Source: Paragordius varius (Eukaryota > Animalia > Nematomorpha). From it: a DNA stretch of 64,000 nucleotides. The notes under the pieces were generated by a model. The model was not told the DNA's origin. It saw only the letters and a program-made list of their open reading frames with translations, and did not search any database. Each line of letters begins with the position of its first letter. The first letter of the stretch is position 1. Of the stretch, positions 1-64,000 are shown one piece after another. Position numbers and translations under genes: made by a program. The stretch is taken from contig OZ176058.1 of the NCBI GenBank assembly GCA_964247055.1, positions 4,588,001 through 4,652,000 of the forward strand. The letters are read 5' to 3'.

Positions 1-449
1 TAAGGTCATAAATACATAGAAAACTAAGTAAATTTGGTTAAAAAATAATAAAAAAAATGCAAAAATATAGTTAAAGGACCAATTTTAAGTAAAGGACATT
101 CTTGAAGTAAATGGTATAAATAAAATATTTAATAAATAAAAAAAAATAAATAAAATTAAAACAATTTTAGATAACTTATAAAAAATATCTCTTTTAGAAA
201 ATATGTGTAAAAAATAAAAAAATAATTTAAATTTATAAAATAATATTTTTCCACTAAAATGATAAAATTTCAATAATTATTAATCTAATATTTTTTAAAA
301 CAACCTATTAAAAGATTATTTTCTATTAGTTATGATTTATTATTATACTTAAAAAAATATGTAAAGAAAAATATTAAATTATAAATAATTTAAAAAAGTA
401 AATTAAATTGAATAAATAAAATTAATTTTAAAAAAATAAAAAATAATAC

Positions 450-4840
<4,391 letters not shown>

Positions 4841-5009
4841 GCTGAGTTAAATTTAAAAAGGCTTTTTCAGCTGATAAAATCTAATTAACATATTTATAAC
4901 CTTGCGGGGTAATTTAATCTCTACGGCCTTTTAATATTTAAAAATTGTAAAAAATATAAGCATTATGCTTTATCTAAAAGTTTATTTGATTTTTTGACTT
5001 TTTTGTCCC

Positions 5010-5230
5010 CGATGACATATTGGGGTAGTTTTATATCCCAAACTCAATCTTGTAATTAAATATACTTTCGAGGATTATTTTAATTAAAAATTAATAATCA
5101 AACATTGTTCTCCTATATTATATAAATAAGCTTATATTTTAATGTGTTTCTAGACTTTAAAAATGGGACAGCTCTAAAACAATATTGAAATAAACAGCTC
5201 ATTTTAATAATAAATATCAATTTTTGTTAT
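5010..5230 (-). mobile_element. Possible heavily decayed fragment of the piggyBac-like family
   Basis: TTGGGGTAGTTTTATATCCCA and ATTATATAAATAAGC at the expected spacing; weak. Confidence 0.35.
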
Positions 5231-6306
5231 TAAATAACATGGGTGTTGAGGGTAATTATTTTTTAGAAACAAAATTTATTTATTGTGTAATGACGAATAA
5301 AAAAATGACTTGGTAAAAAATTGAGTATAAATTTGTTTACAATTTGACATTTTTTTAAGAATAATTTTCTAAGCTTGTGCCAAAGTTCGAAGCCTATAAA
5401 AAAATTGGTTAAGATTTTTTTCTAATCGCTCAATATTTTAAAACGAATTCCCTAAATGCATGTAAGTTAAAAATATGCTTAAGTTATTCCTTTAAATCGC
5501 ATATGATACAAAATAATTTTAAAGAAAAATTAAACGAAAATTATTCAATTTTTTTAATTTATTATCATGGTGATATCACGCAAATAACTTTAAAAAGATT
5601 TAGATTACAATTTGCCAAATTAAAAATTATTGATCTTAATATCAGTTGTCCGCTTTAATCGTATAGATTTGGAAAAATTTTAAGTTTTTTATCTAATACA
5701 TGGGGAGTGTTATTGAATTTTGATCATAACAACTTATAAGACAGTACATATTTTACTACTTTAATATATGTGGTCGAAAACTACCACTAATTCTCATCTA
5801 GGACAAAAAAAGAAAATGTAATATAGTGATAAAACCTATATTATAAACTTAGTGATTGGTATAATAAAATATAATTTTCAAAGCTTAAATTAGGAACTTA
5901 GGGGTCTTAAAATATGTGTTTGTTGTCTACGTGGAAATTTTTATATCATATCGGTAGACAATGTATCGCTTTAATTTTGCGTTTATCAAAAATATTTATT
6001 TAGAATAATATAGTATTTTTGCTACTTTTTATAAACTTACTAGCTGGCCCTCTCACACTTCGCTGTGTCGTTGTTAGTTATTCTAATAAAATGCAAATAG
6101 AAAGAAATAATAAAATCTAACCATATTTTAACAATAAGTTTTACCATATTACAAAAAATTAAGCCAAAAAATAATCTGGATTTTATAGGAGCATTTGAGA
6201 TTTTTTAGCATAAATATTTATTTAAAAATGGCAGCTATTTAAAGGGGGAATTTAAAACAGCACTAATCTGAATATATAGCAAATAATGCCTTTATCTAGA
6301 TTTTAA

Positions 6307-6889
6307 CACTTGGATGGATACAACACACTCATTTTAGTCCATCGATTCAAATTGGGGTAATTGGATACCCCAGGCCTGTTTAAAATCAAATACTTTATAA
6401 GGTATGGAAGGAATTAAAACCATGGCAAAATTTTGCACTTATATAACATAAATAAACCGAAATATATAAAAAAATGTATTCAAAATACTTGATATTACTT
6501 ATTATGAGCTAAAACTGAAAGGTAAAAATTTCGTCAACGTGACATATGTCAAATTTTAAAATTAAAAAATAATACAAAATAAACCGCTTTTTCTATTTCC
6601 TCAATATTAGATGTAATTTATAAATAAAATTAGCTTTAGTTTTACCATTAAAATTAAATGAAAACGAGATTTTGCAAAAATTTTGTGAAATAAAAATGGC
6701 GTCGAAGTTGTTTGACATGGAATTTTTTTTTCAAAAACAAAATTTTCTATAGATATTTTGGCATATTTATATAATTTTTTATAAAGACAAAAGCATAAAT
6801 TTAAATTGAAACCGTTTCCTTCAATTATTTTAAAATAATGACTCAAATTTAGTCGGGGGTATTTAGATACCCCAATTTGAATCGAGGTA
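6307..6889 (+). mobile_element. Non-autonomous piggyBac-like element (583 bp)
   Basis: TTAA on both sides; asymmetric ends (short terminal repeat, about 27-bp spacer on one side only, then the internal inverted repeat TCGATTCAAATTGGGGTA..ATACCCC); no ORF. Confidence 0.75.
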
Positions 6890-6970
6890 TTAAAGATGTT
6901 TGCTTGTCAGTGGGAAAAAGGGGATTATCATATGTACAGATAGGAATTTGGATATATTTTGAAATATATA

Positions 6971-7235
6971 CAGTAACAGTTGAAATTATACTATGGACAA
7001 AACAAGTAAAAATGTAAAGACAGATGTTTTTTTTCAAAAGACAACTCCATACTTTTTTATAATCTTATTTTTCTCATATAAATTATATAACTACAATAAT
7101 AATTTATATAATTGCTTGTTTTACCGATCTACATATCGTTTTCATTTTCATACTTTGCAGTTTAAAACCATAGTTATATTTAAATAAATCAAAATTGAAA
7201 AAGTATGTGGGTTGTATTTTGAAAAAATATTGTTA
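6971..7235. mobile_element. Family-A MITE with truncated right arm
   Basis: TA|CAGTAACAGTTGAAATTATA left arm, family-A internal sequence, partial AAAAGTATGTGGGTTGT right arm. Confidence 0.65.
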
Positions 7236-7351
7236 AAATAAAAATTAGATTGATTTAGGATTAAGATATTAATAATGTGGTAAAATAGATTAAAATAGTT
7301 ATAAAAAACATTTTTGTTATAAAATTAACGAGTAAATTTAAATTATTAATA

Positions 7352-7599
7352 CAGAATAATTGAACTTATAAGGACAAAACGTGAAAATATAAAGAAATAT
7401 GTTTTTCTAAAAGACAACCATACTTTTTAATCATGATTTATTTCAATATATTACATATTACTGATACAATAAAATCTTTATTTTAAAGTAACTAAGTACT
7501 TATATGAGAAACATTAAGGTTTTAAAAAATATTGTCTTTTAGTAAAAAATATTTGTTCTTATATTTTTACGTTTTGTCCGTATAATTTCAATTTTATTG
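7352..7599. mobile_element. Family-A MITE, diverged
   Basis: Both arms recognisable (AAGGACAAAACGTGAAAATAT ... ATATTTTTACGTTTTGTCCGTATAATTTCAATTT), TA-flanked. Confidence 0.8.
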
Positions 7600-8329
7600 T
7601 AAATTAGTTATCTAATAACATAAATATGGTATAATATAATTTAAATTTTAAAACACTACTTTTTCATATCTATATAATGTTTTAAATTCGAAGGTAGTTG
7701 TCTGTATATATTAAAAATATGTTGTATTTAATATTATTATATAAAAAGTTGTTTTTAGTTATAAGAATATCAAATTTGTTTATGGCCGGTTAAAATTTTA
7801 GAGAAATAATAATATAGTAAGAATCAATTGATTTAAATAGATTCAAAGAATAAAATTAAAAATATGTGAAAATATTAAACACGAAAAAAATCAAATTACA
7901 CTCTGTTTTTAGTTTAAGATTAAATAAAAAGTGCCCATAGCTAATAAAGAAATATTGAATAATTCATTGTTTAATCATTATTAACTATTTGCCTAAATTC
8001 AACACAAAACTGATTTATTATGTATGAGAATCGAAATTACAGATAGCAAACTAATAATTAAATATTTGTCTAGAGATATCCTTATTCTAAAAACATTGAA
8101 ATTATTTATAACTATTGTTTATTTCACTTAATTAAATTTGCTTGGGTTGTTTAGACGAAAAAGTTCATTCTTTACGTTATTGATATACCATTTATTATTA
8201 CAGTAAATGTTTTGTTGTGCGTACAATGATTAGAATGAGGTGTGTGTATATGTGCAAAAAAATAGTAAAAACTAATTTTTTCAAAAAAATTAAATATTGT
8301 GCCCATTACTTTCCACCAAATACATGACA

Positions 8330-8410
8330 CAGTAAAAATTGAATTTACACAAGGACAAAATGTAAAAATTAAAGGACAAAGATTTTTTTAAAGAAGACAA
8401 CCATATTTTT
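8330..8410. mobile_element. Solo left arm of a family-A MITE
   Basis: CAGTAAAAATTGAATTTACACAAGGACAAAATGTAAAAATTAAAGGACAAA...GACAACCATATTTTT. Confidence 0.7.
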
Positions 8411-8421
8411 TCTCTATTTTA

Positions 8422-8595
8422 CAGTAAACATTGGTTGCTTATTTCACACCTATAGCAGAATAATTTGCAACACAGAGTAGTGTGGCGAAAAAAAAGAAAG
8501 GAAAAGATTTTTATTCAATGTTTTGTTGTTTTTTCCAAACACTAGTGTGTGTTGAAACTATAGTGTGAAATAAGCAACTATTAAAAAGCATACTG
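8422..8595. mobile_element. Small MITE-like element
   Basis: Inverted pair GTTGCTTATTTCACACCTATAG (8434-8455) / CTATAGTGTGAAATAAGCAAC (8558-8578) inside CAGT...ACTG ends. Confidence 0.55.
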
Positions 8596-9144
8596 TTGTA
8601 TATATGAACTTATCGTTTGGGGTTTGCAGACAGACGATAAAGGAATATAAATGTAAATTAGTAATGCACAGTCAATTTTATATATTATATGGAAAAAATT
8701 AAGGAATTATCAAAAAGTATGGATGGCTTTCTATTTTTTTGGAAATAGAATAAATTCTGTTAATTTTTGCAAATATAATGGAAAAAATATAGAAAGAATA
8801 CGACGGAAGTTGTTTTTAATATTATCACCATAGATAAAAATAATAAATATTATATACATGTCATGTAATGTGGTTTGTGGTCAAAATTTGTTCATTTCAA
8901 TCAATTGAGCTTCATTAAAAATGCCTTCTATTGAGGGGTGAAAAGACACAATAAGGCATGGAAGATATATATTTTTGTAAAGATTGAAATTAAACAGACA
9001 AAATGTGTGTAAAGACATAAAAGACAACCATATTTGAAAACCAAAATTGTAGGAAAAATTTAGGTCTTAAGCAATGTATATCTGTCTTGATGCTGTGTCT
9101 GTAGTCTGTAAAGATATTTTAAATATATTTGTTTTGAGATGTTT

Positions 9145-9253
9145 TTATTTTTCGTGAGAAGACTTTGTATAATAAAAGAGAAAAAATGCCACGAGAGCTC
9201 CAATCAAACCCAAACCCAAAAGTGCAATCAAAGGCAAATTTATGTCTTTAGAC
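9145..9253 (-). CDS. CYB5: Cytochrome b5 exon 5, transmembrane tail (109 bp)
   Basis: TTTTCAG acceptor, phase 2; hydrophobic [23 protein letters not shown], short polar tail, TAA at 9147-9145. Confidence 0.85.
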
Positions 9254-10767
9254 CTGAAAATTAAAATATGAAATATATATATACAGTAGCATATGGTAAA
9301 AAATAGAAAGTTACAGTAAAAATTATTCTTATACAGACAAAACGTAAAAATTTAAGACAAATATTTTTTGAAAAGACAACCATATTTTTTAAATCATGAT
9401 TTTTATAAATATAACGGATTAATTAAAAACTGCAAAGTATTTAATAGTGTAATTTGGTAAAACAATCAATTATGTATTTTACAATTGTAATTAAATTATT
9501 TTTATGAGGTAAATTAAGGTTAGAAAAGTATAGTTATCTTGTGAACAAAAAATTGTCGTTATATTTTTACACTTTGTCCGTATAATTTTAAAATTTACTG
9601 TAAATATAAACAATTTTTCCCTATTTTTTTTACATTATTTATTAAAATGATCTCCTAAAAAATACGTATGAGCTTATTTATATATATATATATATGTATA
9701 AATAATTTATCTTATAAATATTTTAAAGCAAAACGTGAAATCTAAAAGGCAAATATTATATTGACTAAAAACAAAAAACTTTACTTTTTAAAACTTGATT
9801 TTTCAAAAAGTCTGACTGTTAAAAGATATATTTCGTCTGTATATTATATGATTTTATTGTAATTTAACATTAAAACTAATCATAAATTTCACTTTTTTAT
9901 ATATATATCCTTAAAATTTTATAAACAAAACGTAAAAAAAACTAATGTAAAGGAAAATAATTTTTGGCATAAAAGACATCCATACTTTTTTAAACTTAAA
10001 GTCATGATTGTTGATTGTTTTATATGGCAAAGTGTGAAATAGAGATGTATAAATATACCATTTACAGTTCAAATTCACCCTTAAACAATTCAAATTCACC
10101 CTTGAACAATTCAAATTCCCATTCGAACAATTCAAATTCATCCTAAAATAAATTATGTGTTTTTTAATTATATACTACCTATACTTTTTTATATTTTTGA
10201 AAAAAGAAATTTTGTATGTAATCAAAATAATACTGAAAAAATAATAAACTTTGCCATAAAAATATATTTTTTAATAATGAGTTATATTAGACCGAAATTT
10301 CATAATTTATTTTTAGGGAGAATTTGAATTGCTCGAGGGTGAATTTAAATTGTTTAAAGGTGAATTTGAACTGTAAATGGTATATTTTAAGCACTATAGT
10401 TTTCGAAAATTTTTTAAATTTTTTTTATGAAAATCGATATCTATAATAAAAATTCTTAAGCCCCCCTTCCCCCTTTCAAAAAACATTCAAGATAAAAAAT
10501 GTAAGAAAAAATTTACTTGTTAGTAGATTTTGATTTTTGTGTTTTCGTTGAGCTGGTTGGTTTATTTTTAACAATCCGATCTTCCTATATCATATATGAA
10601 ATAAAATAAAAAAAAAATTTTTATATAAAATAAAATTTATATAAAAAAAATATATATATATATAATTTATATATATAAATTTTTTTTAAATATTTTAATA
10701 AAAAAAATATCATATAAAATAATATTTATAAAATAAAAAATATTACAGTAAAATAGCAATATTTTTT

Positions 10768-10804
<37 letters not shown>

Positions 10805-13800
10805 AAAAAATTATAAATTGTCGATTATTTGATGAGAAAAAAATTAGAATATATTTGTCTTTAAGCTTTTTTTAACATACAATCATGTTTAAACAAAAAA
10901 TTTAAATCTTTTTTTGCAATATATATATATATATATATATATAGATATATATATATAAATTTAATAAAAATTATCATATTAAAAAAACTATCAAACCATA
11001 AATTTATTAAATTTTTAAAAATCAATCAAAATTGAATTATAACAAAAACATTTTGCTAATTTTTATACAGTAAAAATTGAATTATAAGGAAGAACAAATT
11101 GTAAAAATATAAAGACAAATTTTTTTTTTAAAAAAACAAAGCCCCACGCTTTTTTAAACCTTAATTTATCTTTTTATAAAAAAAATTACAATAAAATATA
11201 TAATTGATTGATTGTTACCAATTTACATTTCTATATTAATTTTATACTTTGTAGTTTAAAACAATGAGTTATGTTATATTTAAAAAAATCAAGATTAAAA
11301 AGTATGTTTGTCTTTTAGATAAATATATTTGTCTTTATATTTTTACGTGTTGTCCTTCAGTAAAATTTCAATTTTTACTGTAAATGCCATTAAAATCATT
11401 ATTTTTTTTGAAAAAAATTAACTATTATTCATCTTCTATTAAAATTAAATTTCAAATTTTTCCTAATGTGTTGTAAAAAAAATATCATTTTTCTGAAAAA
11501 AAAACAATCCAAATAAAAAAAATAATTTCCATTTTAAATAAAATACTAATTTTAATTGCCATAAAATCTTTTTTTTAAATATCATCAATTTTTTTAATTT
11601 TTTTTTAATTAAATTAAAAATAACTAATTAAATTGAAAAAAATTTCCATTTTTATAAAAAAAAATTCCAATTTAAAATTTCCTGAAAAAATTTATAAAAA
11701 ACTATCAATATTTTTTAAAGTAATCCTAAAAATCAAACTTTTATAAAAAATAACCATTTTAATTCCCCTAAAATCAAATTATTTTTATACAAAAATTAAT
11801 AATTTTAATATTTTTCTATTATTTTATAAAAATATCCAATTTTTAATTCCATTGAATATGATTTTTCATATTTTTTAATTAATTGATAAAAAAAAGTTAA
11901 CCAATTTCAATTATCTTAAATTCCATGTTTTTTTATTATTTTCTTGAAAAAAATCTAATTTTTTTTTAATAAAAAAGTTAACCAATTCAAATTTATATTT
12001 TTTTAATTTTTCTTAAAAAATCTAAATTTTTTTATAAAAAAGCCAACCAATTTAATTCGGCTAAAATCAAAATTTTTTTATGAAAAAATTTAACCATTTT
12101 TAATTCTCTTTAAAATCTAATATTTTCTTATAAAAATTTTAATTTTTTTCATAATTCCAAAATTAAAAAAATCAATTTTAATTATATTTAAAAACAACGT
12201 TTTTTTTTAATTTTTTTTAAAAAAATCAAATTTTTTACAATAATAACCAATTATATTAAATTCCAGGTTTTTTTATAATTTTTAATTACCTTTAAAATCT
12301 AATTTGTCTTAAAAAAATCAAAAAATTTTTACAATAATAACCAATTATATTACAATTTTTTTAATAATTTTAAAAAAATAAAAAACCAATTTTAATTCCT
12401 TTTAAAATCCCTATTATTTATATTTTTCAAAAAAAAGTTTTTCAAAAAAATTCAAAAACCAAATCCACGTTTTTTATAAATTTTTCTTAAAAAAATTACT
12501 TTAAAAATCAATTTTCTAAAAAAAATTCAAAAACCAATTTTAATTATATTTAAAAACAACGTTTTTTTTAAATTTCTAAAAAAATCAATTTTTTTACAAT
12601 AATAACCAATTATATAAAATTCCAGGTTTTTTTATAATTTTTAATTCCCTTTAAAATCTAATTTGTCTTAAAAAAATCAAATTTTTTTCACAATAATAAC
12701 CAATTATATTAAATTCCAATTTTTTTAATAATTTAAAAAAAAATAAAAAACCAATTTTAATTCCTTTTAAAATCCACTTTATTTATAAAAAATCAATTTT
12801 TTTTTAAAAAAATAGTTAACCAAATTTAATTTCCTTTAAACACAAATTTTATTTTATAAAAAAAAGTAACTATTTTTAAACCCTTTAAATTCCACGTTTT
12901 TTAATTTTTTTATAGTTCTAAAAAAATTAAAAAACCAATTTTAATTTTCTTTAAAATCCACGTTTTTTCTTAAATTTTATCTAAATCTATTTTTCTTTAT
13001 AAAAAAATAGGTTAACCAATTTATATTCCTTTTGAAATCCATATTATTAAAATATAAAAAACCATTTTTAATTCCCTATAAAATCAAATTTTTTCTCAAA
13101 AAAATCTTTTTTATAGAAAAAAATAGGTTAATCAATTTTAGTTCCTTTTAAAAACCATATTATTTATATTTTTTGAAATCCATTTTTTTTTCAAATTTAA
13201 TTTAAAATAATTTCAATTTTTTTGAAAAAAATTGCTTCCAAAATCATTTTTTTAATTCTAAAAAGATTATCCAATTTTATTAAAATCCATTTTTTTTAAT
13301 TTTAAAGAGAAACCAATTTAAATTCTTTTTAAAAACCATATTATTTATATTTTTTTAAAAAAATTATTTTTTTCTCAAATTTAATTTAAGATAATATCAA
13401 TTTTTTGAAAAAAAAATTAAAAAAACCAATTTTAATTCCCTTTAAAAACACCTTTTTTTAAATTTTTCTTAAAAAATCAAATTTTTTACAATAGTAACCA
13501 TTTATATTAATGTCCACGTTTTTTTTTTTATAATTTTTTCTTAAAATTACTTTAAAAATTAAATTTATTTAATAATTTTAAAAAAATAAATAACCAATTT
13601 TAATTCCCTTTAAAAACAAATTATTTTGTAAAAAAATCAAATTTCTTTAAAATAATAACCAATTATATTAAATTCCACGTTTTTTTTTAATTTTTTCTTC
13701 AAAAAATATAAGTTTTTTATAATCCTAAAAAAATTAAAAAACCAATATTAATTCCCATTAAACACAATTTTATAATTCTAAAAAAATCTATTTTTATAAT

Positions 13801-16800
13801 TCTAAAAAGATTTTCCAATTTTATTAAAAAAATCTATTTTTTTTTTCAAAAAAAAGTTAAAAAACCAATTTAAATTCTTTTTAAAAACGATATTATTTAT
13901 ATTACTTTAAATATTTTATTTTATTTTCAAAAATATCCATTTTTTTTAAAAATAATATCAATTTTTCTTAAAAAATTTCTTTAAAAAATTAATTTTTTTA
14001 TAATTCTAAAAAAGTTAAAAAACCAATATCAATTCCCCAATACAATATGTATTATAATTCTATAAAAGTTTTTTTTATAATTTTTAATAAAAACAATTTT
14101 TAAATCTTCAAAAAAATCTAATTTTTAAATTTTTTTTAATCTTAATTTTTCAAAAAATTCTAATTTTTTTTATAATTCTAAAAATTTAAAACCATTTTTT
14201 ATTTCCCTTAAAATCTATTTTTTTTAAAAATTATCCAATTTTAAATCCCTATAAAATCAAATTTTTTAAAATAATATCAATTTTTCTTAAGAAAAATTTC
14301 TTTAAAAAATTAATTTTTTTTATAATTCTAAAAAAATTAAAAAACCAATTTTAATTCCCCAATACAATATTCCTTCATCAGCTGTCTGGCATCAGCTGAG
14401 TGGCCAACATCTTCAAAATTATCTGTGGCGTCCATACCTATAAAAAATATAAATTATTAAAAATTAAAAAAATTTAAATTTATTAAAATAAAAAAAAATT
14501 ATTTAAAGTTCAAAAAATTAGAGAAAACAAAAAAATAAGAATAAAAATATAAATATATTTTAAAAGAGTTTCATCTATAAAAAAATCCTACAAAAAAAAT
14601 AATTGAATAAAATAAAAATTATTAAAAATTAAAAAAATGAAAATTTATTAAAAAAGTAAAAAAAATATTTAATAAAATATAAAATTATAAAAAAAAGTAA
14701 AAAAAATGAAAATTTATTAAAAAAAATATAGATATTTGTTTTTTAACGGCTTTTAACAACAAATATATGGCAAAAATAATTTATTTACAGTAAAAACTGA
14801 AATTATACGGACAAAACATAAACCTTTAAAGACAAATATTTTTTTCTAAAAGACAACCAACCATACTTTTTTATAAGCTATTTAGTTACAATCGTAAATT
14901 ATAAAATTGATTTTGTTAGTAATATATATATATATATATGTATATCTATATTTCATTTAGTTTATTTAAAAAGTATATATGTCTTTGAATATATCTTTAT
15001 ATTTTTACATTTTGTCCGTATAATTTCAATTTTTACTGTATAATAGGCGACACATATTTTTCTTAAACAAAAAAAAAACTAAGTTAAATTTTATAAAACT
15101 TCAATTCGTTTTAAATTAATTTATAAATGTTTTAAATTACAAATGAATGAACAAGCTATAAATTTTAAAAATTGGTGAATTCAATTATAAAAATTATAAA
15201 TTTTTATAATTATAAACAGTAAAATTTGGAATTATACGGATAATACGAAAAATATATCTAAAAGACAATTATACATTATCCAAAATATTCATTGTTTTAA
15301 AATATTGTATAATATAAAATCAATATGTGACACAATCAATTATATATAATGGTAATTATATGGTATATATATAAAAAAAATTTAAGGTTTATAAAAGTAT
15401 GGTTGTTGTTCTTTTAAAAAAAAATTTTGTCCGTATATTTTTACATTTTGTCTGTATCTTTTTACATTTTGTCTGTATCTTTTTACATTTTGTCAATAGT
15501 ATATTTTTACATTTTGTCCGTATCTTTTTACATTTTGTCAATAGTATATTTTTACATTTTGTCTGTATATTTTTACATTTTGTCAATAGTATCTTTTTAC
15601 ATTTTGTCAATAGTATATTTTTACATTTTGTCAATAGTATATTTTTACATTTTGTCAATAGTATATTTTTACATTTTGTCTGTATCTTTTTACATTTTGT
15701 CCGTATCTTTTTACATTTTGTCAATAGTATATTTTTACATTTTGTCAATTGTATATTTTTACATTTTGTCAATAGTATATTTTTACATTTTGTCCGTATA
15801 TTTTTACATTTTGTCAATAGTATATTTTTACATTTTGTCAATAGTATATTTTTACATTTTGTCTGTATCTTTTTACATTTTGTCAATAGTATATTTTTAC
15901 ATTTTGTCAATAGTATATTTTTACATTTTGTCAATAGTATATTTTTACATTTTGTCTGTATCTTTTTACATTTTGTCCGTATCTTTTTACATTTTGTCAA
16001 TAGTATATTTTTACATTTTGTCAATTGTATATTTTTACATTTTGTCAATAGTATATTTTTACATTTTGTCCGTATATTTTTACATTTTGTCAATAGTATA
16101 TTTTTACATTTTGTCAATAGTATATTTTTACATTTTGTCTGTATCTTTTTACATTTTGTCCGTATCTTTTTACATTTTGTCAATAGTATATTTTTACATT
16201 TTGTCTGTATCTTTTTACATTTTGTCCGTATCTTTTTACATTTTGTCTGTATCTTTTTACATTTTGTCTGTATCTTTTTACATTTTGTCTGTATCTTTTT
16301 ACATTTTGTCTGTATCTTTTTACATTTTGTCTGTATCTTTTTACATTTTGTCCGTATATTTTTATATTTTGTCTGTATCTTTTTACATTTTGTCTGTATC
16401 TTTTTACATTTTGTCTGTATCTTTTTACATTTTGTCTGTATCTTTTTACATTTTGTCTGTATCTTTTTACATTTTGTCTGTATCTTTTTACATTTTGTCT
16501 GTATCTTTTTACATTTTGTCTGTATCTTTTTACATTTTGTCTGTATCTTTTTACATTTTGTCTGTATCTTTTTACATTTTGTCTGTATCTTTTACATTTT
16601 GTCTGTATATTTTTACATTTTGTCCGTATATTTTTATATTTTGTCTGTATCTTTTTACATTTTGTCTGTATCTTTTTACATTTTGTCTGTATCTTTTTAC
16701 ATTTTGTCCGTATATTTTTATATTTTGTCTGTATCTTTTTACATTTTGTCTGTATCTTTTTACATTTTGTCTGTATCTTTTTACATTTTGTCTGTATCTT

Positions 16801-19800
16801 TTTACATTTTGTCCGTATCTTTTTATATTTTGTCTGTATCTTTTTATATTTTGTCTGTATCTTTTTACATTTTGTCCGTATAAATTTACATTTTGTCCGT
16901 ATCTTTTTATATTTTGTCCGTATATTTTTACATTTTGTCCGTATATTTTTATATTTTGTCTGTATCTTTTTACATTTTGTCTGTATCTTTTTACATTTTG
17001 TCTGTATCTTTTTACATTTTGTCTGTATCTTTTTACATTTTGTCTGTATCTTTTTACATTTTGTCTGTATCTTTTTACATTTTGTCCGTATCTTTTTATA
17101 TTTTGTCTGTATCTTTTTATATTTTGTCTGTATCTTTTTACATTTTGTCATTAGTATATTTTTACATTTTGTCCGTATCTTTTTACATTTTGTCTGTATC
17201 TTTTTACATTTTGTCTGTATCTTTTTACATTTTGTCTGTATCTTTTTACATTTTGTCTGTATCTTTTTACATTTTGTCTGTATCTTTTTACATTTTGTCT
17301 GTATCTTTTTACATTTTGTCTGTATCTTTTTACATTTTGTCTGTATCTTTTTACATTTTGTCTGTATCTTTTTACATTTTGTCTGTATCTTTTTACATTT
17401 TGTCTGTATCTTTTTACATTTTGTCCGTATATTTTTATATTTTGTCTGTATCTTTTTACATTTTGTCTGTATCTTTTTACATTTTGTCTGTATCTTTTTA
17501 CATTTTGTCTGTATCTTTTTACATTTTGTCCGTATCTTTTTATATTTTGTCTGTATCTTTTTATATTTTGTCTGTATCTTTTTACATTTTGTCCGTATAA
17601 ATTTACATTTTGTCCGTATCTTTTTATATTTTGTCCGTATATTTTTACATTTTGTCCGTATATTTTTATATTTTGTCTGTATATTTTTACATTTTGTCCG
17701 TATCTTTTTATATTTTGTCTGTATCTTTTTACATTTTGTCTGTATCTTTTTACATTTTGTCCGTATATTTTTATATTTTGTCTGTATCTTTTTACATTTT
17801 GTCTGTATCTTTTTACATTTTGTCCGTATCTTTTTATATTTTGTCTGTATCTTTTTACATTTTGTCTGTATCTTTTTACATTTTGTCCGTATATTTTTAT
17901 ATTTTGTCTGTATCTTTTTACATTTTGTCTGTATCTTTTTACATTTTGTCTGTATCTTTTTACATTTTGTCTGTATCTTTTTACATTTTGTCCGTATATT
18001 TTTATATTTTGTCTGTATCTTTTTACATTTTGTCTGTATCTTTTTACATTTTGTCTGTATCTTTTTACATTTTGTCTGTATCTTTTTACATTTTGTCTGT
18101 ATCTTTTTACATTTTGTCCGTATATTTTTATATTTTGTCTGTATCTTTTTACATTTTGTCTGTATCTTTTTACATTTTGTCTGTATCTTTTTACATTTTG
18201 TCTGTATCTTTTTACATTTTGTCTGTATATTTTTACATTTTGTCTGTATCTTTTTACATTTTGTCTGTATCTTTTTACATTTTGTCTGTATCTTTTTACA
18301 TTTTGTCCGTATATTTTTATATTTTGTCTGTATCTTTTTACATTTTGTCTGTATCTTTTTACATTTTGTCTGTATCTTTTTACATTTTGTCTGTATCTTT
18401 TTACATTTTGTCCGTATATTTTTATATTTTGTCTGTATCTTTTTACATTTTGTCTGTATCTTTTTACATTTTGTCTGTATCTTTTTACATTTTGTCTGTA
18501 TCTTTTTACATTTTGTCTGTATCTTTTTACATTTTGTCTGTATCTTTTTACATTTTGTCTGTATCTTTTTACATTTTGTCTGTATCTTTTTACATTTTGT
18601 CTGTATCTTTTTACATTTTGTCTGTATCTTTTTACATTTTGTCTGTATCTTTTTACATTTTGTCTGTATCTTTTTACATTTTGTCTGTATCTTTTTACAT
18701 TTTGTCTGTATCTTTTTACATTTTGTCTGTATCTTTTTACATTTTGTCTGTATCTTTTTACATTTTGTCTGTATCTTTTTACATTTTGTCTGTATCTTTT
18801 TACATTTTGTCCGTATATTTTTATATTTTGTCTGTATCTTTTTACATTTTGTCTGTATCTTTTTACATTTTGTCTGTATCTTTTTACATTTTGTCTGTAT
18901 CTTTTTACATTTTGTCCGTATATTTTTATATTTTGTCTGTATCTTTTTACATTTTGTCTGTATCTTTTTACATTTTGTCTGTATCTTTTTACATTTTGTC
19001 TGTATCTTTTTACATTTTGTCTGTATCTTTTTACATTTTGTCTGTATCTTTTTACATTTTGTCTGTATCTTTTTACATTTTGTCTGTATCTTTTTACATT
19101 TTGTCTGTATCTTTTTACATTTTGTCTGTATCTTTTTACATTTTGTCCGTATATTTTTATATTTTGTCTGTATCTTTTTACATTTTGTCTGTATCTTTTT
19201 ACATTTTGTCTGTATCTTTTTACATTTTGTCTGTATCTTTTTACATTTTGTCCGTATATTTTTATATTTTGTCTGTATCTTTTTACATTTTGTCTGTATC
19301 TTTTTACATTTTGTCTGTATCTTTTTACATTTTGTCTGTATCTTTTTACATTTTGTCTGTATCTTTTTACATTTTGTCTGTATATTTTTACATTTTGTCT
19401 GTATATTTTTACATTTTGTCTGTATCTTTTTACATTTTGTCAATAGTATATTTTTACATTTTGTCTGTATCTTTTTACATTTTGTCAATAGTATCTTTTT
19501 ACATTTTGTCTGTATATTTTTACATTTTGTCTGTATCTTTTTACATTTTGTCTGTATCTTTTTACATTTTGTCCGTATCTTTTTACATTTTGTCAATAGT
19601 ATATTTTTACATTTTGTCAATAGTATCTTTTTTACATTTTGTCTGTATATTTTTACATTTTGTCCGTATCTTTTTACATTTTGTCAATAGTATATTTTTA
19701 CATTTTGTCAATAGTATCTTTTTACATTTTGTCTGTATATTTTTACATTTTGTCTGTATCTTTTTACATTTTGTCTGTATCTTTTTACATTTTGTCAATA

Positions 19801-22800
19801 GTATATTTTTACATTTTGTCCGTATATTTTTACATTTTGTCAATAGTATCTTTTTACATTTTGTCCGTATATTCTTACATTTGTCTGTATCTTTTTACAT
19901 TTTGTCCGTATCTTTTTACATTTTGTCCGTATATTTTTACATTTTGTCCGTATTTTTACATTTTGTCTGTATATTTTTACATTTTGTCCGTATCTTTTTA
20001 CATTTTGTCCGTATATTTGATTTTGTCTGTATATTTTTACATTTTGTCTGTATATTTTTACATTTTGTCCGTATATTTTTACATTTTGTCCGTATCTTTT
20101 TACATTTTGTCCGTATATTTTTACATTTTGTCTGTATATTTTTACATTTTGTCCGTATATTTTTACATTTTGTCTGTATCTTTTTACATTTCGTCCGTAT
20201 CTTTTTACATTTTGTCCGTATCTTTTTACATTTTGTCCGTATCTTTTTACATTTTGTCCGTATATTTTTACATTTTGTCAATAGTATATTTTTACATTTT
20301 GTCCGTATATTTTTACATTTTGTCTGTATCTTTTTACATTTTGTCCGTATCTTTTTACATTTTGTCTGTATCTTTTTACATTTTGTCCGTATCTTTTTAC
20401 ATTTTGTCTGTATCTTTTTACATTTTGTCTGTATCTTTTTACATTTTGTCCGTATCTTTTTACATTTTGTCCGTATCTTTTTACATTTTGTCCGTATCTT
20501 TTTACATTTTGTCTGTCTATTTTTACATTTTGTCTGTATCTTTTTACATTTTGTCAATAGTATCTTTTTACATTTTGTCAATAGTATCTTTTTACATTTT
20601 GTCTGTATCTTTTTACATTTTGTCAATAGTATCTTTTTACATTTTGTCTGTATCTTTTTACATTTTGTCAATAGTATCTTTTTACATTTTGTCTGTATCT
20701 TTTTACATTTTGTCTGTATCTTTTTACATTTTGTCTGTATCTTTTTACATTTTGTCTGTATCTTTTTACATTTTGTCTGTATCTTTTAACATTTTGTCAA
20801 TAGTATATTTTTACATTTTGTCCGTATCTTTTTACATTTTGTCCGTATCTTTTTACATTTTGTCCGTATCTTTTTACATTTTGTCCGTATCTTTTTACAT
20901 TTTGTCCGTATCTTTTTACATTTTGTCCGTATCTTTTTACATTTTGTCCGTATCTTTTTACATTTTGTCCGTATCTTTTTACATTTTGTCTGTCTATTTT
21001 TACATTTTGTCTGTCTATTTTTACATTTTGTCTGTCTATTTTTACATTTTGTCTGTATCTTTTTACATTTTGTCAATAGTATCTTTTTACATTTTGTCTG
21101 TATCTTTTTACATTTTGTCAATAGTATCTTTTTACATTTTGTCAATAGTATCTTTTTACATTTTGTCAATAGTATATTTTTACATTTTGTCCGTATCTTT
21201 TTACATTTTGTCTGTATCTTTTTACATTTTGTCCGTATCTTTTTACATTTTGTCTGTATCTTTTTACATTTTGTCTGTATCTTTTTACATTTTGTCAATA
21301 GTATCTTTTTACATTTTGTCTGTATCTTTTTACATTTTGTCCGTATCTTTTTACATTTTGTCCGTATCTTTTTACATTTTGTCTGTCTATTTTTACATTT
21401 TGTCTGTCTATTTTTACATTTTGTCTGTATCTTTTTACATTTTGTCTGTATCTTTTTACATTTTGTCCGTATCTTTTTACATTTTGTCTGTATCTTTTTA
21501 CATTTTGTCCGTATCTTTTTACATTTTGTCCGTATCTTTTTACATTTTGTCCGTATCTTTTTACATTTTGTCCGTATCTTTTTACATTTTGTCCGTATCT
21601 TTTTACATTTTGTCAATAGTATCTTTTTACATTTTGTCGGTATCTTTTTACATTTTGTCCGTATCTTTTTACATTTTGTCCGTATCTTTTTACATTTTGT
21701 CCGTATCTTTTTACATTTTGTCTGTCTATTTTTACATTTTGTCTGTCTATTTTTACATTTTGTCTGTATCTTTTTACATTTTGTCAATAGTATCTTTTTA
21801 CATTTTGTCTGTATCTTTTTACATTTTGTCAATAGTATCTTTTTACATTTTGTCAATAGTATCTTTTTACATTTTGTCTGTATCTTTTTACATTTTGTCT
21901 GTATCTTTTTACATTTTGTCCGTATCTTTTTACATTTTGTCTGTATCTTTTTACATTTTGTCTGTATCTTTTTACATTTTGTCTGTATCTTTTTACATTT
22001 TGTCTGTATCTTTTTACATTTTGTCTGTATCTTTTTACATTTTGTCCGTATCTTTTTACATTTTGTCCGTATCTTTTTACATTTTGTCTGTCTATTTTTA
22101 CATTTTGTCTGTCTATTTTTACATTTTGTCTGTATCTTTTTACATTTTGTCTGTATCTTTTTACATTTTGTCCGTATCTTTTTACATTTTGTCCGTATCT
22201 TTTTACATTTTGTCCGTATCTTTTTACATTTTGTCCGTATCTTTTTACATTTTGTCCGTATCTTTTTACATTTTGTCCGTATCTTTTTACATTTTGTCCG
22301 TATCTTTTTACATTTTGTCCGTATCTTTTTACATTTTGTCCGTATCTTTTTACATTTTGTCTGTATCTTTTTACATTTTGTCCGTATATTTTTACATTTT
22401 GTCCGTATCTTTTTACATTTTGTCCGTATATTTTTACATTTTGTCCGTATCTTTTTACATTTTGTCCGTATCTTTTTACATTTTGTCCGTATCTTTTTAC
22501 ATTTTGTCCGTATCTTTTTACATTTTGTCCGTATCTTTTTTTTTGTCTGTATCTTTTGACATTTTGTCCGTATCTTTTTACATTTTGTCAATAGTATATT
22601 TTTACATTTTGTCCGTATCTTTTTACATTTTGTCAATAGTATATTTTTACATTTTGTCCGTATCTTTTTACATTTTTTCCGTATCTTTTTACATTTTGTC
22701 TGTATCTTTTTACATTTTGTCCGTATCTTTTTACATTTTGTCAATAGTATCTTTTTACATTTTGTCTGTATCTTTTTACATTTTGTCCGTATCTTTTTAC

Positions 22801-25800
22801 ATTTTGTCCGTATCTTTTTACATTTTGTCTGTATCTTTTTACATTTTGTCCGTATCTTTTTACATTTTGTCAATAGTATATTTTAACATTTTGTCCGTAT
22901 CTTTTTACATTTTGTCTGTATCTTTTTACATTTTGTCCGTATCTTTTTACATTTTGTCCGTATCTTTTTACATTTTGTCTGTATCTTTTTACATTTTGTC
23001 TGTATCTTTTTACATTTTGTCCGTATCTTTTTACATTTTGTCCGTATCTTTTTACATTTTGTCTGTATCTTTTTACATTTTGTCAATAGTATATTTTTAC
23101 ATTTTGTCCGTATCTTTTTACATTTTGTCTGTATCTTTTTACATTTTGTCAATAGTATCTTTTTACATTTTGTCCGTATCTTTTTACATTTTGTCTGTAT
23201 CTTTTTACATTTTGTCCGTATATTTTTACATTTTGTCCGTATCTTTTTACATTTTGTCTGTATCTTTTTACATTTTGTCAATAGTATCTTTTTACATTTT
23301 GTCCGTATCTTTTTACATTTTGTCTGTATCTTTTTACATTTTGTCCGTATCTTTTTACATTTTGTCCGTATATTTTTACATTTTGTCCGTATCTTTTTAC
23401 ATTTTGTCTGTATCTTTTTACATTTTGTCCGTATCTTTTTACATTTTGTCCGTATCTTTTTACACTTTGTCTGTATCTTTTTACATTTTGTCAATAGTAT
23501 CTTTTTACATTTTGTCTGTATCTTTTTACATTTTGTCAATAGTATCTTTTTACATTTTGTCCGTATCTTTTTACATTTTGTCTGTATCTTTTTACATTTT
23601 GTCTGTATCTTTTTACATTTTGTCCGTATCTTTTTACATTTTGTCTGTATCTTTTTACATTTTGTCAATAGTATATTTTTACATTTTGTCCGTATCTTTT
23701 TACATTTTGTCCGTATATTTTTACATTTTGTCCGTATCTTTTTACATTTTGTCTGTATCTTTTTACATTTTGTCAATAGTATATTTTTACATTTTGTCTG
23801 TATCTTTTTACATTTTGTCTGTATCTTTTTACATTTTGTCTGTATCTTTTTACATTTTGTCCGTATATTTTTACATTTTGTCCGTATCTTTTTACATTTT
23901 GTCCGTATCTTTTTACATTTTGTCTGTATCTTTTTACATTTTGTCCGTATATTTTTACATTTTGTCCGTATCTTTTTACATTTTGTCTGTATATTTTTAC
24001 ATTTTGTCCGTATATTTTTACATTTTGTCCGTATCTTTTTACATTTTGTCCGTATATTTTTACATTTTGTCTGTATATTTTTACATTTTGTCCGTATATT
24101 TTTACATTTTGTCTGTATCTTTTTACATTTCGTCCGTATCTTTTTACATTTTGTCCGTATCTTTTTACATTTTGTCCGTATATTTTTACATTTTGTCCGT
24201 ATTTTTACATTTTGTCTGTATATTTTTACATTTTGTCCGTATCTTTTTACATTTTGTCCGTATATTTGATTTTGTCTGTATATTTTTACATTTTGTCTGT
24301 ATATTTTTACATTTTGTCCGTATATTTTTACATTTTGTCCGTATCTTTTTACATTTTGTCCGTATATTTTTACATTTTGTCTGTATATTTTTACATTTTG
24401 TCCGTATATTTTTACATTTTGTCTGTATCTTTTTACATTTCGTCCGTATCTTTTTACATTTTGTCCGTATCTTTTTACATTTTGTCCGTATCTTTTTACA
24501 TTTTGTCCGTATATTTTTACATTTTGTCAATAGTATATTTTTACATTTTGTCCGTATATTTTTACATTTTGTCTGTATCTTTTTACATTTTGTCCGTATC
24601 TTTTTACATTTTGTCTGTATCTTTTTACATTTTGTCCGTATCTTTTTACATTTTGTCTGTATCTTTTTACATTTTGTCTGTATCTTTTTACATTTTGTCC
24701 GTATCTTTTTACATTTTGTCCGTATCTTTTTACATTTTGTCCGTATCTTTTTACATTTTGTCTGTCTATTTTTACATTTTGTCTGTATCTTTTTACATTT
24801 TGTCAATAGTATCTTTTTACATTTTGTCAATAGTATCTTTTTACATTTTGTCTGTATCTTTTTACATTTTGTCAATAGTATCTTTTTACATTTTGTCTGT
24901 ATCTTTTTACATTTTGTCAATAGTATCTTTTTACATTTTGTCTGTATCTTTTTACATTTTGTCTGTATCTTTTTACATTTTGTCTGTATCTTTTTACATT
25001 TTGTCTGTATCTTTTTACATTTTGTCTGTATCTTTTAACATTTTGTCAATAGTATATTTTTACATTTTGTCCGTATCTTTTTACATTTTGTCCGTATCTT
25101 TTTACATTTTGTCCGTATCTTTTTACATTTTGTCCGTATCTTTTTACATTTTGTCCGTATCTTTTTACATTTTGTCCGTATCTTTTTACATTTTGTCCGT
25201 ATCTTTTTACATTTTGTCCGTATCTTTTTACATTTTGTCTGTCTATTTTTACATTTTGTCTGTCTATTTTTACATTTTGTCTGTCTATTTTTACATTTTG
25301 TCTGTATCTTTTTACATTTTGTCAATAGTATCTTTTTACATTTTGTCTGTATCTTTTTACATTTTGTCAATAGTATCTTTTTACATTTTGTCAATAGTAT
25401 CTTTTTACATTTTGTCAATAGTATATTTTTACATTTTGTCCGTATCTTTTTACATTTTGTCTGTATCTTTTTACATTTTGTCCGTATCTTTTTACATTTT
25501 GTCTGTATCTTTTTACATTTTGTCTGTATCTTTTTACATTTTGTCAATAGTATCTTTTTACATTTTGTCTGTATCTTTTTACATTTTGTCCGTATCTTTT
25601 TACATTTTGTCCGTATCTTTTTACATTTTGTCTGTCTATTTTTACATTTTGTCTGTCTATTTTTACATTTTGTCTGTATCTTTTTACATTTTGTCTGTAT
25701 CTTTTTACATTTTGTCCGTATCTTTTTACATTTTGTCTGTATCTTTTTACATTTTGTCCGTATCTTTTTACATTTTGTCCGTATCTTTTTACATTTTGTC

Positions 25801-28800
25801 CGTATCTTTTTACATTTTGTCCGTATCTTTTTACATTTTGTCCGTATCTTTTTACATTTTGTCAATAGTATCTTTTTACATTTTGTCGGTATCTTTTTAC
25901 ATTTTGTCCGTATCTTTTTACATTTTGTCCGTATCTTTTTACATTTTGTCCGTATCTTTTTACATTTTGTCTGTCTATTTTTACATTTTGTCTGTCTATT
26001 TTTACATTTTGTCTGTATCTTTTTACATTTTGTCAATAGTATCTTTTTACATTTTGTCTGTATCTTTTTACATTTTGTCAATAGTATCTTTTTACATTTT
26101 GTCAATAGTATCTTTTTACATTTTGTCTGTATCTTTTTACATTTTGTCTGTATCTTTTTACATTTTGTCCGTATCTTTTTACATTTTGTCTGTATCTTTT
26201 TACATTTTGTCTGTATCTTTTTACATTTTGTCTGTATCTTTTTACATTTTGTCTGTATCTTTTTACATTTTGTCTGTATCTTTTTACATTTTGTCCGTAT
26301 CTTTTTACATTTTGTCCGTATCTTTTTACATTTTGTCTGTCTATTTTTACATTTTGTCTGTCTATTTTTACATTTTGTCTGTATCTTTTTACATTTTGTC
26401 TGTATCTTTTTACATTTTGTCCGTATCTTTTTACATTTTGTCCGTATCTTTTTACATTTTGTCCGTATCTTTTTACATTTTGTCCGTATCTTTTTACATT
26501 TTGTCCGTATCTTTTTACATTTTGTCCGTATCTTTTTACATTTTGTCCGTATCTTTTTACATTTTGTCCGTATCTTTTTACATTTTGTCCGTATCTTTTT
26601 ACATTTTGTCTGTATCTTTTTACATTTTGTCCGTATATTTTTACATTTTGTCCGTATCTTTTTACATTTTGTCCGTATATTTTTACATTTTGTCCGTATC
26701 TTTTTACATTTTGTCCGTATCTTTTTACATTTTGTCCGTATCTTTTTACATTTTGTCCGTATCTTTTTACATTTTGTCCGTATCTTTTTTTTTGTCTGTA
26801 TCTTTTGACATTTTGTCCGTATCTTTTTACATTTTGTCAATAGTATATTTTTACATTTTGTCCGTATCTTTTTACATTTTGTCAATAGTATATTTTTACA
26901 TTTTGTCCGTATCTTTTTACATTTTTTCCGTATCTTTTTACATTTTGTCTGTATCTTTTTACATTTTGTCCGTATCTTTTTACATTTTGTCAATAGTATC
27001 TTTTTACATTTTGTCTGTATCTTTTTACATTTTGTCCGTATCTTTTTACATTTTGTCCGTATCTTTTTACATTTTGTCTGTATCTTTTTACATTTTGTCC
27101 GTATCTTTTTACATTTTGTCAATAGTATATTTTAACATTTTGTCCGTATCTTTTTACATTTTGTCTGTATCTTTTTACATTTTGTCCGTATCTTTTTACA
27201 TTTTGTCCGTATCTTTTTACATTTTGTCTGTATCTTTTTACATTTTGTCTGTATCTTTTTACATTTTGTCCGTATCTTTTTACATTTTGTCCGTATCTTT
27301 TTACATTTTGTCTGTATCTTTTTACATTTTGTCAATAGTATATTTTTACATTTTGTCCGTATCTTTTTACATTTTGTCTGTATCTTTTTACATTTTGTCA
27401 ATAGTATCTTTTTACATTTTGTCCGTATCTTTTTACATTTTGTCTGTATCTTTTTACATTTTGTCCGTATATTTTTACATTTTGTCCGTATCTTTTTACA
27501 TTTTGTCTGTATCTTTTTACATTTTGTCAATAGTATCTTTTTACATTTTGTCCGTATCTTTTTACATTTTGTCTGTATCTTTTTACATTTTGTCCGTATC
27601 TTTTTACATTTTGTCCGTATATTTTTACATTTTGTCCGTATCTTTTTACATTTTGTCTGTATCTTTTTACATTTTGTCCGTATCTTTTTACATTTTGTCC
27701 GTATCTTTTTACACTTTGTCTGTATCTTTTTACATTTTGTCAATAGTATCTTTTTACATTTTGTCTGTATCTTTTTACATTTTGTCAATAGTATCTTTTT
27801 ACATTTTGTCCGTATCTTTTTACATTTTGTCTGTATCTTTTTACATTTTGTCTGTATCTTTTTACATTTTGTCCGTATCTTTTTACATTTTGTCTGTATC
27901 TTTTTACATTTTGTCAATAGTATATTTTTACATTTTGTCCGTATCTTTTTACATTTTGTCCGTATATTTTTACATTTTGTCCGTATCTTTTTACATTTTG
28001 TCTGTATCTTTTTACATTTTGTCAATAGTATATTTTTACATTTTGTCTGTATCTTTTTACATTTTGTCTGTATCTTTTTACATTTTGTCTGTATCTTTTT
28101 ACATTTTGTCCGTATATTTTTACATTTTGTCCGTATCTTTTTACATTTTGTCCGTATCTTTTTACATTTTGTCTGTATCTTTTTACATTTTGTCCGTATA
28201 TTTTTACATTTTGTCCGTATCTTTTTACATTTTGTCTGTATCTTTTTACATTTTGTCCGTATCTTTTTACATTTTGTCTGTATCTTTTTACATTTTGTCC
28301 GTATATTTTTACATTTTGTCCGTATCTTTTTACATTTTGTCTGTATCTTTTTACATTTTGTCAATAGTATCTTTTTACATTTTGTCTGTATCTTTTTACA
28401 TTTTGTCAATAGTATATTTTTACATTTTGTCCGTATCTTTTTACATTTTGTCTGTATCTTTTTACATTTTGTCCGTATCTTTTTACATTTTGTCCGTATC
28501 TTTTTACATTTTGTCCGTATCTTTTTACATTTTGTCAATAGTATCTTTTTACATTTTGTCCGTATCTTTTTACATTTTGTCCGTATCTTTTTACATTTTG
28601 TCTGTATCTTTTTACATTTTGTCTGTATCTTTTTACATTTTGTCAATAGTATCTTTTTACATTTTGTCTGTATCTTTTTACATTTTGTCCGTATCTTTTT
28701 ACATTTTGTCAATAGTATCTTTTTACATTTTGTCCGTATCTTTTTACATTTTGTCTGTATCTTTTTACATTTTGTCCGTATCTTTTTACATTTGTCCGTA

Positions 28801-31800
28801 TCTTTTTACATTTTGTCCGTATCTTTTTACATTTTGTCTGTATCTTTTTACATTTTGTCAATAGTATCTTTTTACATTTTGTCTGTATCTTTTTACATTT
28901 TGTCCGTATCTTTTTACATTTTGTCAATAGTATCTTTTTACATTTTGTCCGTATCTTTTTACATTTTGTCTGTATCTTTTTACATTTTGTCAATAGTATC
29001 TTTTTACATTTTGTCTGTATCTTTTTACATTTTGTCAATAGTATATTTTTACATTTTGTCCGTATCTTTTTACATTTTGTCTGTATCTTTTTACATTTTG
29101 TCCGTATCTTTTTACATTTTGTCCGTATCTTTTTACATTTTGTCCGTATCTTTTTACATTTTGTCAATAGTATCTTTTTACATTTTGTCCGTATCTTTTT
29201 ACATTTTGTCCGTATCTTTTTACATTTTGTCTGTATCTTTTTACATTTTGTCAATAGTATCTTTTTACATTTTGTCTGTATATTTTTACATTTTGTCCGT
29301 ATCTTTTTACATTTTGTCAATAGTATCTTTTTACATTTTGTCCGTATCTTTTTACATTTTGTCTGTATCTTTTTACATTTTGTCCGTATCTTTTTACATT
29401 TGTCCGTATCTTTTTACATTTTGTCCGTATCTTTTTACATTTTGTCTGTCTATTTTTACATTTTGTCTGTATCTTTTTACATTTTGTCAATAGTATCTTT
29501 TTACATTTTGTCTGTATCTTTTTACATTTTGTCAATAGTATCTTTTTACATTTTGTCAATAGTATCTTTTTACATTTTGTCTGTATCTTTTTACATTTTG
29601 TCAATAGTATCTTTTTACATTTTGTCTGTATCTTTTTACATTTTGTCTGTATCTTTTTACATTTTGTCTGTATCTTTTTACATTTTGTCTGTATCTTTTT
29701 ACATTTTGTCCGTATCTTTTTACATTTTGTCTGTATCTTTTTACATTTTGTCTGTATCTTTTTACATTTTGTCCGTATCTTTTTACATTTTGTCCGTATC
29801 TTTTTACATTTTGTCCGTATCTTTTTACATTTTGTCTGTATCTTTTTACATTTTGTCTGTATCTTTTTACATTTTGTCAATAGTATATTTTTACATTTTG
29901 TCTGTATCTTTTTACATTTTGTCCGTATCTTTTTACATTTTGTCCGTATCTTTTTACATTTTGTCCGTATCTTTTTACATTTTGTCCGTATCTTTTTACA
30001 TTTTGTCCGTATCTTTTTACATTTTGTCCGTATCTTTTTACATTTTGTCAATAGTATCTTTTTACATTTTGTCTGTATCTTTTTACATTTTGTCCGTATC
30101 TTTTTACATTTTGTCCGTATCTTTTTACATTTTGTCCGTATCTTTTTACATTTTGTCAATAGTATCTTTTTACATTTTGTCTGTATCTTTTTACATTTTG
30201 TCAATAGTATCTTTTTACATTTTGTCAATAGTATCTTTTTACATTTTGTCTGTATCTTTTTACATTTTGTCTGTATCTTTTTACATTTTGTCCGTATCTT
30301 TTTACATTTTGTCTGTATCTTTTTACATTTTGTCCGTATCTTTTTACATTTTGTCAATAGTATCTTTTTACATTTTGTCTGTATCTTTTTACATTTTGTC
30401 AATAGTATCTTTTTACATTTTGTCAATAGTATCTTTTTACATTTTGTCTGTATCTTTTTACATTTTGTCTGTATCTTTTTACATTTTGTCCGTATCTTTT
30501 TACATTTTGTCTGTATCTTTTTACATTTTGTCTGTATCTTTTTACATTTTGTCTGTATCTTTTTACATTTTGTCCGTATCTTTTTACATTTTGTCTGTAT
30601 CTTTTTACATTTTGTCCGTATCTTTTTACATTTTGTCTGTATCTTTTTACATTTTGTCCGTATCTTTTTACATTTGTCCGTATCTTTTTACATTTTGTCC
30701 GTATCTTTTTACATTTTGTCTGTATCTTTTTACATTTTGTCAATAGTATCTTTTTACATTTTGTCAATAGTATCTTTTTACATTTTGTCTGTATCTTTTT
30801 ACATTTTGTCTGTATCTTTTTACATTTTGTCCGTATCTTTTTACATTTTGTCTGTATCTTTTTACATTTTGTCCGTATCTTTTTACATTTTGTCCGTATC
30901 TTTTTACATTTGTCCGTATCTTTTTACATTTTGTCCGTATCTTTTTACATTTTGTCTGTATCTTTTTACATTTTGTCAATAGTATCTTTTTACATTTTGT
31001 CCGTATCTTTTTACATTTTGTCTGTATCTTTTTACATTTTGTCCGTATCTTTTTACATTTTGTCCGTATCTTTTTACATTTTGTCCGTATCTTTTTACAT
31101 TTGTCCGTATCTTTTTACATTTTGTCCGTATCTTTTTACATTTTGTCTGTATCTTTTTACATTTTGTCAATAGTATCTTTTTACATTTTGTCCGTATCTT
31201 TTTACATTTTGTCCGTATCTTTTTACATTTTGTCTGTATCTTTTTACATTTTGTCAATAGTATCTTTTTACATTTTGTCTGTATCTTTTTACATTTTGTC
31301 AATAGTATCTTTTTACATTTTGTCAATAGTATCTTTTTACATTTTGTCTGTATCTTTTTACATTTTGTCTGTATCTTTTTACATTTTGTCCGTATCTTTT
31401 TACATTTTGTCTGTATCTTTTTACATTTTGTCCGTATCTTTTTACATTTTGTCAATAGTATCTTTTTACATTTTGTCTGTATCTTTTTACATTTTGTCAA
31501 TAGTATCTTTTTACATTTTGTCAATAGTATCTTTTTACATTTTGTCTGTATCTTTTTACATTTTGTCAATAGTATATTTTTACATTTTGTCCGTATCTTT
31601 TTACATTTTGTCTGTATCTTTTTACATTTTGTCCGTATCTTTTTACATTTTGTCCGTATCTTTTTACATTTTGTCCGTATCTTTTTACATTTTGTCCGTA
31701 TCTTTTTACATTTTGTCAATAGTATCTTTTTACATTTTGTCCGTATCTTTTTACATTTTGTCCGTATCTTTTTACATTTTGTCTGTATCTTTTTACATTT

Positions 31801-34800
31801 TGTCAATAGTATCTTTTTACATTTTGTCTGTATATTTTTACATTTTGTCCGTATCTTTTTACATTTTGTCTGTATCTTTTTACATTTTGTCTGTATCTTT
31901 TTACATTTTGTCAATAGTATCTTTTTACATTTTGTCCGTATCTTTTTACATTTTGTCTGTATCTTTTTACATTTTGTCCGTATCTTTTTACATTTGTCCG
32001 TATCTTTTTACATTTTGTCCGTATCTTTTTACATTTTGTCTGTCTATTTTTACATTTTGTCTGTATCTTTTTACATTTTGTCAATAGTATCTTTTTACAT
32101 TTTGTCTGTATCTTTTTACATTTTGTCAATAGTATCTTTTTACATTTTGTCAATAGTATCTTTTTACATTTTGTCTGTATCTTTTTACATTTTGTCAATA
32201 GTATCTTTTTACATTTTGTCTGTATCTTTTTACATTTTGTCTGTATCTTTTTACATTTTGTCTGTATCTTTTTACATTTTGTCTGTATCTTTTTACATTT
32301 TGTCCGTATCTTTTTACATTTTGTCTGTATCTTTTTACATTTTGTCTGTATCTTTTTACATTTTGTCTGTATCTTTTTACATTTTGTCTGTATCTTTTTA
32401 CATTTTGTCCGTATCTTTTTACATTTTGTCCGTATCTTTTTACATTTTGTCTGTATCTTTTTACATTTTGTCAATAGTATATTTTTACATTTTGTCTGTA
32501 TCTTTTTACATTTTGTCCGTATCTTTTTACATTTTGTCCGTATCTTTTTACATTTTGTCTGTATCTTTTTACATTTTGTCTGTATCTTTTTACATTTTGT
32601 CAATAGTATATTTTTACATTTTGTCTGTATCTTTTTACATTTTGTCCGTATCTTTTTACATTTTGTCCGTATCTTTTTACATTTTGTCTGTATCTTTTTA
32701 CATTTTGTCTGTATCTTTTTACATTTTGTCAATAGTATATTTTTACATTTTGTCTGTATCTTTTTACATTTTGTCCGTATCTTTTTACATTTTGTCCGTA
32801 TCTTTTTACATTTTGTCTGTATCTTTTTACATTTTGTCTGTATCTTTTTACATTTTGTCAATAGTATCTTTTTACATTTTGTCTGTATCTTTTTACATTT
32901 TGTCTGTATCTTTTTACATTTTGTCCGTATCTTTTTACATTTTGTCTGTATCTTTTTACATTTTGTCCGTATCTTTTTACATTTTGTCAATAGTATCTTT
33001 TTACATTTTGTCTGTATCTTTTTACATTTTGTCAATAGTATCTTTTTACATTTTGTCAATAGTATCTTTTTACATTTTGTCTGTATCTTTTTACATTTTG
33101 TCAATAGTATATTTTTACATTTTGTCTGTATCTTTTTACATTTTGTCTGTATCTTTTTACATTTTGTCCGTATCTTTTTACATTTTGTCTGTATCTTTTT
33201 ACATTTTGTCTGTATCTTTTTACATTTTGTCAATAGTATATTTTTACATTTTGTCTGTATCTTTTTACATTTTGTCCGTATCTTTTTACATTTTGTCCGT
33301 ATCTTTTTACATTTTGTCCGTATCTTTTTACATTTTGTCCGTATCTTTTTACATTTTGTCCGTATCTTTTTACATTTTGTCAATAGTATCTTTTTACATT
33401 TTGTCTGTATCTTTTTACATTTTGTCCGTATCTTTTTACATTTTGTCCGTATCTTTTTACATTTTGTCCGTATCTTTTTACATTTTGTCAATAGTATCTT
33501 TTTACATTTTGTCTGTATCTTTTTACATTTTGTCAATAGTATCTTTTTACATTTTGTCAATAGTATCTTTTTACATTTTGTCTGTATCTTTTTACATTTT
33601 GTCTGTATCTTTTTACATTTTGTCCGTATCTTTTTACATTTTGTCTGTATCTTTTTACATTTTGTCCGTATCTTTTTACATTTTGTCAATAGTATCTTTT
33701 TACATTTTGTCTGTATCTTTTTACATTTTGTCAATAGTATCTTTTTACATTTTGTCAATAGTATCTTTTTACATTTTGTCTGTATCTTTTTACATTTTGT
33801 CTGTATCTTTTTACATTTTGTCCGTATCTTTTTACATTTTGTCTGTATCTTTTTACATTTTGTCTGTATCTTTTTACATTTTGTCTGTATCTTTTTACAT
33901 TTTGTCCGTATCTTTTTACATTTTGTCTGTATCTTTTTACATTTTGTCCGTATCTTTTTACATTTTGTCTGTATCTTTTTACATTTTGTCCGTATCTTTT
34001 TACATTTGTCCGTATCTTTTTACATTTTGTCCGTATCTTTTTACATTTTGTCTGTATCTTTTTACATTTTGTCAATAGTATCTTTTTACATTTTGTCAAT
34101 AGTATCTTTTTACATTTTGTCTGTATCTTTTTACATTTTGTCTGTATCTTTTTACATTTTGTCCGTATCTTTTTACATTTTGTCTGTATCTTTTTACATT
34201 TTGTCCGTATCTTTTTACATTTTGTCCGTATCTTTTTACATTTGTCCGTATCTTTTTACATTTTGTCCGTATCTTTTTACATTTTGTCTGTATCTTTTTA
34301 CATTTTGTCAATAGTATCTTTTTACATTTTGTCCGTATCTTTTTACATTTTGTCTGTATCTTTTTACATTTTGTCCGTATCTTTTTACATTTTGTCCGTA
34401 TCTTTTTACATTTTGTCCGTATCTTTTTACATTTGTCCGTATCTTTTTACATTTTGTCCGTATCTTTTTACATTTTGTCTGTATCTTTTTACATTTTGTC
34501 AATAGTATCTTTTTACATTTTGTCCGTATCTTTTTACATTTTGTCCGTATCTTTTTACATTTTGTCTGTATCTTTTTACATTTTGTCAATAGTATCTTTT
34601 TACATTTTGTCTGTATCTTTTTACATTTTGTCAATAGTATCTTTTTACATTTTGTCAATAGTATCTTTTTACATTTTGTCTGTATCTTTTTACATTTTGT
34701 CTGTATCTTTTTACATTTTGTCCGTATCTTTTTACATTTTGTCTGTATCTTTTTACATTTTGTCCGTATCTTTTTACATTTTGTCAATAGTATCTTTTTA

Positions 34801-37800
34801 CATTTTGTCTGTATCTTTTTACATTTTGTCAATAGTATCTTTTTACATTTTGTCAATAGTATCTTTTTACATTTTGTCTGTATCTTTTTACATTTTGTCA
34901 ATAGTATATTTTTACATTTTGTCCGTATCTTTTTACATTTTGTCTGTATCTTTTTACATTTTGTCCGTATCTTTTTACATTTTGTCCGTATCTTTTTACA
35001 TTTTGTCCGTATCTTTTTACATTTTGTCCGTATCTTTTTACATTTTGTCAATAGTATCTTTTTACATTTTGTCCGTATCTTTTTACATTTTGTCCGTATC
35101 TTTTTACATTTTGTCTGTATCTTTTTACATTTTGTCAATAGTATCTTTTTACATTTTGTCTGTATATTTTTACATTTTGTCCGTATCTTTTTACATTTTG
35201 TCTGTATCTTTTTACATTTTGTCTGTATCTTTTTACATTTTGTCAATAGTATCTTTTTACATTTTGTCCGTATCTTTTTACATTTTGTCTGTATCTTTTT
35301 ACATTTTGTCCGTATCTTTTTACATTTGTCCGTATCTTTTTACATTTTGTCCGTATCTTTTTACATTTTGTCTGTCTATTTTTACATTTTGTCTGTATCT
35401 TTTTACATTTTGTCAATAGTATCTTTTTACATTTTGTCTGTATCTTTTTACATTTTGTCAATAGTATCTTTTTACATTTTGTCAATAGTATCTTTTTACA
35501 TTTTGTCTGTATCTTTTTACATTTTGTCAATAGTATCTTTTTACATTTTGTCTGTATCTTTTTACATTTTGTCTGTATCTTTTTACATTTTGTCTGTATC
35601 TTTTTACATTTTGTCTGTATCTTTTTACATTTTGTCCGTATCTTTTTACATTTTGTCTGTATCTTTTTACATTTTGTCTGTATCTTTTTACATTTTGTCT
35701 GTATCTTTTTACATTTTGTCTGTATCTTTTTACATTTTGTCCGTATCTTTTTACATTTTGTCCGTATCTTTTTACATTTTGTCTGTATCTTTTTACATTT
35801 TGTCAATAGTATATTTTTACATTTTGTCTGTATCTTTTTACATTTTGTCCGTATCTTTTTACATTTTGTCCGTATCTTTTTACATTTTGTCTGTATCTTT
35901 TTACATTTTGTCTGTATCTTTTTACATTTTGTCAATAGTATATTTTTACATTTTGTCTGTATCTTTTTACATTTTGTCCGTATCTTTTTACATTTTGTCC
36001 GTATCTTTTTACATTTTGTCTGTATCTTTTTACATTTTGTCTGTATCTTTTTACATTTTGTCAATAGTATATTTTTACATTTTGTCTGTATCTTTTTACA
36101 TTTTGTCCGTATCTTTTTACATTTTGTCCGTATCTTTTTACATTTTGTCTGTATCTTTTTACATTTTGTCTGTATCTTTTTACATTTTGTCAATAGTATA
36201 TTTTTACATTTTGTCTGTATCTTTTTACATTTTGTCTGTATCTTTTTACATTTTGTCCGTATCTTTTTACATTTTGTCTGTATCTTTTTACATTTTGTCT
36301 GTATCTTTTTACATTTTGTCAATAGTATATTTTTACATTTTGTCTGTATCTTTTTACATTTTGTCCGTATCTTTTTACATTTTGTCCGTATCTTTTTACA
36401 TTTTGTCCGTATCTTTTTACATTTTGTCTGTATCTTTTTACATTTTGTCTGTATCTTTTTACATTTTGTCAATAGTATATTTTTACATTTTGTCTGTATC
36501 TTTTTACATTTTGTCCGTATCTTTTTACATTTTGTCCGTATCTTTTTACATTTTGTCCGTATCTTTTTACATTTTGTCCGTATCTTTTTACATTTTGTCC
36601 GTATCTTTTTACATTTTGTCCGTATCTTTTTACATTTTGTCAGTATCTTTTTACATTTTGTCTGTATCTTTTTACATTTTGTCCGTATCTTTTTACATTT
36701 TGTCAATAGTATCTTTTTACATTTTGTCCGTATCTTTTTACATTTTGTCAATAGTATCTTTTTACATTTTGTCTGTATCTTTTTACATTTTGTCTGTATC
36801 TTTTTACATTTTGTCAATAGTATCTTTTTACATTTTGTCAATAGTATCTTTTTACATTTTGTCTGTATCTTTTTACATTTTGTCCGTATCTTTTTACATT
36901 TTGTCCGTATCTTTTTACATTTTGTCTGTATCTTTTTACATTTTGTCCGTATCTTTTTACATTTTGTCAATAGTATCTTTTTACATTTTGTCAATATCTT
37001 TTTACATTTTGTCAATAGTATCTTTTTACATTTTGTCAATAGTATCTTTTTACATTTTGTCTGTATCTTTTTACATTTTGTCCGTATCTTTTTACATTTT
37101 GTCTGTATCTTTTTACATTTTGTCTGTATCTTTTTACATTTTGTCTGTATCTTTTTACATTTTGTCCGTATCTTTTTACATTTTGTCTGTATCTTTTTAC
37201 ATTTTGTCTGTATCTTTTTACATTTTGTCTGTATCTTTTTACATTTTGTCCGTATCTTTTTACATTTTGTCTGTATCTTTTTACATTTTGTCTGTATCTT
37301 TTTACATTTTGTCAATAGTATATTTTTACATTTTGTCTGTATCTTTTTACATTTTGTCCGTATCTTTTTACATTTTGTCCGTATCTTTTTACATTTTGTC
37401 CGTATCTTTTTACATTTTGTCTGTATCTTTTTACATTTTGTCTGTATCTTTTTACATTTTGTCAATAGTATATTTTTACATTTTGTCTGTATCTTTTTAC
37501 ATTTTGTCCGTATCTTTTTACATTTTGTCCGTATCTTTTTACATTTTGTCCGTATCTTTTTACATTTTGTCCGTATCTTTTTACATTTTGTCCGTATCTT
37601 TTTACATTTTGTCTGTATCTTTTTACATTTTGTCCGTATATTTTTACATTTTGTCCGTATCTTTTTACATTTTGTCCGTATCTTTTTACATTTTGTCCGT
37701 ATCTTTTTACATTTTGTCAATAGTATCTTTTTACATTTTGTCCGTATCTTTTTACATTTTGTCCGTATCTTTTTACATTTTGTCTGTATCTTTTTACATT

Positions 37801-40800
37801 TTGTCCGTATATTTTTACATTTTGTCCGTATCTTTTTACATTTTGTCCGTATCTTTTTACATTTTGTCCGTATCTTTTTACATTTTGTCTGTCTATTTTT
37901 ACATTTTGTCTGTCTATTTTTACATTTTGTCTGTATCTTTTTACATTTTGTCAATAGTATCTTTTTACATTTTGTCTGTATCTTTTTACATTTTGTCAAT
38001 AGTATCTTTTTACATTTTGTCAATAGTATCTTTTTACATTTTGTCTGTATCTTTTTACATTTTGTCAATAGTATATTTTTACATTTTGTCCGTATCTTTT
38101 TACATTTTGTCTGTATCTTTTTACATTTTGTCCGTATCTTTTTACATTTTGTCTGTATCTTTTTACATTTTGTCTGTATCTTTTTACATTTTGTCAATAG
38201 TATCTTTTTACATTTTGTCAATAGTATATTTTTACATTTTGTCTGTATCTTTTTACATTTTGTCCGTATATTTTTACATTTTGTCTGTATCTTTTTACAT
38301 TTTGTCCGTATCTTTTTACATTTTGTCCGTATCTTTTTACATTTTGTCCGTATCTTTTTACATTTTGTCCGTATCTTTTTACATTTTGTCTGTATCTTTT
38401 TACATTTTGTCTGTATCTTTTTACATTTTGTCTGTATCTTTTTACATTTTGTCTGTATCTTTTTACATTTTGTCAATAGTATCTTTTTACATTTTGTCAA
38501 TAGTATATTTTTACATTTTGTCAATAGTATATTTTTACATTTTGTCTGTATCTTTTTACATTTTGTCTGTATCTTTTTACATTTTGTCTGTATATTTTTA
38601 CATTTTGTCTGTATCTTTTTACATTTTGTCCGTATCTTTTTACATTTTGTCTGTATATTTTTACATTTTGTCTGTATCTTTTTACATTTTGTCTGTATCT
38701 TTTTACATTTTGTCAATAGTATCTTTTTACATTTTGTCTGTATCTTTTTACATTTTGTCAATAGTATCTTTTTACATTTTGTCAATAGTATATTTTTACA
38801 TTTTGTCTGTATCTTTTTACATTTTGTCTGTATATTTTTACATTTTGTCTGTATCTTTTTACATTTTGTCCGTATCTTTTTACATTTTGTCCGTATCTTT
38901 TTACATTTTGTCTGTATCTTTTTACATTTTGTCTGTATCTTTTTACATTTTGTCTGTATCTTTTTACATTTTGTCTGTATCTTTTTACATTTTGTCTGTA
39001 TCTTTTTACATTTTGTCCGTATCTTTTTACATTTTGTCTGTATATTTTTACATTTTGTCCGTATCTTTTTACATTTTGTCCGTATCTTTTTACATTTTGT
39101 CTGTATCTTTTTACATTTTGTCTGTATCTTTTTACATTTTGTCCGTATCTTTTTACATTTTGTCTGTATCTTTTTACATTTTGTCAATAGTATCTTTTTA
39201 CATTTTGTCTGTATCTTTTTACATTTTGTCAATAGTATCTTTTTACATTTTGTCAATAGTATATTTTTATATTTTGTCTGTATCTTTTTACATTTTGTCT
39301 GTATATTTTTACATTTTGTCCGTATCTTTTTACATTTTGTCCGTATCTTTTTACATTTTGTCCGTATCTTTTTACATTTTGTCCGTATCTTTTTACATTT
39401 TGTCCGTATCTTTTTACATTTTGTCCGTATCTTTTTACATTTTGTCTGTATCTTTTTACATTTTGTCCGTATCTTTTTACATTTTGTCAATAGTATCTTT
39501 TTACATTTTGTCTGTATCTTTTTACATTTTGTCAATAGTATCTTTTTACATTTTGTCTGTATCTTTTTACATTTTGTCAATAGTATATTTTTACATTTTG
39601 TCTGTATCTTTTTACATTTTGTCTGTATCTTTTTACATTTTGTCCGTATATTTTTACATTTTGTCCGTATCTTTTTACATTTTGTCCGTATCTTTTTACA
39701 TTTTGTCCGTATATTTTTACATTTTGTCCGTATCTTTTTACATTTTGTCCGTATCTTTTTACATTTTGTCCGTATCTTTTTACAATTTGTCCGTATCTTT
39801 TTACATTTTGTCCGTATCTTTTTTTTGTCTGTATCTTTTTACATTTTGTCCGTATCTTTTTACATTTTGTCAATAGTATATTTTTACATTTTGTCAATAG
39901 TATATTTTTTCATTTTGTCAGTAGTATATTTTTACATTTTGTCTGTATCTTTTTACATTTTGTCAATAGTATATTTTTACATTTTGTCTGTATCTTTTTA
40001 CATTTTGTCAATAGTATATTTTTACATTTTGTCCGTATCTTTTTACATTTTGTCAATAGTATATTTTTACATTTTGTCAATAGTATATTTTTTCATTTTG
40101 TCAGTAGTATATTTTTACATTTTGTCAATAGTATATTTTTTCATTTTGTCAGTAGTATATTTTTTCATTTTGTCAGTAGTATATTTTTACATTTTGTCTG
40201 TATCTTTTTACATTTTGTCAGTAGTATATTTTTACATTTTGTCTGTATCTTTTTACATTTTGTCCGTATATTTTTACATTTTGTCCGTATCTTTTTACAT
40301 TTTGTCCGTATCTTTTTACATTTTGTCCGTATCTTTTTACAATTTGTCCGTATCTTTTTACATTTTGTCCGTATCTTTTTTTTGTCTGTATCTTTTTACA
40401 TTTTGTCCGTATCTTTTTACATTTTGTCAATAGTATATTTTTACATTTTGTCCGTATCTTTTTACATTTTGTCAATAGTATATTTTTACATTTTGTCAAT
40501 AGTATATTTTTTCATTTTGTCAGTAGTATATTTTTACATTTTGTCTGTATCTTTTTACATTTTGTCCGTATATTTTTACATTTTGTCCGTATCTTTTTAC
40601 ATTTTGTCCGTATCTTTTTACATTTTGTCCGTATCTTTTTACAATTTGTCCGTATCTTTTTACATTTTGTCCGTATCTTTTTTTTGTCTGTATCTTTTTA
40701 CATTTTGTCCGTATCTTTTTACATTTTGTCAATAGTATATTTTTACATTTTGTCAATAGTATATTTTTTCATTTTGTCAGTAGTATATTTTTACATTTTG

Positions 40801-43800
40801 TCTGTATCTTTTTACATTTTGTCAATAGTATATTTTTACATTTTGTCCGTATCTTTTTACATTTTGTCAATAGTATATTTTTTCATTTTGTCAGTAGTAT
40901 ATTTTTACATTTTGTCTGTATCTTTTTACATTTTGTCTGTATCTTTTTACATTTTGTCCGTATCTTTTTACATTTTGTCCGTATCTTTTTACATTTTGTC
41001 CGTATCTTTTTACATTTTGTCAATAGTATATTTTTACATTTTGTCCGTATCTTTTTACATTTGGTCCGTATCTTTTTACATTTGGTCCGTATCTTTTTAC
41101 ATTTTGTCTGTATCTTTTTACATTTTGTCCGTATCTTTTTACATTTTGTCCGTATCTTTTTACATTTTGTCCGTATCTTTTTACATTTTGTCAATAGTAT
41201 ATTTTTACATTTGGTCCGTATCTTTTTACATTTTGTCAATAGTATATTTTTACATTTTGTCCGTATCTTTTTACATTTTGTCTGTATCTTTTTACATTTG
41301 GTCCGTATCTTTTTACATTTAGTCTGTATATTTTTACATTTTGTCCGTATCTTTTTACATTTTGTCCGTATCTTTTTACATTTGGTCCGTATATTTTTAC
41401 ATTTTGTCAATAGTATATTTTTACATTTGGTCCGTATCTTTTTACATTTTGTCTGTATCTTTTTACATTTTGTCCGTATCTTTTTACATTTTGTCCGTAT
41501 ATTTTTACATTTGGTCCGTATCTTTTTACATTTTGTCCGTATATTTTTACATTTGGTCCGTATCTTTTTACATTTTGTCCGTATCTTTTTACATTTTGTC
41601 CGTATCTTTTTACATTTTGTCCGTATATTTTTACATTTTGTCCGTATCTTTTTACATTTTGTCTGTATCTTTTTACATTTGGTCCGTATCTTTTTACATT
41701 TAGTCTGTATATTTTTACATTTTGTCCGTATCTTTTTACATTTTGTCCGTATCTTTTTACATTTTGTCTGTATCTTTTTACATTTTGTCAATAGTATATT
41801 TTTACATTTGGTCCGTATCTTTTTACATTTTGTCAATAGTATATTTTTACATTTGGTCCGTATCTTTTTACATTTTGTCAATAGTATATTTTTACATTTT
41901 GTCCGTATCTTTTTACATTTTGTCTGTATCTTTTTACATTTGGTCCGTATCTTTTTACATTTTGTCCGTATCTTTTTACATTTTGTCTGTATCTTTTTAC
42001 ATTTTGTCCGTATCTTTTTACATTTTGTCTGTATCTTTTTACATTTTGTCAATAGTATATTTTTACATTTGGTCCGTATCTTTTTACATTTTGTCCGTAT
42101 CTTTTTACATTTTGTCCGTATCTTTTTACATTTGGTCCGTATATTTTTACATTTTGTCCGTATCTTTTTACATTTTGTCCGTATCTTTTTACATTTTGTC
42201 TGTATCTTTTTACATTTTGTCAATAGTATATTTTTACATTTGGTCCGTATCTTTTTACATTTTGTCTGTATCTTTTTACATTTGGTCCGTATCTTTTTAC
42301 ATTTTGTCCGTATCTTTTTACATTTTGTCTGTATCTTTTTACATTTTGTCCGTATCTTTTTACATTTTGTCTGTATCTTTTTACATTTTGTCAATAGTAT
42401 ATTTTTACATTTGGTCCGTATCTTTTTACATTTTGTCCGTATCTTTTTACATTTTGTCTGTATCTTTTTACATTTTGTCAATAGTATATTTTTACATTTG
42501 GTCCGTATCTTTTTACATTTGGTCCGTATCTTTTTACATTTTGTCTGTATCTTTTTACATTTTGTCCGTATCTTTTTACATTTTGTCTGTATCTTTTTAC
42601 ATTTTGTCCGTATATTTTTACATTTTGTCCGTATCTTTTTACATTTTGTCCGTATATTTTTACATTTTGTCATAAGTATATTTTGACATTTTGTCCGTAT
42701 ATTTTTACATTTTGTCCGTATCTTTTTACATTTGGTCCGTATATTTTTACATTTTGTCAATAGTATATTTTGACATTTTGTCCGTATATTTTTACATTTT
42801 GTCAATAGTATATTTTTACATTTTGTCCGTATCTTTTTACATTTTATCTGTATCTTTTTACATTTTGTCAATAGTATATTTTTACATTTGGTCCGTATAT
42901 TTTTACATTTTGTCAATAGTATATTTTTACATTTTGTCAATAGTATATTTTTACATTTTGTCAATAGTATCTTTTTACATTTGGTCCGTATCTTTTTACA
43001 TTTTGTCTGTATCTTTTTACATTTGGTCCGTATCTTTTTACATTTTGTCCGTATCTTTTTACATTTTGTCTGTATCTTTTTACATTTTGTCCGTATCTTT
43101 TTACATTTTGTCAATAGTATATTTTTACATTTGGTCCGTATCTTTTTACATTTTGTCCGTATCTTTTTACATTTTGTCAATAGTATATTTTTACATTTGG
43201 TCCGTATCTTTTTACATTTTGTCCGTATCTTTTTACATTTTGTCTGTATCTTTTTACATTTTGTCTGTATCTTTTTACATTTTGTCCGTATATTTTTACA
43301 TTTTGTCCGTATCTTTTTACATTTTGTCCGTATATTTTTACATTTTGTCATAAGTATATTTTGACATTTTGTCCGTATATTTTTACATTTTGTCCGTATC
43401 TTTTTACATTTGGTCCGTATATTTTTACATTTTGTCAATAGTATATTTTGACATTTTGTCCGTATATTTTTACATTTTGTCAATAGTATATTTTTACATT
43501 TTGTCCGTATCTTTTTACATTTTGTCTGTATCTTTTTACATTTTGTCCGTATCTTTTTACATTTTGTCAATAGTATATTTTTACATTTGGTCCGTATCTT
43601 TTTACATTTTGTCCGTATCTTTTTACATTTTGTCCGTATCTTTTTACATTTGGTCCGTATATTTTTACATTTTGTCTGTATCTTTTTACATTTGGTCCGT
43701 ATCTTTTTACATTTGGTCCGTATCTTTTTACATTTTGTCTGTATCTTTTTACATTTTGTCCGTATCTTTTTACATTTTGTCCGTATCTTTTTACATTTTG

Positions 43801-46800
43801 TCCGTATCTTTTTACATTTTGTCAATAGTATATTTTTACATTTGGTCCGTATCTTTTTACATTTTGTCAATAGTATATTTTTACATTTTGTCCGTATCTT
43901 TTTACATTTTGTCTGTATCTTTTTACATTTGGTCCGTATCTTTTTACATTTAGTCTGTATATTTTTACATTTTGTCCGTATCTTTTTACATTTTGTCCGT
44001 ATCTTTTTACATTTGGTCCGTATATTTTTACATTTTGTCAATAGTATATTTTTACATTTGGTCCGTATCTTTTTACATTTTGTCTGTATCTTTTTACATT
44101 TTGTCCGTATCTTTTTACATTTTGTCCGTATATTTTTACATTTGGTCCGTATCTTTTTACATTTTGTCCGTATATTTTTACATTTGGTCCGTATCTTTTT
44201 ACATTTTGTCCGTATCTTTTTACATTTTGTCCGTATCTTTTTACATTTTGTCCGTATATTTTTACATTTTGTCCGTATCTTTTTACATTTTGTCTGTATC
44301 TTTTTACATTTGGTCCGTATCTTTTTACATTTAGTCTGTATATTTTTACATTTTGTCCGTATCTTTTTACATTTTGTCCGTATCTTTTTACATTTTGTCT
44401 GTATCTTTTTACATTTTGTCAATAGTATATTTTTACATTTGGTCCGTATCTTTTTACATTTTGTCCGTATCTTTTTACATTTTGTCCGTATCTTTTTACA
44501 TTTGGTCCGTATATTTTTACATTTTGTCCGTATCTTTTTACATTTTGTCCGTATCTTTTTACATTTTGTCCGTATCTTTTTACATTTTGTCCGTATCTTT
44601 TTACATTTTGTCAATAGTATATTTTTACATTTGGTCCGTATCTTTTTACATTTTGTCAATAGTATATTTTTACATTTTGTCCGTATCTTTTTACATTTTG
44701 TCTGTATCTTTTTACATTTGGTCCGTATCTTTTTACATTTTGTCCGTATCTTTTTACATTTTGTCTGTATCTTTTTACATTTTGTCCGTATCTTTTTACA
44801 TTTTGTCTGTATCTTTTTACATTTTGTCAATAGTATATTTTTACATTTGGTCCGTATCTTTTTACATTTTGTCCGTATCTTTTTACATTTTGTCCGTATC
44901 TTTTTACATTTGGTCCGTATATTTTTACATTTTGTCCGTATCTTTTTACATTTTGTCCGTATCTTTTTACATTTTGTCTGTATCTTTTTACATTTTGTCA
45001 ATAGTATATTTTTACATTTGGTCCGTATCTTTTTACATTTTGTCTGTATCTTTTTACATTTGGTCCGTATCTTTTTACATTTTGTCCGTATCTTTTTACA
45101 TTTTGTCTGTATCTTTTTACATTTTGTCCGTATCTTTTTACATTTTGTCTGTATCTTTTTACATTTTGTCAATAGTATATTTTTACATTTGGTCCGTATC
45201 TTTTTACATTTTGTCCGTATCTTTTTACATTTTGTCTGTATCTTTTTACATTTTGTCAATAGTATATTTTTACATTTGGTCCGTATCTTTTTACATTTGG
45301 TCCGTATCTTTTTACATTTTGTCTGTATCTTTTTACATTTTGTCCGTATCTTTTTACATTTTGTCTGTATCTTTTTACATTTTGTCCGTATATTTTTACA
45401 TTTTGTCCGTATCTTTTTACATTTTGTCCGTATATTTTTACATTTTGTCATAAGTATATTTTGACATTTTGTCCGTATATTTTTACATTTTGTCCGTATC
45501 TTTTTACATTTGGTCCGTATCTTTTTACATTTTGTCTGTATCTTTTTACATTTTGTCCGTATCTTTTTACATTTTGTCTGTATCTTTTTACATTTTGTCC
45601 GTATATTTTTACATTTTGTCCGTATCTTTTTACATTTTGTCCGTATATTTTTACATTTTGTCAATAGTATATTTTGACATTTTGTCCGTATATTTTTACA
45701 TTTTGTCAATAGTATATTTTTACATTTTGTCCGTATCTTTTTACATTTTATCTGTATCTTTTTACATTTTGTCCGTATCTTTTTACATTTTGTCCGTATA
45801 TTTTTACATTTGGTCCGTATCTTTTTACATTTTGTCAATAGTATATTTTTACATTTGGTCCGTATATTTTTACATTTTGTCAATAGTATATTTTTACATT
45901 TTGTCAATAGTATCTTTTTACATTTGGTCCGTATCTTTTTACATTTTGTCTGTATCTTTTTACATTTGGTCCGTATCTTTTTACATTTTGTCCGTATCTT
46001 TTTACATTTTGTCTGTATCTTTTTACATTTTGTCCGTATCTTTTTACATTTTGTCAATAGTATATTTTTACATTTGGTCCGTATCTTTTTACATTTTGTC
46101 CGTATCTTTTTACATTTTGTCCGTATCTTTTTACATTTGGTCCGTATATTTTTACATTTTGTCTGTATCTTTTTACATTTTGTCCGTATCTTTTTACATT
46201 TTGTCCGTATCTTTTTACATTTTGTCTGTATCTTTTTACATTTTGTCAATAGTATATTTTTACATTTGGTCCGTATCTTTTTACATTTTGTCTGTATCTT
46301 TTTACATTTGGTCCGTATCTTTTTACATTTTGTCCGTATCTTTTTACATTTTGTCTGTATCTTTTTACATTTTGTCCGTATCTTTTTACATTTTGTCTGT
46401 ATCTTTTTACATTTTGTCAATAGTATATTTTTACATTTGGTCCGTATCTTTTTACATTTGGTCCGTATCTTTTTACATTTTGTCTGTATCTTTTTACATT
46501 TTGTCCGTATCTTTTTACATTTTGTCTGTATCTTTTTACATTTTGTCCGTATATTTTTACATTTTGTCCGTATCTTTTTACATTTTGTCCGTATATTTTT
46601 ACATTTTGTCATAAGTATATTTTGACATTTTGTCCGTATATTTTTACATTTTGTCCGTATCTTTTTACATTTGGTCCGTATATTTTTACATTTTGTCAAT
46701 AGTATATTTTGACATTTTGTCCGTATATTTTTACATTTTGTCAATAGTATATTTTTACATTTTGTCCGTATCTTTTTACATTTTATCTGTATCTTTTTAC

Positions 46801-49800
46801 ATTTTGTCCGTATCTTTTTACATTTTGTCCGTATATTTTTACATTTGGTCCGTATCTTTTTACATTTTGTCAATAGTATATTTTTACATTTGGTCCGTAT
46901 ATTTTTACATTTTGTCAATAGTATATTTTTACATTTTGTCAATAGTATCTTTTTACATTTTGTCCGTATCTTTTTACATTTTGTCTGTATCTTTTTACAT
47001 TTTGTCTGTATCTTTTTACATTTTGTCCGTATCTTTTTACATTTTGTCCGTATATTTTTACATTTTGTCCGTATCTTTTTACATTTTGTCCGTATATTTT
47101 TACATTTTGTCAATAGTATATTTTGACATTTTGTCCGTATATTTTTACATTTTGTCCGTATATTTTATTTTGTCTGTATATTTTTACATTTTGTCAATAG
47201 TATCTTTTTACATTTTGTCCGTATATTTTTACATTTTGTCAATAGTATATTTTTACATTTTGTCCGTATCTTTTTACATTTTGTCCGTATCTTTTTACAT
47301 TTTGTCAATAGTATATTTTTACATTTTGTCAATAGTATCTTTTTACATTTTGTCTGTATCTTTTTACATTTTGTCAATAGTATCTTTTTACATTTTGTCC
47401 GTATATTTTTACATTTTGTCCGTATCTTTTTACATTTTGTCCGTATCTTTTTACATTTTGTCCGTATCTTTTTACATTTTGTCAATAGTATATTTTTACA
47501 TTTTGTCAATAGTATATTTTTACATTTTGTCAATAGTATATTTTTACATTTTGTCAATAGTATATTTTTACATTTTGTCAATAGTATATTTTTACATTTT
47601 GTCAATAGTATATTTTTACATTTTGTCCGTATATTTTTACATTTTGTCCGTATCTTTTTACATTTTGTCAATAGTATATTTTTACATTTTGTCAATAGTA
47701 TCTTTTTACATTTTGTCAATAGTATCTTTTTACATTTTGTCTGTATCTTTTTACATTTTGTCAATATATTTTTACATTTTGTCAATAGTATATTTTTACA
47801 TTTTGTCCGTATCTTTTTACATTTTGTCCGTATCTTTTTACATTTTGTCAATAGTATATTTTTACATTTTGTCAATAGTATATTTTTACATTTTGTCCGT
47901 ATCTTTTTACATTTTGTCAATAGTATATTTTTACATTTTGTCCGTATCTTTTTACATTTTGTCAATAGTATATTTTTACATTTTGTCAATAGTATCTTTT
48001 TACATTTTGTCAATAGTATATTTTTACATTTTGTCAATAGTATCTTTTTACATTTTGTCCGTATCTTTTTACATTTTGTCCGTATCTTTTTACATTTTGT
48101 CCGTATCTTTTTACATTTTGTCCGTATCTTTTTACATTTTGTCCGTATATTTTTACATTTTGTCCGTATCTTTTTACATTTTGTCCGTATCTTTTTACAT
48201 TTTGTCCGTATCTTTTTACATTTTGTCCGTATCTTTTCACATTTTGTCCGTATCTTTTTACATTTTGTCCGTATATTTTTACATTTTGTCCGTATCTTTT
48301 TACATTTTGTCCGTATCTTTTTACATTTTGTCCGTATCTTTTTACATTTTGTCAATAGTATCTTTTTACATTTTGTCCGTATCTTTTTACATTTTGTCCG
48401 TATCTTTTTACATTTTGTCCGTATCTTTTTACATTTTGTCCGTATCTTTTTACATTTTGTCCGTATCTTTTTACATTTTGTCCGTATCTTTTTACATTTT
48501 GTCCGTATCTTTTTACATTTTGTCCGTATATTTTTACATTTTGTCCGTATCTTTTTACATTTTGTCAATAGTATATTTTTACATTTTGTCAATAGTATCT
48601 TTTTACATTTTGTCCGTATCTTTTTACATTTTGTCCGTATCTTTTTACATTTTGTCCGTATCTTTTTACATTTTGTCCGTATCTTTTTACATTTTGTCCG
48701 TATCTTTTTACATTTTGTCCGTATATTTTTACATTTTGTCCGTATATTTTTACATTTTGTCCGTATCTTTTTACATTTTGTCCGTATCTTTTTACATTTT
48801 GTCCGTATCTTTTTACATTTTGTCCGTATATTTTTACATTTTGTCTGTATCTTTTTACATTTTGTCCGTATCTTTTTACATTTTGTCCGTATCTTTTTAC
48901 ATTTTGTCCGTATCTTTTTACATTTTGTCCGTATCTTTTTACATTTTGTCAATAGTATCTTTTTACATTTTGTCAATAGTATATTTTTACATTTTGTCAA
49001 TAGTATCTTTTTACATTTTGTCAATAGTATATTTTTACATTTTGTCAATAGTATCTTTTTACATTTTGTCAATAGTATATTTTTACATTTTGTCCGTATC
49101 TTTTTACATTTTGTCAATAGTATATTTTTACATTTTGTCCGTATCTTTTTACATTTTGTCCGTATATTTTTACATTTTGTCTGTATCTTTTTACATTTTG
49201 TCCGTATCTTTTTACATTTTGTCCGTATATTTTTACATTTTGTCCGTATCTTTTTACATTTTGTCCGTATCTTTTTACATTTTGTCCGTATCTTTTTACA
49301 TTTTGTCCGTATCTTTTTACATTTTGTCCGTATCTTTTTACATTTTGTCAATAGTATCTTTTTACATTTTGTCAATAGTATATTTTTACATTTTGTCAAT
49401 AGTATCTTTTTACATTTTGTCAATAGTATATTTTTACATTTTGTCCGTATCTTTTTACATTTTGTCAATAGTATCTTTTTACATTTTGTCAATAGTATAT
49501 TTTTACATTTTGTCAATAGTATATTTTTACATTTTGTCAATAGTATATTTTTACATTTTGTCCGTATCTTTTTACATTTTGTCAATAGTATATTTTTACA
49601 TTTTGTCCGTATCTTTTTACATTTTGTCAATAGTATATTTTTACATTTTGTCCGTATCTTTTTACATTTTGTCAATAGTATCTTTTTACATTTTGTCCGT
49701 ATCTTTTTACATTTTGTCAATAGTATATTTTTACATTTTGTCCGTATCTTTTTACATTTTGTCAATAGTATATTTTTACATTTTGTCCGTATCTTTTTAC

Positions 49801-52800
49801 ATTTTGTCAATAGTATATTTTTACATTTTGTCTGTATCTTTTTACATTTTGTCCGTATCTTTTTACATTTTGTCAATAGTATATTTTTACATTTTGTCAA
49901 TAGTATATTTTTACATTTTGTCAATAGTATCTTTTTACATTTTGTCAATAGTATATTTTTACATTTTGTCAATAGTATATTTTTACATTTTGTCAATAGT
50001 ATCTTTTTACATTTTGTCAATAGTATATTTTTACATTTTGTCAATAGTATATTTTTACATTTTGTCAATAGTATCTTTTTACATTTTGTCTGTATCTTTT
50101 TACATTTTGTCTGTATCTTTTTACATTTTGTCTGTATCTTTTTACATTTTGTCTGTATCTTTTTACATTTTGTCCGTATCTTTTTACATTTTGTCAATAG
50201 TATCTTTTTACATTTTGTCAATAGTATCTTTTTACATTTTGTCCGTATCTTTTTACATTTTGTCCGTATCTTTTTACATTTTGTCAATAGTATATTTTTA
50301 CATTTTGTCAATAGTATATTTTTACATTTTGTCCGTATCTTTTTACATTTTGTCAATAGTATATTTTTACATTTTGTCAATAGTATATTTTTACATTTTG
50401 TCAATAGTATCTTTTTACATTTTGTCAATAGTATATTTTTACATTTTGTCAATAGTATATTTTTACATTTTGTCAATAGTATCTTTTTACATTTTGTCAA
50501 TAGTATCTTTTTACATTTTGTCCGTATCTTTTTACATTTTGTCCGTATCTTTTTACATTTTGTCAATAGTATATTTTTACATTTTGTCAATAGTATATTT
50601 TTACATTTTGTCCGTATCTTTTTACATTTTGTCAATAGTATATTTTTACATTTTGTCAATAGTATCTTTTTACATTTTGTCAATAGTATATTTTTACATT
50701 TTGTCAATAGTATATTTTTACATTTTGTCAATAGTATCTTTTTACATTTTGTCAATAGTATCTTTTTACATTTTGTCAATAGTATATTTTTACATTTTGT
50801 CAATAGTATCTTTTTACATTTTGTCAATAGTATATTTTTACATTTTGTCAATAGTATATTTTTACATTTTGTCAATAGTATCTTTTTACATTTTGTCAAT
50901 AGTATATTTTTACATTTTGTCAATAGTATCTTTTTACATTTTGTCCGTATCTTTTTACATTTTGTCCGTATCTTTTTACATTTTGTCCGTATCTTTTTAC
51001 ATTTTGTCCGTATCTTTTTACATTTTGTCAATAGTATCTTTTTACAGTTTGTCTGTATATTTTTACATTTTGTCTGTATCTTTTTACATTTTGTCCGTAT
51101 CTTTTTACAAATAGTATCTTTTTACATTTTGTCAATAATATCTTTTTACATTTTGTCCGTATCTTTTTACATTTTGTCCGTATCTTTTTACATTTTGTCT
51201 GTATCTTTTTACATTTTGTCTGTATCTTTTTATATTTTGTCCGTATCTTTTTATATTTTGTCCGTATCTTTTTACATTTTGTCTGTATCTTTTTACATTT
51301 TGTCTGTATCTTTTTACATTTTGTCCGTATCTTTTTACATTTTGTCCGTATCTTTTTACATTTTGTCAATAGTATCTTTTTACAGTTTGTCTGTATATTT
51401 TTACATTTTGTCTGTATCTTTTTACATTTTGTCCGTATCTTTTTACAAATAGTATCTTTTTACATTTTGTCAATAATATCTTTTTACATTTTGTCCGTAT
51501 CTTTTTACATTTTGTCCGTATCTTTTTACATTTTGTCTGTATCTTTTTACATTTTGTCTGTATCTTTTTATATTTTGTCCGTATCTTTTTACATTTTGTC
51601 TGTATATTTTTACATTTTGTCAATAGTATCTTTTTACAGTTTGTCTGTATATTTTTACATTTTGTCTGTATCTTTTTACATTTTGTCCGTATCTTTTTAC
51701 ATTTTGTCTGTATCTTTTTATATTTTGTCCGTATCTTTTTACATTTTGTCCGTATCTTTTTACAAATAGTATCTTTTTACATTTTGTCTGTATCTTTTTA
51801 CATTTTGTCCGTATCTTTTTACATTTTGTCCGTATCTTTTTACATTTTGTCTGTATATTTTTACATTTTGTCTGTATCTTTTTACATTTTGTCCGTATCT
51901 TTTTACATTTTGTCTGTATCTTTTTATATTTTGTCCGTATCTTTTTACATTTTGTCCGTATCTTTTTACAAATAGTATCTTTTTACATTTTGTCAATAAT
52001 ATCTTTTTACATTTTGTCCGTATCTTTTTACAAATAGTATCTTTTTACATTTTGTCTGTATCTTTTTACATTTTGTCCGTATCTTTTTACATTTTGTCCG
52101 TATCTTTTTACATTTTGTCAATAGTATCTTTTTACATTTTGTCCGTATCTTTTTACATTTTGTCCGTATCTTTTTACATTTTGTCTGTATCTTTTTACAG
52201 TTTGTCTGTATATTTTTACATTTTGTCTGTATCTTTTTACATTTTGTCCGTATCTTTTTACATTTTGTCTGTATCTTTTTATATTTTGTCTGTATATTTT
52301 TACATTTTGTCCGTATATTTTTACATTTTGTCCGTATCTTTTTACATTTTGTCTGTATCTTTTTACATTTTGTCAATAGTATATTTTTACATTTTGTCCG
52401 TATCTTTTTACATTTTGTCCGTATATTTTTACATTTGTCCGTATATTTTTACACTTTGTCTGTATATTTTTACATTTTGTCCGTATCTTTTTACATTTTG
52501 TCAATAGTATATTTTTACATTTTGTCTGTATCTTTTTACATTTTGTCCGTATATTTTTACATTTTGTCAATAGTATCTTTTTACATTTTGTCCGTATATT
52601 TTTACATTTTGTCCGTATCTTTTTACATTTTGTCAATAGTATATTTTTACATTTTGTCAATAGTATATTTTTACATTTTGTCTGTATCTTTTTACATTTT
52701 GTCTGTATCTTTTTACATTTTGTCCGTATCTTTTTACATTTTGTCCGTATCTTTTTACATTTTGTCCGTATCTTTTTACATTTTGTCAATAGTATATTTT

Positions 52801-54102
52801 TACATTTTGTCAATAGTATATTTTTACATTTTGTCTGTATCTTTTTACATTTTGTCAATAGTATATTTTTACATTTTGTCTGTATATTTTTACATTTGTC
52901 CGTATATTTTTACACTTTGTCTGTATATTTTTACATTTGTCCGTATATTTTTACACTTTGTCTGTATATTTTTACATTTTGTCCGTATCTTTTTACATTT
53001 TGTCCGTATATTTTTACATTTTGTCTGTATCTTTTTACATTTTGTCTGTATCTTTTTACATTTTGTCAATAGTATATTTTTACATTTTGTCCGTATCTTT
53101 TTAATTTCAATTTTTTACTGTGATATTAACTTGTATATAATAAAAAGTGTAAATGGAAAATTAATGTCAAACAGACAAATTGTTATAATAGGCGACAACA
53201 TATTTTTTATAAAAACAGATAAAAACTAAACCATAGTATAAAAACATCAATTCTTTTTTTTCCATTAAACAAAAATTGTTTTAAATCATTTATATCAAAT
53301 ATCAACCATCAAACTGTGATATTATTTAGAAAATCTTAAGAAGGTTTAAAAAAAAGGGTATGGTTTTTATATGAAAAAAATAATTTTCTTTTTTACAGTA
53401 AAAAAAAAGTTTTTTATCATAATTTTTATGGGAAAGGCTTTAAAGTTCAAAGGATTACAACAAATCTAAATAATACTGAAAAAAAAACTATTTTAATAAT
53501 TATTTTTTTATTTTATTACAATATATATAAATTCCAAAGATTTAGAAAATGTATTATTTATTCAGAAAATTTTAGTTTTAATTTTTTAATTTTAATTGAA
53601 AAATTAATAAAGTGTTCAAATATATTTTGTAAGCGGAAACAGTTGTATAATTTTATGTATAATAAAAAAAGTTTATTTACGTTTTTAATTATTCAATCAC
53701 ATATTTCCGTAAAATTTTGGAATAATGGGCTTTAATTTATTTAAACTGATTATATTAATTTTTTATAAAAACTCTAAGTTGATTTAAAAAATTAACATTT
53801 ATTAATTTCAATGCCTTACATTTTTAAAATAAACTATAAAAAATAAAACTCCTATTTATGTAAAAAACCTGCAGATTCTATCAGAACTTCTTCGCCGCCA
53901 GGATGCTAAAAAAGGCTTTATGTAAAATTTATACTTCCTCTTTAAATTTGGTCACATCATAAATTTTATCATGAATTAAAAGCCATAACGAGTCTTCTGT
54001 GTTGTGACTTTCGAATTCTTGCCTTGAAAAATATTTTATAGCATTTTCGTGACTTTCGTTTGAATTTTCCTCTAACTTGGAATGTGATGCTATTTCAACC
54101 AT
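9145..54102 (-). CDS. CYB5: Cytochrome b5, tail-anchored, 157 aa, 474-bp CDS in five exons; join 54102-53935, 53905-53869, 14437-14346, 10584-10517, 9253-9145
   Basis: Spliced translation: [157 protein letters not shown]. Both haem-ligand motifs (HPGG, FEDVGHS) and a C-terminal hydrophobic anchor are present. All four introns are GT-AG with matching phases (0,1,0,2). Confidence 0.93.
9314..9600. mobile_element. Family-A MITE (287 bp) in cytochrome b5 intron 4
   Basis: TA|CAGTAAAAATT ... AAATTTACTG|TA with GACAA subrepeats in both arms. Confidence 0.88.
10058..10380. mobile_element. Family-D MITE with 21-bp subrepeats in its TIRs
   Basis: TA|CCATTTACAGTTCAAATTCACCC ... GGTGAATTTGAACTGTAAATGG|TA; unit CAATTCAAATTCACCCTTGAA occurs 4 times in the left arm and 3 times in the right. 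Confidence 0.85.
10517..10584 (-). CDS. CYB5: Cytochrome b5 exon 4, linker (68 bp)
   Basis: ATATAG acceptor, phase 0; [22 protein letters not shown]; donor AA|GTAAAT; phases fit both neighbouring exons. Confidence 0.8.
11068..11380. mobile_element. Family-A MITE (313 bp) in cytochrome b5 intron 3
   Basis: TA|CAGTAAAAATTGAA ... TTCAATTTTTACTG|TA. Confidence 0.88.
11700..14345. repeat. Degenerate repeat tract built on AAAACCAATTTTAATTCCC (cytochrome b5 exon 3 end plus donor)
   Basis: More than 20 copies by eye (e.g. 12381, 12746, 12931, 13421, 13591, 13738, 14019); a block of about 240 bp is repeated at a 362-bp offset (12181 vs 12543). Confidence 0.8.
14346..14437 (-). CDS. CYB5: Cytochrome b5 exon 3 (92 bp)
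   Basis: TTTATAG acceptor; [30 protein letters not shown]; donor TTG|GTTTTT; an isolated GC-richer island. Confidence 0.95.
14788..15038. mobile_element. Family-A Tc1/mariner-type MITE (251 bp)
   Basis: TA|CAGTAAAAACTGAAATTATACGGACAAAA ... TTTTGTCCGTATAATTTCAATTTTTACTG|TA; TIRs of about 80-90 bp; the right TIR contains an exact satellite monomer. Confidence 0.9.
15217..53120. mobile_element. Family-A MITE whose right TIR contains the satellite (host element)
   Basis: Left TIR CAGTAAAATTTGGAATTATACGGA at 15217. The internal part matches other family-A copies. The right TIR starts AAAAGTATGGTTG (about 15393), runs into the array and resumes after it as TTAATTTCAATTTTTTACTG (53101-53120). The flanking TA dinucleotides are not intact (AA / TG). 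Confidence 0.85.
15425..53102. repeat. Tandem satellite, about 37.7 kb; 21-bp monomer TTTTTACATTTTGTC(T/C)GTAT(C/A) plus a 24-bp variant TTTTTACATTTTGTCAATAGTAT(C/A); roughly 1,700-1,800 monomers estimated from length
   Basis: Continuous head-to-tail monomers with no unique spacers, plus variant domains and higher-order duplications. Confidence 0.99.
53869..53905 (-). CDS. CYB5: Cytochrome b5 exon 2 (37 bp)
   Basis: TTTTAG acceptor; [13 protein letters not shown]; donor CAG|GTTTTT. Confidence 0.95.
53906..53934 (-). other. 29-bp intron 1 of cytochrome b5
   Basis: GTATAAATTTTACATAAAGCCTTTTTTAG; its removal restores KFKEE-HPGG, and read-through hits TAA. Confidence 0.92.
53935..54102 (-). CDS. 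CYB5: Cytochrome b5 exon 1 (168 bp)
   Basis: ATG at 54102-54100; [17 protein letters not shown]; donor GAA|GTATAA. Confidence 0.93.
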
Positions 54103-54706
54103 ATGAGGAACTAATATTAAAATGTGTAAACTTATGAAAATATAAATGATTTTTGAGGTATTCGTTAAGGATTTTACCTTTTAAAATTTTATTTAGAACA
54201 ATACAAATGTAGATATGTATATATATAGTAATATCAGTTATTTTTGGCTTTGGGGTTGGTCCATAAGAGAATATTTACATGTTTGTTGTAATAAACCCAT
54301 ATCTAAAATCCATTATTTGCGTATACCCTGCTAAAAAAACCTTAATTAAAATTATATAATTTGTCGTAATATTAATTAAAACGATAATTTGTAAAGCAAA
54401 GAAACCTAATATTGATTTATTCTTAGATAGGGGTCTTAGGTTTCTAACCCATCTATACTTAAATATGCAAATGCATGATGTGAGGGGTAGAATTTATAAT
54501 TTATGGTTTATGTTAAAAATATAGCAAAAAATATGAAGGGTATCTTAGGGCATTTAAGTAGATAAAAACGGTCGAAAGATTCTTTTGTGGAATTATGGCA
54601 AAAAATTGGATTGCCAGGTGTGTATTATTTCTTCAAAATAAATATAATATGTGCTTGTAAAAATATAATAAGGAAGAACAAATGTTTAGTCAAAATTTTG
54701 AGATAT

Positions 54707-54962
54707 CTATTTCGAGTCTAGTATATGTAAAATCCGATTAAAAGCTCTATAAATTGCTGTAGTTGGATGCGAAAATTCAAGATGACAGTTTTGTATAATA
54801 TGTTTAAGTTCCTTAGTTGTAGATTTCAATTCAATAACAGGATCGTCCCTTTTCTTTAAAGGCTAAACAATGAATATTTTAATCTACACATTACAATTTT
54901 TATACGTAAATAAAAAATTTACTACGGCATAAGTACTCAAAGGCAAGGTCTACTAAATTAAC
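54707..54962 (-). CDS. Candidate last two exons of an unidentified gene (54962-54906, 54862-54707; 43-bp intron)
   Basis: AG/GT-bounded, phase-0, stop-free: VNLVDLAFEYLCRSKFFIY-PLKKRDDPVIELKSTTKELKHIIQNCHLEFSHPTTAIYRAFNRILHILDSK*. No family recognised and no start exon found. Confidence 0.35.
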
Positions 54963-55049
54963 CTATATATCGACATAGAAAGATAGTTGATGTATATTTA
55001 TCTATCACTTTAAGATTAAATTACCTTAATATTTTTAAAATCTATAGCA

Positions 55050-55522
55050 AAATACGATTCCGATTTAAATTTATGCTTCTATCCCAAAATAAATATATAA
55101 ATAAGCCAAAATATCTAAATAGAAAATGGTTATGGAAAAAAAGTTCCGTATCAACCTACTTGGATGCCATTTTTAATAAACATCATTTTTGCAAAATATC
55201 GTGTTATTTGATTCCAAGCCTAAAATAAAGTTTACATTTTCATTCTAAGACATGTAACATTGATATAAACAGAAAAAGCGGTATATTTTGGATATTTTTA
55301 TATTTAGTTTATGCATACATATCATATTGTTTAATATTCTACCTATGGGTTTTACCAAGTAATATTAAGTATTTTTAAATAATTTTTTTATTATATTACG
55401 GTTCATTAATGTTATATAAGTACAAACCTTTGCCATTGTTTTAATTTATTCCATATTTTTCGAAATATTTTATTTTAAACAAGCTAATAATCACTGAAAT
55501 TAATGTGTTGTAATCAAATGTG
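55050..55522 (-). mobile_element. Diverged piggyBac-like copy, reverse orientation, ends eroded
   Basis: Reverse complement aligns by eye with 6307-6889 (AAAACAATGGCAAA, ATATAACATTAATGAACCG, ACCGCTTTTTCTG, AAGCATAAATTTAAAT). Confidence 0.65.
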
Positions 55523-55684
55523 AAATGACACATATTTGTTTAGCTAAATTTATACTAAAGTTAGTAATATCAAGCTATATTGGATGAATGTAATTTTATA
55601 TGTGCGAGATAAATCTTTTATAAATAAGCCTTTAGAAGTATTTAATCATAATTTTTATAAAATATTTAATTAATATGAATATGA

Positions 55685-56783
55685 GATTTAAAAACACCCA
55701 ATTTGAAGAGACTAAATTTGAGTTAGGGTTTTTTAAAATCCAGTGAAGGAAACGGTCCCAATTTAAATTTATGCTCCAATCCTTATATAAATTATATGAA
55801 TATGCCAATATATTTAAATAAAATTTTGTTTTGAAAAAAAAGTTTCATGTCAAACTTTCGACGCCATTATTTTGCAAAATTTTTGCAAATTAACACTTGG
55901 ATACAACACATTCATTTTAGTCCTTCGATTCAAATTGGGGTAGTTAAATACCCCAGGCGTGTTTAAAATTGAATTTTTTAAAAAATATGGAAGGAATCAA
56001 AACCATGGCAAAATTTTGCACTTATATAACATTAATGAGCCGAAATATATAAAAAAATTTATTCAAAAATACTTGATATTACTTATTTTTAGGTAAAACC
56101 TCAAGGTAAAGATTTGTCAACATGACATGTGTGCATTTGCTAAATTAAAAAATAATAAAAAATAAGCCACTTTTCCTGTTTCTATCAATGTTAGATGTGA
56201 TTTAAAAGATAAATTAGCTTTCATTTTAGCTTTAAAATTAAATAAACACGATATCTTGGAAAAATGTTGTGTAATAAAAATGGCGTCCAAGTAGTTTGAT
56301 ATGGAACTTTTTTCTCAAAACCAAATTTTATTTATATATTTCGGCTTATTTATATAATTTTGAATAGGATAGAAGCATAAATTTAAATTGGAACCGTTTC
56401 TTTCAGTACTTATTTAAAAATATCGATTTAAATAGAGTCTGGGGTATTTAGATACCCCAAATTGAATCGAAGTGTTAAATTACATCTAATATTGCTAGAT
56501 ATAGAAACAGCGGTTTATTTTTTAATTCATTACTTTTACCATTGCACGCATGTCACGTTAACTAATTTTTACCTTTTGGTTTTAGCTTAAAATAAGTAAT
56601 ATCATGTATTTTTGAATAAATTTTTTTATATATTTCGGTTTATTAACGTTAAATGTGTCCAAAATTTTGCCATGGTCTGAATTCTTATATTATTTAAAGA
56701 TTTTAATTTTAAACAGGCCTGGGTTATATTACTACCCAATTTTGAATCAAAGGACTGAAATGATTGTGTTGTATATCCCAGTG
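55685..56783 (-). mobile_element. Older piggyBac-like copy in reverse orientation, split by the 55894-56474 insertion
   Basis: 55685-55889 is the reverse complement of the element's right half; 56479-56783 is the reverse complement of its left half, ending GTG|TTAA. Confidence 0.75.
55894..56474 (+). mobile_element. piggyBac-like element (581 bp) nested in an older copy
   Basis: TTAA|CACTTGGATACAACAC ... TTGAATCGAAGTG|TTAA; colinear with 6307-6889. Confidence 0.8.
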
Positions 56784-57193
56784 TTAATTTTTTGCTTATT
56801 ATAGGTGGTTTAAGATAAATTTGTGTATTATTTTTTTGGAGTGCATTTAGCTTTTACCAAAACATATTATTCAAAAAAATGTGATTGAATTTTGACATTT
56901 TTTGATATGGAGCATTTAACACTTAAATTATTTATAAGGTCCAAATCCAAAAGTACATAATGCTGATACCTCTTTTTAAGATATATATTTCATCAGTTTA
57001 TTTTTTGTCGACACGGGTAGATAGATAGATAGATAGTTAGAACAAAGTTTGATAATGAACTTAAGCTAGAAAACTCGTAAACGCCTTGTTTTATTTATAA
57101 TTTACCTTTGCCAAAATTACCTAAATATGCCATCGCTGTTATAAAAAGAAAAGTTCATGATTAATTTATGACCAACTGATCACTACTATATTA

Positions 57194-57485
57194 GTAATGA
57201 AGTTAGAATCGTCGTAAAATAACGCAAAAATGAAAATATAATTTATTAATTCTCAAATTTTCGCCATAGGCATCATCAGGAGATTAGTTAAGAAAAATAT
57301 ATTATAAGAAAATAAAAATTAAAAATTAAATTAAAAAAAAAATTTTAATTTAATTTTTAATTTTTATTTTCTTATAATATATTTTTCTTAACTAATCTCC
57401 TGATGATGCCTATGGCGAAAATTTGAGAATTAATAAATTATATTTTCATTTTTGCGTTATTTTACGACGATTCTAACTTCATTAC
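57194..57485. repeat. Perfect palindrome, two 143-bp arms and a 6-nt A loop
   Basis: 57194-57336 is the exact reverse complement of 57343-57485 by base-by-base reading; the insert is flanked by the direct repeat ACTACTATATTAG (57182-57194, 57517-57529). Confidence 0.95.
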
Positions 57486-57531
57486 ATTACAAACTCTCGT
57501 CGTTACCTACTCAATTACTACTATATTAGGT

Positions 57532-57796
57532 ATGGTAGGTGGGACCAAGAAAAAACAGTCATCGCAAAAACGCAAAAAAACTCTGCTTAAAAATAAATTA
57601 AAGAACACGAAATGTGAAAAGCTATTAAATATTCCTCCATGGATCATAAAACAAAAACTTCGGTAATTTTTGTAACTAAAATCTTAGAAGTAATCCAAAT
57701 GCCAATATAGCTTTATCGAGCAAAAAACGTAATAAAATCGTGAAAGCACAACGTCGAGCACGGAAACAAAAAGACAACTTAATGGATACTAAATAA
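57532..57796 (+). CDS. C11orf98: Small basic protein, C11orf98-like (Alb1-related pre-60S factor), 79 aa; exons 57532-57662 and 57688-57796, 25-bp intron
   Basis: MVGGTKKKQSSQKRKKTLLKNKLKNTKCEKLLNIPPWIIKQKL-R-SNPNANIALSSKKRNKIVKAQRRARKQKDNLMDTK*. NANIALSSKKRNK resembles the ANITLSGKKRRK motif recalled for human C11orf98. The phase-2 GT-AG intron is conserved in the paralog. The gene model is firmer than the name. Confidence 0.65.
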
Positions 57797-58778
57797 CTCT
57801 TTAATTTATAATTTGCACAAAATATATATTTGCATTTATTGCATTTCTCTTATAATAAATATTAATCACCAAGTTTATTGAACTTTTTGAGTATTACTTT
57901 TGCTACCGTGAAATATTAATTATTTTCCAATAAAATATTAACAATTTTAATCAATCAAAAATTAATGTTATTTAGCGGACGTTTTTATCTATATGTTACA
58001 GCAGATCACTAATTGAGATAATAAAATTTTTGTTAATTATTTTTGTAACAATACCAAAAAAATGCTAATAAATATTGATTGCAAAGTACTTTTTTATATG
58101 TTATAAAATGAAAATATTTCTATTTTATACTTTTTCTTTTATACAACTTGTGTAAATAAAAAATACAGCTATTTTTAAAAAATTGTTTTAAACCTTATAA
58201 TTTAAAAATATCTTTTCAAATATTTTGTTTCAAATCTTTTTGGGTAAAAGTAGTTGCAATTATACTGAAATATTTTTACCTTTCTTGCTTAAAAAATTCT
58301 CATTTTTTTGTATACAAATCAAAAGTTGGCATAGTTTCAATATAAAGTTTAAAACCATATCAAATCTTACTAGTAAAATTAAAATTATTGAGAGGCAAAA
58401 CATAAAAAGTAAACTGCTGTTTGTTTAAAAAAAACGTATACTTTATGTTTTGTTATATACCCTATCGTCATTTAAATTAAATGGGAATAAATAATTGATA
58501 ACAACACCAATTCTATAATTAAGGGCTGCCCAACACACAAATGGCCTTGAAAGGCACATTATTAAAATAAATTTTTAAATACCACTAATTAATTTAAAAC
58601 GAGGTTTATTGTATGGAAATGGGTCATTATGTAGTAATATTTCATGTCCATAACACATTCCTTTCAAAAGGAAGAAATAATCTTGCTATGAAGAGAGCAG
58701 AAAATATGCATAAAGCTTTATAACTTTTTTTATTATTAACAAATGTTTTACAAATTTTCATTTTATCGTTACTATTTA

Positions 58779-58976
58779 CAGTATGAATAAGTTGTATATA
58801 TTGCCTGAAAGTTATTAATTATTGCCCCAAACAACATATTTTGCAGCAAAGAGAATTATTATTGGGGCTAATAATAGTAAAAAGTGGAAAAAATATCTAT
58901 ATGCCAATAATACTGCCCTTTGTTGTCCATGCTATTTGGCAATACTTAATAACTTTCCATCAATGTATTCATACTG
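58779..58976. mobile_element. TA-flanked MITE (198 bp)
   Basis: TA|CAGTATGAATA ... TATTCATACTG|TA plus an internal inverted pair AAAGTTATTAATTATTGCC / GGCAATACTTAATAACTTT. Confidence 0.8.
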
Positions 58977-59013
58977 TATATTGATAAAATATATACAACA
59001 TATATAAAAACAA

Positions 59014-59290
59014 CAGTACAAATTGAAATCAAACTGACAAAACGTAAAAATATAAGGACAAATATTTTTTTTAAAAGATAACCATATTCACCTTAATTTT
59101 TCTCATATAAGCCATTTAGTAAATTGTATAATATAAAATTAATTGTTAGTATATATAACTCTATTTTACACTATGCCATTTAAAACAATGACTTGTAGAT
59201 ATAAATCTAGATTTAAAAGTATGGTTTGTCTTTTAGTAAAAAATATTTGTCTTTATATTTATATGTTTGAACGCATATCAGTTTTTACTG
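59014..59290. mobile_element. Family-A MITE (277 bp)
   Basis: CAGTACAAATTGAAATC...GACAAAACGTAAAAATATAAGGACAAATATT left arm; AAAAGTATGGTTTGTCTTTTAG...TTTTTACTG|TA right arm; absent from the paralogous block. Confidence 0.85.
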
Positions 59291-59680
59291 TAAGATTCTG
59301 ACTAAAAACTATTTAATAAATTTTAGCGTCGGTTAAATTATGTGAAGAAATTTTATATGGATATCGCCATCCATTTAATGTAAAAAACTCTAAACTTTTA
59401 ACAAAAATACACACCAAATTATAGATGCATTAACTCCAATATTAATTCCTTTAATGTAAAAAACTGTTATATTATATATTATTGAGAATGTGAGTATTTA
59501 AAAAAGTTCAATAGAAATATGGAACCGAAACACTTAAAGAGCATAAGCTCAGTTCAAGAAAAACTACATAATTTATACATAATAACTTTGCTAATCGATA
59601 CAACATATCCCCTATAATGTAAAAATATTTATGTTATATCAAACAATATTAGTAAATTAGAATGGTATTTCTTTAAAATT

Positions 59681-59682
<2 letters not shown>

Positions 59683-59733
<51 letters not shown>
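59683..59733. repeat. (TA)n microsatellite; others at about 4315-4350, 9680-9695, 10772-10800, 10921-10955, 14922-14945, 63140-63160 and 63935-63960
   Basis: Direct reading. Confidence 0.95.
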
Positions 59734-59740
<7 letters not shown>

Positions 59741-61020
59741 TTCATTCTTTTAGCGGGATAATTATTTAGTTTTATAACCTATTAATTTGTAAATTGCAAA
59801 CACGATCATAAAGTTAGTTATAAATTCCTTAATCTATCTTGACACTATACTAATCTTATATGTATGTATATGTGAGTATTAAGAATTTGACATTTTTTAT
59901 ATGGCAGTTTTAAGACTTTAATTTTGGCATTTGTCTGTCTTAGGACTTCTCAAAACTTTTACATGGTTTAATTTATTTTAGCGTGAGTAGCCTTTCATTT
60001 TAACATTCACCTAACCAAAGTAGTGTTATAGTGTGTGGCAAATCTTACCTAAATATACGTTTTATGTTCAAGGTTATTCAAGGAAAAAGAAAGATGGCAA
60101 AAACTAAAGTAGCTAACTATTATCTAGTCTATCTAATTAATATATATATATAGCTATAAAAAATCTTTAAAATTTATACAGATAGATAGATTAGATCTTT
60201 CAATCTATAATTAATTACATTTAACGCAAAATTCTATGTATATATTTCCATGGAAAAGTTAACTTTTTAATCGCAATATTTACCATTAATTAATCAAACC
60301 CACTAAATGACAAGGTTTCTTTTATTATCAATACTAATATCAATAAAAATTAATTTGACACAATTTATTTTCAGCGTGCATATTGATGACTTGTTAATTA
60401 GAAACATGTGCAAATCAATAAAATTTTTCTAAATATTGTTCGCTTTAAGTTATATAATACCCATTCATTTTATCGAATACTAAATTTACCACAATAATTC
60501 GAAATTTAAACTAAAAGATTTATGTTAATAAAAAAAATAATTTAATTGATTAGATTACAACAGGCTGGTGACAAAATCACAAAGAAAAGAATGGTGTCGC
60601 GTTTATTTTTATGCAGTAAAATTGGGAAATTAACAATTAAATTTTAGCTTTTAGTGTTTGGTTTTTAATAAAAAATTTTTTTCAATAAAAAAACTCCTCT
60701 TGAATTGGTGGAATAGAGAGAGACGTGCAAAAAATGATAATTTATTGATTTAGGAAAAAAATTATTTTATTTTTTTTATTAATTTTTCTTTTTGCGCATC
60801 ATAATATAAATATGCTTTTTTTGAATTGTTCTTTTGTGTTTTATTATATATTTAATTTAAATATTCTCAATAGAGTCTTTATTACAACAACACAATGTAA
60901 TATGGAAAATATTTATTTCCCTTATTTTGATTAAATTGGGTTATGGGGTCTAAACCATTTATTATATAATTATTCTTGTTGATATTTAAATATAGTAAAT
61001 TTGTAAGAATCAAAAAAAGT

Positions 61021-61344
61021 TTAAAATGTGCTATTTCGATTCCTCCCAGTACCCCTATGTTTTTTCAAAGGAACAGTTATAACTGTGAAAACGCGGTCTT
61101 TTATTAAAACGTATAGATATTTATTACTTGCGATCGTTTTTTCAGGAATCTTATTAAATCTCCAATTATAGGAAGATGGGATCACTCCTATTTTACTAAT
61201 TCCATTGTTTGCTTTTACGCTATTTTTTTCTATATTCTCTTTTTCCAACCAGAAAAAGAACGTAACATACGCGCGCGCGCCTTTTGGATTTATAATGATC
61301 CTATTTATAACTACAAATATTAATGATGAAAGCATTATTTTCAC
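61021..61344 (-). CDS. Hypothetical 107-codon ORF in a GC-richer island; strand and frame uncertain
   Basis: Non-repetitive and GC-enriched, with long open stretches on both strands; no recognisable motif. Confidence 0.2.
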   Translation of the reverse strand: MKIMLSSLIFVVINRIIINPKGARAYVTFFFWLEKENIEKNSVKANNGISKIGVIPSSYNWRFNKIPEKTIASNKYLYVLIKDRVFTVITVPLKKHRGTGRNRNSTF

Positions 61345-61655
61345 TTTTTTACTTTTTTTTTCTTTAAGTTTATACTTATATTAAGTGTTAAGTATATACT
61401 TAACACTTAATAGAATATATATATTCCTTCCATACCAAACAACAATATAATTAATGATGTCAATATATTATTTGCTATGCGTTGCATTTTTTTTGATTCT
61501 TTGACGCATATTTTTTCGACATCATGATATTGAAATTCTTATTTATTTTCTACTATAAATATGGGTGAAAGGAATACTTTTATAAAAAAATCCGTTTTTC
61601 TACCATGGGTATTGTTGCTAATTAAAGTTATTTCCCAAAATATAAATAATATGCT

Positions 61656-62012
61656 TTGATTGATTCTGACATACTCTTGTGGAGATTTTTTATGCCAGGA
61701 TTCATTTTTCGTATTCTACTACTAATGGTTTGGATTTTCAATTTCAATGAAATTGTGATTTGCATTCCACAACAGCAGAAAAATGTATCAACATCTTACG
61801 AAGGGAGGAAAAACCTCAAAATTTTCACACCCACCCGAGTACAAACCCAAATTCGAGATAAAAAACCGACGAAAGGTTTCTTCTTATACTTTGAACTTTT
61901 AACGAGTAGTAGTAGTAGTAGTAGTATTATATATTTGTCAATAACGACAAAACTAATCAGCACAAGAAAACAAAATGAAAAAATATTGGATTTGTATGGT
62001 AAACCCATATAA
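61656..62012 (+). CDS. Hypothetical 118-aa ORF, possible signal peptide
   Basis: Long non-repetitive ORF for such AT-rich DNA; hydrophobic MPGFIFRILLLMVWIF near the N-terminus; no recognisable domain. Confidence 0.3.
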   Translation: MIDSDILLWRFFMPGFIFRILLLMVWIFNFNEIVICIPQQQKNVSTSYEGRKNLKIFTPTRVQTQIRDKKPTKGFFLYFELLTSSSSSSSIIYLSITTKLISTRKQNEKILDLYGKPI

Positions 62013-62172
62013 CTAGCCAAACACATACTAATCCAAGTTAACTAATGCCTTAAGAAAAGGATAAAAAAATTTAAATTTTGAGATTATTTTATTAATAGTA
62101 CACCTCTGAATTGTATTAGGTGTTTAATAACAATTAAATCTATGACCAACTAAAGGCTATACTATTTTAGGT

Positions 62173-62411
62173 ATGGTAGGTACCAAGAAATCTACTCAAA
62201 CATAAATTAAAGAATACGTTGTGAATCGCTCTTAAATATTCCTCCATGGATTATAAAACAAAAACTTCGGTAATTGATTTATGTGACTAAAAACATTTTT
62301 AGAAGAAATCCAAATGCCAATATAGCTTTATCCAACAAAAAGCGAAACAAAATCGTGAAAACACAACGTCAAGCACGGAAACAAAAAGACAACCTAATGG
62401 ATACTAAATAA
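62173..62411 (+). pseudogene. Duplicate of the C11orf98-like gene with 5' deletions and an early stop
   Basis: The ATG frame reads MVGTKKSTQT*; the 33-bp intron (62270-62302) and exon 2 (RNPNANIALSNKKRNKIVKTQRQARKQKDNLMDTK*) remain intact. Confidence 0.65.
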
Positions 62412-62767
62412 CTCTTTAATTTATAATTTTCACAATATATATATTTGCATTTATTGTATATCATTATATAATAAATATTAATCACCAAGTTTATTGAACT
62501 TTATTGCTTATTTTAGCTATCGTGAAATATTAATTATTTTACGATAATACTACTTTAATTTAATCAATCAAAAATTGTATCTAAGAGATCACTAATTGAG
62601 ATAAAATTGCTTAGTTTTATGCACAAATGATAACGAAAAAAATAACGGTAATAAATATTGATTTCGAAGGACATTTATATATTTATCATACATTTTTTTG
62701 TTTATACAACTTGTATAAATGTAAAATATATACATTGATTTCAAAGTTTGACTTGAAATTTAAAACA

Positions 62768-62879
62768 CAGGAGGGTATGGCATAAAATATTATGCACCCC
62801 TTAAAAGAATAGAATTCTTGTTTTTTAAAAAACATTTTTTATTTTATGGACTAATATTGTTTTATGCCATACGCTACTG
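62768..62879. mobile_element. Small MITE (112 bp)
   Basis: CAGGAGGGTATGGCATAAAATATTA ... TAATATTGTTTTATGCCATACGCTACTG|TA; a similar left end (CAGTAGCATATGGTAAAA) lies at about 9286. Confidence 0.7.
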
Positions 62880-63280
62880 TAATTTAGCTTCAAATTCAAA
62901 TATTTTTGTGTATCATTTTCTTGCTTAATCAAATCAACATATATTTTAACATAAAAAATAAAAAGTTGTTATTTTTATTTCGAGAACCCAAATAAAAATC
63001 TTAATGATTAAAATAAATAAGGCAAAACATAAAAAGTAAACGACTGTTTTTTGTAAAAAATACTTTCTTTTTATTTAATTTAACCTACTATGGTAATTCT
63101 GGATTACGAATTATTAAATGGGTGATTTATAAAATGATGACACCAATTTTAAAATAATTATATATATATATATATATATCTGATTCATAAATAAAATATA
63201 CCTATTTTTTTCAGGGAAAATTGCTTATTATTTACAATACAAATTTTTGGTTTGAGGCATTCTGCTAAAATTTATATATA

Positions 63281-63542
63281 CCATTTACAATTCAAATTCA
63301 CCCTTGAACAATTCAAATTCACCCATATAAAATATATGTTTTTTAAGATTAAAAATTACCTATATTTTTTATATTTTTCAAAAATGAAAATTTTGTTTTA
63401 AATTAAAATAATGCTAAAAATATATTAAACTATACCATAAACATATATTTCATATTAAAAATGAGTTATATTAGTTCGAAAACACATTATTTATTTTTAG
63501 GTGAATTTGAATTGTTCGAGGGTGAATTTGAACTGCAAATTA
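63281..63542. mobile_element. Second family-D MITE
   Basis: Same TIR and internal sequence (ATGAGTTATATTAG..CGAAA) as 10058-10380 but only 2+2 subrepeats. Confidence 0.8.
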
Positions 63543-64000
63543 TATAATAAATATATCATCATCTATTATTATAAACAAATTAGTAGGATGCTGAAACAAC
63601 AGTTATTAGCTAATTTTTATTGGTTAATTTTTTGGTACTTAATTTATAATTTTCCCTCACTTTAAATATTAAAGACCTTATTAACCATTATTAATTCTAT
63701 TACATTGTAAAATACTAATATTATAATACTGAGAATGTGAATATTTAATAAAGTTCAATAGAAATATGGAACCGAAACACTTAAAGAGCATACGCTAAGT
63801 TCAAAAAAAACTACATATTTTTACATATAATATCTCTTTTAATCGATACATTATCCCCCCTTATTTATGTAAAAATATTTATGTTATAACAAAGTATTAA
63901 TTGGTAAATTAGGATGGTTTTTCTTTGAAATTAGATATATATATATATATATATATATACATATTTCATTCCTTTAGCGGGATAATTATTTAGTTTTGTT

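What the first reader, a model, noticed from the sequence alone, without database searches (positions are those of the whole stretch)
15217..53120. Satellite birth caught in place: the array is an expansion of one subrepeat inside a MITE terminal inverted repeat
Seen: intact family-A MITEs end with AAAAGTATGGTTGTCTTTT..ATTTGTCTTTATATTTTTAC(A/G)TTTTGTCCGTATAATTTCAATTTTTACTG. The array is preceded by the first part of this string (about 15393-15424) and followed by its last part (53101-53120). The element's left TIR and internal sequence lie just upstream (15217-15390). The TIR already has TTTGTCnnTATA twice, 21 bp apart, and the neighbouring copy (15001-15022) contains an exact monomer. Inference: slippage or unequal exchange between these TIR subrepeats (probably transposase-binding sites) turned an element of about 280 bp into one of 37.9 kb.
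Basis: partly seen in the sequence, partly recalled or inferred. Interest (0 to 1): 0.9.

Follow-up and report, generated by a model that had tools for sequence, protein, structure and literature searches.

The report
Transposon end expanded into 38-kb satellite
A 21-letter stretch in one end of a small, old cut-and-paste transposon has been copied about 1,750 times where it sits, making a 37.7-kb satellite inside an intron of a cytochrome b5 gene; it is a very clean example of a known way that satellite DNA arises.

Summary
A 37.7-kb array of about 1,750 units of 21 or 24 bp (15424-53107) sits inside the right arm of one copy of a Tc1/mariner-type MITE (15217-53120). At least six unexpanded sister copies lie in the same window.

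Every arm of the family carries three T(T/G)GTC motifs about 21 bp apart. One out-of-register exchange between the outer two predicts exactly the first unit of the array.

The host copy is as old as its sisters, about 20% from the family consensus. The units differ by only 5%, almost all at two sites. Two kb-sized blocks are tandem duplicates at 99.6-99.7%, so the array kept growing at this locus.

Word depth in reads of the source organism fits this array being a third to all of the satellite in that genome. Satellite words in runs labelled with other organisms copy this array's own junction profile at about 0.05-0.15x. They look like trace DNA of the same organism, not an older shared satellite.

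The array makes intron 2 of a cytochrome b5 gene 39,431 nt long, while intron 1 is 29 nt.

TE-end-derived satellites are already known (Tetris, miDNA4, Xstir). The scan's first readers noted other MITE-to-satellite cases on other DNA of this genome; I did not check them. Verdict: real, well supported, a new member of a known kind.

The parts
15217..15290 (+). Left arm of the expanded MITE. It starts with a CAGT tip, and the middle motif has been removed by a deletion of about 17 bp.
   Evidence: Alignments; arm list.
15291..15392 (+). Internal sequence of the expanded MITE. It has the same orientation as copy 9314(+) and the opposite orientation to 11068 and 14788.
   Evidence: BLAST E 2e-20; orientation z-scores 4-6.
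15393..15423 (+). Inner part of the right arm, holding the inner TTGT motif and an A-run.
15424..15444 (+). First unit of the array. It equals the predicted founder unit: the 5' half of the outer motif joined to the tail of the middle motif.
   Evidence: Printed. The same 21-mer occurs 76 times in the array.
15424..53107 (+). Satellite array of about 1,750 units of 21 or 24 bp, organised in domains.
19875..28346 (+). Tandem duplicate of a 4.2-kb block inside the array (19875-24097 and 24124-28346), 99.7% identical.
29900..36370 (+). Tandem duplicate of a 3.1-kb block inside the array (29900-33038 and 33232-36370), 99.6% identical.
53108..53120 (+). Outer tip of the right arm, ending in ACTG. 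Both haplotype contigs of run X2 reach it.
   Evidence: table 8, records 1 and 2.
14788..15038 (+). Neighbouring intact family copy with TA on both sides. It holds 25 nt of the periodic unit string at 14998-15022.
9314..9600 (+). Unexpanded sister copy with TA flanks.
11068..11380 (+). Unexpanded sister copy with TA flanks.
59014..59290 (+). Unexpanded sister copy.
6971..7231 (+). Truncated sister copy. Its arm has GTCCATAGTAT, a 3-bp insertion like that of the 24-bp array unit.
7353..7597 (+). Unexpanded sister copy.
53869..54102 (-). Cytochrome b5 exon 1 (54102-53935), a 29-nt intron 1, and exon 2 (53905-53869). The donor of intron 2 is at 53868.
   Evidence: Pfam Cyt-b5 E 1.7e-8.
14346..14437 (-). 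Cytochrome b5 exon 3. Intron 2 (53868 to 14438, 39,431 nt) contains the whole expanded element.
   Evidence: Pfam Cyt-b5 E 1.9e-6.

Best explanation
An old, non-autonomous Tc1/mariner-type element of about 270 bp sits in intron 2 of a cytochrome b5 gene. Each of its arms carries three T(T/G)GTC motifs spaced about 21 bp apart, so the arm is already a degenerate three-unit tandem. These motifs are probably binding sites for the family's transposase.

In the right arm, an out-of-register (21-bp) exchange or replication slip between the middle and outer motifs made a hybrid 21-bp unit. Unequal exchange then multiplied that unit to about 1,750 copies. Derived variants spread along the way (A to C in the unit, CG to TG, a 3-bp insertion), and blocks of several kb were duplicated.

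The element's two tips and its internal sequence stayed in place, so the satellite still lies inside a recognisable transposon.

Shown: the anatomy, the homology, the exact founder unit, the block duplications, and that the array is younger or more homogenised than its host. Inferred: the molecular process (slippage, unequal sister-chromatid exchange, or slipped repair after a cut at the nearby tip) and the binding-site role.
For: - Array and units.
- Both edges and the interior align to the family.
- Three motifs lie 27-31, 47-52 and 68-76 nt from the tip in 12 arms.
- Outer-motif head plus middle-motif tail gives the exact first unit at 15424-15444. The neighbouring copy holds 25 nt of the periodic string.
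- The ancestral A-form is kept at both edges: map.
- The host copy is 20% from the consensus, like its sisters at 14-21%. The units differ by 5%, almost all at two sites.
- Tandem blocks of 4.2 kb and 3.1 kb are 99.6-99.7% identical.
- The left arm of the same element lost its middle motif, so the subrepeats are unstable both ways.
- Read-word depth in the array is about 2.6 times (range 0.5-8.5) what the window's array alone predicts.
- A second MITE family in the window has arms built of 3-4 tandem 21-bp units, so this architecture is usual here.
Against: - The right junction is not exact. It has 6 extra nt, or equivalently 15 nt of the outer motif are missing.
- The flanks are AA and TG instead of TA and TA, so no clean target duplication ties the two ends together.
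- The 24-bp unit resembles a 3-bp-insertion variant seen in the arm of another copy (6971). This could mean input from other copies.
- No other copy in the window shows an intermediate number of units.
- Satellite words occur in runs labelled with eight other organisms.
- An empty or unexpanded orthologous site was not seen.
Confidence: 0.75

Rival explanations
1. The element already carried a multi-unit 21-bp array in its arm when it inserted, because the family or its master has tandem-repeat arms. On this reading only the later growth happened here, not the birth.
For: Unchecked first-reader notes describe DD34E Tc1/mariner elements in this genome whose arms are arrays of 21-bp repeats. The window itself holds a MITE with 4 and 3 tandem 21-bp units in its arms. 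A variant like the 24-bp unit exists in the arm of another copy.
Against: All six sister copies with this internal sequence have one unit per motif. The repeat-armed MITE in the window has a different unit sequence. The left arm of the expanded element has two motifs, not an array. The first unit is the exact one-step recombinant.
Confidence: 0.13
2. The satellite is older and more widespread than the MITE. The MITE either inserted beside it or picked up a unit from it.
For: Satellite 31-mers are found in runs labelled with eight other organisms, while the unique flank is found only in organisms A and B. Contigs of 38-61 nt identical to the array occur in runs X6 and X7.
Against: The unit sequence is an integral part of both inverted arms of every family copy, and those copies are 14-21% diverged, so they are older than the homogeneous array. 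The array is bracketed by the parts of one arm in the correct order. In X6 and X7 the contig depths follow the multiplicity of the same junctions in this very array, at about 0.03-0.16 per copy. Another high-copy repeat of the window also appears there at trace level, though at 3-7 times lower relative depth than the array. This fits trace DNA of the same organism. Total satellite in genome A is at most about 2.6 times this array. Two metagenome scans were blank.
Confidence: 0.07
3. The array, or its length and block structure, is an assembly artefact.
For: Arrays of short repeats and near-identical kb-sized blocks are hard to assemble. No read spanning either junction was seen, because only 31-mer contigs were available.
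Against: Word depth in run X2 is 70-680 times the unique depth across the array bins. That is at least as much satellite as was assembled. Both haplotype contigs reach the right tip at 53110. Run X3, filed under another organism label, has near-identical flanks (2 mismatches in 843 nt) and also holds the satellite at comparable relative depth.
Confidence: 0.04

Closest known systems
Tetris / TIR-220 of Drosophila virilis (Dias et al. 2014, PMC4079207)
   Same: Tandem repeats that are part of a DNA transposon's terminal inverted repeats served as building blocks for kb-size satellite arrays. A related MITE (DAIBAM) shares the arm tips.
   Different: The Tetris unit is about 220 bp and the element is foldback-like, with repeats in both arms and many rearranged forms. 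Here the unit is 21 bp. One arm of a single short Tc1/mariner MITE copy is expanded 1,750-fold and the other arm is not.
miDNA4, a Tc1/mariner MITE of Xenopus tropicalis carrying a satellite (Scalvenzi and Pollet 2014, as summarised in PMC12628747)
   Same: A Tc1/mariner MITE with a unit present once or as arrays of variable length. Microhomology-driven expansion is proposed, with loss of the ends expected later.
   Different: In miDNA4 the repeat is internal, and its authors propose that the MITE captured a pre-existing repeat. Here the unit is the arm's own subrepeat, and the founder recombinant can be read at the edge of the array.
Xstir MITE and tandem arrays in Xenopus (Hikosaka and Kawahara 2004, as summarised in PMC12628747)
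   Same: MITE, tandem array and composite MITE-array structures coexist, and the tandem units derive from MITE sequence.
   Different: The Xstir model joins neighbouring elements through a stem-loop, and the units are whole-element-derived. Here a 21-bp piece of one arm is amplified.
Foldback-type elements and Tc1/mariner elements with repeated binding sites in their arms (established knowledge)
   Same: The arms contain several direct repeats at regular spacing. The window's other MITE (10063-10376) shows 3-4 tandem 21-bp units per arm.
   Different: Those arms hold a few to tens of units and are symmetric. This case is asymmetric and three orders of magnitude larger.

Membership tests
Tc1/mariner-type MITE (Stowaway-like) | TA target-site duplication | tested here: met
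   TA lies on both sides of copies 9314, 11068 and 14788, and on at least one side of 6971, 7353 and 59014. The expanded copy itself has AA and TG.
Tc1/mariner-type MITE (Stowaway-like) | Terminal inverted repeats with 5'-CAGT tips | tested here: met
   The arms are about 75 nt.
Tc1/mariner-type MITE (Stowaway-like) | Short, non-coding and multi-copy | tested here: met
   The copies are 245-313 bp, and at least seven lie in 64 kb. Loose ends made of inner-arm sequence in the reads show further copies (table 7).
Tc1/mariner-type MITE (Stowaway-like) | An autonomous partner with a DD34E/D transposase and the same arm tips | not testable with these tools
   There is no transposase in the window, and the rest of the genome cannot be read. 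Earlier notes mention DD34E elements but give no sequence.
Satellite DNA | Long head-to-tail array of near-identical units | tested here: met
   37.7 kb and about 1,750 units; 5% pairwise difference among the 21-mers.
Satellite DNA | Higher-order or domain structure produced by unequal exchange | tested here: met
   Domain map; tandem blocks of 4.2 and 3.1 kb at 99.6-99.7%.
Satellite DNA | Several arrays, or a heterochromatic or centromeric location | tested here: inconclusive
   Word depth allows between 1 and about 2.6 times this array genome-wide. The chromosomal position is unknown. This array is intronic.
TE-derived satellite (Tetris / miDNA4 kind) | The unit is homologous to part of the element, and the array lies inside an element whose ends are kept | tested here: met
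TE-derived satellite (Tetris / miDNA4 kind) | Copies with intermediate unit numbers, and arrays that have lost the element's ends | tested here: not met
   None of the six other copies in the window has more than one unit per motif. The genome-wide census could not be run.

The most novel reading that the evidence does not exclude
The 21-bp unit is the transposase's binding site. The 1,750-unit array is then not just debris. It would be either a decoy that soaks up the family's transposase, or the product of a TE-end-triggered amplification process that recurs in this genome. Several other MITE-to-satellite and Helitron-to-satellite cases were noted by the scan. If so, this animal would be a natural system in which the first steps of satellite formation can be watched at many loci. 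It would also show how a gene with 29-nt introns copes with a 39-kb intron full of GTAAAA motifs.
Probability: 0.15. Interest if true: 0.75.

Novelty: new member of a known kind. Interest (0 to 1): 0.45.

Why it matters
How satellites start is usually reconstructed after the traces are gone. Here all the landmarks survive in one 38-kb stretch:
- both transposon tips;
- the internal sequence;
- the unexpanded opposite arm;
- unexpanded sister copies a few hundred bp away;
- the exact one-step founder unit at the array's edge;
- recent kb-scale block duplications.

That makes it a good teaching and test case for the slippage-then-unequal-exchange model. It also puts 1,750 copies of a probable transposase-binding site, each with a splice-donor-like GTAAAA on the sense strand, inside an intron of a housekeeping gene in a genome whose neighbouring intron is 29 nt. 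Effects on splicing, transcription and transposase titration are therefore directly testable. The principle itself is already established.

Tried and rejected
1. Two exact-pattern scans of metagenome contigs, one for the unit junction and one for the outer arm, found nothing.

2. I searched protein space with a translation of the array, hoping to reach other arrays through called ORFs. None of 8,000 candidates scored.

3. The look-up of earlier findings by sequence was blank.

4. I considered that the neighbouring copy and the expanded copy are tandem segmental duplicates. The reason was that the sequence after each is similar (15039-15137 against 53184-53286, 75%, E 6e-12). I rejected this because their internal sequences run in opposite orientations. 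The similar flanks are best read as two old related elements. One (14760-14787 plus 15039-15216) is split by the neighbouring copy. The other (about 53147-53397) is whole.

5. I considered that the satellite is shared by other species. The contigs from X6 and X7 reproduce this array's own junction types, with depth following their multiplicity here. No unique flank or exon is laid in those runs. I therefore read them as trace DNA of the same or a near-identical organism. This is not proven.

6. I considered that the 21-bp-array-armed DD34E elements of the earlier notes are the partner. The one such element I could read (10063-10376) has an unrelated unit.

Full report
**What is there**

TRF finds one array at 15424-53107 with period 21, 1746 copies and 91% matches. 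Splitting it gives about 1,757 units. The main forms are:
- a 21-mer with GTCCGTATC, about 610 units;
- its CG-to-TG form, about 550 units;
- a 24-bp form with GTCAATAGTAT, about 340 units;
- the A-form with ...GTATATTTTTAC, about 170 units.

Among the 1,202 units of 21 nt the mean pairwise difference is 5%. Nearly all of it falls at two positions, C/T in the CpG and C/A. The other 19 positions are at least 96% invariant.

**The family**

A search with the arm tip and BLAST with four copies find these family members in the window (sequences):
- 6971-7231 (truncated)
- 7353-7597
- 8330-8411 (fragment)
- 9314-9600
- 11068-11380
- 14788-15038
- 59014-59290

They are 245-313 bp and non-coding. They start with CAGT, end with ACTG, and are mostly flanked by TA. 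These are the marks of Tc1/mariner-type MITEs.

Each copy is 14-21% from a leave-one-out consensus, so the family is old. When 12 arms are written in one orientation, each shows three T(T/G)GTC motifs at about 27-31, 47-52 and 68-76 nt from the tip. The arm is therefore already a degenerate three-unit tandem with a period of about 21 bp. A regular spacing of two helical turns suggests repeated protein-binding sites, but that is inference.

**The expanded copy**

Positions 15217-15423 align with the family over the left arm, the internal sequence and the inner right arm (E down to 2e-20; alignments). Positions 53073-53120 align with the outer right arm (E 1e-9).

With the array collapsed to one unit, the element is 20% from the consensus, the same as its sisters. 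Its internal sequence has the orientation of 9314(+) and is opposite to 11068 and 14788. It is therefore an independent insertion, not a local duplicate of its neighbour.

Its left arm has lost the middle motif through a deletion of about 17 bp. The subrepeats of this one element therefore changed in number in both directions.

**The edges**

In the family, the middle motif ends ...TATATTTTTAC and the outer motif begins ATTTTGTCCGTATA. An exchange 21 bp out of register at the shared TATA gives ATTTTGTCCGTATATTTTTAC.

That is exactly the first unit of the array (15424-15444, printed), and it occurs 76 times in all. The neighbouring intact copy holds 25 nt of this periodic string (14998-15022). 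Outside the array only a 17-nt piece at 8353 also matches it. A-form units are present at both edges (map).

Three things are imperfect:
- The position of the middle motif in this copy reads like an array unit.
- The right junction has six extra nt (CTTTTT) before AATTTCAATTTTTTACTG.
- The flanks are AA and TG, not TA and TA.

**Growth in place**

The array has domains, for example a nearly pure TG-form stretch from about 16.3 to 19.5 kb. Two tandem block duplications stand out:
- 19875-24097 against 24124-28346, 4.2 kb, 99.7% identical;
- 29900-33038 against 33232-36370, 3.1 kb, 99.6% identical.

These are what unequal exchange produces. They are far younger than the host element.

**Is the satellite elsewhere?**

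*In the source organism.* In run X2 of organism A, unique flank contigs have a word depth of about 285. The eight array bins have depths of 20,000-194,000. Compared with the multiplicity of the same 31-mers in the window, observed over expected is 0.5-8.5, with a mean of about 2.6. Depths of overlapping near-identical contigs are summed, so this is an upper bound. The array in the window is therefore a third to all of the satellite in that genome. Both haplotype contigs of X2 reach the right tip at 53110.

*In organism B.* Run X3 has flank contigs with 2 mismatches in 843 nt at a depth of 2-3, and array bins near 200. It is a near-identical genome with a comparable array.

*In other organisms.* Satellite words also occur in runs labelled with organisms C to I, at shares of 0.31 down to 0.06. 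The right flank was found only in A and B.
- In X6 and X7 only 33 and 25 short contigs were laid, and about half of them are at least 99% identical.
- Nothing real was laid on the flank or on the cytochrome b5 exons.
- The depths of those contigs follow the multiplicity of the same junction types in this array. In X7, for example, depth 34 goes with a junction present about 490 times, and depths 8-12 go with junctions present 55-82 times.
- Another high-copy repeat of the window (55027-55300) appears in the same runs at trace level, though at 3-7 times lower relative depth than the array.

A distant species with its own old satellite would not reproduce this array's junction profile. I read these signals as about 0.05-0.15x of organism-A-like DNA in those runs, from carry-over or co-occurrence. 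This is likely but not proven. Two metagenome scans were blank.

**Direction of descent**

The unit sequence sits once, in inverted orientation, in both arms of every diverged family copy. The array units are far more alike than the copies are. The array is also bracketed by the two halves of one arm in the right order. All of this argues that the arm gave rise to the satellite, not the reverse.

**Context**

The minus strand carries a cytochrome b5 gene:
- exon 1 at 54102-53935;
- a 29-nt intron;
- exon 2 at 53905-53869 (HPGG...);
- exon 3 at 14437-14346 (...[12 protein letters not shown]).

Pfam Cyt-b5 matches profile positions 2-30 in exon 1 and 46-74 in exon 3. Intron 2 is therefore 39,431 nt, of which 37,904 nt are the expanded element. 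On the sense strand each unit reads GTAAAAAGATAC(G/A)GACAAAAT, which has a donor-like GTAAAA. The TG-form also has a CAG. Whether splicing is affected could not be tested.

**Related architecture**

The window holds another TA-flanked, CAGT-tipped MITE (10063-10376). Its arms consist of 4 and 3 tandem 21-bp units of unrelated sequence. Unchecked first-reader notes describe DD34E elements in this genome with 21-bp-array arms, and at least four other MITE-to-satellite cases on other DNA of this genome. Arms built of 21-bp repeats, and their expansion, seem to be a habit of this genome's Tc1/mariner elements. This favours the mechanism but lowers the uniqueness of the case.

**Comparison with the known**

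Satellites built from transposon arms or from repeats inside MITEs are established. Examples are Tetris/TIR-220 (PMC4079207) and miDNA4 and Xstir, as reviewed in PMC12628747.

This case differs in four ways:
- a very short unit;
- expansion of one arm only;
- intact landmarks, including the exact founder unit;
- an intronic position.

It is a new member of a known kind.

**Confidence**

| Reading | Confidence |
|---|---|
| In-place expansion of the arm subrepeat | 0.75 |
| Arm already multi-unit at insertion | 0.13 |
| Older, widespread satellite | 0.07 |
| Assembly artefact | 0.04 |

Noticed in passing
window 14346-54102 (minus strand): Cytochrome b5 gene whose intron 1 is 29 nt and whose intron 2 is 39,431 nt. 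Intron 2 is almost wholly the expanded MITE. Each array unit carries a donor-like GTAAAA on the sense strand.
   Followed up: partly
window 10063-10376: Second MITE family with TA flanks and CAGT...ACTG tips. Its arms are 4 and 3 tandem 21-bp units (ACAATTCAAATTCACCCTTAA type), unrelated in sequence to the satellite unit. It sits inside a fragment of the first family (about 9917-10050).
   Followed up: partly
window 55027-55300: Very high-copy repeat, at 70-880 times the unique depth in run X2. Many contigs skip 77-156 nt inside it, so the genome holds numerous internally deleted copies.
   Followed up: no
window 14760-14787 + 15039-15216 and 53147-53397: Two old, related MITE-like elements (75% identical over 104 nt, E 6e-12) flank the expanded element as direct repeats. 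The left one is split by the intact neighbouring copy. Exchange between them could delete the whole array.
   Followed up: partly
window 6971-7010: The arm of this copy has GTCCATAGTAT, a 3-bp insertion one substitution away from the 24-bp array unit (GTCAATAGTAT). Whether this is independent recurrence or exchange between copies and the array is unexplained.
   Followed up: no
window 53110-53290 and 53914-54110: Run X2 holds two haplotype contigs right of the array. One has 4 substitutions and 13 gap letters in 177 nt, and there are further paired variants near the cytochrome b5 exon 1. The individual is heterozygous here, but both haplotypes carry the element's right tip.
   Followed up: no
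window 8421-8596: Another short inverted-repeat element (it starts CAGTAAACATTGGTTGCTTATTTCACAC and has a matching inverted end). It appears to be nested in the family copy that starts at 8330.
   Followed up: no
window 15424-53107: At the unit's CpG, C and T are almost equally common (610 against 577 of the 21-mers), while G-to-A at the same CpG is nearly absent (2). One TG founder variant was amplified rather than many independent deaminations occurring.
   Followed up: partly
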